A DNA stretch of 64,000 nucleotides. Origin: an uncultured virus (IMG/VR IMGVR_UViG_3300030330_002895) (taxonomy: Duplodnaviria > Heunggongvirae > Uroviricota > Caudoviricetes). The position numbers were made by a program, and so were the translations under genes. Under the pieces are notes generated by a model. The model had not been told where the DNA came from. It searched no databases and worked only from the letters and a program-made list of their open reading frames with translations. Numbering within the stretch: position 1 is the first letter of the stretch; every line of letters starts with the position of its first letter. This document shows, in pieces, positions 1-64,000 of the stretch. The DNA is taken from IMG/VR virus record IMGVR_UViG_3300030330_002895, positions 1 through 64,000 of that record. One strand, written 5' to 3'.

Positions 1-180
1 CGGGGGACTAAACCTTTCTACAAATTCTTTAAAAGGATATGTGTGTTCTAAATATTCTGACTTTGATTCTTTTATATAACGCATTGTAGTCTTGCTATGA
101 ATCAGGTACTTGCCTGTCCATCTTTTTCCATTCTTACTTGAAGGTACGTTGCCGTTAATAAATATTTCTAAATCATTCAT
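1..180 (-). CDS. RusA-like Holliday junction resolvase (truncated by window edge)
   Basis: Manually translated MNDLEIFINGNVPSSKNGKRWTGKYLIHSK...; the GNVPSSKN start resembles phage RusA-family proteins; ATG overlaps the upstream stop (ATGAATGA). Not in the ORF track. Confidence 0.6.
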   Translation of the reverse strand, partial: MNDLEIFINGNVPSSKNGKRWTGKYLIHSKTTMRYIKESKSEYLEHTYPFKEFVERFSPP

Positions 181-577
181 ACTCTACTTCATTGGGGTCT
201 GGTATGTATAGTCCTAGTGACGATGATGCAAACCTTTTGACTTCTTCAATATATTCAGTCATCTCTTGGTTGCTCAACTTAGTAGTTGATTTCATTCCAT
301 CCACCCAAATTCCTTTTATTTGATATTTAGTACGAAGAAACATTGATTTTAATATTTCGTGTGCTTCTTCTTTATCATATCCAGTTTCATTTGAGACAAG
401 CTTGACAACGACTGCCCAGTAATAAGAGTTAAGGTTCAGGCTACGCCTGTTTTTTTGCTCCCGTACCGTAATAAATACAGTCTTACCCTCATTACTGGAC
501 AAGTCTTTGTCAAACTGTTCTCTGTTTTGGAAAGTAATCTTTCCGTTTTTTATAAATGCTTTGTGCTTATATATCAT
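173..577 (-). CDS. NinB/YbcN-like recombination-associated DNA-binding protein
   Basis: RSLNLNSYYWAVV...AHEILKSMFL...STTKLSNQEMTEYIEEV...LYIPDP pattern; start placed at ATG 577 (TAATG coupling). Confidence 0.7.
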   Translation of the reverse strand: MIYKHKAFIKNGKITFQNREQFDKDLSSNEGKTVFITVREQKNRRSLNLNSYYWAVVVKLVSNETGYDKEEAHEILKSMFLRTKYQIKGIWVDGMKSTTKLSNQEMTEYIEEVKRFASSSLGLYIPDPNEVEYE

Positions 578-747
578 TAGCACTCACAATTCATTGTTCC
601 AAAACCTAAGTTAAGGACAACTAATTTAAAACATCTTCTAGATAAATCAAACTTTAATTCAAATAAAGTTATGCCTAAAAGCCTAGCTTCTAATTTAAAT
701 TTATCTGTTTGTCTAGCGTTTGCTGTAAAATAATTTATCATTTTCAT
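577..747 (-). CDS. hypothetical protein (56 aa)
   Basis: MKMINYFTANARQTDKFKLEARLLGITLFELKFDLSRRCFKLVVLNLGFGTMNCEC; fills the gap exactly and its stop overlaps the next ATG. Confidence 0.6.
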   Translation of the reverse strand: MKMINYFTANARQTDKFKLEARLLGITLFELKFDLSRRCFKLVVLNLGFGTMNCEC

Positions 748-749
748 AA

Positions 750-1301
750 TTAAAATGGTGTTTGTACTTCTGAAGAAGGTGTTGAGTGTAACTTCAACGC
801 CTGTTCATAAGCTGCTCTATCCTCTGGAGATAGTACTTTATTGTAACTATCTTTAAAATTTATTTTTTGTCCAGCTGGATTAGCAAATTTATACTCTATT
901 CTTGACTTTATTTCTGGTGCATTGGTGTCTTTGTCTGTAGTCCAATACTCCCTTGACGCCAAACACACCTCAACAACATTGCCCATAATACTATTGGCTG
1001 CCATTTGCGGGTCTTTAAACGTCGTTGCTCCTGCTGCTACTAAAAAGTTTTTAAAGATACTAGTTCTTACTTTAGCTGCTGCCTCACTTGTGTGAGAATC
1101 AACACCATTAAACTTTAAAAATGCAGTGCCTTGCAGGTTTTCTACAATAAATTCAAAGTATGGTGTGCCTTGATATCCAGCATTTTCATCACTAGTTTTA
1201 AAGCTTTTAATAGTAACTGTGTGAGCACCTGCTTTTAAATAACTCGATGTTTGTGTTGGTGTATTCGATGTTAATTCGGCTTCTTCTAATTTTGGAAACA
1301 T
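750..1301 (-). CDS. putative single-stranded DNA-binding protein (DUF669-like)
   Basis: YLKAGAHTVTIKSF beta-rich core, C-terminal ...EVQTPF SSB-type tail, adjacent to a Sak4-like ATPase; start at ATG 1301. Confidence 0.5.
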   Translation of the reverse strand: MFPKLEEAELTSNTPTQTSSYLKAGAHTVTIKSFKTSDENAGYQGTPYFEFIVENLQGTAFLKFNGVDSHTSEAAAKVRTSIFKNFLVAAGATTFKDPQMAANSIMGNVVEVCLASREYWTTDKDTNAPEIKSRIEYKFANPAGQKINFKDSYNKVLSPEDRAAYEQALKLHSTPSSEVQTPF

Positions 1302-1437
1302 ATATTCGGTTTTAATAATTAATAATATAGAGGACAAGTAAGTGCCCTCTATTTCTGAATTTTATGACTCATTATTATATTATACAATTGCGGAGGAATA
1401 ATGAGCCTCTTTCTTACTAAAGTTTAAACTTATCCTC

Positions 1438-2073
1438 CTAATTATAATACAATTCACATGCCTCTACAACTTTACCTAAGTTATTTGGAATGTGCAAATC
1501 TTCAAACATACCCATAGGACTCTTTGCAGAATCTCTACCTGTAGTGTTTGTTCTAAACCTGTAGCTTACACCTTCATCACTTTTATGTACGTCGGTAAAT
1601 AAAGCTATTACAAATTCTTTCTCAACTCTTTTCTTCCACCTGTTACCATCTACTGCAACATAACGTTCTTCAACACCATTGTCGCCATCATACACGCCAT
1701 CAATAGCAGTAAATATAACATACTTGTCAGAGTTTTTAGACTTGTCTAGAATTTTATCTATCTCTTTGTTATAATAACTCCATACATCAAAGCCTTTGTA
1801 TCTTATGTCGGCTTCTCTGAATATTATTTCTATAAGAGATGTAAATGATTCTACAACTATAGTTTTGATTTTATCACTTTCCATAGCTTTGTCTAAAGCT
1901 GAGTGAAACTCTGATACAGATTTAATTGGAACATTCATAAACTCTTTTGCATTTTTGAATGGCAACTGCTTTCTTTCTGTATTAAGAACAGCTGTTGTCT
2001 TTGGATTTAAACTAGATAAACTAGTTGATTTGCCTGAACCTGATGGTCCGACAACAATGATATTCGGTTTCAT
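1438..2073 (-). CDS. AAA-family ATPase (Sak4-like phage recombinase)
   Basis: Walker A GPSGSGKS, Walker B-like IVVES, C-terminal AKSPMGMF...IPNNL typical of phage AAA_24/Sak4 proteins. Confidence 0.75.
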   Translation of the reverse strand: MKPNIIVVGPSGSGKSTSLSSLNPKTTAVLNTERKQLPFKNAKEFMNVPIKSVSEFHSALDKAMESDKIKTIVVESFTSLIEIIFREADIRYKGFDVWSYYNKEIDKILDKSKNSDKYVIFTAIDGVYDGDNGVEERYVAVDGNRWKKRVEKEFVIALFTDVHKSDEGVSYRFRTNTTGRDSAKSPMGMFEDLHIPNNLGKVVEACELYYN

Positions 2074-2294
2074 TTGTCTTTCGTTTTTAAATTAAATAAT
2101 TCGGTTTTACTAATCGGTTTTTTATTATTCTTAGATTGAACAAACTTTACATATCCTTTAAACATAAAGTTGTCTTTGTTTTTGATTACATTTTCTAATT
2201 CACCAAAGGTTTCATTCATAACCTTACGGAGAAAAGTTTTGCTAATCCCTAATCTTTTAGAAAGTTTAGTTAAAGCTTGTTCGTAACTAATCAT
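2070..2294 (-). CDS. HU/IHF-like DNA-binding protein
   Basis: Helix-turn-helix LSKRLGISKTFLRKVMNETF followed by FMFKGYVKF, matching the HU fold pattern. Confidence 0.55.
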   Translation of the reverse strand: MISYEQALTKLSKRLGISKTFLRKVMNETFGELENVIKNKDNFMFKGYVKFVQSKNNKKPISKTELFNLKTKDK

Positions 2295-2301
2295 AATGCT
2301 G

Positions 2302-2332
2302 CAAATCTACTAAATATATAACAAACAGCAAA
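2302..2332 (-). promoter_or_regulatory. Bacteroidota primary-sigma promoter TTTG-N19-TAGATTTG
   Basis: -33 TTTG (2332-2329) and -7 TAGATTTG (2309-2302), 19-nt spacer, 7 nt before ATG 2294. Confidence 0.75.
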
Positions 2333-2356
2333 ATAGATAGGCAAAAAATATACACA

Positions 2357-3649
2357 TTACATTGTTGGTAAGTCCTCAAATTTTGTTAAATAATCAACAA
2401 ACCTTAAGTGCTTACTTCCAATGCCAATATTTCTACCTTTAGCAAATATTATTTCTGCCAAACCCTGAACACTATTACCTTTTTCATCAGTTAAGATGTT
2501 ATAATATTCAGGTCTGTACACAAACATAACGGTATCAGCAGCTTGCTCAATTTCCCCAGACTCTCTCAAGTCAGCTAGTGTAGGGCGACCCCCATCGCGT
2601 TTACTAACATTCCTAGATAACTGAGAAAGCGCTAATACTGTTATATCTAATTCTTTTGCTAAATTCTTTAATGCTCTTGTTACATGTGACACTTCTTGTT
2701 CACGACTACGTCCATTTAAATTGTAACTAATTAATTGAAGGTAATCTACTACCACCATATCAACTTGTTTAGTTACAACATATTGTCTAATCCTGTTAAG
2801 AAGATATTTTAAAGATGTATTTCTACACTCATCAATATATAAAGGCATTTTATCAAAACGAGCTATACTATTATGTATTTTAGTCCATTCGTCTTGATAT
2901 ATAGCACCTTTAAGCATATGTTTGTTGTCAATGTCTGCATCACCACTAATCATACGCATAAGCATTTGATTAACTGACATTTCGTAAGAAAATACTACAC
3001 ATTTGTATTCTCTACGAGCAGCATTAACAGCAATATTAAGAGCAAAACTGGTTTTACCCATAGATGAAGCACCACCAATGATAACTAAATCTTGTTTTTG
3101 CCAGCCACTTGTAAACTTATCAATATCTCTGAATCCACTTGGGATACCCGTCATGCCCTGATTATTAACATTGTTTTCAATAGTCTTGACCATATTGGGC
3201 ATTTGTTCACTGATATGAACCAACTTGTCATTGGACACATTGCCGATTTTTTGCAGTTCATTTTCTGCATAGTCAATGATAGTGAACAACTCGTCATTGT
3301 CATTGACTTTGTTATTGATATGATGTGCAAGTGTTTGCAGTTGATTAATCTTGTTTTTTTCTAACAATAGTAAAACAAGGTTGTCTGCAAGATATGGGTC
3401 AAATGCTCTTTCACTACAGTCTTGAGCAAGTTTAATAGCTTTGTATTTGTCTTTAGACTTGTTATAAAACTCAGTCATGTCACATCTGCCAGTATTTTGA
3501 TAAGAGTTGTCTAATATAATAAATAGTCTTTTATTTTCTTCGCATGCAAATAAATCTGCTGATAACAAAGAATGATTGTCAAAGTATATAGTTTTGTCTG
3601 TCATTAGTTTACCAAGCAAAACCATTTCTAAATAATTTCTATCTTTCAT
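2357..3649 (-). CDS. dnaB: replicative DNA helicase
   Basis: GASSMGKT Walker A, FSYEM, VVVDYLQL, LSQLSR, DLRESGEIEQAAD, IIFAKGRN motifs. Confidence 0.95.
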   Translation of the reverse strand: MKDRNYLEMVLLGKLMTDKTIYFDNHSLLSADLFACEENKRLFIILDNSYQNTGRCDMTEFYNKSKDKYKAIKLAQDCSERAFDPYLADNLVLLLLEKNKINQLQTLAHHINNKVNDNDELFTIIDYAENELQKIGNVSNDKLVHISEQMPNMVKTIENNVNNQGMTGIPSGFRDIDKFTSGWQKQDLVIIGGASSMGKTSFALNIAVNAARREYKCVVFSYEMSVNQMLMRMISGDADIDNKHMLKGAIYQDEWTKIHNSIARFDKMPLYIDECRNTSLKYLLNRIRQYVVTKQVDMVVVDYLQLISYNLNGRSREQEVSHVTRALKNLAKELDITVLALSQLSRNVSKRDGGRPTLADLRESGEIEQAADTVMFVYRPEYYNILTDEKGNSVQGLAEIIFAKGRNIGIGSKHLRFVDYLTKFEDLPTM

Positions 3650-3950
3650 CTCTTAAATTATTTTTAGGTTGTTTATATATAAACTTTGAATTTTGCAACA
3701 TTTTTGTAATTTCAGGAACTTCATCTTCCCACCTTTCGTGTTTAATCCAGCGAACAGGGTGAGGCCAATCAGGATACCACATTTGATGTTCATCACATAT
3801 AGCTCTATATCTTTTTTGATTAGACAGTGCTTCCATTATTGTTGCATATAATTCTGGCGAGGGTTTTAGCCTTTGCCATGCATCAAGGGTTTGTTTTTTA
3901 CCCACCTTGCGAGGGTATTCTTTCCAGAACGTGTTAAATAAATTTTTCAT
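3639..3950 (-). CDS. replication initiator C-terminal-like domain / putative helicase loader
   Basis: FNTFWKEYPRKVGK...HPVRWIKHERWEDE pattern seen in C-terminal domains of phage replication initiators; coupled to dnaB. Confidence 0.55.
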   Translation of the reverse strand: MKNLFNTFWKEYPRKVGKKQTLDAWQRLKPSPELYATIMEALSNQKRYRAICDEHQMWYPDWPHPVRWIKHERWEDEVPEITKMLQNSKFIYKQPKNNLRDER

Positions 3951-4171
3951 CCTTCTAATTTTTCTATGATTTCTGACTCTAAGTTAATTAACCAATCATC
4001 AGCACATTCAAACATCAAATCCGTTACTTCTATATTTTCATAGAAGATTCTATCTATTTCTACATGAGACCTAAGAGGCTCTGTGTCTGGATATCTTTCT
4101 TTTTGTTCTGGTATGTATGTATACTCGATAAGTAAATCTTTACCGTGTATATCTGCTATATATTCTGCCAT
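3947..4171 (-). CDS. hypothetical protein
   Basis: 74-aa ORF with an A/T-rich start context, overlapping the next gene (ATGA). Confidence 0.7.
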   Translation of the reverse strand: MAEYIADIHGKDLLIEYTYIPEQKERYPDTEPLRSHVEIDRIFYENIEVTDLMFECADDWLINLESEIIEKLEG

Positions 4172-4208
4172 AATTTTACAATTTTAATAATTAATATTTA
4201 GTTTAAAA

Positions 4209-4296
4209 CTACATAGGGGGGAGAAACGGTAATCGGAACACAAAGTATAACCTATTAATAAATAAAGTTAAAATGATTACAACTCCCCCCTTGTAG
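4209..4296. repeat. long-range inverted repeat (structured intergenic RNA or terminator)
   Basis: CTACA(T)AGGGGGGAG 4209-4223 pairs with CTCCCCCCTTGTAG 4283-4296; inner GTAATC/GATTAC pair. Confidence 0.65.
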
Positions 4297-4316
4297 AATG
4301 TGTGAATGAGTAGCGA

Positions 4317-5561
4317 TTAATTGAAACGCTCTTCACGCTTATCATAATAGTCTGCTATATTATCTCCTTCTTTACCCAGACCTGCAACCAACACTTCACG
4401 CATTGATATACATATAGCTGGGTCTTCTTGGAATCTATTATAGGTTTCTATTATGGTTCTAGAATGATTTTCGACAAAGTTAACAAAACTCATACAAAAC
4501 AGCACCCATTTTCTAATTTTATTATAGTCAAGTGAGCCACTATGTTGCCTAAACTCTATAGTCTCGCCTCTTTCATTGTAGCTACAATTGTTAAGGTTAA
4601 GCCATTTGTAACGAGTAGACGCATAATGTCCATTAGGGTGACGCGACTTCTTGCAATTGTTTTTATCAAACCCCGCATCAGTATTAGAAACATATTTTGA
4701 AAGCAATCTTAACACGCGTTTATATGTAAAAGGATAAAGTTTTTTATTAACTGTCCTAATTTTTATAAACTCTTCAGGTATAGATTGACAATAAGTATTC
4801 TTTCTTCTTGATTTAGGCTGAATCCTAAACAATTGTTCTTGCATCATTTGTCCCAACATAATAGATAGTATACTAAATCTTCTATTGAAGTTAGCCCCAC
4901 CTACATGAACATGAACACCACAAGTTCTATCAACATAACATTCATCTGAAAGAGCTTGACATATATCTTCTAGTTCTTTCATGCCCTTATTGCCCTGAAG
5001 AATACCTGTCACATATTCTTTAGCTTCAATACTACCATCATCTACACACTTAAGACTGTATTTAGATGTATAGTCTAAATAACCATCACAAGTTTCCATT
5101 TCAACACCAAATGTATAAGGCATTCCATATGTTTTAGTAAACATAGTATCTACAATTTTAAAGGTGTTATCCCAGGTTTCTCCCTCATCATATTCATCTT
5201 CTGGAATCCAATCTTCTCTACTTTCAGAATATATAAAACCTCTCTCTTCTGCTGTATCACGACACTGAAAATATCTATCAGAATATTCTGAGTATTCATA
5301 GTCAGTGTCTTGATGAAACCAACCTTCGCTACCTTGGTATAGGTCTCCATAAATCATTTCGCCTTCACAATAATAACATTCATTTGTTTCACACCACGTT
5401 ATTGAATCATCATCTTGATGATACCATAGTCCATCTGATTCATTCATAACAGCTTCATCACAATGACACCATTGGTCATCATGTAATTGAACACATTCAT
5501 CTTGATGTTGTTCATCGCCATGCAAATCAGTACAATAGACATCTTCTAATTTTTCTTCCAT
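4317..5561 (-). CDS. COOH-NH2 ligase (amidoligase) with acidic Cys/His/aromatic N-terminal region
   Basis: TFGVEMET, DDGSI...EYVT, TCGVHVHVG, RYKWLN, TIEFRQHSGS motifs of the glutamine-synthetase-fold amidoligase family. Confidence 0.88.
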   Translation of the reverse strand: MEEKLEDVYCTDLHGDEQHQDECVQLHDDQWCHCDEAVMNESDGLWYHQDDDSITWCETNECYYCEGEMIYGDLYQGSEGWFHQDTDYEYSEYSDRYFQCRDTAEERGFIYSESREDWIPEDEYDEGETWDNTFKIVDTMFTKTYGMPYTFGVEMETCDGYLDYTSKYSLKCVDDGSIEAKEYVTGILQGNKGMKELEDICQALSDECYVDRTCGVHVHVGGANFNRRFSILSIMLGQMMQEQLFRIQPKSRRKNTYCQSIPEEFIKIRTVNKKLYPFTYKRVLRLLSKYVSNTDAGFDKNNCKKSRHPNGHYASTRYKWLNLNNCSYNERGETIEFRQHSGSLDYNKIRKWVLFCMSFVNFVENHSRTIIETYNRFQEDPAICISMREVLVAGLGKEGDNIADYYDKREERFN

Positions 5562-5571
5562 AACTTAAAGT

Positions 5572-6501
5572 TTAATATTGATAATAAATGTCTTCAGCTA
5601 ATTGTTCTAACACCTCAATAGCATTTCTTATAGAAGTTTTAGAGTTCATGTCTAAATCACAATGTTCTATAATTTCCATAAGGTCTTCTGCTGTATCAGA
5701 ATAAATTTGTGCTCTGTTATAATCTTCTTCCTCATCAGTATCCCAAGGGTCTTGCCCTTCCCATATGTTTGCTTGATTATAAATGCTTGAGTGTGAAGGT
5801 GTTACACCTCTGTACCCACCATACGAACGCCAGTCTGTATTTATAACTTTAGCTGCTGGTATAGGCTTGTGCTTAACTTTAATAGTTTTAATTAACTCGC
5901 CGTTTTCCCAAACATATACTTTATCTTTTTCACATTCTTTTACATCTTTTTTTCTTTTGGTTAGATTTTCTAAGCCTTCTTCTAAAGAACTAAAGTATGT
6001 ACCCTCTTCTCTTGTTAAATAATAAAGTGGGTTGTTGTGTCTGTAAGTATATAGTCTGTTGTCATTTGCTGTATACAAAACTGCTTTTGTACCACCAAAT
6101 AAACCTAAGTTTGAAGCATCTCTTGTTTCGCCAAGCACTTTAATAATCATTTCAGAGTCAACAGTAGTTTTCTTTATGTTAAACTTTTTGCCTACTTCTT
6201 CATAATTATTTAACACACCATTGTGAGCACCTATAATTCCTTTGTGCTGAAATGGGTGTGCGTTCTCAACAGTGTTAGCACCGTGAGTACCATATCTTGT
6301 GTGTCCTATAAGAACACTGCCTGTTTCGTTTGATTCAAGCATTGGTAATATATTCATAGATTCATCTAATGTTTTGTATATTTTACCATTTACGAACATT
6401 CCTGTAGAGTGGCCACCTCTGGAATCATTGTCCGCTAATAAATGTAAAGCCTTCAACACACTTGTGTTTGCCTTACCTGAAAAGCCTACTAATCCACACA
6501 T
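5572..6501 (-). CDS. class II (Ntn) glutamine amidotransferase
   Basis: MCGLVG, RGGHSTG, GHTRYGTHG, NAHPF, HNGV, VDSE motifs; the catalytic Cys must be N-terminal, so the start is placed at 6501. Confidence 0.92.
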   Translation of the reverse strand: MCGLVGFSGKANTSVLKALHLLADNDSRGGHSTGMFVNGKIYKTLDESMNILPMLESNETGSVLIGHTRYGTHGANTVENAHPFQHKGIIGAHNGVLNNYEEVGKKFNIKKTTVDSEMIIKVLGETRDASNLGLFGGTKAVLYTANDNRLYTYRHNNPLYYLTREEGTYFSSLEEGLENLTKRKKDVKECEKDKVYVWENGELIKTIKVKHKPIPAAKVINTDWRSYGGYRGVTPSHSSIYNQANIWEGQDPWDTDEEEDYNRAQIYSDTAEDLMEIIEHCDLDMNSKTSIRNAIEVLEQLAEDIYYQY

Positions 6502-6586
6502 ATTTTTATTTTTTTCAGTGTTAATAATTTCATGGTATTCATCTATTGCATCGAAGGGTATACCATTTACCCCTTCATCCCAAACC

Positions 6587-7063
6587 CTACTCATTGTTTG
6601 GTAGGTTTTCGGTTGCTACTATAAGTTGTTCTTTCTGTACTTTAGTTATATTATCTCGTACAAGACCACAATCTAAAATTTCTCTAACAAGCCATAGCAT
6701 ATCATTTATCCTATCAAGCTGAGTAGTTTTTGCATATTCAACATATGTTTCTACTCTCTCGTATTTAGTTTTGGTTTTAGAATCATAAGTAACTCCTGTA
6801 CCTAAATAAACAGGTCTAAGATTTGTTTTCATAAAAGATGTTAAAACTTCATACAAAGACTCTCTACTTACAAGACAATCAACTTTTAAATTCTTTTTAT
6901 TTGATTTATCTATTATAAATGCTTTGCTGTTTTCTAAATCTTCAAGCTTGTAAGCTTCTTCTTTGATTTGTTTTTTGTTATACATAGGTATAACTTTATC
7001 ATTATTTAGATACTCGCCTAAAGCTTCTCTAATAATGTTATAGTTTAATTTATGTTTTGTCAT
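6587..7063 (-). CDS. hypothetical protein
   Basis: 158-aa ORF with a typical A/T-rich start context. Confidence 0.75.
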   Translation of the reverse strand: MTKHKLNYNIIREALGEYLNNDKVIPMYNKKQIKEEAYKLEDLENSKAFIIDKSNKKNLKVDCLVSRESLYEVLTSFMKTNLRPVYLGTGVTYDSKTKTKYERVETYVEYAKTTQLDRINDMLWLVREILDCGLVRDNITKVQKEQLIVATENLPNNE

Positions 7064-7081
7064 AATTTATATTTTAAAAGT

Positions 7082-7106
7082 AAAAAAATAGGGGACCGAA
7101 GTCCCC
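7082..7106 (-). terminator. intrinsic terminator
   Basis: Minus strand GGGGAC-TTCG-GTCCCC followed by TATTTTTTT. Confidence 0.8.
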
Positions 7107-7163
7107 ATTAAATAAACAAAGTGTATACGATAATAAATATTATCATAACAACAAATATTATAT

Positions 7164-7355
7164 CTACTGTATCCATGTTGCATTTTGACCTCTGATATAT
7201 TTGTCTATAATGCCTAATTTATTTTTAGCATCATAAGATATACGATATTTATCTTTAGTGGCTTTGATAGCGTCTGGTTGAATAGTAATACTTGTGTCCC
7301 GTTTTTTAAGTGGTAGAATTGCAGGACCTAACAATTCGCATAAATGATATTTCAT
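7164..7355 (-). CDS. hypothetical protein
   Basis: 63-aa ORF; start context TTTAAACTTATTATTATG. Confidence 0.6.
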   Translation of the reverse strand: MKYHLCELLGPAILPLKKRDTSITIQPDAIKATKDKYRISYDAKNKLGIIDKYIRGQNATWIQ

Positions 7356-7370
7356 AATAATAAGTTTAAA

Positions 7371-7493
7371 TTAAATAAATATTGCCCACATAATCCATAT
7401 AAATAAATACATACAATACATAAAGGCAAGTGATAACACGGTAGTTACAGATATATAAATGATACCTTGCAACCATTTTGGTAATTTACTCAT
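7371..7493 (-). CDS. small membrane protein (40 aa)
   Basis: MSKLPKWLQGIIYISVTTVLSLAFMYCMYLFIWIMWAIFI, one long hydrophobic stretch; start moved to ATG 7493. Confidence 0.6.
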   Translation of the reverse strand: MSKLPKWLQGIIYISVTTVLSLAFMYCMYLFIWIMWAIFI

Positions 7494-7601
7494 AACAATA
7501 GTTTTAGTTACACAATAGAGAAAAGCAGAAACAATGGATTGACATAGCGCTACCGCGCATGGTGATAGTGAATCCATCAGCGTGGCAATCAGTAAAGAGT
7601 A

Positions 7602-7623
7602 AGGGGATACGTTAGTACCCCCT
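7602..7623 (-). terminator. hairpin downstream of the 204-aa ORF
   Basis: AGGGGGTAC-TAAC-GTATCCCCT on the minus strand followed by a weak T-rich tail. Confidence 0.5.
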
Positions 7624-7634
7624 CACAATAGCTA

Positions 7635-8249
7635 TTACATCTCTGCAGTTGCGTGTTCAGTGACAGTAGATGAACTCTTTGAATACGTAGGAACGTCAAC
7701 AAAGTTCATTTGTTTGCCTTTTTTACGCATAGCAAATGTTAGCGTAACATTTTCAGCTTGAACATCTGTGTCAAATTCTTTTACACCAGCGTAACCATTG
7801 TCACGCAGAATACCATAGAATGCTTTTGCATAATATAAATCTTCGCCTGTGTTATCACAATTGATGATTTCTTCTGCAATGCCTTGAATGGTAGTGTTAC
7901 GGAATAGCATAGTAACATAGTTCAAGTTTTTATCATCAGAATCTAATTTCATGTTGATAGCAAACGCAGGTAGAGGTTTTTTGATATACTCGCCTGTGTC
8001 CTTGTCGCGTCTTGACACGTACAACATAATGTTAGCACACTGAAATGCAGTAGGTTCTGATAGCTCATATTTTTGTGAGCCGTTAGCACCTGTTACAATT
8101 TTGTCAATCATTTTGAACTCGCCTAATTGCGGTTTGTAATTGAACATAGTACCTGTTTTGATACCTTCAGTTCTATCGTGTTTAGGTAGTGTTAATGATT
8201 GAATTTTGCTGAGCTTTGCAGCAACGTCTTTGGAAAATAAACTTTTCAT
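7635..8249 (-). CDS. hypothetical early protein (204 aa)
   Basis: Long ORF with a strong start context; no recognisable family. Confidence 0.8.
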   Translation of the reverse strand: MKSLFSKDVAAKLSKIQSLTLPKHDRTEGIKTGTMFNYKPQLGEFKMIDKIVTGANGSQKYELSEPTAFQCANIMLYVSRRDKDTGEYIKKPLPAFAINMKLDSDDKNLNYVTMLFRNTTIQGIAEEIINCDNTGEDLYYAKAFYGILRDNGYAGVKEFDTDVQAENVTLTFAMRKKGKQMNFVDVPTYSKSSSTVTEHATAEM

Positions 8250-8344
8250 AATATATAAATTTAAAATAAAGAGTAATGTACGGCTTACTCATTAACCGAG
8301 TTGCGTATTGACACACAACCATTATAGAACAGCAAAAACTGTTA

Positions 8345-8497
8345 TTAGTGAACCTCGTTAGGGTAGCCACAATCAGAACATTGAACGATGTCAAATTGTT
8401 GTCCTGAATATGTTAACTTGCCATAGTTGATACTGTAGCAAGAAGAACAATGAACCTGACGATGAACAATGTTCTTGGTAAAATCTTTAATAGTCAT
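8345..8497 (-). CDS. small zinc-ribbon protein (50 aa)
   Basis: MTIKDFTKNIVHRQVHCSSCYSINYGKLTYSGQQFDIVQCSDCGYPNEVH: two CxxC pairs. Not in the ORF track. Confidence 0.75.
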   Translation of the reverse strand: MTIKDFTKNIVHRQVHCSSCYSINYGKLTYSGQQFDIVQCSDCGYPNEVH

Positions 8498-8521
8498 AAT
8501 AATAGATTTAGAAATTAATAC

Positions 8522-8641
8522 TTATTGCCAACCACCATTGGGGCAATCTGGATAACTAACACCACAAGATGTCAACATAGCAATAACAATAATAATTGCA
8601 ACGATAGTAACAACTTCTGGTTGAGGAAGAATATGTCTCAT
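8522..8641 (-). CDS. miniature lipoprotein (39 aa)
   Basis: MRHILPQPEVVTIVAIIIVIAMLTSC-GVSYPDCPNGGWQ: hydrophobic stretch plus LTSC lipobox. Confidence 0.7.
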   Translation of the reverse strand: MRHILPQPEVVTIVAIIIVIAMLTSCGVSYPDCPNGGWQ

Positions 8642-8898
8642 AGTAATAAATTTAAAAGGTTAATATTTGATAAACAACATAAATGAAATACCCAACATCA
8701 ATAATATCAATGTCGAATGTAAATAAATTAGTCATGATAATAGAATTAAGAGTTAAACCATAATGAATTAAACTGTTTCAAATCTTTTGATAATTAAATC
8801 AACAAGCTTGAATAAAATGATGCAAGTAATCATAATAAAGAATTTAAGTTAGAAACTACACAATGCACACAACACTCAAATAGTATAACGCATTGTAA

Positions 8899-8944
8899 AT
8901 TATACTACATGGGGCTTGACAATGTCAAATATTTTTCGTAACTT
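8899..8944. promoter_or_regulatory. divergent overlapping promoter pair around the palindrome TTGACAATGTCAA
   Basis: Minus: TTGACA-N18-TATAAT (8928-8899); plus: TTGACA-N17-TAACTT (8916-8944); located at the strand switch. Confidence 0.55.
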
Positions 8945-9283
8945 GGGAGGGTGTGGGACAATGACTGTACAGCACAACAAACAAATCACTTAAACAATTA
9001 AGCCAATAACGATTAGTAAAAACTGTATAGTTGTATAGATAGTTCAAGGATAGTGAATAATGTGTGTCGCACAAGTACAGATACGAAGATTTTTATGTAT
9101 TTTGTATTAGTGTAGCACTCAAGAACAGACTTTAGGATGTTCCTGAGGCGAAATTAACAATCCTTTTTCTAATTTAAATCTCTGATTGTAAATTTATGGG
9201 GTCGGTATTTGAAAAAATACAAAACGAACTCTATATAATGAATAAGGTTCACACACTTGAAAAAATAAAAAAAATTTTTTTCG

Positions 9284-9291
9284 TAGATTTG
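9284..9291 (+). promoter_or_regulatory. Bacteroidota -7 element TAGATTTG opening the late region
   Basis: TAnnTTTG 5 nt before ATG 9297. Confidence 0.6.
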
Positions 9292-9296
9292 TATAC

Positions 9297-9434
9297 ATGC
9301 ACTTACTAATAAGTTTTCATTGGGGTTTTGTGCTAGGTATAAGGCATTATGAACCCGACACAGAACATCCATACACTGAAGCTCAGTTCTTTTTAGGGCC
9401 AGTATGTTTAACATTAACAGATAAAAAGGTATAA
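9297..9434 (+). CDS. hypothetical protein (45 aa), first gene of the plus-strand block
   Basis: MHLLISFHWGFVLGIRHYEPDTEHPYTEAQFFLGPVCLTLTDKKV; ends 1 nt before ATG 9436. Not in the ORF track. Confidence 0.65.
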   Translation: MHLLISFHWGFVLGIRHYEPDTEHPYTEAQFFLGPVCLTLTDKKV

Positions 9435-9435
9435 T

Positions 9436-9813
9436 ATGTGGGGTCATATAAAAAGAGCTAATCATAAGTTTATATATGCTAGAAGTATAAATAATATTGC
9501 AGATGACGATTCTCATGCTGACTCAGTGTGTTTTCCTGTTTCTGCTATGAGGGGGTTTTCTTTTATAGGAACAACTCAAATTATTTTGCGTTTTGAAAGC
9601 CCTTATCAATATGCTATGGGTGACAATGATGACAACGACGGTGTTTTATTAACATTGTTAACCTCTAATGCTCATAGAGAGTTTATAGACAATTTTACAA
9701 GAGAAATAGCTTTTGGAGAAAAACAATTTATTGTATTATGTGACAATGTAACGGGAGAAAGATTTGATAATGTAGGTACTTGTGGTGTCACAGCTAATGT
9801 AGGGGCTGATTAA
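9436..9813 (+). CDS. putative virion protein, paralog family A
   Basis: KFIYAR...DSVCFP...LRFE...EIAFG...IVLCDNVTGE, similar to the ORFs at 9815, 10192 and 20008. Confidence 0.7.
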   Translation: MWGHIKRANHKFIYARSINNIADDDSHADSVCFPVSAMRGFSFIGTTQIILRFESPYQYAMGDNDDNDGVLLTLLTSNAHREFIDNFTREIAFGEKQFIVLCDNVTGERFDNVGTCGVTANVGAD

Positions 9814-9814
9814 T

Positions 9815-10147
9815 ATGGAAAAATTTATATACATAGGTAGTCTTACTGGAAACTTATCTTTAGTTTATCCAGCAGAATCTTGGAGAGGAGCTCACCCTGC
9901 CAGCGATAATGAGTTAAATTTATATTTCACACCTATAGTAGAGGGTGGTTTATTTCCAGACAAAGATAATGATGTTATTACTATACAAATGACAGACAAC
10001 AATAAACACAAAGAAGTATTAGAAGCTTTGGTAGATGAAATAAATCACGGAGATAGTCACGTAACTGTTCTTATAGATAAAGATTCAGGCGAATCTGTGC
10101 ATTCTCAAATAAGTGGAGTTACAGCTACATTTAGTAGTGACGTTTAA
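9815..10147 (+). CDS. putative virion protein, paralog family A
   Basis: KFIYI...YPAESWRG...LYF...EINHG...VLIDKDSGE. Confidence 0.7.
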   Translation: MEKFIYIGSLTGNLSLVYPAESWRGAHPASDNELNLYFTPIVEGGLFPDKDNDVITIQMTDNNKHKEVLEALVDEINHGDSHVTVLIDKDSGESVHSQISGVTATFSSDV

Positions 10148-10179
10148 TTTTGCAAAAAAACGCTTCGCGTTTATTTTAG

Positions 10180-10187
10180 TATATTTG
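10180..10187 (+). promoter_or_regulatory. -7 element TATATTTG
   Basis: 4 nt before ATG 10192. Confidence 0.65.
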
Positions 10188-10191
10188 CACC

Positions 10192-10494
10192 ATGGAGAGA
10201 TACGTTTTGTTTGTTAATACAGCCACTGATTATTTAATGTTTCCTTTGAAAGCTTTCATTGGTGCTAAATATCTTTCTGCAACTACTATAGATTTATATT
10301 TTGAAAAATCGCCTTTGTCTTATAAAATAACTTTAACTGTTGAAACTGGGACGGGCGTAGATGTTGCCCTAAAAATAGCTGAGTTGTTTAGCAGAAATAG
10401 CACTTCTACTATTATATTTAATGATACAATAAGTGCTTGGCCTTTTGAAGAGGTGACAGGAATATCATCATTTACTAAAGTTGTAATAAAATAA
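10192..10494 (+). CDS. putative virion protein, paralog family A
   Basis: RYVLF...FPLKAFIG...IDLYFEKS. Confidence 0.65.
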   Translation: MERYVLFVNTATDYLMFPLKAFIGAKYLSATTIDLYFEKSPLSYKITLTVETGTGVDVALKIAELFSRNSTSTIIFNDTISAWPFEEVTGISSFTKVVIK

Positions 10495-11138
10495 TGAAAT
10501 ACAATATTACATTTTCATATGGAGCCAATATACATTTAGGAACCTGCGTTGTAACTGCTCAGGACGACACGTCTATGACTAATTATTATAATAGCACAGA
10601 AAGTGGGTATACAGATTTTACAACTTTAGATTTAAATGTTGGAGAAAAACTATATGTTACATATGATAAAAGAAATATATTCTTTGCTAGAATATCTGCT
10701 ATAGCTGCAAATAGCATAACCTTGTCATCAAATCCTGGACAAGTTATACACAATCGTGTGTTAACAAAAGGTCACATATCTCCATATGTAAGAAGAACTC
10801 CATACCTATACAGCTATCCTTGCAGTAATTATTGTGGAGCTTCTTTGTCTAAAAAAGGAGAAAATTTTAGTGTATACACAGAAAGTAACCCTATATATTC
10901 TGACGCAACACATACTGAGACTAACTCTGTTATTTCACTGTATTTTTTAAAAGGAAATAATGTAGAAGAAATTAAAGTAGAGGTTAAGGTGGGGTCTGAA
11001 TCTTCTGCAATTAGAGATTTTCAAAAAATTCTAAGACTAGAAAAGGACGTTAACTTTATGTCAGAAATAAAAAAAATAAATAAAGATGTTATCGGTATTA
11101 ATTCTATAACTGCTTCTAATAAAAGCAAACTATATTAG
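10494..11138 (+). CDS. putative virion protein; N-terminal beta domain fused to a family-A-like domain
   Basis: C-terminal half YSYPCSNYCG...ISLYFLK...IKVEVKVG resembles the 10192 ORF. Confidence 0.55.
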   Translation: MKYNITFSYGANIHLGTCVVTAQDDTSMTNYYNSTESGYTDFTTLDLNVGEKLYVTYDKRNIFFARISAIAANSITLSSNPGQVIHNRVLTKGHISPYVRRTPYLYSYPCSNYCGASLSKKGENFSVYTESNPIYSDATHTETNSVISLYFLKGNNVEEIKVEVKVGSESSAIRDFQKILRLEKDVNFMSEIKKINKDVIGINSITASNKSKLY

Positions 11139-11156
11139 TATGTTGTTATTTTTTTA

Positions 11157-11164
11157 TATCTTTG
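11157..11164 (+). promoter_or_regulatory. -7 element TATCTTTG
   Basis: 4 nt before ATG 11169. Confidence 0.6.
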
Positions 11165-11168
11165 GGGA

Positions 11169-11474
11169 ATGGTAAATGAAAAAACAGCTTATGGTGTACT
11201 CCATAAAAATATATCGGGAGAAATGCATCATGTTAGCTTTGCAAAAGAATATCCTACTTTAGCTAAAAAAGAAGATAAAATAGTCATGTATCTTATAGAT
11301 AATGATTATGAGATATTAGATAAAACACTATACTATGTAGGTGGGGAAACGCACACAGGAGTTGAAACATACTTAAATTTAGATACATGTGATTATCATT
11401 TAGAAGAATATTCTTGGGTGGAACATGGAGTATGGAAATTAAAATATAAAATTAAAAAAAAGAAAAATGCCTAA
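11169..11474 (+). CDS. hypothetical protein
   Basis: 101-aa ORF in the operon, overlapping the next gene. Confidence 0.7.
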   Translation: MVNEKTAYGVLHKNISGEMHHVSFAKEYPTLAKKEDKIVMYLIDNDYEILDKTLYYVGGETHTGVETYLNLDTCDYHLEEYSWVEHGVWKLKYKIKKKKNA

Positions 11475-11931
11475 TTTAACAGTAACCACAAAAGAACATA
11501 TCGTTTTACAAGGTAGACAACAGGGTTCTACAAGAACAATGACCTTTGCTAATATTGTTGATGTATTTAATAGAATATATTCTTTTAAACAACAAACATT
11601 AACATCTTTATATACCACTCATGCAGACACAGTTTCTGGTGCAGTATTTGACGATGGAAGTATAAGATATGTAAGAATAACAAATTTAGGAGCAAGTCCT
11701 TTAGCTATAAATGTAATAGGAGAAAATAACTTTTCTTATGCATATGAAATACAAAAGGGACAATCTATGTATTTGTATAATCATTCTTTAGTTATGGAGG
11801 CTGATGATGCTGATGCTATAACTGGGACGGAATTATCAACACTAGAAGACATTGATGAGGTAAAAGCATACTGTCACAAAGGAGCGGGTAGGGTAGAAGT
11901 TTTCATTGCTAGTACTGAAGCAACAAAATAA
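11467..11931 (+). CDS. putative virion beta-sandwich protein, paralog family B
   Basis: LTVTTKEHIVLQG...RYVRITNL...VEVFIA; paralog of the ORF at 11939. Confidence 0.7.
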   Translation: MPNLTVTTKEHIVLQGRQQGSTRTMTFANIVDVFNRIYSFKQQTLTSLYTTHADTVSGAVFDDGSIRYVRITNLGASPLAINVIGENNFSYAYEIQKGQSMYLYNHSLVMEADDADAITGTELSTLEDIDEVKAYCHKGAGRVEVFIASTEATK

Positions 11932-11938
11932 TTAAAAT

Positions 11939-12406
11939 ATGGCATCAACATTAAAAGTAACATTAACAGAAAATTTAACTGTAGATGGCAATAGCTATAG
12001 TTCTGAAAGAACTAAAACATTTACAACAATTACTAATGTATATAAAACTACTGTAGCTGTAGGCACAGGGGGTATGTCAGAAGTTGTTGCCCTTGCAGCG
12101 TCTGCTGGTAATATAGGCACTCTTGACCAAGATACTATAGAATATTTTAGAATAACTAATCTTGATAGTACAAATTTTGTAGAATTAGGATTTGAAGATA
12201 CAAGTGGAAATAATGCTTATTATGTTAAGTTAGACGCAGGAAGAAGTTTTATTGTTCCAGTGTCAAATACAACAACAGAGCACCCAGGGTTTTTTGCACA
12301 CGACAGCGGTCATGTAACAGGTTCTCATGTTGATATAACTAGTATTACTGCAAATGCAGATACTTCTTCTTGCAATATAGAGATAATGGTTGCTATGAAC
12401 GGATAA
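11939..12406 (+). CDS. putative virion beta-sandwich protein, paralog family B
   Basis: LKVTLTENLTVDG...EYFRITNL...IEIMVA. Confidence 0.7.
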   Translation: MASTLKVTLTENLTVDGNSYSSERTKTFTTITNVYKTTVAVGTGGMSEVVALAASAGNIGTLDQDTIEYFRITNLDSTNFVELGFEDTSGNNAYYVKLDAGRSFIVPVSNTTTEHPGFFAHDSGHVTGSHVDITSITANADTSSCNIEIMVAMNG

Positions 12407-12407
12407 T

Positions 12408-12935
12408 ATGTATTTATTACAACTAGACAAAAAAGGGGCAATAATAGAAGAAGACGATGGTCTTTATGCAATAGATGAGTTTAAAGACTTAGTAGATGAT
12501 ATGGGCATGAAAGCTATGCTATGGGTGGCTTTAGTATGTGATTATGATAGCCCTTATAGACATTTTGTAGAAAGAGAAAGAGTCAAGTCTGTAAGCAAAA
12601 AGATATTTGACAAGTATGAATGGAAGGGTGTAAAAAATGAAAAAATTGCTAACGCAATTAAAAAGTATAAAGAACTTCAATTTGACCCACTAGATGCACA
12701 ATTAGTAGCATTTAATGAAAAGATTGATGAATATACCCGTTTAATGAGAGATACAAGAATAAACGAGGACAATGCCGAAAGTATGCAAAAGATAATGATT
12801 GGTATTGAAAAAGTTCTTAATACAAGGCAAAAACTTTTAGACGCAATAGAAAGAAGGGGTAGTAGACAAAAAATAAAAGGAGAAGCAAAAATGAGTTATT
12901 TAGAAGAACAAATGAGTATAAAAGATAAAATTTAA
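12408..12935 (+). CDS. helical protein upstream of terL, possible terminase small subunit
   Basis: DYDSPY motif, helical/coiled-coil C-terminus, position before terL; function inferred from position only. Confidence 0.45.
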   Translation: MYLLQLDKKGAIIEEDDGLYAIDEFKDLVDDMGMKAMLWVALVCDYDSPYRHFVERERVKSVSKKIFDKYEWKGVKNEKIANAIKKYKELQFDPLDAQLVAFNEKIDEYTRLMRDTRINEDNAESMQKIMIGIEKVLNTRQKLLDAIERRGSRQKIKGEAKMSYLEEQMSIKDKI

Positions 12936-12939
12936 AATT

Positions 12940-13176
12940 ATGCCTACAAAAACTAAGATTAGAAAAAATCCTTTTACAGGAGCTACTAGAACTACTACAA
13001 AAACTACAGACAGTGAAGGTAAAAAAACTAAATACGTTTCTACGTCTAGTGGTAAGAAAAAATTTAAGAAAAATGGCGTAAAAAGAAAAAACACAAAAGA
13101 ACAAAAAAAATCAATAAACGTTAAATTAAAAAAGGGCGGCAAAATTAGAAATATGTTTACAGAGCAATACGATTAA
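12940..13176 (+). CDS. small basic protein with GG...QYD tail
   Basis: Lys/Thr-rich, ends LKKGGKIRNMFTEQYD. Confidence 0.75.
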   Translation: MPTKTKIRKNPFTGATRTTTKTTDSEGKKTKYVSTSSGKKKFKKNGVKRKNTKEQKKSINVKLKKGGKIRNMFTEQYD

Positions 13177-13177
13177 T

Positions 13178-13357
13178 ATGAGCAAAAAAATTAAAATAGG
13201 AGATAAAAGTTATGTAAAAGATGGCAACAATTTTGTTGAAGAGTCAAATTACAAAAACTATATAAGAAAAAAAGACACTGCTACAAAAATTGGTGGAGCT
13301 TTAAGTAAAGCTCAAAATGTTGCACCAAAATTTCAAGAGCATGTCCAAAAAGATTAG
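13178..13357 (+). CDS. small basic protein (59 aa) ending QKD
   Basis: MSKKIKIGDKSYVKDG...TKIGGALSKAQNVAPKFQEHVQKD; overlaps the terL start. Not in the ORF track. Confidence 0.6.
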   Translation: MSKKIKIGDKSYVKDGNNFVEESNYKNYIRKKDTATKIGGALSKAQNVAPKFQEHVQKD

Positions 13358-15161
13358 AAAATACGCCCCAATTATTTATGAGGGCATACCTGACTTAGAC
13401 CCAGAGTCTGTATCTTATCAAGAGTTTTGGGAAGAACAGATACATAGGTGTAAAAACGGATACAAGCCAAAAGGCATGGACCGTATAACAGGAAAACATT
13501 ACTATTATCTTAATTTTTATAAGATACTTGGTAATAGTGGAGAGGATGGTAATAGAAAAACTCTAATAGCTCCTTGGTATAGAGACTTAGATAAATTGTA
13601 TTTTGATTTATTTGAGCAATGTAAGGAGGAAGAGAAAGGAATGATTATTATTAAAGCCAGAGATAAAGGTTTTAGTTATATGAATTCTGCGTTATGTGGA
13701 CATGAATACACGTTTTATCCATATAATGAAGTGGGAATTGCTGCTGGTTTACAAGTTACAGCAGATTCGTTCTTTGACAAGGTGAAAAAAGGATTAAATG
13801 GTCAACACATTAATCTTAGACATTCTGTTTTAAAAGACACGTCTGATATTATTAGAAGTGGATATAAACAAAAGTCTAAAGATGGTAAATGGCAAATAAG
13901 TGGCTATCAATCTGCTATACATTGTAGAACAATGTCTAATCCTGAAGTATTTAAAGGAGAACGTTTAAGTGTTATGATATTTGAAGAGGCTGGTGAGTTT
14001 AAAGAACTATTAAATGCGTATATGTCATCTAAAGCTTGTTTTATGGATGGAAATATACAATTTGGTGTACCAGTTATTGGTGGTACGGGTGGTGACATAG
14101 AAACATCCTCTAAAGATTTTATGGAAATGTACTATAATGCAGATTCTTTTAATCTTATACCTATGTTTATACCTGCATCTGTATGTTATCATGGTTTTTT
14201 TGATATAAAAACAGGAGTTAGTGATGAAGTGGGTGCAGAAAAAGAATTATTAGAACAAAGAAAAAAGTTAGAGGGCAGAGATAGTAGCAAGGCGTATAAT
14301 TTACATATACAAAACTATCCACTTACTGTAGAAGAAGCTTTCTTAAAAACTAAAGGCAGTAGATTTGATTTATCCCTAATAAATGCACAGAGAGGTAGAA
14401 TTATGGGACACACTAAATTTAAAAATCAAATACAAAGAGGAAGATTAGAATGGGTTTTTGATGATGAAGATGGTTTTATAGAACAAGTAGAATGGGTAGC
14501 TGATAAAGGGGGACCATATTTAATTCTTGAACATCCAAATGAAGAGTATGATAATTTAGATATAGGTGGTATAGATTCATATGACCAAGATACTGCAGAA
14601 GCATCTACATCTTTAGGTAGTGCTTTAATATATAGAAGATTTGTGTCAACAGAAATAGCAAGCGACTATATAATAGCAGATTATACAGAAAGACCTAAGA
14701 CTGCAGAAGAATTTTGGGATGGATGTTTAAAATTAGCAGTATATTACAATGCAAAAATGCTTGTAGAGTACACAAAAATTGGTATTATAGATTATTTTAA
14801 AAGAAAAGGGGCTTTAAGATATTTAAAAGAAAAACCAAAAACTGCACATGCTCCTGGCACATTAACCAGGAATAGATATGGATTACAGATGAATAAACAA
14901 ACTAAATCTGTAATGGAGCAGTACATGGACGATTATATTAAAACAAATGTTGATGATATATGGTTCATAGATTTGTTAAATGAGCTTGCTGATTACGGAA
15001 CAAGAAACACGGATAGGGCGATATCTTTTGGTTTATGTCTAATACACAATGTAGACGTATATCAAATACAAGCAAGAGAAAAGGAAACGCAAAATAAAAA
15101 GTTGGGATTTGTTTACTATAAAAAAGAAAATGGTAGATTAGTTCCTTATAAAGATGAATAG
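13341..15161 (+). CDS. terL: terminase large subunit
   Basis: ITGKHYYYLNF, KARDKGFSY (Walker A), FEEAG (Walker B), GGTGG, GGIDSYDQD nuclease motif; crAss-type; start at ATG 13341. Confidence 0.93.
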   Translation: MSKKIRKYAPIIYEGIPDLDPESVSYQEFWEEQIHRCKNGYKPKGMDRITGKHYYYLNFYKILGNSGEDGNRKTLIAPWYRDLDKLYFDLFEQCKEEEKGMIIIKARDKGFSYMNSALCGHEYTFYPYNEVGIAAGLQVTADSFFDKVKKGLNGQHINLRHSVLKDTSDIIRSGYKQKSKDGKWQISGYQSAIHCRTMSNPEVFKGERLSVMIFEEAGEFKELLNAYMSSKACFMDGNIQFGVPVIGGTGGDIETSSKDFMEMYYNADSFNLIPMFIPASVCYHGFFDIKTGVSDEVGAEKELLEQRKKLEGRDSSKAYNLHIQNYPLTVEEAFLKTKGSRFDLSLINAQRGRIMGHTKFKNQIQRGRLEWVFDDEDGFIEQVEWVADKGGPYLILEHPNEEYDNLDIGGIDSYDQDTAEASTSLGSALIYRRFVSTEIASDYIIADYTERPKTAEEFWDGCLKLAVYYNAKMLVEYTKIGIIDYFKRKGALRYLKEKPKTAHAPGTLTRNRYGLQMNKQTKSVMEQYMDDYIKTNVDDIWFIDLLNELADYGTRNTDRAISFGLCLIHNVDVYQIQAREKETQNKKLGFVYYKKENGRLVPYKDE

Positions 15162-15163
15162 TT

Positions 15164-17434
15164 ATGTCGTATACAAATTTTCCAAGACAACTACTTAGTG
15201 ATAAGGAAAAGACTAAAGAATGGTGTGAGCAAAATTTGGACGCAATGTCTCCATATATAGCTCAACACAACAATAGTCTTTATGTTAATGATAGATACAA
15301 AGATATTAGAAATTATCAAGCGTATCATGGTCATTTTGACCCAAAAGACTATGAGCATGTAACAGACCAGTACGGAACACCTTTCCCTGCTCGTATGACT
15401 AACTATAATATAATAGCTCCTAAAATAGATTTATTAACTAGTGAAGAATTGCGTAGACCACTAGAAACGCAAGTAAATTCTATAAATAAATCTGCAGTTC
15501 AAAGAAAACAAGATATAAAAGTAGGTTTAGTAGCAGAAGCTCTTTTGTCAGAAGTTAAAAAAGAAGTAAACCAAACTATGGGTATGCCTATAGCAGAAAA
15601 TGTTATGGGAATGGAAATACCAGACAACATAGAAGAGTTTATGCGATATACTTATAAAGAGGCTATAGAAGAAACAGTAGAAGATGGATTAAACTATTTA
15701 AAAGAAAGATACCGTTGGAAAGATTTGTTTAGAAATGGTTTTAGAGACCTTTTGGTAACAGGTAAAGTTTTTTATAAAACAGAGGTGGTAAACGGAGACC
15801 CTACGATAAGAAAAATAGACCCAAGAAACATTGCTTTTGATGTTTCAATAGAAAGCGATTATTTAGATAATGCGCAATGGGTGGTAGAACAAAGGTGGTT
15901 AGGTATAAACCAAATACTAGATGAGTATGGTGAAGAGCTAACTAAAGAAGATGTAATGGAATTGGAAAAAATGAGACACATATCTTCAGGAGATGAATTG
16001 GCTCATTACAACTCTAATTTAGATTGGATACAGTACGATAGTTCAACTGGTGTAAAAGTTAGGCTTATACACGGAGAATGGAAATCTATACGAGCTATTA
16101 AAGTAAAAATATCCCCTAATAAATATGACCCTACTAATCCATTTAGAAAAATAGTCAAAGATACTTATAGACCAAGAAAGGGAGAAGAGGTAGAAACTAA
16201 ATATGTAGACGATATTTGGGAGGCTACTAAAATAGGTGGTCAAATAATGGTTAATTGCAGACGTAGACCAAATCAAGTAAGGTCTGTAGATGATGCGGGA
16301 CCAGCTTCATTATCTTATGTTGGTTGTATACATAATTTATCTTCAGGTAGAGTTACAAGTTTAGTGGACGTTCTTAAACATATTCAAATGTTATATAATG
16401 TGGTTATGTACCACATAGAATTAACATTATCTAGAGCTGGAGGAAAAGCTGTTGTTTACGATGTTTCACAAATGCCGTCAAATATAGGTATGGATATGCA
16501 AACTGTATTGTATCATATTAAAAATGACGGAATCATTCCTATTAATTCTAGGGATGAGGGTGGAGTAGATACCGCAAGATTTAACCAGTTTCAACAAGTA
16601 GATTTTACATTGTCAAATTCTGTACAACAGTTAATGAACTTAAAATTAATGCTGGAACAAACTGCAGGTCAAATTTGCGGTATATCTCCCCAAAGAGAAG
16701 GAGCTGTTTCTCAATATGAAGCAGTCGGCAATGTTCAAAGAACTGTAACACAATCTAACCTAGTAACAGAAAGTTGGTTTTATCAACATTCAGAAGTTAA
16801 AAAAAGAGTTATAGAGCAAGTTTGTAATTTAATGAAGGTATGTTGGGCTGAAGGTAAAAAAGCTGGATACATACTAGGAGATGGTGCTTTTAAAATGTTA
16901 AAAGTTTTACCTGACGTTGCATTAAATGATTATGGTATATTTATTACTGAAGGAGGTAAAGAAGATGCTATAAAACAAGCAATAACACAAATGGCACAAT
17001 CTGCTTTACAAAGTGGTAGTATTGGTTTGTTAGATGTTATTAAAGTTTTAAAATCTGATACACTTACGGAAGCAGAACATATATTAGAAAACGGATTGCA
17101 AGAAATGCAAAAACAACAAAAAGCTGCACAAGAAGCGCAAATGCAAGCACAAAAAGCTGCTGCGCAAGAAGCTCAAGCACAACGTGAACATGAAACTAGC
17201 TTGAAAAAATTAGATGTTGATGGTAAAGTAAAAGCGGCTGAAAAATTAAATGAAGGCAAAATAGCTGTTGCCAATATACAAGCAGATTTAGAAGCTGATA
17301 TAGCAGACGATAAGATAAGGGCTAGTTTTGACAAAGAAGCTATTCAAGCAGACCATAAGCAGAAACAAGAACAAATGAAATTAAAGCATGATAAAGAAAA
17401 GTCTGACAAAGACAGACGTGCAAAAAACAAGTAA
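15164..17434 (+). CDS. portal protein
   Basis: Follows terL; NYNIIAPKIDLL, DIWEATKIG, GISPQREG motifs and a coiled-coil C-terminus as in crAss-like portals. Confidence 0.9.
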   Translation: MSYTNFPRQLLSDKEKTKEWCEQNLDAMSPYIAQHNNSLYVNDRYKDIRNYQAYHGHFDPKDYEHVTDQYGTPFPARMTNYNIIAPKIDLLTSEELRRPLETQVNSINKSAVQRKQDIKVGLVAEALLSEVKKEVNQTMGMPIAENVMGMEIPDNIEEFMRYTYKEAIEETVEDGLNYLKERYRWKDLFRNGFRDLLVTGKVFYKTEVVNGDPTIRKIDPRNIAFDVSIESDYLDNAQWVVEQRWLGINQILDEYGEELTKEDVMELEKMRHISSGDELAHYNSNLDWIQYDSSTGVKVRLIHGEWKSIRAIKVKISPNKYDPTNPFRKIVKDTYRPRKGEEVETKYVDDIWEATKIGGQIMVNCRRRPNQVRSVDDAGPASLSYVGCIHNLSSGRVTSLVDVLKHIQMLYNVVMYHIELTLSRAGGKAVVYDVSQMPSNIGMDMQTVLYHIKNDGIIPINSRDEGGVDTARFNQFQQVDFTLSNSVQQLMNLKLMLEQTAGQICGISPQREGAVSQYEAVGNVQRTVTQSNLVTESWFYQHSEVKKRVIEQVCNLMKVCWAEGKKAGYILGDGAFKMLKVLPDVALNDYGIFITEGGKEDAIKQAITQMAQSALQSGSIGLLDVIKVLKSDTLTEAEHILENGLQEMQKQQKAAQEAQMQAQKAAAQEAQAQREHETSLKKLDVDGKVKAAEKLNEGKIAVANIQADLEADIADDKIRASFDKEAIQADHKQKQEQMKLKHDKEKSDKDRRAKNK

Positions 17435-17445
17435 AAAATATTAAC

Positions 17446-17453
17446 TATCTTTG
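17446..17453 (+). promoter_or_regulatory. -7 element TATCTTTG
   Basis: Intergenic TAnnTTTG about 30 nt upstream of ATG 17483. Confidence 0.65.
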
Positions 17454-17482
17454 TAGCAAAGTAAAGAGCAAAAATTATAATT

Positions 17483-18508
17483 ATGAGTGAAAACACAAAA
17501 ACAGGCGAAGACCTAATTGAAAAGGTTGAGCAACAAGTTGAGGAAACAACAGAAAACAATGAAAGTGCTGGGTTTAACCCTAAAGCATTTATGTCAGAAG
17601 ATTCTTCTGAAGTTAAAGAAGAAGCTGTAGAAGAGCAAAAAGAAGAAGCAGTAGAAAATAGAAGTGCAGAAGAAGAGGAAGAAACAGATGAAGATGATTT
17701 TTCTTGGGACTCTATAGAAACTGAAACTAAAGAAGAAAGTGTAAAAGAGGAAGAAGAGGATTGGGACGCTAAACCTGAAGCAAAAGAAGAAGAGTCTGAC
17801 AAAACAGAAGAAAAAGAGGCGCCATATGATTGGGAAACTCTAGCTAGCGAAATAGGGGTTAAAGCTACAGATGAAGAGAGCTTTAAAGCCGCAGTAAAAC
17901 AAATGCTAGACAACCCAGCTCCTGTAAATGATACTATTACACAGTTGCAGGATTTTATAAAAATGGGTGACCGAAAACTTATCGAAGCTGACCTTGAGGC
18001 ATCGGGAATGGAAAAAGAAGAAATTAAAGATACTGTAGATAGAATGCAGGATTCTGGTCTTCTAAAAAGGGAAGCTGTTATGTTAAGAAAAAATTTGCAA
18101 AACTATATTGCTAATGAAAGAGATAGATTAAGAAAGATAGAAAAAGAAAGAGTTGCGACAAAAGAGAAAGAAAATCTAAATAGCAGAAAAGCTTTGCAAA
18201 AATATATAAAAGAAAAAGAGGACTTTTTTGGAGGTAAAATTAAAAACACCGAAAAGAAAGAACTTTATAACTATATAACATCAGGAGAATTTTCTGAAGA
18301 ATTATACAGTACTCATGCCAATGTTGCGGATGCTGCGTTCTTATGGAAATATAAAGACAAAATCTTTAAGATGTTACGTGGCCAAGGAATGGAAAAGGGT
18401 AAAGCCGCAGTAATTAATAAAATTACTAATCCAAACTTAGGACGAAAGTCTCAGCATGTTGAAACTAAACAAAAAAGTGGTTTTGACCCTGTTGAGTTTA
18501 TGAAGTAA
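17483..18508 (+). CDS. acidic scaffold-like protein between portal and capsid genes
   Basis: Very Glu-rich N-terminal half, helical C-terminal half, conserved crAss position. Confidence 0.7.
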   Translation: MSENTKTGEDLIEKVEQQVEETTENNESAGFNPKAFMSEDSSEVKEEAVEEQKEEAVENRSAEEEEETDEDDFSWDSIETETKEESVKEEEEDWDAKPEAKEEESDKTEEKEAPYDWETLASEIGVKATDEESFKAAVKQMLDNPAPVNDTITQLQDFIKMGDRKLIEADLEASGMEKEEIKDTVDRMQDSGLLKREAVMLRKNLQNYIANERDRLRKIEKERVATKEKENLNSRKALQKYIKEKEDFFGGKIKNTEKKELYNYITSGEFSEELYSTHANVADAAFLWKYKDKIFKMLRGQGMEKGKAAVINKITNPNLGRKSQHVETKQKSGFDPVEFMK

Positions 18509-18543
18509 TAAATAAGAAGGCAACGCTATTTTATTTGTTATTG

Positions 18544-18553
18544 NNNNNNNNNN
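18544..18553. other. assembly gap (10 N)
   Basis: Run of n; hides the start of the capsid gene. Confidence 0.99.
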
Positions 18554-19951
18554 ACAACGGATGAGAACGCGTTGGTAACCAACTTACTAAAATACCCAGA
18601 GATAGGTAAGAAAATTATCTCTCAATATCCACGTTTCTCTCTAACATATTTGTTAGAAGCTGCAGGTAGAAATGCTGCAGAAAAAGTTATCGGCGATTAC
18701 GCTTTCGAATGGAAGATGATGGGTCGATACAGAAAACCATGTACAATTCACACATCTACAGGAGGAGCTACAGGCGCTATATCTGCAGGTAGTACATTTA
18801 CATTAACTTTTACACATGATACTGCTAATGGTACTTATGGTAATAATTTAAATGTAAACGATGTAGTTAGAATGCCTTCTGGTAACACAGCAATCGTAAC
18901 AGATGCTGGTACTCCAGGTTCTGCTTCTAATGTAGTAACATTCCGAGCTATAGACGCAATTAACGAAACTACAGCTGATGGTGATGTTATAGGTTGTATT
19001 GGTAATGCATTTAATCAAGGTTCATTAGGGTCTGAGGTAGGACAAAACTACGCTTACCCAGATACTTACAAGAACTGGTTAACTCTATCTCGTAAAAAAA
19101 CAAAAATTATGGGAACTGACTTAACTGATGTTACTTGGATTGAGTCTAATGGACACAGATTATGGTATTTCACAAAAGAACAACAAATGACTGACCAGTT
19201 TATGTATGAGCTAGAACTACAAAGATGGTATGGTAAAAAATCATATGCAGAAACAAGTGGACTTGTTACTAGTGCAGATGATTATCCAGGTGATAGAGGA
19301 GACCATATAGCAGGATTACCTATGATGGGTGATGGTTTATTAGCACAAATTGATGGAGCTAATCAAGCTACATATACAGCTGGTGCGTTAACTGAAGAAG
19401 ATATTGTAAACTTTATTGGTACACTTTCTAAAAATGCATTAAATGCAGAAGGAAATGTATTTACAGTATTTACTGGTACACAAGGAAGAATTGACTTCCA
19501 CAGAGCTATGAAAGACTTATTAGTTACTCTAGGTTCTGGTACTCCAGTATTCGCTGGTAAAGGAGGAGGTGATGTAGCATTAGGTGCTAACTTCCAAGAG
19601 TACAATGTTTTAGGTAATAAGATGATTCTATCTTACTGCCCAGTATTTGATGACCCGAACTTACATAATTCTATTTCATCTACATTTGATACTTCAAATG
19701 AATCAGGTAAAATGGTATTTATTGATATGGGAATTCAAAATGGTGTTAGTAATGTAGAGTTAATTGCTAAAGGTGCTGAAGGTTTTAACAGAAGTTTTGT
19801 TAAAAAATATGTACCTGGAATGGTTAACCCTTATGACTATAACTCGATGATGGCTGCTAACGGTGATGACTTCTTTGAATGTCAAATTCTTTCTGAATCT
19901 GGTATTATTCTTAGAAACCCATTATCTTGTGGTATATTATCTAATTCGTAA
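18554..19951 (+). CDS. major capsid protein (5' end in the gap)
   Basis: Frame is open from 18554 (TTDENALVTNLL...); FEWKMMG, GDGLLAQI, VFTGTQG and GIILRNP motifs plus position are typical of crAss-like MCP. Confidence 0.88.
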   Translation, partial: TTDENALVTNLLKYPEIGKKIISQYPRFSLTYLLEAAGRNAAEKVIGDYAFEWKMMGRYRKPCTIHTSTGGATGAISAGSTFTLTFTHDTANGTYGNNLNVNDVVRMPSGNTAIVTDAGTPGSASNVVTFRAIDAINETTADGDVIGCIGNAFNQGSLGSEVGQNYAYPDTYKNWLTLSRKKTKIMGTDLTDVTWIESNGHRLWYFTKEQQMTDQFMYELELQRWYGKKSYAETSGLVTSADDYPGDRGDHIAGLPMMGDGLLAQIDGANQATYTAGALTEEDIVNFIGTLSKNALNAEGNVFTVFTGTQGRIDFHRAMKDLLVTLGSGTPVFAGKGGGDVALGANFQEYNVLGNKMILSYCPVFDDPNLHNSISSTFDTSNESGKMVFIDMGIQNGVSNVELIAKGAEGFNRSFVKKYVPGMVNPYDYNSMMAANGDDFFECQILSESGIILRNPLSCGILSNS

Positions 19952-19961
19952 ATTGATTTAT

Positions 19962-19993
19962 AATGGGGTGGGCAACTGCCCCATTTAACTTTT
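19962..19993 (+). terminator. hairpin/terminator after MCP
   Basis: AATGGGGTGG-GCAA-CTGCCCCATT followed by TAACTTTT. Confidence 0.7.
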
Positions 19994-20007
19994 AAAAATA
20001 AAATAAA

Positions 20008-20313
20008 ATGGCTAGATTTATATATGCAAGAACCGCAGCCAATGACGCAATTTGTTTAAATATTGAAAAAATAATTGACATTTCTATAAGTGCAGATGAC
20101 ACATTATTAATTGAGTTTGAAAAATCTGATGGTGGAGCTGGCTCAATTGCTCTTGATTGTGTTGCTTCTGCTACAGACGCGCAAGAAAAGTCTTTACTTC
20201 TTGAAGTTACTAATGCAATAGCTGGTAGTAACGTTAAGGTAATAACTTTAAAAGACGATGTTACAGGCGAAGGTTTTGCAAACATATTAACTGTGGGTAC
20301 TATAGCTCACTAG
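20008..20313 (+). CDS. putative capsid accessory protein, paralog family A
   Basis: RFIYAR...DAICL...LIEFEKS...ITLKDDVTGE; directly after MCP. Confidence 0.7.
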   Translation: MARFIYARTAANDAICLNIEKIIDISISADDTLLIEFEKSDGGAGSIALDCVASATDAQEKSLLLEVTNAIAGSNVKVITLKDDVTGEGFANILTVGTIAH

Positions 20314-20327
20314 TAAATCAATGTGAC

Positions 20328-20350
20328 GAGGGGGAAAGTTAACCCCCCTC
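20328..20350 (+). terminator. intergenic hairpin
   Basis: GAGGGGG...CCCCCTC stem; weak U tail. Confidence 0.5.
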
Positions 20351-20400
20351 TAATCATTTAAAAATAGGAAACTAAGTGTTAACTTTAAAAATTATAAAAA

Positions 20401-20910
20401 ATGAAAGATGTATTTAGCGTAAGACGGTCTCAAGATGGGGACCAAGTCTTAAAATCCTTAAACGGACAGTTTCAGTCTATTGTTGAGGTTTCTGACGCAA
20501 CATATAATGTAGAAGACCACCAATCAGGTTCAATTTTTACATTAAATAGAGCTGCAGGAATCGCTGTTACTTTACCAGCTGCAGAAGTAGGTTTAGTATA
20601 TGAGTTTTATATTGCTGCTACTTTTACAGGTACGTGTACAATAACTGCAGATTCAAGTGCAGATACTTACACAGGTATGATAACTAAAATTGACAAAGAT
20701 GAAAAAGGCTCTGTAGTTGCATTAAATGAAGATATTGATACAACATGTTTTGATATACCAGCTGCTGCAGATTACATACTAACATTAGATGCCGACACGG
20801 ATGGAAGATTCCTAGGAGGACATTTAAAATTTGTATGTGTTTCTGATTCTAAATGGAGTATATCTGGAAATCTTTTCGGAGATGGTACAGGTACTCATAT
20901 GTTTAGTTAA
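20401..20910 (+). CDS. putative capsid decoration/fibre protein
   Basis: QSGSIFTLNRAAGIAVTLPAAEVGLVYEF...W beta-rich pattern common in phage virion proteins. Confidence 0.6.
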   Translation: MKDVFSVRRSQDGDQVLKSLNGQFQSIVEVSDATYNVEDHQSGSIFTLNRAAGIAVTLPAAEVGLVYEFYIAATFTGTCTITADSSADTYTGMITKIDKDEKGSVVALNEDIDTTCFDIPAAADYILTLDADTDGRFLGGHLKFVCVSDSKWSISGNLFGDGTGTHMFS

Positions 20911-20922
20911 GGACTAATTTAT

Positions 20923-20954
20923 ATACTTATCCCCTCTTCGGAGGGGGTAGGTAT
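20923..20954 (+). terminator. stable cUUCGg hairpin
   Basis: ATACTTATCCCCTC-TTCG-GAGGGGGTAGGTAT, a 14-bp stem with GU pairs. Confidence 0.7.
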
Positions 20955-20961
20955 TATTATT

Positions 20962-21111
20962 ATGGCAAGGACAATATTAAAATATAACCCAAATACTGGG
21001 AAAGTGGAAGAACACTCGGAGTCTACTCGAAAGAGCGGGTGTAATCTATTAATTAAACAAAGCGGGCCAGGTTTGAAGTGGACTAGCAAACATGGACAAA
21101 AAATTAAATAA
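20962..21111 (+). CDS. small basic protein (49 aa)
   Basis: MARTILKYNPNTGKVEEH...KWTSKHGQKIK; fills the gap. Not in the ORF track. Confidence 0.6.
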   Translation: MARTILKYNPNTGKVEEHSESTRKSGCNLLIKQSGPGLKWTSKHGQKIK

Positions 21112-21117
21112 ATAATT

Positions 21118-21825
21118 ATGAGCAAAAACAAACATTTGGTTTATTACAGAAGTAAAAACCCACAAAGAATGAGTTATGTCTTTTTTGGAAACTATAAAGA
21201 CAAAACTGGAAAGCAACACACTTACACAGATGTAAATGGTGTTGCACATAGAGGATTTCCTAATACTAATCCTGTGATTAGATTAGATATTATGCAAGAA
21301 CATCACAAACTAGCTGATGAGTTTTTAAAAGGACACCCACTAGTAGAAAATGGTTCTTGGTTAAGAGAAGACTCTATAGAAAGACAAGAGCAAGAAGCTA
21401 GTGCAATAATGACATCAGCTAATGCTGTTATGGAAGCTGCTAAATTAAATATGGCTGAAGTAAGAGAATTAGCACGATTGTTAGGATTAAACTTAGATTC
21501 TAGAGATGATATCTTAAAGGCTCACGTTCTAAAAATAGCTGCAGAAAATCCAGACTATTTTATGAGAATGTGGTTTGATGAAGATAAGCACTATAGAGTA
21601 TTTGTTTTAGAAGCACAGCAAGCACAAATTATTAAATGGGAAAAAGATGTTTTTAAATATGGTACACAAACTATAGGAATATCAGAAGACCAAGTAATAA
21701 AATGGTGTAAAGACAATAAAGATATTTTTGCATTACTTAAAAACCAGTTAAATGGTGGAGGTAAAGTAGAAATGGATTTGGTTGAACAAAAGCAGGAAGC
21801 TACTAAGAAAAAAACAAAAAAATAG
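21118..21825 (+). CDS. conserved crAss-like structural protein (post-capsid gene)
   Basis: Position and the ELARLLG...AAENPDYF...IGISEDQVIKW pattern. Confidence 0.6.
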   Translation: MSKNKHLVYYRSKNPQRMSYVFFGNYKDKTGKQHTYTDVNGVAHRGFPNTNPVIRLDIMQEHHKLADEFLKGHPLVENGSWLREDSIERQEQEASAIMTSANAVMEAAKLNMAEVRELARLLGLNLDSRDDILKAHVLKIAAENPDYFMRMWFDEDKHYRVFVLEAQQAQIIKWEKDVFKYGTQTIGISEDQVIKWCKDNKDIFALLKNQLNGGGKVEMDLVEQKQEATKKKTKK

Positions 21826-21831
21826 TAGCAC

Positions 21832-22605
21832 ATGATAATAGATGCGGCAAGCGCTAGGGAAAGGGTTAGACTTATCTTAGATAGGGCTAACTCTCCTTGG
21901 CTTACAGATACTGAAATAAACGGTTTTATAGAAATGTCTATAAACGAATATCTTCGTGAAAGAGTTGGTATGTTTGGCGCTAATCAAAAAATTAGAGATG
22001 ATTTTGGTTCTTTTGTTAAAAGTATAGTTTTTTCTGCAGCTTTAACAAATGAAGATGAAGAACCAGGAGAGGATGTTATAAGAAGGCAATATAAAAATTT
22101 TGATGATAACGGAGTTTTAATTCCAACTGGATTAATGCCGCTAATAACACCAGGTGGAGAATATGCAAGTGAAGAAATGGGTGTTGTGTGTTCTATTAAG
22201 GATAATGAAGATGATAATGATGTAAACACAGATTCTATTAATTTTGGTTATTTAGTAGAAATAAAAATATATGGAAATTCTCAATTAGCAAGTGTTGTAA
22301 AAATAATGCAATTAGATGACGCTTTGTCTGTTAAGTCAGACCCGTTTCGTCAAGCTAGCACAGTAGCAATGGAATATCATGCTGTTAGGGTTCACAATAA
22401 TTATATTGTAAGACCAGCTCCTCTTAATAGTTATATTGTTATAACGTATGTTTCCAATAACAATAGTGTAGACCACATAGAATGGTTACCTATTCATGGA
22501 AGAGAAGAGGTTTGTCAAATTGCTGCTAGAAAAATAATGGGTACAGTTGCTGATGAAAGAATGCCTGCTGCTGATAATGAAATAAAACAATTAGAGGGAA
22601 AATAA
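21832..22605 (+). CDS. tail ring/adaptor protein
   Basis: LDRANSPWLTDTEINGFI N-terminus and LPIHGREEVCQIAA C-terminus, typical of crAss ring proteins. Confidence 0.65.
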   Translation: MIIDAASARERVRLILDRANSPWLTDTEINGFIEMSINEYLRERVGMFGANQKIRDDFGSFVKSIVFSAALTNEDEEPGEDVIRRQYKNFDDNGVLIPTGLMPLITPGGEYASEEMGVVCSIKDNEDDNDVNTDSINFGYLVEIKIYGNSQLASVVKIMQLDDALSVKSDPFRQASTVAMEYHAVRVHNNYIVRPAPLNSYIVITYVSNNNSVDHIEWLPIHGREEVCQIAARKIMGTVADERMPAADNEIKQLEGK

Positions 22606-22623
22606 TTTTGCTCCCTGCTTTGT

Positions 22624-22660
22624 GATGAGGGGTTAGGTTAGCCCTGCCCCTTATCTTTTT
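22624..22660 (+). terminator. intrinsic terminator
   Basis: GATGAGGGG...CCCCTTATC stem followed by TTTTT. Confidence 0.65.
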
Positions 22661-22672
22661 AAAATTATAAAT

Positions 22673-23374
22673 ATGATAACATTAGACCAAATAGCATATA
22701 ATATTAAAAACTTAGTAGAGGGGGGAATATCAGGTGAAGATTCTAATTTGTCTATTAGGCAAATAAAACATATGGTACATTATCATAGAGCTAATCTTTT
22801 AACTAAATATACTGACAGCGGCAGATATACTTCGGATGTTATTTTTCAAGAACAATCAAAAACATTATCTAGTTCTACACAAACAATACCTGAGCTTATT
22901 GGTTGGGCTAACAATAGGGCTATAAAACAAATATATATACAAAAATCAAGTAATCCTATTCGCAAATATCATGTAGGTATAATGAGTGAGCCAGATAAAA
23001 CTTTTTTTGAATCTTCTAGATTTGCCCCTAATAAAAGTCAATTTTTTTGTACAATAACACCAGGGGGAATATTAAGGTTTTACGAAAATGATGGACAGCT
23101 TTTTGCAGATGAAACATATAATGCAATTATTACGGCATGTTTTGCAAATCCAGTATCAGCTGGCGCTAGTTCAGGAGGCAGGTATCCTATACCCATGGAA
23201 TTAGTTAGTTCTTTAATAGAAACAGTTTTAGCTAAAGAATTTGGTGTTTATTTATCAGTTCCTACTGACAATATAAATGATTCTGTTGACAACAAGGGGG
23301 CGGCAGCATCTACGGGACCTGTGTCTGCACCACTTAATGCTAATGCTAGGTCAAGAAGCGCTAGAACAAGATAG
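22673..23374 (+). CDS. tail ring/adaptor protein
   Basis: TLDQIAYNI...SIRQIKHMVHYHRA...FANP...YPIP...DNIND pattern of crAss ring proteins. Confidence 0.65.
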   Translation: MITLDQIAYNIKNLVEGGISGEDSNLSIRQIKHMVHYHRANLLTKYTDSGRYTSDVIFQEQSKTLSSSTQTIPELIGWANNRAIKQIYIQKSSNPIRKYHVGIMSEPDKTFFESSRFAPNKSQFFCTITPGGILRFYENDGQLFADETYNAIITACFANPVSAGASSGGRYPIPMELVSSLIETVLAKEFGVYLSVPTDNINDSVDNKGAAASTGPVSAPLNANARSRSARTR

Positions 23375-23376
23375 TT

Positions 23377-23802
23377 ATGAATATAAGAGACTATAAAGAT
23401 AAATACGTTTTTTTAAAAGATGTGTTTAATAATATAAAAAAAAATATAAAAGTAAGGGGAAGTAAAAGGGATAAACAGTTAAGTTATACTGAATATAGAA
23501 ATATAATAAAAACATATTTTGATATTATTATTGAAGATGTTGCTGTAAATAGAAACAAAGTTAAGCTACCTTCTAGGTTTGGTACTGTTTATATAAAAAA
23601 ATGTAAAAATAAAAGACCTTTTCACATAAGGGTAGATATAGCTGAAAGTGAAAGGCGTGGAGAAGTAGTAAAATATAAAGTTCCTATATTGGAAAATTAT
23701 TATAATAAATTAGTTTGGTTAAGGCCAAAAAAATTTAAAAAATGTAAAGTGCTACCTTTGTATAAGTTTAAAAGTATTATAAAGGAAATAAAAGAATATT
23801 AA
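23377..23802 (+). CDS. IHF/HU-like protein of the crAss structural block
   Basis: Basic; VKLPSRFGTVYIKK motif; conserved location before the tail tube gene. Confidence 0.6.
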   Translation: MNIRDYKDKYVFLKDVFNNIKKNIKVRGSKRDKQLSYTEYRNIIKTYFDIIIEDVAVNRNKVKLPSRFGTVYIKKCKNKRPFHIRVDIAESERRGEVVKYKVPILENYYNKLVWLRPKKFKKCKVLPLYKFKSIIKEIKEY

Positions 23803-23803
23803 T

Positions 23804-24463
23804 ATGAATGGACAAGTTGGAAAAAGAGTAAGCATAAAAAGAGTAGTAAGTAATGTTATAAGAAATTTAGACATAACAGATGCTTCTAGAAACTTTTACC
23901 ATTTTGTAGAATGGGCATTTGATGCAGAAAGAAAGATAGGCTCTTATAAAACATTTGTAAAAAAAACTGCAACTATTAATGTAGTAAACAAACAAGCGTC
24001 TATGCCTAATGATTTTTTAAGTTTAATAGATGTAAAAAAAGCAGGAGATGCTTCTAACTCTACTTATTTTTCACAAAGTTCTGCTACTTTTCCAGAAAAC
24101 ACAAGTAAATCAAATTCTTTTTACTTAACAGAGGATACTATAAATTTATCAAATAATGATTGCTCTTCTTTAGATATAGCTTATTATGCTATAGACACAG
24201 ATGATGAGGGGTTTCCAACTATAGCAGACGGACATGAAGACGCAGTTTCTGCTTATCTTATGTTTAAATATAAAGCAAGAGATTATTATAATGGAAAATT
24301 AGCTAGAAATATATATGTAGATTTACAAACTAATTGGCAAAGATTATGTGCGCAAGCACGAGGTAATGACAATATGCCTAGCCCTATAGAAATGAAAAAA
24401 GCGGCTTCTATATGGAACACATTGGTTCCTGTTAAAAGTTTAAATGGATTACTTAACGTATAA
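23804..24463 (+). CDS. tail tubular (ring) protein
   Basis: VEWAFDAERKIG, IAYYAIDTDDEGFPTIAD, WQRLCAQA motifs. Confidence 0.7.
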   Translation: MNGQVGKRVSIKRVVSNVIRNLDITDASRNFYHFVEWAFDAERKIGSYKTFVKKTATINVVNKQASMPNDFLSLIDVKKAGDASNSTYFSQSSATFPENTSKSNSFYLTEDTINLSNNDCSSLDIAYYAIDTDDEGFPTIADGHEDAVSAYLMFKYKARDYYNGKLARNIYVDLQTNWQRLCAQARGNDNMPSPIEMKKAASIWNTLVPVKSLNGLLNV

Positions 24464-27400
24464 TGAGAAAACCAGGAAAACCAAATACATTTGGAAAGGG
24501 TATGATGATGGATATGGACCCATTGTTACAACCTAAAGAGTCTTATAGATATGCAAAAAATATAAGACTAAATTCTTATGTTGGAAAAAATATATCTGTA
24601 CAACCATACGACAGTGACAAATTAGCTCTGTCTTTAGGAAGCGGACAAATAACTACATTTGAAACCAATACAATTAGTGATATAGTAAATTGGCAAGCAG
24701 TTAGCGATGAAATATATACAAATTGGTCTCAATTAACATGGCAAGCATTTTTTGATTATATAACTAATGCAAGTTTTGGTTTAGATTTAGAAGAATTTTT
24801 TACTAGTGGAACTTTGTCTGATAATTATAATTTAACAGGCTCTCCTTCTTCTGCTTATGTAATGATAGGAGATTATGTATCTTCAGGTTTGTATTATGAA
24901 GATGTATCTCAAGACACACAACTTAGCAATTTGCAACTTTTACCTGCTTTTACAGAGGGTGGTTATTATATTAATTTTTATAATTTATTTTTAGAAAATA
25001 ACACAACCCTTCCATTAACCACTGTTGCATCAGGTGTGGAAGATAGCAACGCAGATGGTGTTGGCTTGACATTTACTGTAACTTTAACATTAAGTGATGA
25101 AAATACAGAAGTTATAGATGTAGAAGTGCCGCCATTTGCAGAAATTACAGATGCTACACAAAATCCTTTATACTTTGAAAGCATTATAGCAAATCAAATA
25201 ACATTGTCTGACAATGATATTAGCGCAACTGTAAACACATCTTCTGGGGGAAACAATTTGTGGGCTTTTAGTACTACAACAGAAATAACTGTAACAAGTG
25301 TAAATATAGTAGTAAATGGTGATATTGCTATAAGCACTGCTATAGATAATTTTGCAATAGAAAATACTTGGAGAAATGAATGGCTTGCATATGACACAGT
25401 AGATTCTGACTATTATGCTGATGAAGGAATTTTGTGGGAATTTATGACCGAAGAAGTAGGAACATATTTTTCAGAAAGAATTAATTCATATGTTAATTCT
25501 GTTGATGGTGTTAATGATACTTTTGCAATAGAAAATTTTCAACTATTACAACAAGATACAACTACTGATGCTAGTGACTTAAGTGACGTGGTGATTTCTA
25601 AGGGAATGCAAATTTTAGGTTCATATGCTTTTTCTGATTATTTAGTAATATTAGGAACTTGGCCAGAGCAAGAAAATATAACTGGTTATAAAACTGATTT
25701 TGTTATAAAAACTTCACAACAAAAAGACGGCACATTAACTAGTGCTGGACAACAAGGTTTGTATCAATTATTTTTTGTAGGAAACCTTGGATTTGAAAAC
25801 AAGAAAAAACTTAAAGTTGTAGGCGCTGAAGAAAATGAACATGTAAGAAGAATATATTTTACTGATGGAGATATTCCTTTAAGAACAATGAATGTTGGCG
25901 CTAACCCATCTATATATTCACAATATACTAATGACCCAGGTTATTTTGATTTATTTGTAGAAACTAAAGTTAGTATACCAAAAGTAACGGGATTTGTAGA
26001 TGGTGGAAATTTAGAAAGCATAGGTCATTCGTATGCTTTTAGATATAAAACATTAGATGGTAGATTGTCAAGAATTTCGCCTGTTTCTAATCCAGCGTCA
26101 TTACCTGTTTCTGGCTCTGCACAACCTGCATCTTTTACTAAAGGTGGTAATCCAGGCGTTAATACATCTAAAAGTATAACTGGTGTTATAGAAAATTTAG
26201 ATACAAGGTATCCATATGTAGAGATGATACATATTCCGTATATTGGAGGCGCACCTGGTGTTGCACAAGTTTTTGCTACTATACCAGTCCCAGTGGGTCA
26301 AACTACATTAAGCTGGACACACACAGGAACAGAAATAGTGAGAGAAGAAATAATAGCATTAGAATTTGGTGCTGATTATGTTAGTTGGGATACATGTAAG
26401 GCTTTAGAAATTAAAGATAATAGATTGTTTGTTGGTAATTTAAAAGGTGTAGCAGAATCAGTTCCTACAGATTTTACTGTAGTTTCTTATAATAGCTGGA
26501 ATCAACACCACTCTTATGAATCTGGAAATCCAGATTTATACAGTGACCTATTGTATTCTATAGCTGGTATAAGTTATAATGCTAATGGTGAAGATGCTGA
26601 TTATCATAGCCCACAAACAGAAGATTATGGTAAATACACTAAACCTAATGGTTATGACCCATACAGATATATACAGGGACCAACAGAAACAGAAGGAGAG
26701 CAAAATGGATTATACCAATCATCTTTATCTGCTCCAGAATATTGGACTGCAGAAAACACTGCTCCGCAACCCTATTCTGTTAGAAGAGGTATATTTGGCG
26801 CAGAAAGTAAACATTTTAGAACGCCTTTAGAGAATGGAGAGTTTGAAGGTGTTAGAGTAACTTTTAGAATTTTAGGCTCTGAACCTGATGACGTTTTACC
26901 CGTAGAGTTAGATAGTCAAGATAAATTAATATCTACAGGTAGTGAAATAGCTGCAAGACCACCCTTTTATCGTGTTGAAAAAAATCAAGAAACAGGAGGT
27001 TATTATGCTAATTACGCTAATCCAATGTATAATTCTAATTATGTAGGATACAGAAGAGGAGAAATATATAGATTTGGTTTGTTGTTTTATGATAAAAAAG
27101 GTTCTCCTATGTTTGTAAAAAGAATAGGAGATGTGCGAATGCCAGAGCATAGTACCGAATACATAGTCCCATCATTTTCTGGAAGTAGTGTAAATGGTTT
27201 TGACATGAAATGGCCATATTATTATCAAACCAGTAGAAGTAATTTAGATGGAGGTTTTGTTGATTGGCCTAGTCCAACTTGGGATGAAGAAAATTACATA
27301 AAACCATATTCTCAACATGATAAAGGAGAAGGTCAAAAGGCATGTGTTTTATATCCTTATTTTGAAGTAAAGCTTTCTTCTGAAACTTGCAAAAAAATTA

Positions 27401-30400
27401 GTGGTTATTCTATAGTAAGAGTAGAAAGAACTCCAGAAAACAGAACAATATCTACTTCAGGTGTTTTACAAAGAGCAGTTAAATATTGTGATAATGACCC
27501 AAATAGTGTTTGGAATGATAATTCTCAAGACGAGTCACAGGTTGGTGACTTAGAATGGAAAGGAGCAAACAGAGCTGGTATGGCTGGTAGATTTGGTAAT
27601 TATCATAATAGTATATTTACACCTACAATACAAGATTATTGTTCACATATATATGGGCACGCTGCTGTAAATTTTACTGCTACTTCTAGTACACAAGTAT
27701 ATACACCTGGGGCTTTTACAACTTTATTTGGCGATGACACACCTTTAATAGGGGGTAACAAACACTGGTCTCACTCCAATATATTTACTATGGATTCTCC
27801 TGACGCTATTATTAATAGTGATTTTAATTTAAATTTTAGCAGTGGAGATAGAATAAAAATAACAGAGCAAAGATATTGTATAAAACAATCACTTAAAAAT
27901 GGAGGATATACAGATAACAGATGGCCACACTTTTTTAATATGTATTTGTCTGATGGGTATTATGGTGGTTTAGCTGGTTCTAGTAGACCAGACATGTATA
28001 TGGGCCCACAATTTGTAAGTTTGTTTGCTTGTCAAATAGACCCTGAATTATTAAAAGGAGAAGATATATATTATTTTCAAGAAGAAACTACAACAGCAGA
28101 AGAAGAATTAACTGTTCAAAATTTTGGAGGTTGGAAACATAAGCTTTCTCCAGTTAATAAGTGGTCTACAGATTGGGAGTGTGATTTTAATACTTTTGAT
28201 GTTTTATGGAGAAGATTTACAGGTTATCAACCTAATGGTGGATATAGCGATGAGAATTTAGAGGATGCTTTAAATGAAAGTTTAACTGATGGTTGGGTTG
28301 ATACAGATGATGAACCAAGTATACACAATGATTTAGAAGGAGATGTTCATTTAGGTATATATACTAAATATTATTCTAAAAGAATAGGGGCTTACCCTAT
28401 GTATGGTATGGCTAGACCCGATTGGAATAAATATGATTATGGTCAAGTTGGTGAAGGTAGAAACTTTAACACCACAGGAGGTGGTGGCGCAGGAGATTCT
28501 GGAGGTTTAGGTTTTGGAATGAATACTAGAGATTGGAAGTTTGATATAGCTGAAAGATGGATGTTTCCTAATTTTACAGCTTTAGCAGCTTGGAAAGCTA
28601 CTGATATTAATCCTTATTCTAATGAAATTGATACTACCAACTCTAACACTAATATAAACTCAAGCTTGTCTTTAAGTGGAGATGAGCATTATCTATGGTA
28701 TGCAGGAGGACAAAGACAGTGGGACTTTTATGGCGACGACGAAGGTTATGAAAGTGGAGCAAGAGCCACTAATGTTATGCCTGATATTTTTGCTAATGCA
28801 GGGTTAGACGGAAGTACAAATGCTCCAGGAGAAAGGTTAGATACATGGTGGGGTTCTTCAGTTCCATCAGGAGACTTAAACCCGTATTGGAAAGAGTCAA
28901 GAATTTTTCACGCACAAATAGTAAATCCAGGGCAAGAAATTTCTGAAACAACTTTAGGCTCTGATAGGCCTTATAGAAATGCCACTATGTGGCACGACCC
29001 CCATAGACAAAATGTAATATTTTCTTTAAATTCTACATCTAAAAATATGAGAAACCACTCTCTGGGTGGCAATACAGGTGGCACAAGTGATAATATAAGT
29101 GAAGAAACTACTACATACTCAGAAAGTAGAGCAGATTTTTCTTTAGGTCACAAAACAATAGTTATGTCTTTACCGCATCATGCTATGCTACCTATAACAA
29201 GACATTGTTTACAAGCTAATAACTGGAGAGAAAGAGTTTATTATCAGTTTGGTGGTCCTAATATATTAGGATTTAAAAATAATGACGAAATGAGTATTGG
29301 TGATTGGCAAGACTTTACGGGTGGTTACTCAGGTTATAGATGGGCATGTGGGGCTGACCATGAACAGTTTTCTGAAATGGGACCAACAGGATTAGCTGGT
29401 TCTGGAGCTTCAGGTGCTACTCAATTTGGAAAAACGGGTCGTGGTAATATATGGAGTGTAGATTCTCCAGAGGTTACTATGGCCTCTATAGTAAAAAACC
29501 ACAACGCTGGAACATTATATGGGGGTAACACTAACTTAGCTTTTGCAAAAAATACATTTGTTTCTACAGGAAGTTTTAGACAAGTAAATCAAGTAGAAGC
29601 GTTTGATGGTTCAGGAAATAACGGATTGCCAGTATTTGGTGGTGATACTTTTATTGCTAATTTTAGTTTAAAAAAAGTTCACAATCCAGATACAGATTCA
29701 GAATACTCTGATAGAGGTGTATTAACAGCTTATACTTGTCCCGTAGAAACAGAAACTAATTTAGATTTAAGACATGGTTATTTCTTTGGTAGTGACACAC
29801 AAAATATAGCAAAACAAATACCAGATGATACTGGCGCTTATGCATATAATACATCATATGATGCAGAAAATAAAATCCAAGTATTTAGTCCAAAACCTTT
29901 TGGATTTGTAGAAATAGACCATTGGCCATCAACTGTTGCATTTTCTGACCCTAAAAACACAGGAGATGTATTAGATAACTATTCTGTATTTCCTGTAAAT
30001 CAATTAAAAGATTTAGACTACACCAAAGGTCCTATTAGACAAATGTTTAAATTGCAAAATAAATTGTTTGCTTTGCAAGACTCAGGAACTTGTCAACTAT
30101 CTGTCAATCCAAGAGTTATGATACCTTCAGGAGAAGGTGGAGCTATTCAAGCTGTAACAGGAACTGACAATGTAATAGAAAGATATGATTATTTAAGTGA
30201 ATCTTTGGGAACACAACATTTTCATGGTTTAGCCGTTACTGATAAAGCGGCATATTATTATGATGATAATGCATCTAAATTTTTACAATTAGGAGCAGGT
30301 AAAGGTGGTGGATATGGTATAACTTCTTTAGGGGATTCCCATTCTATGCAAACATTTTTTCAACTATATGCAAATGAAACTATAAATGATAGACCATTGA

Positions 30401-31404
30401 ATTCTCCAAATTTTAATTTAGAACCATCAAATGATGCTGAATTACCTTACACTTACACATTAACTGATTATAATTCTTTTAACCCAAATTATGGAGGGAT
30501 TAACATAGGTTATGACCCAGAATATGGAGAGGTTTTATTGTCAATATCTTGTGATAATCCATACACATTAGTATATAATGAAAATTTAGGAGTATTTAGT
30601 TCATTTATTTCAAAAAGACCATCTAACTATATTAATTTTAAAAACAGATTATATTGCACTTACGATACTTTTAATTCGTCAATGGAAACAGATTCTAATA
30701 CAAAATTGTTTTTATCTAATGGTTTTGTAAATGGAACAGTGGATGACGGTTCTTATAGATATTTAACTTTTGGAGAAATAGATTATTATATATTAGGGCA
30801 TGGAAATGATGAGGATTATAGTTATGACCAAGATAGTTATACAAATTATGTGTCTACAGAAAGCTATCCACAATTAGAAGCAAACCTTCAGAAATGGGGC
30901 ACAAGAAGTGACTTATACACTAAAGAGCCAATACAGATACATTTTGTTTTAAATGATGAATCTATGCAGCCAAAAATATTTGACAATATAGATATACATA
31001 TAGATGCTAATACAGAAGTGGGTTCTAATCATTTATATTTTCGTAAATTTACATTTTTAGGAAGTGCTAATAGAGCGGCTTATTCTGAATATGATGCAAG
31101 TGAATTTAGTTTAGAACAAATTTATTCTAATTCTGAATTTGGTTTTGCTGAAGACCCAGGGCGAAAAATGTGGTATAGTGTAAAAGATGGCACACACCAT
31201 GTGCCTCTTAGAACAACTGGAGCAGGTGCACAAATAAATACTGCTGAACCAGCTATAAGAGGAACTTATGCTATAGTAGCAGCCTCAATAGGTTGGGACA
31301 AGGGGGATAGATTTTTTGGAGTAGATGGTGGAGATAAAATTATGAAAAACGAAGGATTTAGTATATTATCATTAATTCCTTATTATAGATATTCAAGAAG
31401 ATAA
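24463..31404 (+). CDS. tail stabilisation/muzzle protein with large insertions (2313 aa)
   Basis: FGKGMMMD...YRYAKNIR, IKDNRLFVGN, GYRRGEIYRFGLLFYD, FGGDTFI, GPIRQM motifs of crAss tail stabilisation proteins. Confidence 0.8.
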   Translation: MRKPGKPNTFGKGMMMDMDPLLQPKESYRYAKNIRLNSYVGKNISVQPYDSDKLALSLGSGQITTFETNTISDIVNWQAVSDEIYTNWSQLTWQAFFDYITNASFGLDLEEFFTSGTLSDNYNLTGSPSSAYVMIGDYVSSGLYYEDVSQDTQLSNLQLLPAFTEGGYYINFYNLFLENNTTLPLTTVASGVEDSNADGVGLTFTVTLTLSDENTEVIDVEVPPFAEITDATQNPLYFESIIANQITLSDNDISATVNTSSGGNNLWAFSTTTEITVTSVNIVVNGDIAISTAIDNFAIENTWRNEWLAYDTVDSDYYADEGILWEFMTEEVGTYFSERINSYVNSVDGVNDTFAIENFQLLQQDTTTDASDLSDVVISKGMQILGSYAFSDYLVILGTWPEQENITGYKTDFVIKTSQQKDGTLTSAGQQGLYQLFFVGNLGFENKKKLKVVGAEENEHVRRIYFTDGDIPLRTMNVGANPSIYSQYTNDPGYFDLFVETKVSIPKVTGFVDGGNLESIGHSYAFRYKTLDGRLSRISPVSNPASLPVSGSAQPASFTKGGNPGVNTSKSITGVIENLDTRYPYVEMIHIPYIGGAPGVAQVFATIPVPVGQTTLSWTHTGTEIVREEIIALEFGADYVSWDTCKALEIKDNRLFVGNLKGVAESVPTDFTVVSYNSWNQHHSYESGNPDLYSDLLYSIAGISYNANGEDADYHSPQTEDYGKYTKPNGYDPYRYIQGPTETEGEQNGLYQSSLSAPEYWTAENTAPQPYSVRRGIFGAESKHFRTPLENGEFEGVRVTFRILGSEPDDVLPVELDSQDKLISTGSEIAARPPFYRVEKNQETGGYYANYANPMYNSNYVGYRRGEIYRFGLLFYDKKGSPMFVKRIGDVRMPEHSTEYIVPSFSGSSVNGFDMKWPYYYQTSRSNLDGGFVDWPSPTWDEENYIKPYSQHDKGEGQKACVLYPYFEVKLSSETCKKISGYSIVRVERTPENRTISTSGVLQRAVKYCDNDPNSVWNDNSQDESQVGDLEWKGANRAGMAGRFGNYHNSIFTPTIQDYCSHIYGHAAVNFTATSSTQVYTPGAFTTLFGDDTPLIGGNKHWSHSNIFTMDSPDAIINSDFNLNFSSGDRIKITEQRYCIKQSLKNGGYTDNRWPHFFNMYLSDGYYGGLAGSSRPDMYMGPQFVSLFACQIDPELLKGEDIYYFQEETTTAEEELTVQNFGGWKHKLSPVNKWSTDWECDFNTFDVLWRRFTGYQPNGGYSDENLEDALNESLTDGWVDTDDEPSIHNDLEGDVHLGIYTKYYSKRIGAYPMYGMARPDWNKYDYGQVGEGRNFNTTGGGGAGDSGGLGFGMNTRDWKFDIAERWMFPNFTALAAWKATDINPYSNEIDTTNSNTNINSSLSLSGDEHYLWYAGGQRQWDFYGDDEGYESGARATNVMPDIFANAGLDGSTNAPGERLDTWWGSSVPSGDLNPYWKESRIFHAQIVNPGQEISETTLGSDRPYRNATMWHDPHRQNVIFSLNSTSKNMRNHSLGGNTGGTSDNISEETTTYSESRADFSLGHKTIVMSLPHHAMLPITRHCLQANNWRERVYYQFGGPNILGFKNNDEMSIGDWQDFTGGYSGYRWACGADHEQFSEMGPTGLAGSGASGATQFGKTGRGNIWSVDSPEVTMASIVKNHNAGTLYGGNTNLAFAKNTFVSTGSFRQVNQVEAFDGSGNNGLPVFGGDTFIANFSLKKVHNPDTDSEYSDRGVLTAYTCPVETETNLDLRHGYFFGSDTQNIAKQIPDDTGAYAYNTSYDAENKIQVFSPKPFGFVEIDHWPSTVAFSDPKNTGDVLDNYSVFPVNQLKDLDYTKGPIRQMFKLQNKLFALQDSGTCQLSVNPRVMIPSGEGGAIQAVTGTDNVIERYDYLSESLGTQHFHGLAVTDKAAYYYDDNASKFLQLGAGKGGGYGITSLGDSHSMQTFFQLYANETINDRPLNSPNFNLEPSNDAELPYTYTLTDYNSFNPNYGGINIGYDPEYGEVLLSISCDNPYTLVYNENLGVFSSFISKRPSNYINFKNRLYCTYDTFNSSMETDSNTKLFLSNGFVNGTVDDGSYRYLTFGEIDYYILGHGNDEDYSYDQDSYTNYVSTESYPQLEANLQKWGTRSDLYTKEPIQIHFVLNDESMQPKIFDNIDIHIDANTEVGSNHLYFRKFTFLGSANRAAYSEYDASEFSLEQIYSNSEFGFAEDPGRKMWYSVKDGTHHVPLRTTGAGAQINTAEPAIRGTYAIVAASIGWDKGDRFFGVDGGDKIMKNEGFSILSLIPYYRYSRR

Positions 31405-31405
31405 C

Positions 31406-33049
31406 ATGAGTAATATACAAAAATATATTAGAAAAAAATACGAATTAGGCGGTGTAACACTAGACCCTGTGCAGTTTCAAGGATTTGATTTGTCGCAATC
31501 AACAGAGTTACCGCCTATGTCACCATCTGTGCAACAAATGATGCAGCCTCAGCAAAGAACTGGAGCTGGACAATTTTTACAAAACATAGGAAGTAAATTT
31601 GGCGGTGAATTAGCTAGAGGTGGTTTTCAAGAATTAACTGGAGGACAAAACATAGGGGAGTTATTTAGTGGTATGACCAAAGGTGAAGGTCCAGGGGCAG
31701 ATTTGTTAAGCACAGTAATGCAAGGTACCACTCAAGGTGGAGGATTAGATGTAGGAAGTTTAATGGGAAAAGTGTCAGGTGGTGGTGGTATAGGGAATCC
31801 TTTAGATTTGGTTGGTAGTGGTTTAGATTCTTTAGCAGATGATAATGACGCTACTACATATAGTGTAGGAGAAATAGGAGCTGATGTTGCTGGTGTTGGA
31901 ATGGGTGTAGGTAGAATATTTACTGGTGATGTAGTGGGTGGTGTAAAACAAACTGTAGGAGAATTAGTTGATATAGGTAAATCTATTGTTGGAAGAAAAA
32001 AAGCAAGAGAAGAACAAACGGCTGCAGAAAAGCAAGCTAAAGAGGATTACTTTACAAGAGAAGGTGCTGCTGCACAAAAAAGGGTGGCTGCAGGCATGCA
32101 AGCAGAACAACAATCTAAATCATCTGAAGCACAAGCAGGCATGCAGTCAATGTTAGAAAAATACAAAATAGCTAAACATGGAGCTAGATTAAATTACGAA
32201 GAAGGCGGTGTAAATGAAGGAACAAGACCATTAGACTTAAGAACTATGAAATATTATAAAGGAGGAATATTAGAAAATTTAAGATTTAAAGAAGGGGGTA
32301 TGACTAAAGGAGAAAAAGCACGACTTGCTTTAGATGCAGCGGGAATGGTAAATCCTTTAGCTGGCTTTGCTGCTGGAGCTCTAGATGCAAAAGATGCTAT
32401 TAAATATGCTAAAGAAGGAAACTATTGGGACGCTGCAAAAGCAGGAGGAATGGCTGCATTAGGCTTTATTCCTTTTGGCGGTTCTGTTATTAAAACAGGA
32501 TTAAAGGGTGGTAAGCAAGTAGCAAATCTTGTAAAAAATGCAAAAAAACTTAAAAAAGTTAATGAAGGTGTAGTTAAAAATGTTTTAAAAGCAACTAAAG
32601 CTACTGGCAAAGGAGACAAATATGATGTTCAAGATAAAGTTCAAGAGCTTGTGCAAGAAACTAAAAACAAACAAATTGACACTCCATTACCTGCAGGTGA
32701 TACATCATTTCCTTTTATGTTTAGTAAAGCTGAAAAGGGAGCAAGGTTAAGTTTTGACCCTATGGATTATTACACTGGTGGTTATTTAAAATACGTTAAA
32801 GGAGGAATGACTCCTGGCAAGTTTTCTCACAAAACAAATCCTCTTACTGTAGTTGACAAAAAAGGAAATGATACAGGAATGGAACTAACAGGAGGTGAGG
32901 GTGTATTTGATAAAGGAGCTATGACAAAACTTGACAAATACAAAGCAACAAAAAATTATGAAAAAGCTGGTAAACTTGTGTTTTCAGAAATGGATTCTTG
33001 GAAAGATGCAGGAACAGCTAAGTATGGAACTAGAATAAAATATAAATAA
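31406..33049 (+). CDS. virion cargo/ejection protein with xxxGG repeats and a pre-toxin-TG-like segment
   Basis: Gly-rich hydrophobic hairpins; repeated YELGG/YEEGG/YYKGG/FKEGG/YYTGG/YVKGG; SHKTNP...ELTGGE; located after the tail genes. Confidence 0.65.
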   Translation: MSNIQKYIRKKYELGGVTLDPVQFQGFDLSQSTELPPMSPSVQQMMQPQQRTGAGQFLQNIGSKFGGELARGGFQELTGGQNIGELFSGMTKGEGPGADLLSTVMQGTTQGGGLDVGSLMGKVSGGGGIGNPLDLVGSGLDSLADDNDATTYSVGEIGADVAGVGMGVGRIFTGDVVGGVKQTVGELVDIGKSIVGRKKAREEQTAAEKQAKEDYFTREGAAAQKRVAAGMQAEQQSKSSEAQAGMQSMLEKYKIAKHGARLNYEEGGVNEGTRPLDLRTMKYYKGGILENLRFKEGGMTKGEKARLALDAAGMVNPLAGFAAGALDAKDAIKYAKEGNYWDAAKAGGMAALGFIPFGGSVIKTGLKGGKQVANLVKNAKKLKKVNEGVVKNVLKATKATGKGDKYDVQDKVQELVQETKNKQIDTPLPAGDTSFPFMFSKAEKGARLSFDPMDYYTGGYLKYVKGGMTPGKFSHKTNPLTVVDKKGNDTGMELTGGEGVFDKGAMTKLDKYKATKNYEKAGKLVFSEMDSWKDAGTAKYGTRIKYK

Positions 33050-33050
33050 T

Positions 33051-34985
33051 ATGGCGGCATTAACAGAAGAGATATATGGAACAATAGCTGATATAGAAGG
33101 CGGTATTTCTAATGATAAAAATGACATAGGCAATTATATAGGTGGTAATAAAAAAGGCACTTTTGTTCCCACAAAATATGGTGTAACTTTTGATTGGTGG
33201 TATAAAAATATTAAAAATAAAACAGGAGTACCTAAAGAGTCAGAAAAAATTGCTTTAATTGATGAGTTTAATAATTCTGTAAAAAATTCTACTGATGCTA
33301 AAAATTTATTTGAAGAAGTTTTTTATGAAAACCCTAAAGGTCGTAATTTAAGTTTAAAAGGTATAGACAATCCTGCTACAGCTGCATTTGTTTTAGATGC
33401 AATGATAAATCAAAACTTTGCTTTTAATAACACAAATGCAAATAATATATATGAAGCTATCAAAAAAGCGGGTGGAACTAACACTGGAGATATAGTAAAA
33501 GATATTAATAGTGTAAATCAAGCAGAGTTTAGAAAAGCTTTTTTAGACGTAAGGGTAGACAGATATAACACGTCTAAAACTGCAAAAAATCATATGAAAG
33601 GTTGGATGAAAAGATTAGACGACCTTAGTGATACCTGGGCAGACAAAGGTGAATCAAGTTTATTAAATCCAGATTTTAATTTTCAAGATAATATAAGTGG
33701 AAAACCAGGTGATTACAAATACGTAGATAGAGAAGCAATAGAAGATTCTGAAAAAATCAAGACTGTTGTGCCTCCTGGTCCAGACAAGTTTAATGTAAAC
33801 CTTTCCATAGAGGAAAAATCAATAATAGAAAAAGGACGTGAAGAAGAAAAAAAGGACGAATTAATAAAAAGAGATGCTGAAGCAAATAATTTAGAAGATT
33901 CTATAAATAGAGGTTTAAATAAAATTGGTTCCTCTCAATTAAGTCCAGAGTTTGTAAGAAATGTACAGGAAGGAAATGAACAGGTGTATGACGAAGATGT
34001 AAAGAATGCTATTGACGCAATGGACCCTGATAATCCATTTGCAATTTATGAGGGTAAAGAAGTTATGACAGACAGTGCTGGTAATTTAACTGTTGTAGTT
34101 CCAGGTATAGATAAGAGTGGTTTACAGCCTATTACTTTTGAAGAAATACAAAGTATTCAAATGGGGCCTGAATATCAAGAGACAGAAGAAGAAGCGCCAG
34201 TAGAAGATGAACCTATTGTAGTGTCAGATGATGTATTAGATTATGAACCAGAAGAAATTGAAGAAGAAGAAGAAGAGATTGAAATATTTAAACCAAAACC
34301 AAAAGTAAAAGAAGAAGAAAAAGAAAAAAAAGCTTTTCCTTGGAGAAATATGGCTAATGCTGGATTAGGTTTGTTAGCTGGTGCAATGGGTAGAAAACAT
34401 ATGAAAGAGGCTTTAAAGGATTTACCTATACAAGAAGGTCATCAATTAGATGCAGCGTGGAAAGACTATATGAGCAAAATGAAAGAAATGTCACAATCTG
34501 GTTTAAGTGCACAAGAAAAAACTGTAGCTAAAAGTGAACTTTCAAAATCTTTTAACCTTGGCGTTAAAAATGTTATGAGAGGAGCGGGAGGAAGTAGAGC
34601 TGCTTTTTTAGCTAATGTAGGTGTTTTAAATGCAAACAGAGTTGAAGGGCTATTAAAACTTACAGCTTTAGATGCTGCTACACATAGAAAAAACTTACAA
34701 CAATATGGCACAGCTTTAAAGTATCAACAAGAACATGATAGGCATGTGGATTCAGTTGATAAAAAAATGCAGTATGCAGAACTTAAAAGAAAAGCAGATA
34801 TAAACGCAGGATTAGGTAATGGCTTGATTGCTGCTGGTATAGAAAGTGTTAATTATGCTATAAATAAAAATGCAAATCCTGTTACAGGAGCTATGAATAA
34901 CATGACACAAACTCTTCTAGATAATCAGCAGTTGAAATCTGACACTACTAATATTCTTAATATGTTAAACAACTTAAACAAATGA
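33051..34985 (+). CDS. ejection protein with N-terminal GH108-like lysozyme domain
   Basis: IEGGISNDKNDIG...TKYGVT...VLDAMIN...KGWMKR, acidic linker, helical Ala/Gly-rich C-terminus. Confidence 0.75.
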   Translation: MAALTEEIYGTIADIEGGISNDKNDIGNYIGGNKKGTFVPTKYGVTFDWWYKNIKNKTGVPKESEKIALIDEFNNSVKNSTDAKNLFEEVFYENPKGRNLSLKGIDNPATAAFVLDAMINQNFAFNNTNANNIYEAIKKAGGTNTGDIVKDINSVNQAEFRKAFLDVRVDRYNTSKTAKNHMKGWMKRLDDLSDTWADKGESSLLNPDFNFQDNISGKPGDYKYVDREAIEDSEKIKTVVPPGPDKFNVNLSIEEKSIIEKGREEEKKDELIKRDAEANNLEDSINRGLNKIGSSQLSPEFVRNVQEGNEQVYDEDVKNAIDAMDPDNPFAIYEGKEVMTDSAGNLTVVVPGIDKSGLQPITFEEIQSIQMGPEYQETEEEAPVEDEPIVVSDDVLDYEPEEIEEEEEEIEIFKPKPKVKEEEKEKKAFPWRNMANAGLGLLAGAMGRKHMKEALKDLPIQEGHQLDAAWKDYMSKMKEMSQSGLSAQEKTVAKSELSKSFNLGVKNVMRGAGGSRAAFLANVGVLNANRVEGLLKLTALDAATHRKNLQQYGTALKYQQEHDRHVDSVDKKMQYAELKRKADINAGLGNGLIAAGIESVNYAINKNANPVTGAMNNMTQTLLDNQQLKSDTTNILNMLNNLNK

Positions 34986-36862
34986 ATTATTTAAATATAG
35001 GTTCTAATTGGGCGTCAGCAGCAAGAGCAGGTAGAGACCGTGCTAATAGAGATAATATGCAGGCTTTAAGAGAAGCGCAAATAGAACAAAAAAGAATACT
35101 TAAGGAAAAAGAAAATGAACTTTTAGCTGAACAACAAATAAAATTAACGGACCAAACAGCAGAAGCTTTAACTAAGTTTTATAGACCTGGAGATTTAAAG
35201 GCTATACAAGATACAGAAAAAGAAGCTACACAAGCATTAAAGGCGCGTTTAGAGGCATATGGAGATGATGTAGGAGCTTTTATGAGGGGAGGTGGTATGG
35301 CTCATTTAAAAGAATATAGAGACACTATTTTAAATAGTGAACGTGCAAAAATTGTGAGAGCAAATGTACCTGAGATAAAAAACTTTTTAAAAGCTAAAGA
35401 TGAAAGCCCACACCTTTTATCTAATGCAGATGTAGCAAATTGGAATGCTTGGTCAAATGGTTCTGTAGATAAATTTACATTTAGAGGAAACTATTTACCA
35501 TATGTAGAACCAGAAAATATAGGCGAATATACAAGTCAAGGACTTAGTATTGGTCATGCATATTTAAACGCAGAACTTACAGATGCTCAAAAAGAAGCAG
35601 GAGAAATGGATAATTTTTTTAGAGCTTTACATAATTACAATATAGATACAGGTCAAGATTTAGCACCTAGTGAAGTAACAGAAGAAGAGTTAATAAATCA
35701 TATTAACATGCAGATGAGTAAAAAACCTGTCACAACTAGTCAAGCAGAAGAATTGTCTAATTATTTAGGAAATAGTAAAAAAACAAGTGACCAAATACTT
35801 AACATATTTAATCTTTTAGATAGAGGTTATCAAGGAAATTTTTTAAACTATTGGACAACTGCTCAGCATCAAACAGCTAGAGATAATATGACTAATAGAC
35901 TTGATGCTGGTAGTTTTGATAAAAGGGGTGACAATAATATATATAGCACTAATATTTTAAGAGGTCAAGAAAAAGATATATTGTCTAAAATTTTAGGTAT
36001 ACCAAAAGAAGATGCAGATAAAATATCTTCTGATGAATTATATAGATTAATAGCAGAAGGTAATTTAACTTTATATGACTATGAAGGTAACTCTTTAGCA
36101 AATGGTGAAGATTTAAACATAGGTCCAGAAGGTAATTTAAAATTAGAAGGAATTAGTTTGGCTTTTGAAGTTGCTACAGACAGAGATAATAACAAATACA
36201 AACTATTATCATATGATGATGTTTTAGCAGATGAAGGTTTAAAAAACAATGCAAAAGATGGTGTAATAGTAGTAGCCTTTAGAGATGAAGACACATTTGG
36301 TAAAGATGAATATGTTTATGTAAAATTAGACATTGGTGCTAACGGTGGTAACAATAGGGTTGCTAATATAATAAATGAAGTAACGGGTGAAATGGATTTT
36401 AGAGCTAAAAAAACAGCAGAAAAATTAAATGAGATGCCACAATATGAATTTGTACAAGGAGAAAAGTTTAATTTTACACCAGAAAATTCTGTTAAAGCTA
36501 TATCTTCTTTACACAATGCGGTCGAAAAATCTGCAAAAAGAGTTGGAATAACAGAGTATAATGATGAAGCTTATGCAATGTTAATGGCACACGCGTTGCA
36601 TCATTCAGAATCCTACACTGAAGGACAAAGTCCACAATTTTTTATTGACCAAATAACTAAAACGTCTGACCCTACAGCTAAACAAGCAATGCAATTTTTA
36701 GCACAAGATGATACCGATTATTTATCGTATATTAACACTTTTAAAGAAGCTGGAGAATTATCTCAGGGAGAAGCTTTAACTTTAATGAGACAATATCAAA
36801 TGATATTAAACGGATATAAGTTTTTAAAAGATTACGAAGAACAGCAAAACAAAGCGCAATAA
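34982..36862 (+). CDS. putative cargo/ejection protein
   Basis: 626 aa, N-terminal coiled coil, located between the lysozyme cargo gene and the RNAP gene. Confidence 0.55.
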   Translation: MNYLNIGSNWASAARAGRDRANRDNMQALREAQIEQKRILKEKENELLAEQQIKLTDQTAEALTKFYRPGDLKAIQDTEKEATQALKARLEAYGDDVGAFMRGGGMAHLKEYRDTILNSERAKIVRANVPEIKNFLKAKDESPHLLSNADVANWNAWSNGSVDKFTFRGNYLPYVEPENIGEYTSQGLSIGHAYLNAELTDAQKEAGEMDNFFRALHNYNIDTGQDLAPSEVTEEELINHINMQMSKKPVTTSQAEELSNYLGNSKKTSDQILNIFNLLDRGYQGNFLNYWTTAQHQTARDNMTNRLDAGSFDKRGDNNIYSTNILRGQEKDILSKILGIPKEDADKISSDELYRLIAEGNLTLYDYEGNSLANGEDLNIGPEGNLKLEGISLAFEVATDRDNNKYKLLSYDDVLADEGLKNNAKDGVIVVAFRDEDTFGKDEYVYVKLDIGANGGNNRVANIINEVTGEMDFRAKKTAEKLNEMPQYEFVQGEKFNFTPENSVKAISSLHNAVEKSAKRVGITEYNDEAYAMLMAHALHHSESYTEGQSPQFFIDQITKTSDPTAKQAMQFLAQDDTDYLSYINTFKEAGELSQGEALTLMRQYQMILNGYKFLKDYEEQQNKAQ

Positions 36863-39800
36863 TGAGTAAGCCAAATTTTTTAAACGTACAAAAAGAAATA
36901 GAAAAGTATGATGCAGGAACTACTGCACAAGATACTACACCTATTGATGTAAATGTAACTAGCGTTCCACAAGCGCCTATGCCTGTATATGAAGAGGTTT
37001 CTCCAGGAGATGATGGCAAATATGGCTTTGTAGATGCTAACGTTTTAGATAAGCCAGAATTAAAAGCTCCAGACCAACCAATATTAGGCTTTAATCCTAC
37101 AATCGACTATACAACAAATGCTTTAGGATTTAGTGAATATAGTGGAGAAGGGGTTAGAACCGCATTGAGAGATTCAGACTTGAGTGGTTTTCAAGATTTT
37201 TCTATGGTAGGCAAGCTTTGGAGAAGTGTTGCTGCGGGTGTAGGTTCACAAATTTTTACTGCTGCAGGTAACGCTATTGATTGGATTGATGGTGTAGGTC
37301 ATTTAGTTACAGGAACAGAAGAACAAGGTAGAAGTATCTATGATGCAAAAAACCCAGAAGGAACACCTTCACAAAGAGGAGAAGAAATTCAAAATCCTTT
37401 AGTTAATTGGAATCCTTTAAATCCTTTAGCTGTATTTAATGTGTTTGAATATTTTACAGGCATAGACCCTGTGTCATCTTTAACAGATACTTTAAGAAAA
37501 GCTGGTTCAGCTTTAGAAACTATTGACGATAAAATAGAAGAACAATATAAAGATGAACATGGAGAACAATTTATAAAAAGGGATGCCGAAGGAAACATAA
37601 AAGTAGATTACTCTCAATTATTTGTTATGGACTTTTGGCTTACAAAAGTTGCTAAACAATTACCGAATATGGTTATGTTTGCTGGAACAGGTTTAGCTGG
37701 TAAAGCTTTATCTGCAAAAGCATATCATGCTGCTAATGCTACTAAGTTAGTTAGTAGTATGAAAAAATCTCATTTAGGCAAAAAATTTATAGAAATAGGA
37801 ACAAAACGATTTGGAGATAGTTTTTCTGGATTAGGAACAGCAGAGGTTTTTGGTGGTGCTTTAGGCGCTAACCTTTCTGAAGGAACAATACTTGCAGGGG
37901 AAGCTTATAAAGAAGCTTTATCTGAGGGTTTAACAAAAGACCAGGCTGCAGTTGTAGGATTACAAGTCATGGGTGACAACGCTAAATATATGGCAGTTGA
38001 TGCTTTAAAGTGGAGCATATTTGACAAAGGTATTAAAACTATACCAGCTGGATTAAGAAGGGCAGCTAAATTAGAAGTAGGAACAGGAACTACGTTTAAA
38101 ACTTTTATGGCTAGCCTTACTGTGGGTAGTGGTTTAACTTATGTATCTGGTAAAGCAGAAGAATTTCAAGAAGTTTATCAAGACTGGCGAATAAAAACTC
38201 GTTTAGCACATATGAAAGGCGAAGAATTTATGAGTTATTCAGACTATTACAATAGTCCTGAAATAGCAGAAACTAGATTAGTTTCATTTGGTATGGGTGT
38301 TTTAACAGGGGGATTTGGTGTAACTTTAAAAAGCGCTGTTAATGATGCAGCTATTGCCAGTAATATAATTGATGAAAAAATAGAAACATCTGGATTTATG
38401 AAGGGTGGTAGTGGATTAGTTTTTCAACAATCTGCTGAAAATATAAAAAACAGAGGAACTGCTGGTGGAAAATTTACTGCTGACGAAATTATAGTTAATG
38501 AAAAACATAAAGTTGTAGAGGACATTATAGCATCTTCTGTTGCTAGTGGAGAAGCAAGTTTTAATAAAAAACAAATAGTTGATAAATTAGAAAAAAGTAA
38601 ATTTTCTAAACAAGAAGTAGAAGCTTCATTGCAACTATTAGAAGAGATGGATGTAGCTTTTCAGCCGTTTAGGTCAGCTAAACTAGATAGACAATATCGT
38701 ATGAATGCTGCTAAAATAGCATATTCTATATCTATGGAAGAAAAAATATTAGCTGAAAATAATGAAAACTATCAAGCACAAATAGAAGCTATACAAAATT
38801 CGAGTAGAAGTGAAGCTAGAAAAAAACAAGAAATTAAACTTGTAGAAGAAGAAATGCAGACTGCACAAGAAATGAGTATGCAAACTATAGAGAATTATCA
38901 CAATTCAATAGACCAATTAAAGGCAGAGAATTTACAAGAGGCTATGGATGATGCTGCTGCAGTAGATGCAAAAAATGAAAACAAAAGAAATGCTGCACAA
39001 AGAGCAAAGACAGATGAGGTTATAACAAGAGAAAGAGCTAGTCAAGCAAAACAAGAAAAAACTAAAACTAAAAAACAAACACCTGCACAGAGAAAAAATA
39101 GAATTAAAGAAATAAATAGTCAAATAAAAAATTTACAACAAGAAAGAGAACAAATAGACACAGATGTAGATGGAACTAGAGAAGCTTTTGAGGCTATAGA
39201 AAAACAAATATCTGATTTAAACGCAGAAAAATTATCATTAGAATCTTTAGATAAAAAAGATGCGGGTAGAAAAACTAATTTAGAAAACATAAAAAAAAGA
39301 AAAGCTGCAAAAAAGAAAACAGACCCTAGACAACAAAAATTATTTCAAAAGAAAGACCCAGAAAAAAAACCAACAGACAATTTGTTTGATAAAAAAGATA
39401 TTAAACCTAAATTTAAAACAGAGTCTAATGGTGTTGTAATACCTAATAGACAGTTTGGTGTTGAAGCTGTATATAGAGAGCGATTAAGAAAAAAAGGTAT
39501 AAGTCTTGTTGTATATGACCATTTTTCTAAAACACAAGATGGTAAAACTTATTGGGGTTTAGCTCAAGGATTATCTGTATTTTTAGATGCCAATAAAGCA
39601 ACACAAGAAACTTTCTTTCACGAACTTTCTCATGTATATTTATTAGAACATTGGGACTCTGCTCCTGTAAAAAAATTAAGAGAAATTATTATAGACCAAC
39701 CTGTTTTTCAAGAAGCTAAAAGAATGTACATGAACGAACTTGTGCTAAGTAATGGTAGGACGTTCGGTGAAATGGTTTCTTCATTAGATGGTATAATAAC

Positions 39801-42800
39801 AAAAAATCAATGGAAAAGAGAAAATCCTGATAAGGCAGAAGTTGAATATGTTGACTATGTAGCAAGTAAACTTAAAAAAAGAAAAATAAAAATATTGCCT
39901 GATGCTAAGCAAAGGATTGTAGTAGAAGAAGCTGTAGCAGACCTTATATCAAAGTCTAAAGACAATCAAGACTTAAATGGACTTATAGCATTACCTAAGA
40001 AAAAAACTGTGTTAGGCAGGATGAAAGCTTTTTTTAGCAAAGCAAAAAATCGTAAGTTAAGCAAAGAAGATAGAGATGCTATTTTAAAAGAATCTGGCAA
40101 CGAATCATTAATAGATAATGAAAATGCTCTTAATGATGTTATAAAAGATTACGAAGCTCAAACTATGGGTAAGGAAGGTAGGTTTAACTTTAGAAGAACT
40201 AGAAATGGCTTTAAAGGTAAAGTTGCTATGCCAAGCACAGACCAGCAACTGTATAACAATATAGAGTTAGGAGGAATAGTGCAAGACCTGTTTGGTGCAT
40301 ATGAAAGTTTAGAGGAAGTGGGCATGAGATTGGAAAAAGATTCTAAAGGAGAATACACGCCTGCTGCTAAAAAAAGATACCAAGCGTGGGTATTAGACAC
40401 ATGGCCTAAGGTAAAAGAAGACATACAAGAGTTATATGAAGGAGACGGTAAAGGCAACAATAAACAAATAAGCGAAACACTTTGGGAAAACTGGAGTTAT
40501 GAAGAAGGTATATCAAGACCTGACTTTGTAAATCAAAGAAGATATCTTAACCAAGTTATAAGACGTAGAGTAGGAGGTGCGGCTAAAACAGAATGGGCAG
40601 ACATTGTAGATGAAGAAAGCTGGTTAGAATCTTATCTAGACACTCGTAATGGTGAAAACGAAACAGTGTCTAAATGGGTAGAAGATTTTTCTAATATGAC
40701 ACCTAACATACAAGGAGAAAGAGATGTAAAAAGACTGGTTAGAAAATATGTTTGGAGAGCTATACATGGTAAACAAGAAATGTCTACAAAAGAAGAGTTT
40801 GCAGACAACATGAACGCTTTAATTAAAAAGTGGAACTCTAAAGTGTTAATTGATGGTAAGCTTAGACAAAACAAAGATACTGGATTTAACTTAATGCAAG
40901 AAACATTAGTTAAGTATGGAATGTTTTTAAAGCAGCTGTATAAAAATAATGGTTGGGACTCAGAAAATGTTTTTAACGAACTGTACCATGATGTTAGTTC
41001 TTATAAAAAAATTAGTTGGTTTACTTATTTTAATGATTTAGATGGTAAAACTACACTAAAACCATACAAAGGAACGCAATTAATACATGGCAAAACTTTT
41101 GATAAAGCACAAAGTTTTAACGGAGAAGAAATACAATCTATATTTGAAAACAATTTTGCCAATATACAACCAAACTCCAAAGCAAATCCTTTCTTAAAAT
41201 ACTTAACAAGACTTGTAAAACTACAAGAAACTTTAGAGTCTACAACAAATGTAAGGCAAAAAAGAAAATTAGCAGCAGACTTTATTTATGACCAGTTTGT
41301 TTTAAATATGTCACAGGCTAGTCAGGATATAGAAAGTTCTATAGACCTGATAGATACACAAGCTGTAGATGAAATTATAGCAGACAATGCAGAGTCTTTA
41401 ATAAAAAATACTGCAAGAATGAAAATGTCTGACAAACAACCTCCTGCGGAAATTAAAAAAAGGTTAGGTAATTTTTTAGGCAGACCAGAATTTTTAACTG
41501 AAAAACAAAAAAAGTTTAGAGGTGAGCAAATGAGATATAGGTTTTCACAAGGATATTTCATGCACCCTAATAATAAAAAACAATTAGAAAAACTGTTTAA
41601 TAAATCATTACAATACTATAAAGAAGACGGCACATCTAATGGTAGGGTTAATGTTTTTCAAGGTATTAGAGTTGGTGACAAAATAGGTAATACATTTGGT
41701 GTTCCAGTTCTTGGAACGATAGCTAAGTCAATTACTGAGGCTCAAGCAGAAGCTAAATTTGATTCTATGATAAAAATGCCAGGTGGCGAAATGACTGCTA
41801 ATATATCAAAAAGTCATCAAATAGATATAGCTATAAGACAAATAGCTGACATGAATAATACTGAGGAAGGAAAAGCAAAATTAAAAGATTTGTTTGGAGA
41901 TAACCCCATAATAGAAAGAATGATAAAGACAGGAGAAGCTCCTGTTATAAAACAGATTATTGGTGGTAATATTAAAGAAAGAGTTCCTAAGATAGGTGAG
42001 CGTATAAGAGGTTTTGATTCTGGTAGACAAACAGCCAATGAAATGACTGATATGCACATTAGCTTAATACAAGAAGCAATAAACAATAACAGTAAAACAT
42101 ATAGTCAATCGATATCTATATTTGGAGATAAGAGATTAGAGCTGCATCTTAACAATGCAAACCTTTATTCTTTAACAGAGGCAAGAGACATAGCAAACAA
42201 ATTAAGTTCAAAGAAAGCACAAGAATATGTTAATGACCTAAACACTTATTTAAAAACAAGTCGTGCACAATCTATACAATTTGTATCAAAAGAACAAATA
42301 GAACAAATAGCTCTAAATTACTTTATAAACAAATACTATGCCAAAGATTTATTAATTGGTCCTGCACAGTATTTTAAAAACACAAAAGACTATGTGAAAA
42401 GAGCGGTAGGTTCTGTAGCTATGCATGTAGCTTTAGGTTCTGATTTTAGAATAGAGCCTATAATGCTTAAAGATGTAATGACTGATATAGTTGTTAATGG
42501 TAAAACTGTGCAAGTAAATGCTGTAGATGCTTGTACGTTTTGTTTAGAGTCAGACGGTCAAGTTATAAACGAAAGATATGGAAAGGCTAGACCAGTAGGT
42601 AGTCATTTTAAATTTGTTTACAATGGACAAAATTATGACAACAAGACATTTGAAAATAAAGTAGGTAAAAGACATCCTTTCTATGGTAAAACAAATACAT
42701 TTGTATTAACAGACCAATTTGTTGCAGACAATCCTAAGTTTGCACCACTTAAACGTGCCTTAGAAGCTAGAAAAGAAGCCACTAGAGGAACTAACAAAGA

Positions 42801-45800
42801 GGTTATACCTATGATTATGTTTGAGTCTTCTATTAAAGTGTTAGGAGAAAATGCTAATGGTATATTTGACACGCTTATTGAGGGTAAGGAAGGGCAAAGC
42901 AGTGTAGACGCATTAGAACAAATGTTAAATAACAACACTTTTAACAAACATCAAGATGATTTATTTACTGATAACACTGGAGAGTCTACAGTTCACGGTT
43001 TAGATGGTTCATATATAGGCGTGCAAACAGAATTGGATAAAGTTTCTAAAGATAATAAAGGAACTTTGTCTAAACAATTAACACATATGTTATACAGTAA
43101 TCCTGAAATAGTAAAACAAGCAGATGATGTTATGCAGTCTCTTATTGATTCTTTTAAAGGAGAGGCGGACAATGTTTTTTCTAATTTTGGCACTACAGAA
43201 AAACAAATATCAAAAGAAAAATTAAACTCTATATTGTACAGAGTGTTTGATAAAGCAGATAAATCTGTATTTGGACCATCTGTAGTAAATCTTTTACAAC
43301 AAGGAAGTTTAGACAGCGGAACATTAAGTGTAATCAAAAACATTATAGCTAAAAACATAGTTAAATCTGCTACAAAATTTAGAGGCCCAGGTGGTTTAGG
43401 TATACAATCTACTGATTTTGGTATTAGGGTAGATAGAGCTGGTATTGTGGGAGATGGTTTAAATCATTATATAATAGAGGATGGTGTAATTACTAGCCCA
43501 GCAGAAATAGTTTTAGATAGTTCTGTAGCAGCGTCATTAAATTTAGAAATAGGCAGTGAGGTTATAGTACAAAGAATACCAACTTCTAAGTTGGGTGATG
43601 GTGTTGTATGTAAAGTTGTTCAGATAACAGAGAACATGGGAACTATGGCAGCTATATCGGCTGAAACCTCTAGTATACTGGGCTCTGACTTAGATGGTGA
43701 CTCTTTGCATATTATAGGAAAACATCCTAAAACTAAATTAACTAAATCGCAACAATTATATAATGAGGCTTTTGACAAGTTAAAAGACTTTTTAATGTTG
43801 CCTGAAAATATGCTATACACTCAAAAGGGAATAAATGAGTTAGATGGATATATGCAAGATAGACTTTCTGAAATAAAAGACCTGTCTAAAGAAGTTCCTG
43901 CTGAAACTATAGATGACCTAAGTATATTAGGAAACAGAAACATGTATATATCTAATAGGGGTAGCCAAGATATGATAGGTGTTGCAGCAGTATTTAATAA
44001 TGGTCACAAAATATTAAGTTCTGGCGAAGCAATAGGTATTGACTTAAACACTATAATTGATGGTAAATATGTAGACAACATGTATAAAGACAAGGGTAAT
44101 TCTTGGATTGATTTAGCGTATATGTTAAATATGTTTTTAGATGATGCTAACAAAGGGTTTGCTACTAGTGTTAATTTGAATGAACACACATACAACACAG
44201 CTTCTGAGCTAGTATCAAGAGGTGTGGGCTTAGATACGGCTATTAAAATTATTAATCATCCGTTTATAAAAAAACTAGTTAGTGATGCTAGATTATATAA
44301 TGACAGCATAACTAATCAAGCTTTACGATATCTTGGTCCTAAAAAAGAATTTAGTAAAAACAGAGCTAATGCATTAAAAGAAACTGTAGACTTGAATATT
44401 AATAATAACTTTTACAGTAACAATGATAAAGTTAATAAGCAATTAGCTTTATTATTAATAAAAACAAATGACTTGCCGTCTATGAATCAATTAGATGCTT
44501 TAAGACAATTAGCTAGTTTAGACTCTAGAATGCCTACCACTACAGCGGAGGGGGTAGAAATGATAGACTCTATATTAAATGTATCTATGGGTTCTAAAAA
44601 AACAAAAGAGGGTGTAGACAAATCTTTTGTAGATGTGAGTAATATGGTTTCTGTATCTCCTGGTGTAACTTTAAATGACTTAAAAGAAAGTATATTTGAC
44701 AACGACCTAAGCAAATTAAGAGAATCTATTACTTTTAATAATCCAATTTTACAAAACAATTTTAACACACTTACTAAAGCTGTAGAAAACCAAAGAAAAA
44801 TAGACCCTGCATACACTGGTGGTTTTTACAATGTAATAAATAGAGTGTTTCCTTTGCAAAAACTATTTACATCTGCTTTTGAAATGGGGTTAACCAAAAG
44901 ACAAAAGATACAAACTATAGAAAATATAGAAAATAGACTTAGAAGTGTTAGACTTATGCAGTCTGATGTTTATAAAAACATAAACGCAACAGAAATACTT
45001 ACAGGTTTAGAGTCAGAAATACAAATAAATGACGAGGTAATGTCAAAAGAAGAACTTGATATAGCTATGGATAGCGTTGTTTCAGACGATATACCATTAG
45101 ACAAAACCTTTGACAAAACTATAGCTCATCTAAAAGATATAAAAGGTGCAGAAAACTTTGAATACTTATCAGAATTTATAGAGTTTGAAACTGTTAGTAA
45201 AGAAAATAGAGGAGGCTATGTAGTAGGAGAGCCTAAGGGTTTTCAGCAATTATCTTTTAAACAAGATGGTGTAGCTAGCGAATTATATCTTCCTAACTTA
45301 GAACATAAGTCAAGAGAAGAGTTTATAATGAAACCCAGAATTGACAAATTAAAAAGCACTCCAATATCTGTAGTTAAAGAAATGTTTGAAAGTATGCCTG
45401 CAGAATACCAAGAGTTTATGTATTTATATGACTTAGTTAACAATAATCATGGTGGGCCCAATACTTTATTTCCTTATTTGCATGGAGAAATGAAAGAATC
45501 TGTTATAAAAGAAACACAAAGACAGGTGTTAGATTCTCAAAAAGATATAAAAGAGGGTGCTTTATCTAATGCTTCTATAGAAATGATGCATGATGACCTT
45601 ATTGTAAATAATAAGGGTTCTATAATAGATGTAACTAATCGTATTAAAAAATGGAAAAAAGAAACACAGGTGGCTCCAGGGTATTGGAATGGACTGCAAC
45701 AGGGCGTTACATTAGACAACAATAATATTAAGATAGAGGCAGAACAAACAAAAGGCATACCTTACGGTTCAATAGTAAAGCTTACATTAGACACATCTAA

Positions 45801-48800
45801 TGAGGTTAGAACGGCCGTTCTGTATAGAACATCACAAGAGCCTGTATTAGATGGAGACAAATCATTTATGGTATTAACACCAGTGTTAAACAGTTTTAAA
45901 AGAAACAAAACTATACCCTCCAAACAACCAGCATCAAGAGATAGTAGAACCAAGGGTAAAATGTATATGCTTGTTGATGAAAAAGTTTCTAGTACAAGCA
46001 GACATAATTCTTTAGGAAAAACTCAAGATGGTAAAGACATAGTAGATAACGATGGTAGATTTGGCTCTACAAAAATGTATATGTTAGTAGAAGAGGAAGA
46101 AATGTTTAATGAATCTACATCTTTATCTTTTGATGACTATTTAAAGTTAAGAGGTGAGTTTGATGAGAACTTAAGTCGTAGTAAAAGAAAAAAATATATC
46201 AAAGAATACAATAAGTATTTGAATGATTTGAACGAAGTAGAAATCTTACAAGAGAAGTATTTAAAGAAAGATGAAAATGGTGTTACACACTTAGAAGACC
46301 AATATAGTTCTGAAAATATTAGCAAAATAATAGAAACAGAAATTTACCCATTAGACGAAGTAGCAAGAAGAAATCTTTACAATACTATGGTTAAAATTTT
46401 AGCTGCTAAAGCTGCAATTAAAGGTTTAGATAATATTATTAAGCTTAACAAACTGTCAAAAGAAAAGATAAAAGAATATGAATCTATTAAGAAAAAAATA
46501 TCTTCTGGAAGTAAAAATTTAAAAGATGTTAATTGGGGTAGATTATATATGGACCCTGATATTACTACTGCAGAAATGACAGAGGTTGGAGAAATGATAA
46601 AACAGATAGAAGAATCTGAAATGCTTTATCGAAGAGATTTAAATAAAATACAAAACGAAACTAACAAGGCTCACGATGAATTAATGAAAGATAGGTTTAA
46701 AAATGGTCTTATTCCTTGGTGGCTTAAATCTTGGGCTTATAAAGTTTTACCTGGTGTAAGACATTTAAAAATAATGAACAGGCATATATATAAAAATTTA
46801 GTTTATGAAGCTGAAAGAGTTGATGAAAATGGGCATTATTACAGAGTATTAGAGCTAAAAGACTATTTAGATGTTCACGGAAAACCTAGTGTGTTTAGAA
46901 TGAAAAAGGCTGGGTTAAGTCAGGCTGAACAAAACTATTATAAAATGTTTATTGAAAAAACATCTATGTTCCAAAACCATATGTCACAAAAAAAGGGAAT
47001 GGATGGTATGCCTATACTTCAGCATTCAAGAACAAAATTATATATACCTAATCGTTCTGGTGGATTTTTAGAAACAATGGCCGCTAGAAATATGACTGCA
47101 ACCTTTATTGCATTCAACTATGACTCTACATTAAAAGATGTTGTAGTAACAGGCAAGCACCCTTTGTTAAGAAATGAAGAGGTAACTAAACCTTTAGCTT
47201 GGTTTATTAATAAATATAAGATATCACAAATGGATGAAGGCATTTCTCTTAGTGATTATCGTAGAAAACAAGAATTAAAGTCTTTGCAAAATCAAGCAGA
47301 AAGAAAAGTTCGTAACGGAAAAGCTGTAAGAGCAGAAAAAGTAGAGGACTTTTCACAAGGTAAAAGTTTTAATAGATATTTATCAGGACGTTCAAGTAGG
47401 TCAGAGTTTTCTGCGTCATTTGATATACACCAAAATTTAAATGACTATGTAGAAAAGAATTTGTTTTCACATGGACTAGAAACTCAAAAAGGTTATTCAT
47501 ACACAGGCGCAATGTCATTAGCACCTATTATAGATGGTGTTATTTCTTATAATAGTTTTAAGGGTAATCCACAAGCACAAAAGTGGGTACAAGAACTGTG
47601 GAAAGATAGATATTTAATGGGTAAAAGTAAAAAGTCTATTATAAATCAATATGGAAAAAAACATTGGGCAGATAAAATAGCTACAGGATTAATTAAATGG
47701 ACCATGTTTATAGGACTAGCACTTGCACCAGCAGTTGGTGTATCTAATATTGCTGTAGGTAAAATAAACGAATACAGAAGGTCTGGTTCTTTATCTATGA
47801 GAAGAGGTGAAAAAAGATGGTGGGGAGAAATGTATCGTTCTAAAGCTGGAAAAAATAATAAGGTTTTTGGTATATCAGATTACTTTGGACTGTTAACTAA
47901 TCCTACAGCTATGACTACAGATGGGTTTTTTGATGGACCAATAGGAAGTGTTATGTTTTGGTTTATGACTGCCTCTGAGTCATACATACAAAGAACTGCT
48001 TTTGCTTCACAACTAACAGATGCAGAGTTTGATTCTTTTGAAATGGAAAATGGTGTTCTTAAAATAAAAAAAGGACAAAACTCTATACAAAAAGACAAAA
48101 CAAATGAAGAGGTTTTTGAGGGTATAAAACAAAGGGCATCTGAAATGAAGTATAATGTATACAAGGTGCAAGGTAGAGGGTATACAAATACTGACCAAAG
48201 GCTTATACAAAACTATTACATACTAGAGGGAGCTTTACAGTTTAAAAGATGGTTTCCCACATTTGTTATGGACAGATTGGGTAATGAAAGAATTAACAGG
48301 TTTGGAGGTTCTGAAATAGGTTCTTTAACTGCGTCTTGGCAGTTTTTAAAAGACATATGGCAAGAAGATGGCGTGGCTGGTGTAGTAGATATAAGAAAAT
48401 GGGGCAAAAATTCCCCCGAATATCAAGACTTACCTAAGCATAGACAAGAAGCAATACAACGTATGATAAGAGGCGGCAAGGCTTCCTTAGTAGTGTTAGC
48501 GCTGTTAGCACTAGGAGGGTGGGGCGAAGAAGATGAAGACGATAGTTTTGTTAAATCTAAACTAGAACAATTATTGTCAGATATATTTTTAATATCTAAT
48601 GTAAAACGTTTACACTATATGGCTGCACCGCCTATGTTTCAAACAGGAAAAAATATAACAGAAGGTTTTGCTAACTTTTTTAGCAATGCTAAATACCAAA
48701 GAAAAACTAAATATTTTGAAAAAGGTGACCCTAAAGCAAAAGGTAGTTTTATTAAGCTATTACCTAGGTTCTTAAGAGAAGTTGCTTTTGAAAATAAGGA

Positions 48801-48807
48801 TAAATAA
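36862..48807 (+). CDS. virion-packaged double-barrel RNA polymerase polyprotein with zincin-like domain (3981 aa)
   Basis: QRIPTS followed by GSDLDGD (DxDGD metal-binding loop, 43681-43701); FESSIKV; HELSH...EEAVA zincin motif (39619-39633); size and position as in crAss-like phages. Confidence 0.88.
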   Translation: MSKPNFLNVQKEIEKYDAGTTAQDTTPIDVNVTSVPQAPMPVYEEVSPGDDGKYGFVDANVLDKPELKAPDQPILGFNPTIDYTTNALGFSEYSGEGVRTALRDSDLSGFQDFSMVGKLWRSVAAGVGSQIFTAAGNAIDWIDGVGHLVTGTEEQGRSIYDAKNPEGTPSQRGEEIQNPLVNWNPLNPLAVFNVFEYFTGIDPVSSLTDTLRKAGSALETIDDKIEEQYKDEHGEQFIKRDAEGNIKVDYSQLFVMDFWLTKVAKQLPNMVMFAGTGLAGKALSAKAYHAANATKLVSSMKKSHLGKKFIEIGTKRFGDSFSGLGTAEVFGGALGANLSEGTILAGEAYKEALSEGLTKDQAAVVGLQVMGDNAKYMAVDALKWSIFDKGIKTIPAGLRRAAKLEVGTGTTFKTFMASLTVGSGLTYVSGKAEEFQEVYQDWRIKTRLAHMKGEEFMSYSDYYNSPEIAETRLVSFGMGVLTGGFGVTLKSAVNDAAIASNIIDEKIETSGFMKGGSGLVFQQSAENIKNRGTAGGKFTADEIIVNEKHKVVEDIIASSVASGEASFNKKQIVDKLEKSKFSKQEVEASLQLLEEMDVAFQPFRSAKLDRQYRMNAAKIAYSISMEEKILAENNENYQAQIEAIQNSSRSEARKKQEIKLVEEEMQTAQEMSMQTIENYHNSIDQLKAENLQEAMDDAAAVDAKNENKRNAAQRAKTDEVITRERASQAKQEKTKTKKQTPAQRKNRIKEINSQIKNLQQEREQIDTDVDGTREAFEAIEKQISDLNAEKLSLESLDKKDAGRKTNLENIKKRKAAKKKTDPRQQKLFQKKDPEKKPTDNLFDKKDIKPKFKTESNGVVIPNRQFGVEAVYRERLRKKGISLVVYDHFSKTQDGKTYWGLAQGLSVFLDANKATQETFFHELSHVYLLEHWDSAPVKKLREIIIDQPVFQEAKRMYMNELVLSNGRTFGEMVSSLDGIITKNQWKRENPDKAEVEYVDYVASKLKKRKIKILPDAKQRIVVEEAVADLISKSKDNQDLNGLIALPKKKTVLGRMKAFFSKAKNRKLSKEDRDAILKESGNESLIDNENALNDVIKDYEAQTMGKEGRFNFRRTRNGFKGKVAMPSTDQQLYNNIELGGIVQDLFGAYESLEEVGMRLEKDSKGEYTPAAKKRYQAWVLDTWPKVKEDIQELYEGDGKGNNKQISETLWENWSYEEGISRPDFVNQRRYLNQVIRRRVGGAAKTEWADIVDEESWLESYLDTRNGENETVSKWVEDFSNMTPNIQGERDVKRLVRKYVWRAIHGKQEMSTKEEFADNMNALIKKWNSKVLIDGKLRQNKDTGFNLMQETLVKYGMFLKQLYKNNGWDSENVFNELYHDVSSYKKISWFTYFNDLDGKTTLKPYKGTQLIHGKTFDKAQSFNGEEIQSIFENNFANIQPNSKANPFLKYLTRLVKLQETLESTTNVRQKRKLAADFIYDQFVLNMSQASQDIESSIDLIDTQAVDEIIADNAESLIKNTARMKMSDKQPPAEIKKRLGNFLGRPEFLTEKQKKFRGEQMRYRFSQGYFMHPNNKKQLEKLFNKSLQYYKEDGTSNGRVNVFQGIRVGDKIGNTFGVPVLGTIAKSITEAQAEAKFDSMIKMPGGEMTANISKSHQIDIAIRQIADMNNTEEGKAKLKDLFGDNPIIERMIKTGEAPVIKQIIGGNIKERVPKIGERIRGFDSGRQTANEMTDMHISLIQEAINNNSKTYSQSISIFGDKRLELHLNNANLYSLTEARDIANKLSSKKAQEYVNDLNTYLKTSRAQSIQFVSKEQIEQIALNYFINKYYAKDLLIGPAQYFKNTKDYVKRAVGSVAMHVALGSDFRIEPIMLKDVMTDIVVNGKTVQVNAVDACTFCLESDGQVINERYGKARPVGSHFKFVYNGQNYDNKTFENKVGKRHPFYGKTNTFVLTDQFVADNPKFAPLKRALEARKEATRGTNKEVIPMIMFESSIKVLGENANGIFDTLIEGKEGQSSVDALEQMLNNNTFNKHQDDLFTDNTGESTVHGLDGSYIGVQTELDKVSKDNKGTLSKQLTHMLYSNPEIVKQADDVMQSLIDSFKGEADNVFSNFGTTEKQISKEKLNSILYRVFDKADKSVFGPSVVNLLQQGSLDSGTLSVIKNIIAKNIVKSATKFRGPGGLGIQSTDFGIRVDRAGIVGDGLNHYIIEDGVITSPAEIVLDSSVAASLNLEIGSEVIVQRIPTSKLGDGVVCKVVQITENMGTMAAISAETSSILGSDLDGDSLHIIGKHPKTKLTKSQQLYNEAFDKLKDFLMLPENMLYTQKGINELDGYMQDRLSEIKDLSKEVPAETIDDLSILGNRNMYISNRGSQDMIGVAAVFNNGHKILSSGEAIGIDLNTIIDGKYVDNMYKDKGNSWIDLAYMLNMFLDDANKGFATSVNLNEHTYNTASELVSRGVGLDTAIKIINHPFIKKLVSDARLYNDSITNQALRYLGPKKEFSKNRANALKETVDLNINNNFYSNNDKVNKQLALLLIKTNDLPSMNQLDALRQLASLDSRMPTTTAEGVEMIDSILNVSMGSKKTKEGVDKSFVDVSNMVSVSPGVTLNDLKESIFDNDLSKLRESITFNNPILQNNFNTLTKAVENQRKIDPAYTGGFYNVINRVFPLQKLFTSAFEMGLTKRQKIQTIENIENRLRSVRLMQSDVYKNINATEILTGLESEIQINDEVMSKEELDIAMDSVVSDDIPLDKTFDKTIAHLKDIKGAENFEYLSEFIEFETVSKENRGGYVVGEPKGFQQLSFKQDGVASELYLPNLEHKSREEFIMKPRIDKLKSTPISVVKEMFESMPAEYQEFMYLYDLVNNNHGGPNTLFPYLHGEMKESVIKETQRQVLDSQKDIKEGALSNASIEMMHDDLIVNNKGSIIDVTNRIKKWKKETQVAPGYWNGLQQGVTLDNNNIKIEAEQTKGIPYGSIVKLTLDTSNEVRTAVLYRTSQEPVLDGDKSFMVLTPVLNSFKRNKTIPSKQPASRDSRTKGKMYMLVDEKVSSTSRHNSLGKTQDGKDIVDNDGRFGSTKMYMLVEEEEMFNESTSLSFDDYLKLRGEFDENLSRSKRKKYIKEYNKYLNDLNEVEILQEKYLKKDENGVTHLEDQYSSENISKIIETEIYPLDEVARRNLYNTMVKILAAKAAIKGLDNIIKLNKLSKEKIKEYESIKKKISSGSKNLKDVNWGRLYMDPDITTAEMTEVGEMIKQIEESEMLYRRDLNKIQNETNKAHDELMKDRFKNGLIPWWLKSWAYKVLPGVRHLKIMNRHIYKNLVYEAERVDENGHYYRVLELKDYLDVHGKPSVFRMKKAGLSQAEQNYYKMFIEKTSMFQNHMSQKKGMDGMPILQHSRTKLYIPNRSGGFLETMAARNMTATFIAFNYDSTLKDVVVTGKHPLLRNEEVTKPLAWFINKYKISQMDEGISLSDYRRKQELKSLQNQAERKVRNGKAVRAEKVEDFSQGKSFNRYLSGRSSRSEFSASFDIHQNLNDYVEKNLFSHGLETQKGYSYTGAMSLAPIIDGVISYNSFKGNPQAQKWVQELWKDRYLMGKSKKSIINQYGKKHWADKIATGLIKWTMFIGLALAPAVGVSNIAVGKINEYRRSGSLSMRRGEKRWWGEMYRSKAGKNNKVFGISDYFGLLTNPTAMTTDGFFDGPIGSVMFWFMTASESYIQRTAFASQLTDAEFDSFEMENGVLKIKKGQNSIQKDKTNEEVFEGIKQRASEMKYNVYKVQGRGYTNTDQRLIQNYYILEGALQFKRWFPTFVMDRLGNERINRFGGSEIGSLTASWQFLKDIWQEDGVAGVVDIRKWGKNSPEYQDLPKHRQEAIQRMIRGGKASLVVLALLALGGWGEEDEDDSFVKSKLEQLLSDIFLISNVKRLHYMAAPPMFQTGKNITEGFANFFSNAKYQRKTKYFEKGDPKAKGSFIKLLPRFLREVAFENKDK

Positions 48808-48814
48808 TAATTTG

Positions 48815-48822
48815 TATATTTG
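48815..48822 (+). promoter_or_regulatory. -7 element TATATTTG
   Basis: Within AATTTGTATATTTGTAT, which recurs identically at 52529-52545. Confidence 0.65.
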
Positions 48823-48845
48823 TATAATCTATAAAAATAAATAAA

Positions 48846-49331
48846 ATGGCATATTCAACTACTCCAACAGGAACAGTTTCATTAAATATAAACACAGCTG
48901 GATACACATCTTCTGATGTGGGCGTTTCAGCAAGAATGTCTTTGCATGACATAACTCATGGAGCAGGTTGTAAAAAAAGCACTGGTCTTAAAAGAGTTTT
49001 AGGAACAAATAATAGTGGTGCTGGTATTTTAGTGTTTGACACATCGTCGTTTAGCGCTGCAAGTGCAGCTACTACTAGGGGTAGGGGGTATTTGTATATA
49101 AAAAACCCAAACACAACAACTAAAGGTACTAGAAAATTTGAAGTATACGAAACAGATAAAGACCAAAATTTGTTATGTGAATTATTTGAGGGTGATTTTT
49201 TATTTTTACCTGTTACATTGCACGACGGATGTGACATAACTGTTTTGGGTACAGATGACACTCATCCATTAGAATATATGATAATATATGAAGGAGCAGA
49301 TGCAGGATATATACCAGGACAAGAATTATAA
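48846..49331 (+). CDS. putative virion protein, paralog family C
   Basis: TGLKRV...GYLYIKN...GDFLFLP...LEY; paralog of the ORF at 49350. Confidence 0.65.
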   Translation: MAYSTTPTGTVSLNINTAGYTSSDVGVSARMSLHDITHGAGCKKSTGLKRVLGTNNSGAGILVFDTSSFSAASAATTRGRGYLYIKNPNTTTKGTRKFEVYETDKDQNLLCELFEGDFLFLPVTLHDGCDITVLGTDDTHPLEYMIIYEGADAGYIPGQEL

Positions 49332-49349
49332 TAATTAAAAAAGAAAAAA

Positions 49350-49775
49350 ATGGCTTTTAATCCAACAAATCCAGTAGTAACAGCAAATATCGGTGTAAAA
49401 AGTTCTACCATATCTAGTTCTCCTATTAATGTATATTGTAATTTTACAATGAGAAAGAGAGGTTCCTTAACTGATAATTTAGATGTTGCTAGTGGAGTTC
49501 AAAGAATAACAAATGGGCAAACAGCAATAACTACCATTATTACTGCTGCTAATGTTACAAGCACAAAAAATGGATATGTGTTTCTTAAAAATTTATCTGC
49601 AGTAGCAGGTGAAGAACTTTTAGTTACACTAGGCTCAACGGTAGTAGGTAATGTGCCTCCAGGAGGGGCAGCTTTAATACCGTATCAAGCAGACAATGAT
49701 TTTAAAGTAACGCATGCAAGTAATGCGTCACAAGAATATGAATTTCTTCACATTTTTGAAGATACAACACATTAA
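49350..49775 (+). CDS. putative virion protein, paralog family C
   Basis: SGVQRI...GYVFLKN...GGAALIP...YEF. Confidence 0.65.
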   Translation: MAFNPTNPVVTANIGVKSSTISSSPINVYCNFTMRKRGSLTDNLDVASGVQRITNGQTAITTIITAANVTSTKNGYVFLKNLSAVAGEELLVTLGSTVVGNVPPGGAALIPYQADNDFKVTHASNASQEYEFLHIFEDTTH

Positions 49776-49786
49776 ATAATATAATT

Positions 49787-50023
49787 ATGGGAAGTTTATT
49801 AGACCAAATAGGTGTAAATCAAACAGGAGGCTCAAGAGTAGCATCTTCTAGTGGTTCATCAAAAAAGGCTAGCCCCAAAAAAGCTAGACCTAAGTCAAAA
49901 TATAAAAGTAAAAAACTTACTAAAAGTAAAAATATTAAGGTTATGGTGCCAAAAGGTTCTCCTAAAAAAGCAGCGCCACCACCAAAAAAAGGAAAAGGAC
50001 CAAAAGGAGGAGGAAGACCATAA
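49787..50023 (+). CDS. small Lys/Ser/Pro-rich basic protein
   Basis: Low-complexity, histone-H1-like composition; good start context. Confidence 0.65.
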   Translation: MGSLLDQIGVNQTGGSRVASSSGSSKKASPKKARPKSKYKSKKLTKSKNIKVMVPKGSPKKAAPPPKKGKGPKGGGRP

Positions 50024-50034
50024 AACTATAAGAT

Positions 50035-50655
50035 ATGCCTATACATAAAACAAGTTTATACGATGCTTCGTTAATTTTAGCTCCTAACGGCACACTGGAC
50101 CTTAGGGGTGTTGCTGCTGTTGTGGGAATAGATGTTAATGGAGCGCATAATGCTGGAACAAAAACAGTTGTTGTAAACGGTACGGACGCAACAGGTTTTT
50201 CTGCTGGTGATAAAGTGATAAGTGGACTAACAGGTGAGGCTTTGGGTACTGTAGCATCTTCTGCAACTAATTCTGTTACATTTGTAAATGGAATAAAACA
50301 TTCACTAGTAGATGATGATACTTTAGAATTAGCTCCTAAGTTTGAAATAGTAGGTATTATGCCTTTAGGTTCTACTGCTACTGCTGGAGGTAATGAAAGT
50401 GATGTTGAAATTGATGTATTAATACCTTGTTCAACAGCTTATTTTGGAACACTTGCTCCCAATGGCGGCTCTTGGCCTGCTTTTGATGACCACGTAACAA
50501 GATTTGGTGCTGGAGCAGAAATAGGAGATACCCTTTCTCCTTCTTTAGACTTGCCTTCGGGAACATTGTTTGAAGGAAGATGGAAAAAAATATCTGTTAC
50601 TGGTAATGGTTCAGCTATTATATATTTAAAAGCAGCTACTGCTCAAACATTTTAA
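50035..50655 (+). CDS. putative tail-associated protein, paralog family D
   Basis: YFGT...GTLFEGRWKKISV...AIIYL; paralog of the ORF at 50659. Confidence 0.65.
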   Translation: MPIHKTSLYDASLILAPNGTLDLRGVAAVVGIDVNGAHNAGTKTVVVNGTDATGFSAGDKVISGLTGEALGTVASSATNSVTFVNGIKHSLVDDDTLELAPKFEIVGIMPLGSTATAGGNESDVEIDVLIPCSTAYFGTLAPNGGSWPAFDDHVTRFGAGAEIGDTLSPSLDLPSGTLFEGRWKKISVTGNGSAIIYLKAATAQTF

Positions 50656-50658
50656 TTT

Positions 50659-51390
50659 ATGAACATAGATGACCTATCCAAGTTTTCGCTGGGTCAATAT
50701 GGGTCGGTGACATTAGATTCTGCTGAACAATTATCTTTAATTGGTTCTAGCAAATATCTTATAGGAGCAATACATATATTAAGCAATAGAGAATCTTCAT
50801 CTACAGATAACTCATTTCAATATTTAGTGGCAAATGACATAAATCCTTTATATTGGGGGACACATTCTGGTGGCTCTATGGTTTTGCAATTTAATGGAGA
50901 AAATATAAATTCTACAGATGACACTATTCAAATTAACAATAGTTTAGATTGGAAGTTTATAAGACCAGGTCATACATGTAATTATTTTGCAAGAGGACAG
51001 TCAGATTCGTCATTAGGGTTAACATCTTGTGTAATAGATGGTTCTAACTTTCATCCAACTACAGCAAATAGGGTTTATACTGTTGTAGAAAAAAATGATT
51101 ACAATAGAACATTAAAATTAAAAGATAGTTCTGGTGCTATAGTAAATTTAACAACACAATCTCCAGATGTAGCAGGCTCAAAAAGAGCATTAGTTTTTCC
51201 AGCCATAACTGCACAAACTACAGCCTTAATAGAAGACTCTTTAGACGCTGATGATGCAAATCATGATGCTGGACCTTTTGTAGCAGGAGATAATATAGTA
51301 GAGGGCGTTATATTGTATGGTAGATGGAATTTTGTTAAATTAGGTGCTTATGTAAGAGCAGTTGCTTATTTAATTCCTAAAATTATATGA
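50659..51390 (+). CDS. putative tail-associated protein, paralog family D
   Basis: LGQYGS...YWGT...GVILYGRWNFVKL...AVAYL. Confidence 0.65.
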   Translation: MNIDDLSKFSLGQYGSVTLDSAEQLSLIGSSKYLIGAIHILSNRESSSTDNSFQYLVANDINPLYWGTHSGGSMVLQFNGENINSTDDTIQINNSLDWKFIRPGHTCNYFARGQSDSSLGLTSCVIDGSNFHPTTANRVYTVVEKNDYNRTLKLKDSSGAIVNLTTQSPDVAGSKRALVFPAITAQTTALIEDSLDADDANHDAGPFVAGDNIVEGVILYGRWNFVKLGAYVRAVAYLIPKII

Positions 51391-52529
51391 TTACGCGTGT
51401 TAATTATAATCGCGGCAGAAGGTTTTTAAACCCTTTAGAAATAGAAGCTCAATATGTAACAGAAGATAGAGCTACAAATCCTGATTTGTTATTATGGATA
51501 GACTTTACAGACGCAACTTCTTTAAGAAGCGTTAATTCTGGTGGTGTTTCTGCTCCTACAAATGGTCAGGGAATACAAATTGCACACAATAAGTCTTATG
51601 AAACTTCTGGTTCTAATGCGGGCATGGCAAGCGCAGGAGAAAAAGCTCTTGGCAAATATGCTGCTCAAGTAGGAAGCGCCTCTAAGTGTCCTGTTTTTGT
51701 TGACCCAGGAGACGGAACCCCATCTTATGCTACATTTGATGGAGACCAATTTTTAGAAATAACAAAACAAGTAGGTGCAGCTGTAAATGGTACAGATTTT
51801 TCTACAACAGAATTAGATTTGAATAGTTTTTGCATGTATTTTGTGTGTCAAAGAGAAAACCCTTCGGTTTTAACACGACAAGACGTTATGTTTTTAACAT
51901 CTAATGATTTTACTGTTGACACTCCAAATCAACATGTGGCTTTTTGTTTTGACCCAGATGCAAGCTATAGAGCAGTTTTAGAAATGATAGACGGCAATCA
52001 AGCTTCTGGAGAAAAGTCAAGATATGTTAGATATGATGATGGAGATGATACAAATTTTCATTATCACGCATTTAATGCATATGAAAATTACAATAATAAT
52101 ATACCAGATAGTAAGCATGTTTCTTTGCAAGCAGACGGAACTCATCATCAATTTGGAGAATATAATCACAATCCTTCACTATTTCCTAGTCCTTTTTATT
52201 CAAGAAGTGGAGTGCCAGGAGGAACTGTATCTGGTCCTTCAGGTTTAGGAAAACAAGGAGGTCATGACATAACTTTGCAATTTACTTCTGCTAGTTCACA
52301 TCATCCAAGTATAACTATAGGTGGACAATCAAGATTTGGAAGCGCAAGCACTCTTCATTCAAAGGGAACTTTTAAGGGTAAAATATATGAAGTTTTAATT
52401 TTTAAAAGCGAACATGCAGGACCCCCTATAGTTGATGTTTTGTTTTTTAATAAACTTTTTAAACGCAGATGGTCTAATATGTATTATTATTTGCAAAGAA
52501 AATATCAGTATATATCAGTAAAAATTTAA
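51387..52529 (+). CDS. LamG/concanavalin-like domain protein (possible receptor binding)
   Basis: LLLWIDFTD...FDGDQFL...ITIGG...FKGKIYEVLIF pattern. Confidence 0.7.
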   Translation: MITRVNYNRGRRFLNPLEIEAQYVTEDRATNPDLLLWIDFTDATSLRSVNSGGVSAPTNGQGIQIAHNKSYETSGSNAGMASAGEKALGKYAAQVGSASKCPVFVDPGDGTPSYATFDGDQFLEITKQVGAAVNGTDFSTTELDLNSFCMYFVCQRENPSVLTRQDVMFLTSNDFTVDTPNQHVAFCFDPDASYRAVLEMIDGNQASGEKSRYVRYDDGDDTNFHYHAFNAYENYNNNIPDSKHVSLQADGTHHQFGEYNHNPSLFPSPFYSRSGVPGGTVSGPSGLGKQGGHDITLQFTSASSHHPSITIGGQSRFGSASTLHSKGTFKGKIYEVLIFKSEHAGPPIVDVLFFNKLFKRRWSNMYYYLQRKYQYISVKI

Positions 52530-52534
52530 ATTTG

Positions 52535-52542
52535 TATATTTG
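52535..52542 (+). promoter_or_regulatory. -7 element TATATTTG
   Basis: 4 nt before ATG 52547. Confidence 0.65.
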
Positions 52543-52546
52543 TATG

Positions 52547-53611
52547 ATGAAAAAGATATTATTATTTTTTGTATTATTAACTGCCATGTGTAGTTCTCAA
52601 AATTTTTTTAAGTATTCTACTTTTTATGCCTCTTCTACAATGGGTTCTTCTACTCTAGAGGATGGCATGTTTAAAATAGAAAACAAAGAGTTATTAGATA
52701 TTACAGAAGTGCATGCTTACGACTATAATGTAACATTGGGCTGGAGAAAAGTGGCTCGTTTTGATTATGAAGGCAAAATTAAGTCTTTTTATGACGGAAC
52801 TGAGTCTACAATGTCAAATAAGGCTCCTATAGGCAATGCTAAGGGGTTTGAATATTTAGCAAATATATCTTTAGTTCGAGATAGGGGAGAACAATACATA
52901 AATCAGGATTTCTTTTTACGTTATTTGAGTGATTCGTATGTTTTTAAAGCACAGTTTGTGGACAATCAAAGGGTAGACTTAAAATATGTGTTATCTGAGC
53001 TTAAATGGCGTAAAAACGTGGGAAATTGGGATTTTACTATAGGTGGTGCATTTAGAATACACCCAGCATACGGTTTTTTGCCAATATATGAGTTTTGGGA
53101 CCCAGCTGTAACACCATTTACAGCAATAGCTGAAGACTTTGGTTATGTAAGTGAACAATGGATGCAGGGTAATTATGTAAATTATGATTGGTTTGATATA
53201 AGCAGTGGAGACTCTGTACAGGTAGCACACACAACAGGAGAGTTTATGCAGTACCATTTTGGTAATGCGATAGACGATTTTAATGATAGTGAACTAGAAA
53301 AACTAGGATTACAAAAAGAATTATCAGTAACACTAGGAGTTGCATATTACAAGTGGACTCCAGAATGGTGGTTACACGGCTGGATGAATATTCTTCCTTA
53401 CCACGTAGGCCTTGACGATTACAGTTTTGACTACACGCTACCCCAGTGGGAGGACGACCCTATACCAGCCGTAATAGAATGGGACGCTGGTCTCGTTATG
53501 GGGGTTAGATTGACTAAAAGTTTGGGATTTTTTATGGAGGGTGTTCATCAAAGATATTGGATGAAACCTGTCTATGAATTTAAGGTTGGTATAAATTATT
53601 TATTTTTGTAA
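52547..53611 (+). CDS. exported outer-membrane beta-barrel-like protein
   Basis: MKKILLFFVLLTAMCSSQ signal peptide, alternating aromatic beta strands, C-terminal YEFKVGINYLFL beta-signal-like strand. Confidence 0.65.
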   Translation: MKKILLFFVLLTAMCSSQNFFKYSTFYASSTMGSSTLEDGMFKIENKELLDITEVHAYDYNVTLGWRKVARFDYEGKIKSFYDGTESTMSNKAPIGNAKGFEYLANISLVRDRGEQYINQDFFLRYLSDSYVFKAQFVDNQRVDLKYVLSELKWRKNVGNWDFTIGGAFRIHPAYGFLPIYEFWDPAVTPFTAIAEDFGYVSEQWMQGNYVNYDWFDISSGDSVQVAHTTGEFMQYHFGNAIDDFNDSELEKLGLQKELSVTLGVAYYKWTPEWWLHGWMNILPYHVGLDDYSFDYTLPQWEDDPIPAVIEWDAGLVMGVRLTKSLGFFMEGVHQRYWMKPVYEFKVGINYLFL

Positions 53612-53612
53612 T

Positions 53613-54362
53613 ATGAAGAAACTAATATCTATATTAATTACTATATCCTCTTTTGCTTTTGGTCAAGGTTACGACTTTCAACAGTTGTGCTTAGACTGTG
53701 CAGCTCAAAATGGATTTTATTGTGGGGACGACCCAGCTAATTGGACTCAGTATTCTCCTAATGGCTGTGTTCCTAATGGTCAAGGAAACTTGTTTTATCT
53801 TAATGACGGGTGGGACGATTGTGTTGATGGAGCTGATGAAGATAACGCAGAACCAACATCACCATTAGATTGTTTACCTCCTATTTTAGAAGAGTGTGAC
53901 ACTATATTTGTTGATATACCAATATACATATATGAAACAGAATTTATTTTTGATACTATTGTAGAAACAGAGTATATTACTAATATAGTAATTGACACAG
54001 TGCAAATTGAAACGTTTGTTCCTGAATATATATATGTTACAGACACGGTGTATGTTTATGAAGATGTGTTAGACACATTGTTTGTAGATGTTGTAGAGTA
54101 TGTGGATGTAATTGTTTATGACACCGTAGTAGAAACTGAATACGTGGAAATTTTTGTTATAGATACTGTTACTGAGTATATAGAAATAATAAACACAGAA
54201 TATATAGATTGCGATACTGGTTTGCCTTGTAACAGTTCGCTTGCAGAAATATTAGATAAATCAACATCTAATAATTTACTATATAATTTACAAGGGCAAG
54301 TAATAAGAAAACCAGAAGGTGTTTACATCGAAGGAGGTAGTATTAAATATAAAATAAATTAA
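53613..54362 (+). CDS. secreted Cys-rich protein: LDLa-like motif, DT[VI] repeats, T9SS-type C-terminal domain
   Basis: Signal peptide ending AFG-Q; NDGWDDCVDGADE; repeated DTI/DTV/DTL; LYNLQGQVI...GVYIEGG tail. Confidence 0.7.
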   Translation: MKKLISILITISSFAFGQGYDFQQLCLDCAAQNGFYCGDDPANWTQYSPNGCVPNGQGNLFYLNDGWDDCVDGADEDNAEPTSPLDCLPPILEECDTIFVDIPIYIYETEFIFDTIVETEYITNIVIDTVQIETFVPEYIYVTDTVYVYEDVLDTLFVDVVEYVDVIVYDTVVETEYVEIFVIDTVTEYIEIINTEYIDCDTGLPCNSSLAEILDKSTSNNLLYNLQGQVIRKPEGVYIEGGSIKYKIN

Positions 54363-54364
54363 TT

Positions 54365-54589
54365 ATGGCTTTTAAAGATATTATGGGCAAAATTGGTGGC
54401 GCTGTTAAAGGTGCTGCAGGTGCTGGTATGTTAGGACCAGTAGGAATGCTAGCAGGTAAACTTTTAGGTAAGAAAGGAATGCGAGTAAAAAAAGGAAAGA
54501 AAAAAATGATGGGCGGTGGAAAGATGAAATATAAGTATAAAAAAGGAGGCTCTGTAAAAAGAGATATGTTTACTCAGCAATACGACTAA
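54365..54589 (+). CDS. small basic Gly/Met/Lys-rich protein with GG...QYD tail
   Basis: Ends YKKGGSVKRDMFTQQYD. Confidence 0.75.
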   Translation: MAFKDIMGKIGGAVKGAAGAGMLGPVGMLAGKLLGKKGMRVKKGKKKMMGGGKMKYKYKKGGSVKRDMFTQQYD

Positions 54590-54951
54590 TGTATACTTAC
54601 AAAGCAGAGGTAGCAAGAGTTATTGACGGAGACACAATAGATGCTAATATAGATTTAGGGTTTGATGTAACCATAAAAAAAAGAATTAGATTAGCAGGCA
54701 TTGACACTCCAGAGTCTAGGACTAGAGACTTAGAAGAAAAAAAGCGTGGACTAGCGTCTAAAGATAGATTGGTAGAGCTTTTAGATAAAGGCAATTTAGT
54801 TGTAGAAAGTCAAAGCGTTGGCAAGTTTGGAAGAGTTTTGGGTGTATTACATGTATATCCTGATGATTTAGACCTGCCTATTAATGTTAATGACACCTTA
54901 GTAAAAGAGGGTTTTGCTGTTGAATACTGGGGTGGAAAGAAAAAGAAATGA
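54589..54951 (+). CDS. thermonuclease (SNase-like)
   Basis: RVIDGDT, RIRLAGIDTPE, GKFGRVLG motifs. Confidence 0.92.
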   Translation: MYTYKAEVARVIDGDTIDANIDLGFDVTIKKRIRLAGIDTPESRTRDLEEKKRGLASKDRLVELLDKGNLVVESQSVGKFGRVLGVLHVYPDDLDLPINVNDTLVKEGFAVEYWGGKKKK

Positions 54952-55163
54952 TGAATATATTTAAGGACGATAATAACTGGAACGAAAAATCTATAATTGG
55001 ATTTGTTGCCTTTGCTATTATGGTCTTAATTATGATAGCTGATTTAGTAACAGGGTGGGTGGGCAAAGACCTAGTTATTAATAAGTTTGTATATGACTCC
55101 TTTGTGTGGGTAGTTCTTGGATGTTTTGGAATTAGTGGAGTTGAAAAATTCGCAAAAAAATGA
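54948..55163 (+). CDS. small two-TM membrane protein (holin-like)
   Basis: Two hydrophobic helices and a GISGVEKF basic tail. Confidence 0.6.
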   Translation: MMNIFKDDNNWNEKSIIGFVAFAIMVLIMIADLVTGWVGKDLVINKFVYDSFVWVVLGCFGISGVEKFAKK

Positions 55164-55441
55164 AAGAAATATCAGAAGATTCTAAATTTGAAGTAAGCCT
55201 AAAATCATTAGGAGGCTTAGCAGTTTTAATTTTTGCTTTTGTAGGTATGTGGTTTACACTACAAGCCGACATAGCTGAGGCAAAAGAACTTCCAATCCCA
55301 CCTAAACCAGAAGTTACCAAAATGGAATTTGATATGAAAGACAAAATGATACGTGCAACTATTATGACAACACAAGAAGATGTGAAAGAAATTAAAGAAG
55401 ACATTAAGTATCTTAGAGACAAAATAGATGACATGCAATGA
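55160..55441 (+). CDS. membrane-anchored coiled-coil protein
   Basis: One TM segment (LGGLAVLIFAFVGMWF) followed by a heptad-rich tail. Confidence 0.65.
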   Translation: MKEISEDSKFEVSLKSLGGLAVLIFAFVGMWFTLQADIAEAKELPIPPKPEVTKMEFDMKDKMIRATIMTTQEDVKEIKEDIKYLRDKIDDMQ

Positions 55442-55827
55442 ATATAGCTAATCATATATTAATTTTATTGGGTGTTTTATTTTTTATAGTAGGTAGCGCT
55501 TTTGGACAGGACTTTGTAAGTTCTGACAACTTTAACAAAACAATAGCAAAAGATGTTGTTGTAGTGGAGTTTTGGGTAGAATGGAACGCCTCTAATCAAT
55601 TTGCAGAATTAAACAAATTAAAAGAGTGTGAAAAGTATAGGGTAGATATAGGCAAGTGCAATAAGATACAAAACAAATATAATGTATCTGCAATACCAAC
55701 TGTTTTAGTTTTTGAAAACGGAGAGGAAAGAGAAAGGTTTGGACCTAATATAATGTTTCAATTAGATGCTGACAAAAAAACAATACAACACTCTGTAGAT
55801 ACAATAATATTAAATAAATTTCAATAA
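55438..55827 (+). CDS. exported thioredoxin-fold protein lacking CxxC
   Basis: Signal peptide ending AFG-Q; VVVEFWVEWN, YNVSAIPTVLVFENGEERERF. Confidence 0.75.
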   Translation: MNIANHILILLGVLFFIVGSAFGQDFVSSDNFNKTIAKDVVVVEFWVEWNASNQFAELNKLKECEKYRVDIGKCNKIQNKYNVSAIPTVLVFENGEERERFGPNIMFQLDADKKTIQHSVDTIILNKFQ

Positions 55828-56318
55828 TGGCATTACAAGAGTTATTAGCATATTCAGCACAAAAAGTAACAATAAAAGCTTTAAGAGGTAATCATTTTCA
55901 ATTAGTGATTAATGTTAAAACAAGTAGTGGTGCTAATTATGATTTTACAAACTCTTCCACCGAAGTAGATAATGGTTATTTTCAAGTTATAACTCCTTCT
56001 GGTAATCAAATGCAAAATATATATGCTGCTTATCAAGGCGGTACTTTAGAAAATATTGCGCCTGAACCTATAACATTTGATACTGTTGTAGAAGATGGAA
56101 AAATAACAATTACGTCAACAAACAATAATGGTTTCTGGCCTGCCCCTGGTATATATAGATACAATATTTTTACACAAAAAGTTGACTCTACAGAAACTAA
56201 TGACCAATTAACTCACTGGTTGTTTGGCGACTTTATTGTTATTGATGACAACCCTTCAAGTAACCTAGGAGGTGTTCCTGCTGCTGAGCAAGGATTTTTT
56301 CCTATAATAGAAGGATAA
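55827..56318 (+). CDS. putative tail/fibre attachment domain protein, paralog family E
   Basis: IKALRGNHF...YDF...EDGKIT...GIYRY...WLFGDF; resembles BppU-like N-terminal domains. Confidence 0.6.
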   Translation: MALQELLAYSAQKVTIKALRGNHFQLVINVKTSSGANYDFTNSSTEVDNGYFQVITPSGNQMQNIYAAYQGGTLENIAPEPITFDTVVEDGKITITSTNNNGFWPAPGIYRYNIFTQKVDSTETNDQLTHWLFGDFIVIDDNPSSNLGGVPAAEQGFFPIIEG

Positions 56319-56329
56319 AATAAAAAATT

Positions 56330-59300
56330 ATGCCTGAAAATATATCTACATATTGGGCAAAAAACGTTAAAATAAAAACATTAAGGGGCAATAGATTTGA
56401 ATTTGTTTTAAATGTTAGAAATGAAGATGGCTCTGACTATTCTTTTCCAGAGGGCCATGTGGCGTTTTTTGCAGCTTTTAAAAACGTGTCTAACCCTGTG
56501 GGTACAATAATGCCCACATCTTCTGGCGCAGCTATACCCTTTAAAACTTTAGTTGAAGAAGGTAAAATTACAGTAAACACTTTAGGTGGAGAAGAGTCGT
56601 TTTATCCAATAGTTGGAACATATAGCTATATTTTGTTTACATATAATCCTAATGATGTTGGCGTTAACTTAGAAGATTTAATGGAAAACATCATTCCAAA
56701 TTGGCATTTAAGAGTTGGTTGGATGAGTGATGAATTAACTGATTTATGGACTAATCCTTATGAAACAGATTCTAATATTTTACAAAATGGTTATTACGAC
56801 GAATGGTTTCATGTTGTAGGAGACGAAGGACTTTATCCATGTTTTATACCAGAATGGAAACTTTTACAAGCAAATCAAGAGTCTGGTTCTAATTTATATT
56901 ATAGCCAGCCTTTAATAGATTTTCCATATATAAATAATGACTACCTAGATAATAATGATGTTTGGAGCAACAACAAGCTAACATATCAAAATGGAATGGA
57001 AGAGCTTGTTTTAAAAACTATTATACACAGAAAAAATATAGTTAAATGTATATTTGATGAAAGACAATATTTGTATAAATGGTCAGTGGTTCCTATACCC
57101 GTTAGATACAATTCTCAATGTTCAGTTACAAATATACCACCACCTGCTACAGAAATTTTTCCAAATGCTAGCTCTTGGACTAATATTGATGGCGATTCTT
57201 ATACTTTTCACACAGGCAATTATCCATTTAATTTTTCTCAATATGTAAATATAGACCCTGAAAACTCTGAAATTGGTACGGTGTTTAGTGCAGAAGAATT
57301 ATTTAACCTAAGTCAATATTTTGATATAGATACAGGACTAACAACTATAGATTTTGCAACAATAGATATGCCAGACACTGTTATTAATCTTTTGCCATTT
57401 GTTGATACTGTTGACGAAATGTTATCTGAAGACATATCAAGTCCAGGCTTTGGACTTAACAGCCAAGATTTTTCTTATACTGGATTTTCAACTATGAGTG
57501 CTGCTACGTCATCATTTATGTATGCAACGTTTAATTATTTTTATGAACAATCTTTAGAATTGTCTGCCAACTATGTTCCAGGAGACCTTTTGTATTACCC
57601 TATAAATGCAGAATTTGACAGTAATACAGTATTTTCTTTTCAAATGTATTTTTCAGGACTTAACCCAGAGCAAACATTTTTATCGTGGGGTATTTTTCCT
57701 TATGGTAATGGTCCTAGCGCTAATAATTTGGTGGCTACAAATTTAGTAGCTCCTGGTTATTTTGGTTTTCCTACTTTTGAAGAATATATAGAGTTTAATA
57801 GTATTGGAGGTTCTCCTCCAGGAAATTACACGCAAGGTTTAAATGACTGGAGAAGAATTAAGCCTGAAAAAGTGGGTTTACCGTACGCCCCAATAGAGTC
57901 TTTAGATGACTTAGACACTTTACTTTCTCCACCACCAATGGGGGTGTCAGACTATTTTACTGTAATGTTTGGAGGCGCTTCTTTAGAATATCCAGACGCT
58001 TTTCCTTGGTGGTCGTATTATCAAACTGGAGGCACTGGCAATATTAATGTTCCATATGTTTCTAATTATAGCGCTATTTTTGCAGAAGGTGCTGAAATAA
58101 CAGATGCATGGCTACCCTTTTATAGCCCACAATCTTTAGTTGATTGGAATGAAGACTATTTAATATTTCCTAAAACATCTTATTTTGTAGATATGTTTAA
58201 CACATATCCTGAGCTAGGTCATATTCCTACAGACGCTATAGGGATAGAGGAACCAACCAATGTTATGCTTGAACAGTTAGGAAATGAATTTCCAATAAGC
58301 CCAGAGCATCAAAATCTTCCTGTAAACACAAATACACCTGGTTGGAATTTAATTCCATATTTAGGTCTTGAAAGTACTTTATGGAACTATTTAAACTACA
58401 CTAATGAAGCTGATTTACCTGGATTTGTATTGTCGGGAGGTGGCGATGTCACATATTGGGGCGTGCCTATAGAAGATGCATATGAACAAACACCAACATA
58501 TAATGAATATATATTTGAATACGACGGAGTAGTGTATGATTTTTCTACTTGGAGTTTAGAGCCGTCTGTAGATGAAAATGGTTTTCCAATTTTAAACACA
58601 TTACAAGAGCAACAGGCTTGGTATGGAAACAATCAAATAAATGACCAGGGGGAACCAACTGGACTTATAGATGATAACCTTACAGTTTATACACCTTTTG
58701 CAAGCCCTGACTCATTTGGGTACTCTTTTCCTGGTGGTTATTATAATCCTGCTAATCAGGGTTTGCCCCCTATACCTAATTCTATTGTAGATTTTGTTTC
58801 TAATACACCTGGATTAGACGGAACAATTTATGACTTATGGTGGAACATGTCTAACAGTTTAATAAATTCTATTACCGAAGTTAGCTCCGTTTTTTCTAAT
58901 CAAATATATTTACAAGAACAATCGCCAGTAACTGCTTTTGATATAGGCATAAATAATGGACTTGATTTTCAAACTTCTAGTTACGGTTATAATAATGTAA
59001 CTGAAGATTTTTTTAACCAAAGCTATGCGCCACAATTTGATGTGTATATATCTGGCTATATATTAAATGCAATGGCAGCACATGTTAGATTTTATCAAGA
59101 AGGAACGAATATAGGGACTGGTCAAATACACGCATTTTGCAGAATTACTCGTCCCGACGGAACAGGTTTTCCAGTAAAACCAGAATTTAATACTATATAT
59201 GGCGAATATGAAATTAATGAATTTAATCAAATACAATCACAAGCAGGCAGCTCTTCATATGTTACTCCTTATGGCCTTGGAATGTTTACTGAAGTTTATA

Positions 59301-61771
59301 ATTTAAATGATGAAGACACTGAAACAACAATTATACCTATAGCTAGAGCTCATCAATTTAATTTTAAACCTGCTTTTGATGGGTCTGTGCTTACAGACGC
59401 CACCCCTGTAGCTGGACAACCTGGAGCTTATGAATTTCTTTTTAGGTTTGTTACCCCATTTGGAGGTGCTAATCAAGTAAATTCAAACACATTAGATAGT
59501 GTTATGGACACGGGTTGGGATTATATAGATTGGGATAATGCTGGTGATAGAAAATTTGTGGTTGAATATAGGTTTGCAAATTTAAAAACAATGTCTCCAC
59601 CTTTTGTTCCTGAAATAAAAAATTGGATTTTTTTAAACGCAAGTAAAAGGGTTTCTATTGTTAACTCTATGCAACAAAGTGTATTAAAATTTACAGGCTA
59701 TGAGCCTTTAATAGGGAGAACTAATCCTGGTAATATTAATAAAAACTATTGGACTATGGGTACTTCTGTTGTTGTAAATGGTAATTTTCCAGAAGTTCCA
59801 AACCCTGACAATTCTGGAATTTTTTCTAACGACGCACTTTATAGAATAGAGCACGTACCTCCAGAAGGTAGTATAATTAAATTTTTTTTAGAAGATATTG
59901 GAGATGAATTGGGTGAAGGCTACACAAATGTTGCAGAAAATTCAAGTTGGGATTATTATGGATATGGAGGGTCACTTGAAAATGAATTACCTATTGGTAC
60001 TAATCAAGGTGGGCAACCTAGCGATATATATGATACATATGATTACTTTAATCCTTATTTTAATATTGAGATTAAAAGTACGTGGCAACATACGAATGGT
60101 CGATTTGGTATAGATATAAATCGTTTAACAGAAGTGTTGTGGGACGGTGCTCTTGGTGCTGCAATGGGTGCTCCAACGGGGGGTAATTACAGCGCTGCAT
60201 TGTGGGGCGTAGAAATTAATCCAGAACATTATCCAATATATCAAATAGACCAGCTACCTAATGAAGGAGAATCTCTTTTTAAAGTTTACAATGCGTTGGG
60301 TGATGGTTTTGGTACTGAATTACCTCCAATTCTTTTTGATATGTATTATTTAAATGAATCAACTGGAGAAACAGGTATTGTAGAAATACGTAATGCAAGT
60401 TTGTATATGAGCATTCCTATCGCAAATAATGGATTGTCTTCTCTTTATAATGACAATAGCGGCCCTGTAAATGGTACTGGTGGAAGTTCTGGTTTTAATA
60501 TAGAAACACCACTTAATTATCAAAATTGGAATGGAGTAAATGCTTTAGACGACACTCCTTATATTGAACAAGTAGCTAATCAACAAAATATGTTATCTAG
60601 TGCGTGGTTAATTCCAAGGTCAAGAATTTTAAATACTAAGCGAATATTTTGGCATGGGGCTACCTCACAGAATACGGAAGAAAATGAAATAATTACTTCA
60701 TATTATGGAATGACATATAGTGAAATAAATTCTAATTGGCAGGGTCTTGCAGGTTATTTATCTTTAAGCCCCATAGACAATGAATTTGAGACTAGAGGAG
60801 GCTCTAACAATAGTAGGGACATAACTGCTATATTGCCGCAAAACCCAGAGTGGCATGGCAATCCAATGAAATTTTGGTTTGAAAGCAGAGAGTTTTACAA
60901 GCCAAGAATTATAGGGGGACCTCCTCCAGAGCTTGGTGGAACAAACCCGTATTGGCAAGCAGAAGAAATATGTTTAAGAGCGGGTGGAGTTTTTATAAAT
61001 AAGATTAGTGGAGGGCATGTAGAAATTAATGCACAAAATTGTTCATATACTGATGTTTTTTGGACTCCAGAAATAATGGCTGAATGGCCAACAGACCCAG
61101 AGTCAGGACTTTTTATTCCCGCAGAACACCCTAATGGAAGTGGTCAATTAATATATGGAAAAGTTTATGCTTATTGGGTTCCTCCTGGAAGAGGTATGGC
61201 TCCTCCAAGAATAACTTTTTTAAGCAAAAGTATTAGAAGGGTAAACTATACAGAATTTTTAGGAACTGATGCGCAAAGTCAGCCTTCTAGGGTTGTAGAA
61301 AGAAAAGGTGAATTGAGAGTGTCAGGAACAGCCATGACTATGGATTTGATGAAACTTACAATAAATGAACCTCCTGAATATAATTTGTTTGAATACACGG
61401 TAAAAATAACTAAGGCTGATGACCCAGAATTTATATATGATACTTTTGATATAGACGCATCTGTGCCCTTTCCAACTGATTTTGAAAATTATGATTGGTC
61501 ACAACCCACTACTGTCACAAATCAAACTACAATATTTTTAGGACAAATGGGCATACCTGATGGTCAAGAATTGCAATTTTATATAAAACCAAAAGAAAGT
61601 TACAGGCAGTTTGATACATCTCAAGAATCCTACATAAGATTAGCTGGGACATACTTTTCAACTACATGGGGAAATAATTCGTATCTTAGTGAAGACGTGT
61701 TAACTCCTGTAAAAGCAAATTATTGGTTATATGGAGATTTTGTAGTAAATAAAAATAACGAAAACGAGTAA
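56330..61771 (+). CDS. giant acidic tail fibre/spike-like protein (1813 aa), family E domain with a huge insertion
   Basis: The first ~107 aa and the C-terminal NYWLYGDFVV align to the 163-aa neighbour. Confidence 0.65.
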   Translation: MPENISTYWAKNVKIKTLRGNRFEFVLNVRNEDGSDYSFPEGHVAFFAAFKNVSNPVGTIMPTSSGAAIPFKTLVEEGKITVNTLGGEESFYPIVGTYSYILFTYNPNDVGVNLEDLMENIIPNWHLRVGWMSDELTDLWTNPYETDSNILQNGYYDEWFHVVGDEGLYPCFIPEWKLLQANQESGSNLYYSQPLIDFPYINNDYLDNNDVWSNNKLTYQNGMEELVLKTIIHRKNIVKCIFDERQYLYKWSVVPIPVRYNSQCSVTNIPPPATEIFPNASSWTNIDGDSYTFHTGNYPFNFSQYVNIDPENSEIGTVFSAEELFNLSQYFDIDTGLTTIDFATIDMPDTVINLLPFVDTVDEMLSEDISSPGFGLNSQDFSYTGFSTMSAATSSFMYATFNYFYEQSLELSANYVPGDLLYYPINAEFDSNTVFSFQMYFSGLNPEQTFLSWGIFPYGNGPSANNLVATNLVAPGYFGFPTFEEYIEFNSIGGSPPGNYTQGLNDWRRIKPEKVGLPYAPIESLDDLDTLLSPPPMGVSDYFTVMFGGASLEYPDAFPWWSYYQTGGTGNINVPYVSNYSAIFAEGAEITDAWLPFYSPQSLVDWNEDYLIFPKTSYFVDMFNTYPELGHIPTDAIGIEEPTNVMLEQLGNEFPISPEHQNLPVNTNTPGWNLIPYLGLESTLWNYLNYTNEADLPGFVLSGGGDVTYWGVPIEDAYEQTPTYNEYIFEYDGVVYDFSTWSLEPSVDENGFPILNTLQEQQAWYGNNQINDQGEPTGLIDDNLTVYTPFASPDSFGYSFPGGYYNPANQGLPPIPNSIVDFVSNTPGLDGTIYDLWWNMSNSLINSITEVSSVFSNQIYLQEQSPVTAFDIGINNGLDFQTSSYGYNNVTEDFFNQSYAPQFDVYISGYILNAMAAHVRFYQEGTNIGTGQIHAFCRITRPDGTGFPVKPEFNTIYGEYEINEFNQIQSQAGSSSYVTPYGLGMFTEVYNLNDEDTETTIIPIARAHQFNFKPAFDGSVLTDATPVAGQPGAYEFLFRFVTPFGGANQVNSNTLDSVMDTGWDYIDWDNAGDRKFVVEYRFANLKTMSPPFVPEIKNWIFLNASKRVSIVNSMQQSVLKFTGYEPLIGRTNPGNINKNYWTMGTSVVVNGNFPEVPNPDNSGIFSNDALYRIEHVPPEGSIIKFFLEDIGDELGEGYTNVAENSSWDYYGYGGSLENELPIGTNQGGQPSDIYDTYDYFNPYFNIEIKSTWQHTNGRFGIDINRLTEVLWDGALGAAMGAPTGGNYSAALWGVEINPEHYPIYQIDQLPNEGESLFKVYNALGDGFGTELPPILFDMYYLNESTGETGIVEIRNASLYMSIPIANNGLSSLYNDNSGPVNGTGGSSGFNIETPLNYQNWNGVNALDDTPYIEQVANQQNMLSSAWLIPRSRILNTKRIFWHGATSQNTEENEIITSYYGMTYSEINSNWQGLAGYLSLSPIDNEFETRGGSNNSRDITAILPQNPEWHGNPMKFWFESREFYKPRIIGGPPPELGGTNPYWQAEEICLRAGGVFINKISGGHVEINAQNCSYTDVFWTPEIMAEWPTDPESGLFIPAEHPNGSGQLIYGKVYAYWVPPGRGMAPPRITFLSKSIRRVNYTEFLGTDAQSQPSRVVERKGELRVSGTAMTMDLMKLTINEPPEYNLFEYTVKITKADDPEFIYDTFDIDASVPFPTDFENYDWSQPTTVTNQTTIFLGQMGIPDGQELQFYIKPKESYRQFDTSQESYIRLAGTYFSTTWGNNSYLSEDVLTPVKANYWLYGDFVVNKNNENE

Positions 61772-61772
61772 A

Positions 61773-62063
61773 ATGAAATATTTAGTTGACAAAACATCTG
61801 GATTAAATATAGTTCATAATAATTTAAGTGGATTGCCAGAAATTACTATTAACTTAAGTTTGTCTAAAGCAAAAATAGTTTTAAAAAATAGCGCACATAT
61901 AAGTGGCGTTTACGATTTAAACACTGGTAAAAAAAATCCAGGAATGTCATATTGTGAAATACAAGAAAAAAAACCAACCATTACAGATGATTGGATTTCT
62001 ATTTCATCAACTACAAAAAATCAATTATCCCTTAACTTAAAAACTAAATTAAAACAATTATGA
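61773..62063 (+). CDS. hypothetical protein
   Basis: 96-aa ORF tightly coupled to its neighbours. Confidence 0.6.
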   Translation: MKYLVDKTSGLNIVHNNLSGLPEITINLSLSKAKIVLKNSAHISGVYDLNTGKKNPGMSYCEIQEKKPTITDDWISISSTTKNQLSLNLKTKLKQL

Positions 62064-62548
62064 AATTAGAAGTAATACGAGTGTCTAATAGCAATGACTC
62101 TACAAGTGGTTTATTATATATATCTCATGGAGATTTTGACAAAGAGTTTTTGTGTTACACTTTAGAAGATGAATATAGAAAAGAAAAAAAATATGGAGAA
62201 ACTAGAATCCCTGAAGGGACTTATAAGCTTGGCCTTAGAACAGTTGGTGGCTATAATGAAAAATATAAAAAACGTTTTAAAGACATTCATATTGGCATGC
62301 TTCACGTTCTTGATGTGCCTAATTTTGAGTATATACTTATACATTGTGGTAATACTGACGAGCATACAGCTGGCTGCCTCCTTGTGGGAGACACCCAAGA
62401 AAACAACAAAATCAAGAAGGACGGTTTTATAGGTAAGTCATCACAAGCATATAAAAGAATATATCCTGAAATAGCTAAAGCTATAAAAATAGGTCAGGAA
62501 GTAACAATCACATATAAAGATATAACTAACGGTAATTGTGTATGTTAA
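62060..62548 (+). CDS. DUF5675-family protein, putative endolysin
   Basis: CYTLED, TRIPEGTY, ILIHCGN...TAGCLLVG; adjacent to a holin. Confidence 0.78.
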   Translation: MKLEVIRVSNSNDSTSGLLYISHGDFDKEFLCYTLEDEYRKEKKYGETRIPEGTYKLGLRTVGGYNEKYKKRFKDIHIGMLHVLDVPNFEYILIHCGNTDEHTAGCLLVGDTQENNKIKKDGFIGKSSQAYKRIYPEIAKAIKIGQEVTITYKDITNGNCVC

Positions 62549-62928
62549 AAGGTATAGTAAAAAACCTGATAGGTAATGCAGGTGAAATATTAGATGAGGT
62601 AATAACCACAGACGAAGAAAGGTTAGATGCTAAAAGAAAGCTTAAAGAGCTGATACTCAGTCATCAAGCTCAAATGGAGCAAAATATAACTGACAGGTGG
62701 AAAGCTGACATGAACAGTGATTCTTGGCTTTCAAAAAACGTTAGACCATTAATGCTTATATTTGTAATGGTATGTACCATGCTTTTAATATTTATAGACG
62801 CTGGATTTCTTGAGTTTCAAGTGGAAGAAAAGTGGACAGATTTATTAACAATGGTACTAATAACAATCGTGGGTTCTTATTTTGGAGGACGTTCGTTAGA
62901 AAAGGTTAGAAATGGCAAAGCTAAATAG
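62542..62928 (+). CDS. holin (3TM/GTA-holin-like)
   Basis: RWKADMNSDSWLSKNVRP, two hydrophobic helices, YFGGRSLEK. Confidence 0.78.
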   Translation: MLKGIVKNLIGNAGEILDEVITTDEERLDAKRKLKELILSHQAQMEQNITDRWKADMNSDSWLSKNVRPLMLIFVMVCTMLLIFIDAGFLEFQVEEKWTDLLTMVLITIVGSYFGGRSLEKVRNGKAK

Positions 62929-63037
62929 TTTTATATACAGAAGTAATGGGGGTAAAAAACGAAAAGGCGTGCATAGCAAAAATGCTAGCAAGTCACAAAA
63001 TAGTTACAAAAAACCCTATAGGGGACAAGGAAGATAA
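62912..63037 (+). CDS. small basic protein ending YRGQGR (41 aa)
   Basis: MAKLNSFIYRSNGGKKRKGVHSKNASKSQNSYKKPYRGQGR; this C-terminus recurs in aquatic phage small proteins. Not in the ORF track. Confidence 0.7.
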   Translation: MAKLNSFIYRSNGGKKRKGVHSKNASKSQNSYKKPYRGQGR

Positions 63038-63040
63038 ATT

Positions 63041-63370
63041 ATGGCAAAAACACCAGCATGGCAAAGAAAAGAGGGTAAAAACCCTAGTGGTGGCTTAAAT
63101 AAAAAAGGAGTTGCTTCTTATAGAAGAGCAAACCCTGGCTCTAAACTTAAAACAGCTGTAACCACTAAGCCTTCTAAATTAAAAAAAGGAAGTAAAGCTG
63201 CTAAAAGACGTAAATCTTTTTGTGCTAGAATGAAAGGTATGAAAAAAAGACTTACTAGCGCAAAAACAGCAAGAGACCCAAATTCAAGAATAAATAAATC
63301 TCTTCGTAAATGGAATTGTAATACAGGTTGTAGAGTTCCTATGAGAAAAGCTGGAGAACAATACGATTAG
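63041..63370 (+). CDS. small basic protein (DUF6321-like) with QYD tail
   Basis: AWQRKEGKNPSGGLN...RRKSFCARM...SLRKWNC core, then NTGCRVPMRKAGEQYD. Confidence 0.75.
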   Translation: MAKTPAWQRKEGKNPSGGLNKKGVASYRRANPGSKLKTAVTTKPSKLKKGSKAAKRRKSFCARMKGMKKRLTSAKTARDPNSRINKSLRKWNCNTGCRVPMRKAGEQYD

Positions 63371-63372
63371 TT

Positions 63373-63564
63373 ATGGCAAAGAAAGATGCATGTTATTATA
63401 AAGTAAAACGTAGATATAAGGTTTGGCCTTCTGCATATGCAAGTGGTGCATTGGCTAAATGTAGAAAAAAAGGTGCTAAGAATTGGGGAACTGGTGGTAA
63501 AAAGAAAAAGAAAATGGCGCATGGTGGTAAAATTTGTTGTTTAATGAAGTATCAAAAAGATTAA
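63373..63564 (+). CDS. small basic protein with GG...QKD tail
   Basis: DACYYKVKRRYKVWPSAYASGAL core, ends MAHGGKICCLMKYQKD. Confidence 0.75.
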   Translation: MAKKDACYYKVKRRYKVWPSAYASGALAKCRKKGAKNWGTGGKKKKKMAHGGKICCLMKYQKD

Positions 63565-63833
63565 TGGCTGTACGTAAAACAAAAAAAGGTTTAGCTCTTA
63601 AACGATGGTTTAAAGAAGATTGGAGAACTCCGTCAGGCAAAAAAGATTATAGTGGTGGTGAAAGCACATTTCGTCCTACAAAACGTGTATCAAAGAAAAC
63701 GCCCTCTACATGGTCAGAGCTTACATCTGCAGAAAAGGCTGCGGCAAAAAAAGAAAAAAGAAAAAAGGGTAGGGTTGGTCGATATAAAAAGAAAAGAAAA
63801 AAAGAGCAAGGAGGTTTAATACAATACGATTAA
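63564..63833 (+). CDS. small basic protein (DUF5872-like) with GG...QYD tail
   Basis: LKRWFKEDW...RPTKRVSKKTP core, ends KEQGGLIQYD; start at the TAATG overlap. Confidence 0.75.
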   Translation: MAVRKTKKGLALKRWFKEDWRTPSGKKDYSGGESTFRPTKRVSKKTPSTWSELTSAEKAAAKKEKRKKGRVGRYKKKRKKEQGGLIQYD

Positions 63834-63834
63834 T

Positions 63835-64000
63835 ATGGCAAGAAATTCATTAGCTGGTAAAAGAACGGGTAAATCTAAAACTGCAAAATATTATGCTAAA
63901 AATCCTAAAGCTAGGGCAAAAAAGAAAAAGTATGATACAAATTACCACAAATCTTCATCAAGAAAAAAATACCGCGCAAAGCTGAACAAGTTTAATAAAA
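63835..64000 (+). CDS. small basic protein (runs off the window)
   Basis: MARNSLAGKRTGKSKTAKYYAKNPKARAKK..., open to the window end. Confidence 0.65.
   Translation, partial: MARNSLAGKRTGKSKTAKYYAKNPKARAKKKKYDTNYHKSSSRKKYRAKLNKFNK

What the first reader, a model, noticed from the sequence alone, without database searches (positions are those of the whole stretch)
12940..63833. Shared C-terminal tag (G-x-[KR]-hydrophobic ... Q-[YK]-D-stop) on six unrelated small basic proteins
Seen: ORFs at three distant loci end alike. 12940 ...LKKGGKIRNMFTEQYD; 13178 ...TKIGGAL...HVQKD; 54365 ...YKKGGSVKRDMFTQQYD; 63041 ...NTGCRVPMRKAGEQYD; 63373 ...MAHGGKICCLMKYQKD; 63564 ...KEQGGLIQYD. Their bodies are not homologous. 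Three are widespread phage domains whose recognisable core stops before the tail, so the tail looks appended. Inference: a modular address label, such as a capsid-loading signal for DNA-condensing core proteins, a degron or a conjugation handle. I know of no description of such a tag in crAss-like phages. Caveats: the four QYD ends share CAATACGA(T/C)TA and all abut the next start, so an RNA-level role is possible. The 13178 QKD overlaps the terL start and may be coincidental.
Basis: partly seen in the sequence, partly recalled or inferred. Interest (0 to 1): 0.85.

Follow-up and report, generated by a model that had tools for sequence, protein, structure and literature searches.

The report
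Shared tail tag on phage cationic proteins
In one lineage of uncultured marine crAss-like phages, many unrelated small lysine-rich proteins end in the same short peptide (…Gln-x-Asp), which looks like a portable address label that probably sends them into the phage head, although no packaging has been measured.

Summary
All six ORFs end as described. The degenerate QYD-stop DNA pattern hits four times against 0.30 expected, each time at one of these ORF ends. In relatives I found 79 distinct tailed proteins in 18 unrelated body clusters. The consensus is …G-M-K-Y-K-x-G-G-x-hydrophobic-[RK]-Q-[H/L/Y/K]-D-COOH.

Conservation is at the protein level. Codons, stop codons and spacing to the next start all vary. 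Bodies are swapped or deleted while the tail stays. Homologous bodies in other phage lineages lack the tail.

The tail tracks this window's TerL/portal/MCP lineage, not the lysis and envelope genes shared with tail-less phages. In T4-like cyanophages the same modules are fused into a protein with virion-proteomic evidence.

My best reading, at about 0.45, is a lineage-specific C-terminal head-loading tag for cationic internal proteins. The amidoligase-handle and RNA-signal ideas are disfavoured. No receptor is identified. The kind is known (T4 capsid targeting sequence, encapsulin cargo peptides), but this variant appears undescribed.

The parts
12940..13176 (+). Small basic protein (78 aa, pI 10.7) with the tail ...KKGGKIRNMFTEQYD. 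The body is hypervariable.
   Evidence: One search gives the sequence and the pI. The gene is absent from G001. The bodies in G004, G005 and G007 are unrelated, but the tail GG[KR][IV]R[ND][MT]F[TK]EQYD is kept.
13178..13357 (+). 59-aa basic protein just upstream of terL and overlapping it. It ends ...IGGALSKAQNVAPKFQEHVQKD.
   Evidence: Orthologues end QKD, QRD or QND in 6 of 6.
54365..54589 (+). 74-aa protein with a Gly/Ala-rich hydrophobic N-terminus, a variable basic linker and the tail KKGGSVKRDMFTQQYD.
   Evidence: 7 of the 8 homologues found end ...DMF[TK][QE]QYD, and the eighth is a 42-aa truncation. At the same slot G006 and G007 carry a different small basic gene ending GGNIMRQYD or GGNILKQHD. 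G008 has no gene there.
63041..63370 (+). DUF6321 protein (109 aa) with the appended tail NTGCRVPMRKAGEQYD.
   Evidence: Pfam DUF6321 matches residues 12-91 at E 2.9e-20. In a tblastn against phages, the 40 listed rows of 505 matching records all end at query residue 97 or earlier. The G008 homologue ends ...SLRKWKC*.
63373..63564 (+). 'modA' module (the N-terminal half of Pfam DUF5872, 63 aa) with the tail HGGKICCLMKYQKD.
   Evidence: In G001 an unrelated body (MAKIKGADGKACWKGY...) carries the same tail, GGKICCLLEYQKD.
63564..63833 (+). 'modB' module (the C-terminal half of DUF5872, 89 aa) with the minimal tail GGLIQYD.
   Evidence: Of 1177 homologues, the best 120 share a core ending ...KGRVSRYKKKK and then carry this tail, other tails or none.
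12408..12935 (+). Conserved 175-aa all-helical protein of unknown function, next to the tailed genes. It is context and a candidate partner.
   Evidence: It is 52-58% identical in the wider tail-bearing lineage and lies directly upstream of the tailed gene cluster in L080, L084 and L096. The AF2 model has pLDDT 61 and is all-helical. No fold match was found.
13317..19951 (+). Head module that co-varies with the tail: TerL (13317-15161), portal (15164-17434), a very acidic 341-aa protein (17483-18508, a candidate scaffold) and the crAss-type major capsid protein (18572-19951).
   Evidence: PHROGs and Pfam assignments are. The 341-aa protein has pI 4.6 and a Glu/Asp-rich N-terminal 120 residues. 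MCP at about 57% identity is found only in tail-bearing records.
62912..63037 (+). 41-aa basic protein in the same cluster that lacks the tail. It is a counter-example.
   Evidence: It is also present in tail-less phages.
63835..64000 (+). Start of a 92-aa basic protein that runs to genome position 64113 and lacks the tail. It is a counter-example.

Best explanation
The tail is a portable, protein-level address tag. It is 7-20 residues long, with the consensus (G-M-K-Y-K-x)-G-G-x-hydrophobic-[R/K/E]-Q-[Y/H/L/K]-D and a free C-terminus.

Shown: within one lineage of marine crAss-like phages, the one sharing this window's TerL, portal and MCP genes, at least 18 unrelated families of small, lysine-rich proteins carry it. 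The one such protein I folded (modB) was predicted with low confidence.

Inferred: the tag most likely docks these cationic proteins to a lineage-specific part of the head-assembly machinery. Candidates are the inner face of the capsid protein or the acidic 341-aa protein encoded between portal and MCP. Docking would build them into the procapsid as internal proteins that end up with the packaged DNA. The Gly-Gly in front of the tag may be a hinge or a release site.

The role would match the N-terminal capsid targeting sequence of the phage T4 internal proteins and the C-terminal cargo-loading peptides of encapsulins. The tag's modularity, protein-level selection and lineage restriction are shown. 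Head loading and the receptor are inferred.
For: (1) Enrichment. The QYD-stop pattern hits 4 times against 0.30 expected. Genes ending Q[YHK]D number 5 of 76 in G000 against 0.017 expected, 5 of 101 in G006, 4 of 93 in G007 and 2 of 79 in G001, and 0 in the four tail-less genomes G008, G011, G013 and G014.

(2) Protein-level selection. In 36 distinct tail DNA contexts, Gln is CAA 35 and CAG 1. The middle residue is TAC 11, TAT 6, CAC 6, CAT 2, AAA 9, AAG 2. Asp is GAT 27 and GAC 9. Stops are TAA 28, TAG 5 and TGA 3. The next ATG lies at offsets from -1 to +11.

(3) Modularity.
- The 12940 gene is absent in G001, and its bodies in G004, G005 and G007 are unrelated, yet the tail is kept.
- The 63373 tail sits on a different body in G001.
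- The 54365 slot holds a different tailed gene in G006 and G007.
- In all, 79 distinct tailed proteins fall into 18 body clusters.

(4) The same bodies occur without the tail in other lineages.
- The G008 DUF6321 homologue ends at ...KWKC*.
- Among the 120 best modB homologues, 22 end Q[YHL]D, while the others end in poly-Lys or in unrelated tails.
- G011, G013 and G014 carry modA, modB and DUF6321 at 53-80% identity with no Q-x-D end.

(5) Lineage tracking.
- Tail-bearing G016-G019 share TerL (66-68%), portal (54-56%) and MCP (50-52%) with G000. Of the 175-aa and 341-aa proteins, the 341-aa one is shared by all four and the 175-aa one by three of them; G018, a partial record, has no match. 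The tail-less genomes do not share these genes, although they share lysis and envelope genes at 50-92%.
- Among 39 records holding modB, a close MCP (E 1e-138 or lower) occurs in 4 of the 4 tail-bearing records that are at least 58% complete, and in 0 of 7 tail-less records at least 90% complete.
- Of 80 modB loci, 11 are tail-bearing. In 10 of these, at least two ORFs share the same Q-x-[DS] end. None of the other 69 does.

(6) Virion link for the bodies.
- The P-SSM2 protein PSSM2_123 fuses modA, a CW module and DUF6321, and lies between gp15 and the small terminase gp16.
- Its cluster, T4-GC 119, is marked 'Existence of Proteomic Data? YES' in the ORF table of Sullivan et al. 2010 (PMC3037559, supplement 2, row 119).
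- The cluster includes Syn9 gp114 with the same modules.
- Syn9 gp114 and S-RIM8 gp114 carry the motif MPPTYNEIF[NG]E near the N-terminus. This resembles the T4 capsid targeting sequence as I recall it.

(7) Gene position. The tailed genes sit directly upstream of terL here and in L080, L084, L089 and L096.
Against: - There is no direct evidence that any tailed protein is in a virion, and no receptor is identified.
- The large presumed cargo proteins of this phage (547, 644, 626 and 3981 aa) do not carry the tag, so it is not a general cargo signal.
- Two other small basic proteins in the same cluster (41 aa and 92 aa) lack it.
- One tailed gene (54365) lies in an envelope and lysis-type module, and several clusters lie beside the holin. 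That location would also fit a non-virion role.
- No prohead protease or recognised scaffold family was found.
- The association with the head-gene lineage is confounded by common descent, because replication genes of that lineage co-vary too.
- The cyanophage proteomic flag is for a fused homologue in a very different phage, and I did not see which virion it was detected in.
Confidence: 0.45

Rival explanations
1. The tag is a docking peptide for another lineage-specific phage component unrelated to head loading. Examples are the terminase or portal during packaging, a chaperone or regulator, or a shared zipper that lets the different cationic proteins co-assemble with each other.
For: The tag tracks the phage lineage as a whole, replication genes included. 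The tailed genes sit next to terL and next to a conserved 175-aa helical protein of unknown function. Other cargo-sized proteins lack the tag.
Against: Eighteen families sharing one label fits a high-copy receptor better than a 5- or 12-copy motor or portal; this is inference. Homologous modules in cyanomyoviruses belong to a cluster with virion-proteomic evidence.
Confidence: 0.2
2. The tail is a removable pro-peptide or a degron. It would be cut off at or near the Gly-Gly, or read by a C-terminus-specific protease, to time or limit the activity of otherwise sticky cationic proteins. This can coexist with head loading, as in T4 or herpesvirus scaffolds.
For: In 62 of 79 tailed proteins a Gly-Gly lies 5-19 residues before the C-terminus. 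Tail-less modB homologues end just where the Gly-Gly would start. In other lineages N-terminal extensions end in ...KGG just before the body. The tail is predicted to be disordered, with pLDDT about 35.
Against: No protease family was detected in the genome. The DUF6321 tails often lack Gly-Gly. A host-protease degron should follow the host, yet tail-less phages that share lysis and envelope genes at 75-92%, and so probably have similar hosts, carry the same bodies without it.
Confidence: 0.15
3. The tail is a conjugation handle for the phage's Amidoligase_2, class-II glutamine amidotransferase and GGCT-like enzymes, giving a Pup/PafA-like ligation through the terminal carboxylate.
For: G000, G001, G006 and G007 all encode Amidoligase_2 (window 4320-5561), a GATase (5575-6594) and a GGCT-like protein. 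The tail has an invariant terminal Asp.
Against: PF12224 is absent from 5 of 5 further tail-bearing records, including the 98%-complete G017.
Confidence: 0.03
4. The signal is at the nucleotide level. It would be a translational-coupling element, a recombination boundary or another RNA/DNA element at gene junctions, with the amino-acid similarity as a by-product.
For: In the window the four QYD ends share CAATACGAYTAR, and all abut the next start. C-ending codons are over-used at the middle position: TAC plus CAC make up 17 of 25 Tyr and His codons there, against 19% and 30% genome-wide.
Against: Synonymous codons, all three stops and several spacings occur in relatives. The middle residue changes chemistry (Y, H, L, K) while Gln and Asp are fixed. 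The conserved part extends about 20 residues upstream with many synonymous differences. The C-bias has a simpler explanation: TAT-GAT and CAT-GAT would create an out-of-frame ATG just before the next gene's start (inference).
Confidence: 0.03

Closest known systems
Capsid targeting sequence (CTS) of phage T4 internal proteins IPI, IPII, IPIII and Alt (review PMC9026906, passages read)
   Same: It is a short portable peptide shared by unrelated, mostly basic proteins. It is proposed there as an evolutionary device for putting varied proteins into the head. The same cationic modules found here occur in T4-like cyanophages behind a CTS-like leader.
   Different: The T4 CTS is N-terminal, about 10 residues long, binds the scaffolding core and is removed by the gp21 protease. 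The tag here is C-terminal and ends in an invariant Gln-x-Asp with a free carboxylate. No protease is known, and loading is unproven.
Encapsulin cargo-loading peptides (abstracts of PMC8346489 and PMC11866011, seen only in the search listing)
   Same: They are short C-terminal peptides on diverse cargo, read by the inside of an HK97-fold shell. They are transferable to foreign proteins.
   Different: Encapsulins are cellular compartments and carry enzymes. Their peptide motif (Gly-Ser-Leu type, recalled) differs in sequence. Binding of the present tag to the capsid protein is not shown.
C-terminal coat-binding ends of phage and herpesvirus scaffolding proteins (P22 gp8; the herpes scaffold tail released at the M-site). 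Recalled, with no paper read here.
   Same: A C-terminal segment anchors an internal protein to the shell during assembly, and an upstream cut can release it.
   Different: Those are single dedicated scaffolds, not a label shared by 18 families of small proteins.
Pfam DUF6321 and DUF5872 small viral proteins
   Same: Three of the six window bodies belong to these families.
   Different: The family models and most members stop before the tail. The tail is an add-on specific to one phage lineage.

Membership tests
T4-type capsid targeting sequence | N-terminal propeptide of about 10 residues | tested here: not met
   The shared element is at the extreme C-terminus. The N-termini of the six proteins are unrelated.
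T4-type capsid targeting sequence | Removal by a prohead protease (gp21/S77 type) encoded by the phage | tested here: not met
   No protease family was found among 58 window proteins scanned with PHROGs and Pfam. Divergent proteases could have been missed.
T4-type capsid targeting sequence | Sufficient to load a foreign protein into the head | not testable with these tools
   This needs a bench test.
Encapsulin-type cargo-loading peptide | Short C-terminal peptide shared by unrelated cargo proteins | tested here: met
   There are 79 tailed proteins in 18 body clusters.
Encapsulin-type cargo-loading peptide | Binds the inner face of the HK97-fold shell protein | not testable with these tools
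   No usable structural answer was obtained. This needs binding assays or cryo-EM.
Encapsulin-type cargo-loading peptide | Shell is a non-viral encapsulin with a co-encoded cargo enzyme | tested here: not met
   The shell gene is a crAss-type phage MCP in a complete phage head and tail module.
Pup/PafA-like or amidoligase-dependent C-terminal conjugation tag | Co-occurrence of the tag with the ligase | tested here: not met
   PF12224 is absent from 5 of 5 further tail-bearing records, one of them 98% complete.
Gly-Gly processed precursors (double-glycine leaders; adenain-type GG-X sites; recalled) | Gly-Gly at a fixed distance from the removed peptide, and a cognate cysteine protease | tested here: inconclusive
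   A Gly-Gly lies 5-19 residues from the end in 62 of 79 proteins, but at variable distance. No protease was found.
Pfam DUF6321 (body of 63041) | Match above the curated cut-off | tested here: met
   73.1 bits against a cut-off of 28.5, over residues 12-91.
Pfam DUF5872 (bodies of 63373 and 63564) | Match above the curated cut-off | tested here: met
   63564 scores 49.4 bits against a cut-off of 27.5, matching profile positions 48-113. 63373 scores only 14.6 bits, matching profile positions 13-47. The model therefore spans two modules that are separate genes here.
Crassvirales-like virion module (context) | crAss-type MCP, ring and muzzle proteins | tested here: met
   Crass_capsid 1e-31, CrAss_Ring_1 1.4e-31, CrAss_Ring_2 1.1e-10, crAss_MUZ 8.6e-121. 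The portal is about 27-29% identical to those of known crassviruses in the listed rows, and all 148 matching records are below 60%.

The most novel reading that the evidence does not exclude
Marine phages share a swappable kit of small cationic internal proteins, and each head lineage addresses that kit with its own label. T4-like cyanophages use an N-terminal CTS-like leader and protease-cut joints. This crAss-like lineage uses a C-terminal ...GG-x-hydrophobic-x-Q-x-D tag read through its free carboxylate. The tag would be the first cargo-loading peptide described for crAss-like capsids and a phage counterpart of the encapsulin cargo peptide. It could be used to load chosen proteins into such capsids.
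Probability: 0.4. Interest if true: 0.85.

Novelty: new variant of a known kind. Interest (0 to 1): 0.72.

Why it matters
How crAss-like phages fill their heads with protein cargo is unknown. The ΦcrAss001 structural atlas describes about 5.5 MDa of cargo but, in the passages I read, names no loading signal.

A short tag with a clear sequence rule, found on 18 protein families, makes the question testable. One can fuse the tag to a reporter, mutate Gln(-3) or Asp(-1) or block the C-terminus, and ask whether procapsids take the reporter up.

It also suggests that the widespread DUF6321 and DUF5872 mini-proteins of marine phages are head-internal cationic proteins whose address labels are exchanged between phage lineages.

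If the tag turns out not to be a loading signal, it is still a well-defined short linear motif with an unknown reader in an abundant group of uncultured phages.

Tried and rejected
- A complex prediction of the capsid protein (61-row alignment A2) with modB (23-row alignment A3) returned 'no answer', with scores 0.00 and 0.00 and no controls run. It says nothing either way.
- AF2 of modB gave a low-confidence model: pLDDT 54, with the tail at about 35.
- AF2 of the conserved 175-aa neighbour gave an all-helical model with pLDDT 61. Foldseek against the PDB found no match at E 0.001 or better. Sequence and profile searches of the PDB and PHROGs found nothing for it or for the 341-aa protein. 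Its guess as a small terminase or scaffold therefore stays open.
- The amidoligase link was tested and disfavoured.
- I tested whether another modB tail class (…GCGCPYGMQ.GPNNVL) is likewise shared within its own genomes. It occurs once per contig in 13 of 13 contigs, and no other ORF of G011, G013 or G014 shares it. The 'one label per lineage' rule is therefore shown only for the Q-x-D lineage.
- A permutation test on shared last-three residues is only moderately significant, because it keeps the column composition: in G000 22 of 2000 shuffles reach the observed value, in G007 9 of 2000, and in G001 there is no signal.
- Literature searches for DUF6321/DUF5872 and for capsid targeting with crAss and basic proteins found nothing on such a tag. 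These are word searches of open-access text only.
- The ESM Atlas look-up of modA gave only unnamed viral clusters.
- ARAGORN found no tRNA in the window.
- Look-ups of this scan's own notes for this genome and for DUF5872/DUF6321 returned nothing.


Full report
**What the window is.** The window is the first 64 kb of a 68,469-bp virus record. It has a crAss-type virion module:
- TerL (13317-15161), portal (15164-17434) and MCP (18572-19951; Pfam Crass_capsid, 1e-31).
- Ring proteins 1 and 2 and a 2313-aa muzzle protein (crAss_MUZ, 8.6e-121).

The portal is about 27-29% identical to those of known crassviruses in the listed rows, and all 148 matching phage records are below 60%. Homologues of its small proteins come largely from marine surveys. 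It is therefore a distant, uncultured, marine crAss-like phage.

The six ORFs end exactly as reported. The degenerate DNA pattern for Gln-Tyr-Asp-stop occurs 4 times against 0.30 expected, with 0 of 100 shuffles reaching 4, and every hit is at one of these ORF ends. In a crude greedy gene call, 5 of 76 genes end Q[YHK]D against 0.017 expected; the sixth, 12940, lost its place to an antisense ORF in that call. The bodies are unrelated to each other:
- 63041 is DUF6321 (residues 12-91 of 109).
- 63564 matches the C-terminal half of DUF5872, and 63373 weakly matches its N-terminal half.
- The other three match no family.
- After trimming 20 C-terminal residues, the six fall in six blastp clusters.

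**The signal is in the protein, not the DNA.** I collected 37 tail-bearing ORFs, giving 36 distinct DNA contexts, from this genome and seven related records or fragments (G001-G007).
- Gln is CAA 35 and CAG 1.
- The middle residue is TAC 11, TAT 6, CAC 6, CAT 2, AAA 9, AAG 2.
- Asp is GAT 27 and GAC 9.
- All three stop codons occur.
- The next ATG lies between -1 and +11 of the stop.

One nucleotide oddity remains. C-ending Tyr and His codons make up 17 of 25 at the middle position, although TAC is 19% and CAC 30% of their codon families genome-wide. TAT-GAT and CAT-GAT would each create an out-of-frame ATG a few bases before the next gene's start, which is a sufficient explanation (inference).

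**The tail is modular.**
- The 12940 gene is missing from the complete relative G001. In G004, G005 and G007 the gene at that slot has an unrelated body but keeps GG[KR][IV]R[ND][MT]F[TK]EQYD.
- In G001 the tail GGKICCLLEYQKD sits on a different body (MAKIKGADGKACWKGY…) from the one in the window.
- The 54365 slot holds another small basic gene in G006 and G007, ending GGNIMRQYD or GGNILKQHD. It is empty in the unrelated phage G008.
- The orthologues of 54365 keep the N-terminus and the tail but vary the linker. Seven of the 8 homologues found end …DMF[TK][QE]QYD, and the eighth is a truncation.

**Homologous bodies elsewhere lack the tail.**
- The G008 DUF6321 protein stops at …SLRKWKC*.
- A tblastn of 63041 against 50,697 phage records matched 505 records, mostly cyanomyoviruses and pelagiphages. 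In the 40 rows listed, the match never goes beyond residue 97 of 109.
- Of 1177 homologues of modB (63564), the best 120 share a core ending …KGRVSRYKKKK. After that, 22 carry Q[YHL]D ends, 19 end in KKK, about 13 carry …GCGCPYGMQ.GPN[NK][VI]L, about 8 carry GGGF[IL]LPGP..I, and about 10 carry a Cys-rich …LNEQH-x tail.

**The phenomenon is much wider than the window.** I used the modB alignment to fetch 80 of about 590 matching viral loci.
- Eleven loci are tail-bearing. In 10 of them, two or three ORFs within 5 kb share the same Q-x-[D/S] end.
- None of the other 69 loci does.
- Over 18 sources I counted 79 distinct tailed proteins. They were selected by a pattern that requires Gln at -3, K+R above 15% and length under 220 aa.
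- Their ends are QHD 23, QYD 17, QLD 16 and QKD 11, with a few QLS, QLN, QND and QH-x.
- A Gly-Gly lies 5-19 residues before the end in 62 of the 79.
- The extended consensus is …K-G-M-K-Y-K-x-G-G-x-hydrophobic-[RK]-Q-x-D.
- They form 18 body clusters.

**What the tail tracks.**
- Tail-bearing records G016-G019 share TerL (66-68%), portal (54-56%), the 341-aa protein (33-38%) and MCP (50-52%) with the window. The 175-aa protein (54-58%) is shared by three of the four; G018, a partial record, has no match.
- The tail-less G008, G011, G013 and G014 do not share these genes. They do share lysis and envelope genes at 50-92% and the cationic bodies at 53-80%.
- Among 39 modB-bearing records, a close MCP (E 1e-138 or lower, about 57% identity) occurs in all 4 tail-bearing records that are at least 58% complete. 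It occurs in 0 of 7 tail-less records at least 90% complete. Three shorter tail-bearing fragments had no MCP in the piece held.

The label therefore follows the phage's own head-gene lineage rather than the host-linked lysis module. This argues against a host reader. The association is confounded by descent, because replication genes of the lineage co-vary too.

**Link of the bodies to virions.**
- In Prochlorococcus phage P-SSM2, the modules modA, a Cys-Trp module and DUF6321 are fused in PSSM2_123 (271 aa). This protein lies between gp15 and the small terminase gp16 and ends …RAWNC* without a tail.
- Its cluster, T4-GC 119, is flagged 'Existence of Proteomic Data? YES' in the ORF sheet of Sullivan et al. 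2010 (PMC3037559, supplement 2, row 119).
- The same cluster holds Syn9 gp114 with these modules (supplement 3).
- Syn9 gp114 and S-RIM8 gp114 carry MPPTYNEIF[NG]E near the N-terminus. A 454-aa fused homologue in a marine virus record starts MKTFEQFTEG. Both resemble the T4 capsid targeting sequence as I recall it. The review I read gives its properties but not its letters (PMC9026906).
- Earlier notes of this scan describe cationic-module polyproteins with T4-style leaders in marine T4-like phages. I treated them as leads and checked only the points above.

**Most likely mechanism.** Taken together, the small cationic modules look like head-internal proteins that move between phage lineages. 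The Q-x-D tail looks like the address label of this crAss-like lineage.

A candidate partner, beside the capsid protein, is the 341-aa protein encoded between portal and MCP. It has pI 4.6 and an N-terminal 120 residues that are mostly Glu and Asp. A short motif is repeated near both ends, GFNPKAFM and GFDPVEFMK. Its position and composition are those of a scaffolding protein (inference). None of this is shown.

**Against this reading.**
- The big presumed cargo proteins lack the tag.
- Two neighbouring small basic proteins lack it.
- No protease or known scaffold family was detected.
- Some tailed genes sit beside holin and envelope genes.

**Rivals.**
- A different lineage-specific partner, or self-assembly, cannot be told apart from head loading with these data.
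- A removable pro-peptide or degron is compatible with the Gly-Gly and with tail-less homologues ending where the Gly-Gly starts. A host-read degron fits poorly with the lineage tracking.
- The amidoligase-handle idea fails the co-occurrence test, with PF12224 in 0 of 5 further tail-bearing records, one of them 98% complete.
- The nucleotide-signal idea fails on synonymous variation.

**Novelty.** Shared head-targeting peptides are known in T4, and C-terminal cargo peptides are known in encapsulins. A C-terminal Q-x-D label on 18 families of cationic mini-proteins in crAss-like phages did not turn up in my word searches of open literature or in the passages of the ΦcrAss001 atlas that I read. 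I rate it a new variant of a known kind, of high interest, with the function still to be shown.

Noticed in passing
window 63373-63833: The Pfam DUF5872 model (116 positions) spans two modules that are separate genes here, joined by an overlapping stop and start (GATTAATG). The modules recombine in other orders in fused proteins of other phages (phrog_727, P-SSM2 PSSM2_123, Syn9 gp114).
   Followed up: partly
window 4317-6594 (- strand) and genome 66965-67321 (- strand): There is an Amidoligase_2 plus class-II glutamine amidotransferase gene pair, and a GGCT/AIG2-like gene that I identified by eye. All are conserved in G001, G006 and G007 but absent from the wider tail-bearing lineage. Their function is unknown.
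   Followed up: partly
window 17483-18508: This is a very acidic 341-aa protein (pI 4.6) between portal and MCP. Its N-terminal 120 residues are Glu/Asp-rich, and a short motif is repeated near the N-terminus (GFNPKAFM) and at the extreme C-terminus (GFDPVEFMK). It is a candidate scaffolding protein and matches no family.
   Followed up: partly
tail codons in G000-G007 (for example window 13168-13173): C-ending Tyr and His codons are preferred at the residue before the final Asp: 17 of 25, against 19-30% genome-wide. TAT-GAT and CAT-GAT would create an out-of-frame ATG just before the next gene's start.
   Followed up: partly
window 52532-55827 and 62060-62928: The envelope and lysis-type genes (signal-peptide proteins, SNase-like nuclease, 71-aa membrane protein, thioredoxin-fold protein, DUF5675, 3-TM holin) are shared at 50-92% identity with phages whose head genes are unrelated (G008, G011). 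This is a clear mosaic module.
   Followed up: no
loci of G011, G013 and G014 (for example G011 38599-39627): In these tail-less phages the same cationic bodies carry N-terminal extensions ending in …KGG just before the body (M.NPVYN..GMRVPGMY.KGGS on DUF6321; MS.LKK…KKGG on modA). The peptide PVYN..GMRVPGM[FY]KK also appears as a C-terminal tail on modB in other contigs (P0028, P0049).
   Followed up: no
window 36862-48807, 24463-31404 and 56330-61771: There are three giant ORFs of 3981, 2313 (muzzle) and 1813 aa. The 3981-aa and 1813-aa proteins match no PHROG or Pfam family at the thresholds used.
   Followed up: no
window 18572: The MCP ORF as listed starts at a TTG. In the best homologues the aligned region begins 18-25 residues into the protein, so the N-terminus here may be shorter or mis-called.
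   Followed up: no
window 11467-12406: Two adjacent paralogue-like genes of about 155 aa (MPNLTVTT…, MASTLKVTLT…) recur as a pair beside the cationic gene cluster or the holin in many related loci. Their function is unknown.
   Followed up: no

Follow-up and report, generated by a model that had tools for sequence, protein, structure and literature searches.

Small fiber-anchoring modules of the immunoglobulin (Ig) superfamily have been described for the N-terminal domain of BppU (PF10651) and the collar protein p132 of phage T5 (LtfC, PF23926; PHROG 3304) (PMC10038345). In the lactococcal neck passage structure, the anchor is reported to be intact at the N-terminus and to be followed by the passenger (PMC9692632). 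In evolved Dit proteins of siphophages, a binding module of ~310 amino acids (aa) is accommodated in a β-sandwich loop (177-487) of a structural virion protein (PMC9692632). In pneumococcal RrgA and in GBS104, two Ig-like domains each comprise an N-terminal and a C-terminal half, between which the binding domain is inserted and presented at the tip (PMC7893114), and an Ig-type domain has been described in which the loop before the last strand forms a two-stranded stalk with a variable binding knob (PMC7232318). The head and tail fibers of Crassvirales (gp21, gp29, and gp22 of crAss001; BACON proteins) are described as lineage-restricted, fast-evolving appendages (PMC10172136, PMC10136315), and analogous, non-homologous fibers are expected in Crassvirales (PMC10136315). 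Across 174,872 proteins, natural domain inserts are reported to be usually small, with a median length of ~120 aa (PMC12328240).

The locus compared here with these systems lies in a window of 64,000 nucleotides, i.e., the whole stretch of DNA that was analyzed. Judged by its genes, the window is that of a crAss-like (Crassvirales-like) marine phage: profile searches revealed crAss-type major capsid (PF23898, E 1e-31), portal, terminase (TerL), ring, and muzzle genes, with matches to PF24228, PF25702, and PF25731. Its family rank is left unassigned, because the capsid protein shows merely 26-27% identity to those of the listed gut crassviruses. The ring and muzzle genes are followed, about 25 kb further downstream, by a gene for a small protein and then one for a very big protein (Table 1). 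These two genes are surrounded by accessory, secreted, and lysis genes; several neighboring gene products carry hydrophobic leaders, and genes for a lysin-like DUF5675 protein and a holin come just after the locus. The big and small proteins themselves have neither a hydrophobic leader nor a transmembrane stretch. A third paralog is absent from the 68,469-bp genome, and promoter and terminator counts were the same as in shuffled sequences. The 96-aa ORF follows the small and big genes at every locus that reaches that far, as judged by tblastn and gene order, and its product is a candidate partner. A weaker look-alike of this ORF was spotted in L011, by eye only.

Table 1. Features of the locus, with positions in the window; residue numbers refer to the big protein.
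Feature	Position	Strand	Basis
Small intact paralog, 163 aa, last loop 13 aa	55827..56318	+	Motifs, homolog comparison
Big split paralog, 1813 aa, single open frame	56330..61771	+	ORF
aa 1-107, putative anchor domain, all strands but the last	56330..56650	+	hhalign; selection vs. L001
aa 108-243, conserved ascending segment	56651..57058	+	Common to all split homologs
aa 244-1743, variable payload without family match	57059..61558	+	Searches; dN/dS
aa 1744-1796, conserved descending segment	61559..61717	+	Alignment; selection vs. L001
aa 1797-1808, NYWLYGDFVV, putative closing strand for aa 1-107	61718..61753	+	Motif, PSSM, hhalign
96-aa ORF, no known family	61773..62063	+	tblastn, gene order

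By sequence, the big ORF is a tandem paralog of the ORF that precedes it. The original prediction had the two match over the first ~105 aa, and BLASTP aligned them at 32% over aa 3-113 (E 7e-16). All eight motifs on which it was based were recovered where predicted, including IKTLRGNRF (aa 15), EEGKIT (aa 76), GTYSYILFT (aa 96), and NYWLYGDFVV (aa 1797, nucleotide 61718) in the big protein, and GIYRYNIFT (aa 108) and HWLFGDFIV (aa 130), with 13 aa between them, in the small one. As the YWLYGDFVV strand is located at aa 1798, the 13-aa loop of the small protein corresponds to 1693 aa in the big one. The putative anchor (aa 1-107) matches the small family with an hhalign P of 99.7 (E 7e-27). The small/big pair by itself supports the closing strand weakly, because the second BLASTP match between the two proteins, at aa 1798-1810, has an E value of 0.019. 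From Ig topology, we take the loop of the big protein to be the equivalent of CDR3.

At the family level, the sequence evidence for the closing strand is strong, and the split small domain with a distant closing strand was confirmed at the sequence level. The proposed comparison of insert sizes among homologs yielded loops of 852-1693 aa in the split forms vs. 7-26 aa in 31 small relatives. Twelve of the 13 apparently complete split homologs (971-1813 aa) end in the closing strand, at 4-15 aa from the C-terminus. Its W, G, and F are invariant, and its substitutions match those in the small family, i.e., Y, F, or H before the G and D or K after it. With a position-specific scoring matrix (PSSM) for the last strand, built from the 31 small proteins only, the C-terminal strand scored best (15.5-36.1 bits) in every one of the 11 full-length big proteins examined, against a maximum of ≤9.9 bits in 30 shuffles per protein; P0065, the 12th closing protein, was found after this test and has the same motif. 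The exception, P0024 (1317 aa; one member on one 4145-bp contig, for which no genomic locus was found), shares the N-terminal part without the closing strand. P0044, a suspected second exception, was rejected as a truncated copy of the normally closing P0065. The count of 12/13 excludes fragments without a C-terminus (P0039, P0040, P0042, P0044, and P0068) or an N-terminus (P0064, the L022 and L021 ORFs, and five pieces of the P0046/P0065 cluster), P0045, P0048, P0053, and P0070 (103-134 aa, with unrelated tails at the end), and, from the P0046 cluster, four members of 1353 aa that are nearly identical to one another. The long matches P0054, P0057, and P0059 were judged spurious from their sequences.

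In a phylogenetic tree, the split forms are monophyletic (100/100) and nested among the neighboring small genes, whose clade has a support of 98/93. The split form was thus shown to have a single origin, in which sequence was inserted into a short hairpin loop. The 12 closing proteins represent only about six lineages. The big gene was shown to be dispensable; L006 and L011 have the small gene and lack the big one. Conservation along the big protein is mirrored: residues 1-243 and 1744-1813 are retained (dN/dS 0.07), whereas the middle drifts (0.65; Fisher P 4.5e-5). Compared with L001, aa 1-107 show no nonsynonymous and seven synonymous changes, aa 108-243 have a dN/dS of 0.21, and aa 1744-1813 show no nonsynonymous changes; in aa 244-1743, the overall value of 0.65 rises to 0.91 for aa 901-1650. 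As dN/dS is <1 in the middle, relaxed constraint explains this region as well as host-driven selection. The duplication and the giant insertion into the last loop are well supported by the homologs, the tree, and the selection pattern. Since no relatives were found in prokaryote genomes, there is no host lead; a tblastn search of 50,697 phage records, with the small ORF as query, gave no match and hence no cultured member.

The conserved segments that flank the middle may form the two halves of a nested stalk, the first with the motifs LRVGW, YYxEW, YC, and TYxxGM...KNIVxC, and the second with the pattern G.EL..IKP..YR.F...GYIRL......W.N.SY. Between them, only weak shared motifs are found, near aa 903-915, 1077-1091, 1338-1348, and 1683-1698. 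The original prediction of a giant inserted passenger holds as to the insertion, but the insert is nested rather than single: the conserved segments enclose a variable core, and within this core lies a further site of exchange. Sequence comparison showed this site, or exchangeable inner cassette, in P0065 and P0023, which are collinear over aa 1-696 and 742-970 but have 45 vs. 320 aa in between; P0065 contains a dockerin-like pair there. The insert was also predicted to be acidic, rich in aromatic residues, Pro, and Asn, and poor in Lys and Arg. It is indeed rich in F+W+Y (14.8%), P (7.3%), and N (8.7%) and poor in K+R (4.1%). Its D+E content of 12.3%, however, lies in the usual range of this genome (10-18%); the insert is acidic solely by its scarcity of basic residues. 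The small ORF is just as poor in K and R (4.3%) and likewise rich in Asn. No Pfam, PDB, or atlas match was obtained for the insert, including to known carbohydrate-binding modules, although distant folds could escape such searches, and an atlas search with aa 1640-1813 gave no usable match. Internal repeats among its β-rich segments, suspected by eye, were rejected (hhalign P ≤15.6; PSSM scores at shuffle level, with scattered p values of ~0.02-0.05 among 45 tests). One low-p PSSM match was the true N-terminal block of P0046.

As to the fold, the window proteins have no Pfam, PHROG, or NCBIfam match above the cut-off, and no significant match among solved structures in a PDB sequence search. 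The small paralog is probably an Ig-like β-sandwich and distant kin of BppU_N and LtfC (p132), to which the sequences link the small family weakly. Distant small relatives match BppU_N at E 0.003-0.008, P0058 and P0061 score 16-18 bits against a BppU_N/LtfC (p132) profile with a cut-off of 23.1, and distant small relatives also match PHROG 3304 ("L-shaped tail fiber protein assembly"; 2 of 31 members) at E 0.002 and an atlas cluster, 31% of whose members carry LtfC. The relatives through which this link runs share only 22-28% identity with the small ORF. The small domain also has distant relatives in capsid-to-adaptor gene blocks of Streptomyces phages, and one of these, of 127 aa, is annotated as "tail fiber."

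We favor, with a probability of roughly 55%, a nested display protein anchored at both ends, whose rebuilt module docks on the particle and projects a host-surface-binding payload. In this scenario, a small Ig-like structural module was duplicated in tandem, and the loop before the last β-strand of the second copy once acquired foreign sequence, which afterwards grew on and swapped content. The chain would exit the module after aa ~107, run outward via aa 108-243, carry a variable payload of 600-1500 aa beyond it, and come back via aa 1744-1796, after which the last strand would be laid back into the module; both chain ends would therefore be located at the base. The rebuilt module would share the docking position of the small paralog, with which it might form a mixed ring, and the payload would project as an accessory host-binding part. 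For the big protein, the fold, intrachain closure, a place in the virion, and a role in binding the host are inferences, and docking is proposed from weak, indirect homology to BppU_N/p132 and from the gene position. More tentatively, the protein could represent an undescribed class of phage appendage, a "Russian-doll" scaffold in which a virion anchor of ~120 aa surrounds a conserved stalk with two arms and a payload of up to 1,500 aa that evolves fast and can be exchanged. Because the big gene is encoded beside that of the empty anchor, a particle could then mix empty and loaded subunits, and host-binding cargo could be swapped by recombination at the inner site with both termini untouched.

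The same architecture might instead serve outside the virion, in or on the infected cell or after release at lysis, e.g., in binding surfaces of the host or of competitors. The leader-bearing accessory genes and lysis genes around the locus, the lack of matches to crAss structural families in profile searches, and the absence of the big gene from L006 and L011 would fit this role, which we nevertheless consider rather unlikely given that neither protein has a leader or transmembrane stretch of its own and that relatives of the small domain link to p132/BppU_N and occur in the Streptomyces-phage blocks mentioned above. It is unlikely, too, that the terminal strand is swapped into the anchor of a neighboring subunit, thereby connecting chains into rings or dimers: mirrored conservation of the two stalk segments fits a chain that folds back on itself, and insertion into a short hairpin loop would make closure in cis the default. 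Nonetheless, cis and trans closure are indistinguishable from sequence, the strandless P0024 could be completed in trans, and p132 of T5 is described as a dodecameric collar with its C-terminus in p132-p132 contacts (PMC10038345).

The C-terminal 50-130 aa might also derive from a second copy of the small domain, whole or limited to the last three strands, which decayed but kept the last strand for its own use, whilst the N-terminal module is closed locally by HLRVGWM (aa 125-131) or is open. Consistently, the C-terminus of L012 matches profile positions 13-140 (E 2e-7), the last 48 aa align weakly in hhalign (48 columns) with the small family, covering its three final strands and not just one, and GTY is seen again at aa 1773 in 5 of the 9 lineages aligned, with the ATGY/GTY variants of P0065 uncounted; the alignment has it near this position in the big protein, P0022, P0023, and P0065. 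However, GTY is missing in P0046, P0050 (1187 aa), P0063, L005, and L020, the best PSSM matches for strands B and F are N-terminal in 13/13 proteins scanned, and near the C-terminus these strands score at or below shuffle level in all of them, without a second copy. In addition, hhalign detected neither a domain copy in aa 1655-1765 (P 0.3 against the small family) nor a match to the last strand in aa 108-246 (P 0.1), and the local candidate strand was outside the top three last-strand scores in every protein, which makes decay quite improbable. Hardly credible, and largely refuted, is a selfish or removable element or an assembly join, even if a large insert at one conserved site might suggest one. 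None of 12 proteins has the Cys/Ser start or His-Asn end of an intein at either junction, no Hint domain was matched, and Rfam matches were absent from 54000-64000. Repeats are only short and at chance level, the GC3 of the insert equals that of the rest of the genome, divergent homologs retain one open frame, and contigs from runs X1 and X2 match without differences, whilst the indels that distinguish the X4/X11 variants add up to net changes of 15 and 6 bases.

Under the favored two-end-anchored display, a host domain of ~120 aa remains apparently intact around 852-1693 aa, and the neighboring paralog, which has no insert, serves as an internal control. If closure is real, this would be an extreme natural case of folding, because the first domain could not be finished until the last residues are made, and it would offer a ready scaffold for large cargo tethered at both ends. 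It would also point to a candidate locus for host recognition in a lineage of uncultured marine crAss-like phages. No published description of such a protein was found in searches of mostly subscription-free papers.

Among the systems introduced above, the fibers of the crAss001 type differ in docking, in the accounts cited, by their first 26-58 residues only, and the window proteins have no sequence match to crAss001 fiber or hub proteins in PDB, Pfam, or PHROGs. The Ig-type stalk-knob domains are unrelated proteins that, as described, extend over 40-71 aa, compared with ~1000-1700 aa here, and are diversified somatically. The families BppU_N and p132 are matched, below the cut-off, by relatives of the small ORF; however, the window proteins themselves reach no family cut-off, and the known members are described as stand-alone or as intact N-terminal domains, whereas the passenger here lies inside the domain. 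Evolved Dit has another host domain (a Dit belt plus galectin domain in a siphophage baseplate) in another type of phage; the phage here has ring and muzzle genes, and the window proteins have no Dit family match; moreover, the insert is 852-1693 aa here and an uninserted paralog adjoins. RrgA and GBS104 are the closest architectural analogs of the nested pattern, which is inferred here from sequence. They are bacterial, secreted, and sortase-anchored proteins with a vWA domain and without detected homology, and the big protein has no leader and no vWA or pilin family match. In sequence, the parts of its putative anchor lie at both ends of the chain and may parallel their non-contiguous domain halves. 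Insertion into a structural β-sandwich is already known as a principle, but the insert is far larger here than in RrgA or evolved Dit.

The small 163-aa protein matches its 1813-aa tandem paralog over aa 3-113 (E 7e-16) and again over aa 1798-1810 (E 0.019, weak if taken alone), and the motifs that the original prediction had placed in both ORFs were all found at the positions claimed. The loop before the last strand, which was proposed to be hugely expanded, indeed measures 852-1693 aa in 12 large homologues vs. 7-26 aa in 31 small ones. In the family set, comprising the small proteins and 13 apparently complete large ones, the closing strand YW[LM][YFH]G[DNK]F lies at the C-terminal end of 12 large proteins (971, 1187, 1210, 1223, 1263, 1300, 1353, 1417, 1699, 1799, 1810, and 1813 aa), 4-15 aa before the stop; these come from about six lineages and should not be counted as 12 independent events. 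A last-strand PSSM trained on small proteins only gave the C-terminal strand as top match in all 11 full-length large proteins tested (15.5-36.1 bits; maxima on shuffles, ≤9.9 bits), and PSSMs of two earlier strands chose N-terminal positions in 13/13 proteins scanned. Since the W, G, and F of the closing strand are invariant in all 12 closing proteins and the residues at its variable positions are those of the small family, the same packing environment is suggested for both. At the sequence level, the domain insertion is real, family-wide, and unusually large, with an uninserted control next door. The insert is Lys/Arg-poor (4.1%), a property shared with the small ORF, aromatic-rich (14.8%), and Pro- and Asn-rich, as predicted; its Asp/Glu content is no higher than in the genome's other proteins, so that it is acidic only by its shortage of basic residues.

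A split domain, whether closed in cis or in trans, is very probable. The reading we prefer, with a probability of roughly 0.55, is cis closure with display on the virion. The chain would exit the anchor ahead of the last strand, two conserved arms would form a stalk displaying a variable payload, and the chain would come back so that its last strand completes the anchor, which would dock on the particle at the docking place of the small paralog. A role of the large protein outside the virion is unlikely, and closure of the anchor in trans is quite unlikely. That the C-terminus is a self-contained domain is improbable: the C-terminus of one fragment (locus L012) does match most of the small profile (E 2e-7), but no convincing second copy is apparent in the large protein, nor a local replacement strand, given that aa 1655-1765 and aa 108-246 scored P 0.3 and P 0.1, respectively, in profile-profile comparison with the small family. 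The same comparison gave P 99.7 for aa 1-110 and P 95-96 for the C-terminal end, the latter strand-driven with weak extension to 48 columns.

An artefactual insert is hardly credible. Two runs have contigs that match the large gene perfectly, including a 4,750-bp piece that covers 56335-61084, and two other runs contain variants with indels netting 15 and 6 bases; the best-matching holder runs and locus L017, possibly the window's own source, were excluded from independent counts. An intein, intron, or other element was rejected, with no intein signature at the junctions, no Rfam match, only short, chance-level repeats, and a GC3 equal to that of other genes. Suspected internal repeats were not significant.

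Among distant members, significant similarity is limited to roughly aa 1-243 and the C-terminal 70-130 aa. Relative to the 93% identical gene of locus L001, no nonsynonymous changes occurred in aa 1-107 and 1744-1813. Both ends together have a dN/dS of 0.07 (4 vs. 14 changes), and the middle one of 0.65 (201 vs. 81 changes; 0.91 for aa 901-1650; Fisher P 4.5e-5 for ends vs. middle). Values for ends vs. middle are 0.07 vs. 0.36 against L002 and 0.14 vs. 0.43 against L019; dN/dS is ≤0.23 in 9/10 neighboring genes, the tenth being based on five changes. As dN/dS stays below 1, positive selection on the middle is at most suggested. The collinearity of two large homologues, P0065 and P0023, extends over 1-696, breaks off, and resumes over 742-970; the unrelated stretches in between measure 45 and 320 aa, respectively, and that of P0065 is a dockerin-like pair (sub-threshold match to NF041540, E 3e-4). 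This difference, and the switch of P0024 at about the same site, indicate an inner exchange site within the insert. P0024 (1317 aa; one member, on one 4145-bp contig), the sole apparently complete large protein that never closes, shares 83% identity with P0023 as far as aa 721; from there on (aa 722-1317), the whole C-terminal half is replaced by a Dockerin_1 domain and Cys-rich GC-x-D repeats. It could be chimeric or have arisen by natural recombination. P0044 was rejected as a second exception, being a truncation of P0065, which closes.

A midpoint-rooted tree restricted to the N-terminal strands (50 rows) unites the 16 split-type rows in a single clade (100/100) with a long branch, nested within the clade of their neighboring small genes (98/93). 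The order small gene, large gene, 96-aa ORF occurs in seven distinct loci, window included; L006 and L011 carry only the small gene of the pair. A single tandem duplication and a single later insertion explain this nesting, gene order, and absence pattern. The large gene is dispensable. The 96-aa ORF, which belongs to no known family, comes after the small/large genes in all loci reaching it, including L006, and is a candidate partner of the anchor domain.

The strand labels of the small domain follow Ig topology, which we presume to apply. For the window proteins, no solved structure was matched, and no family match exceeded its cut-off. Distant small relatives match BppU_N (E 0.003-0.008, sub-threshold), 7/31 members match PHROG 1084 and 2/31 PHROG 3304 (L-shaped fibre assembly; E 0.002), LtfC occurs in 31% of members of an atlas look-alike cluster, and two relatives have matches among the small genes of Streptomyces phage capsid-to-adaptor blocks. 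T5 p132 and BppU-N are structural proteins of the Ig superfamily and serve as fibre anchors (PMC10038345). Given the BppU_N, PHROG 3304, LtfC, and Streptomyces phage links and this role, an Ig-like virion anchor is the best guess.

The window makes up the first 64,000 bases of a contig (68,469 bp) belonging to a phage that is crAss-like by gene content; its capsid shares only 26-27% identity with those of the gut crassviruses listed, and the runs containing the stretch are labeled marine metagenomes. The small and large genes lie on one strand in a later accessory-gene block, directly followed by the 96-aa ORF, a DUF5675 protein, and a holin. Three separate parts of the muzzle protein (2313 aa) match the crAss_MUZ model of 1224 positions, so that this protein probably has large insertions too.

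Features of the window and related loci
Feature	Position	Remark
Amidoligase_2 and class-II glutamine amidotransferase genes	4317-6594 (-)	adjoining
Terminase	13317	family match
Portal	15164	family match
Crassvirus capsid	18572	family match
Ring proteins	22673 and 23804	family match
Muzzle	24463-31404	family match
Look-alike genes (128-243 aa), G..[IL]..GRW..V at ends	50035-51390	L005 2892-4849; L006 3529-4892; L011 4518-5632; by eye, copy number and length differ, and L011 includes a 128-aa form without a middle part
Four ORFs with hydrophobic N-termini (52532, 53613, 55160, 55438)	52532-55827	kept in L001, L002, L005, L006, and L011; 53613, C-terminal stretch presumably like Bacteroidetes secretion-signal domain, no match in family searches; 55438 thioredoxin-like, W-x-x-W for expected CxxC
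Small ORF	55827-56318 (+)	163 aa
Large ORF	56330-61771 (+)	1813 aa
96-aa ORF	61773-62063 (+)	
Small, very Lys/Arg-rich ORFs	63041-64000	sequence and order kept across related loci; similar ORFs at 49787 and 54365

In the literature covered, no description of this family was found. Fibres of crAss001 dock through their first 26-58 residues (PMC10172136, PMC10136315), and the median size of typical natural domain inserts is about 120 aa (PMC12328240). Evolved Dit proteins have a structural beta-sandwich, one loop of which carries a binding module of about 310 aa (PMC9692632), and the large protein would work alike without being a member. The same holds for the architecture of RrgA, in which two Ig-like domains, each composed of an N- and a C-terminal half, surround the tip domain (PMC7893114); the likeness to stalk-and-knob cow antibodies (PMC7232318), again not relatives by membership, is loose. 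Thus, the domain-in-loop design is already known, and the large-protein family appears to be a variation on it.
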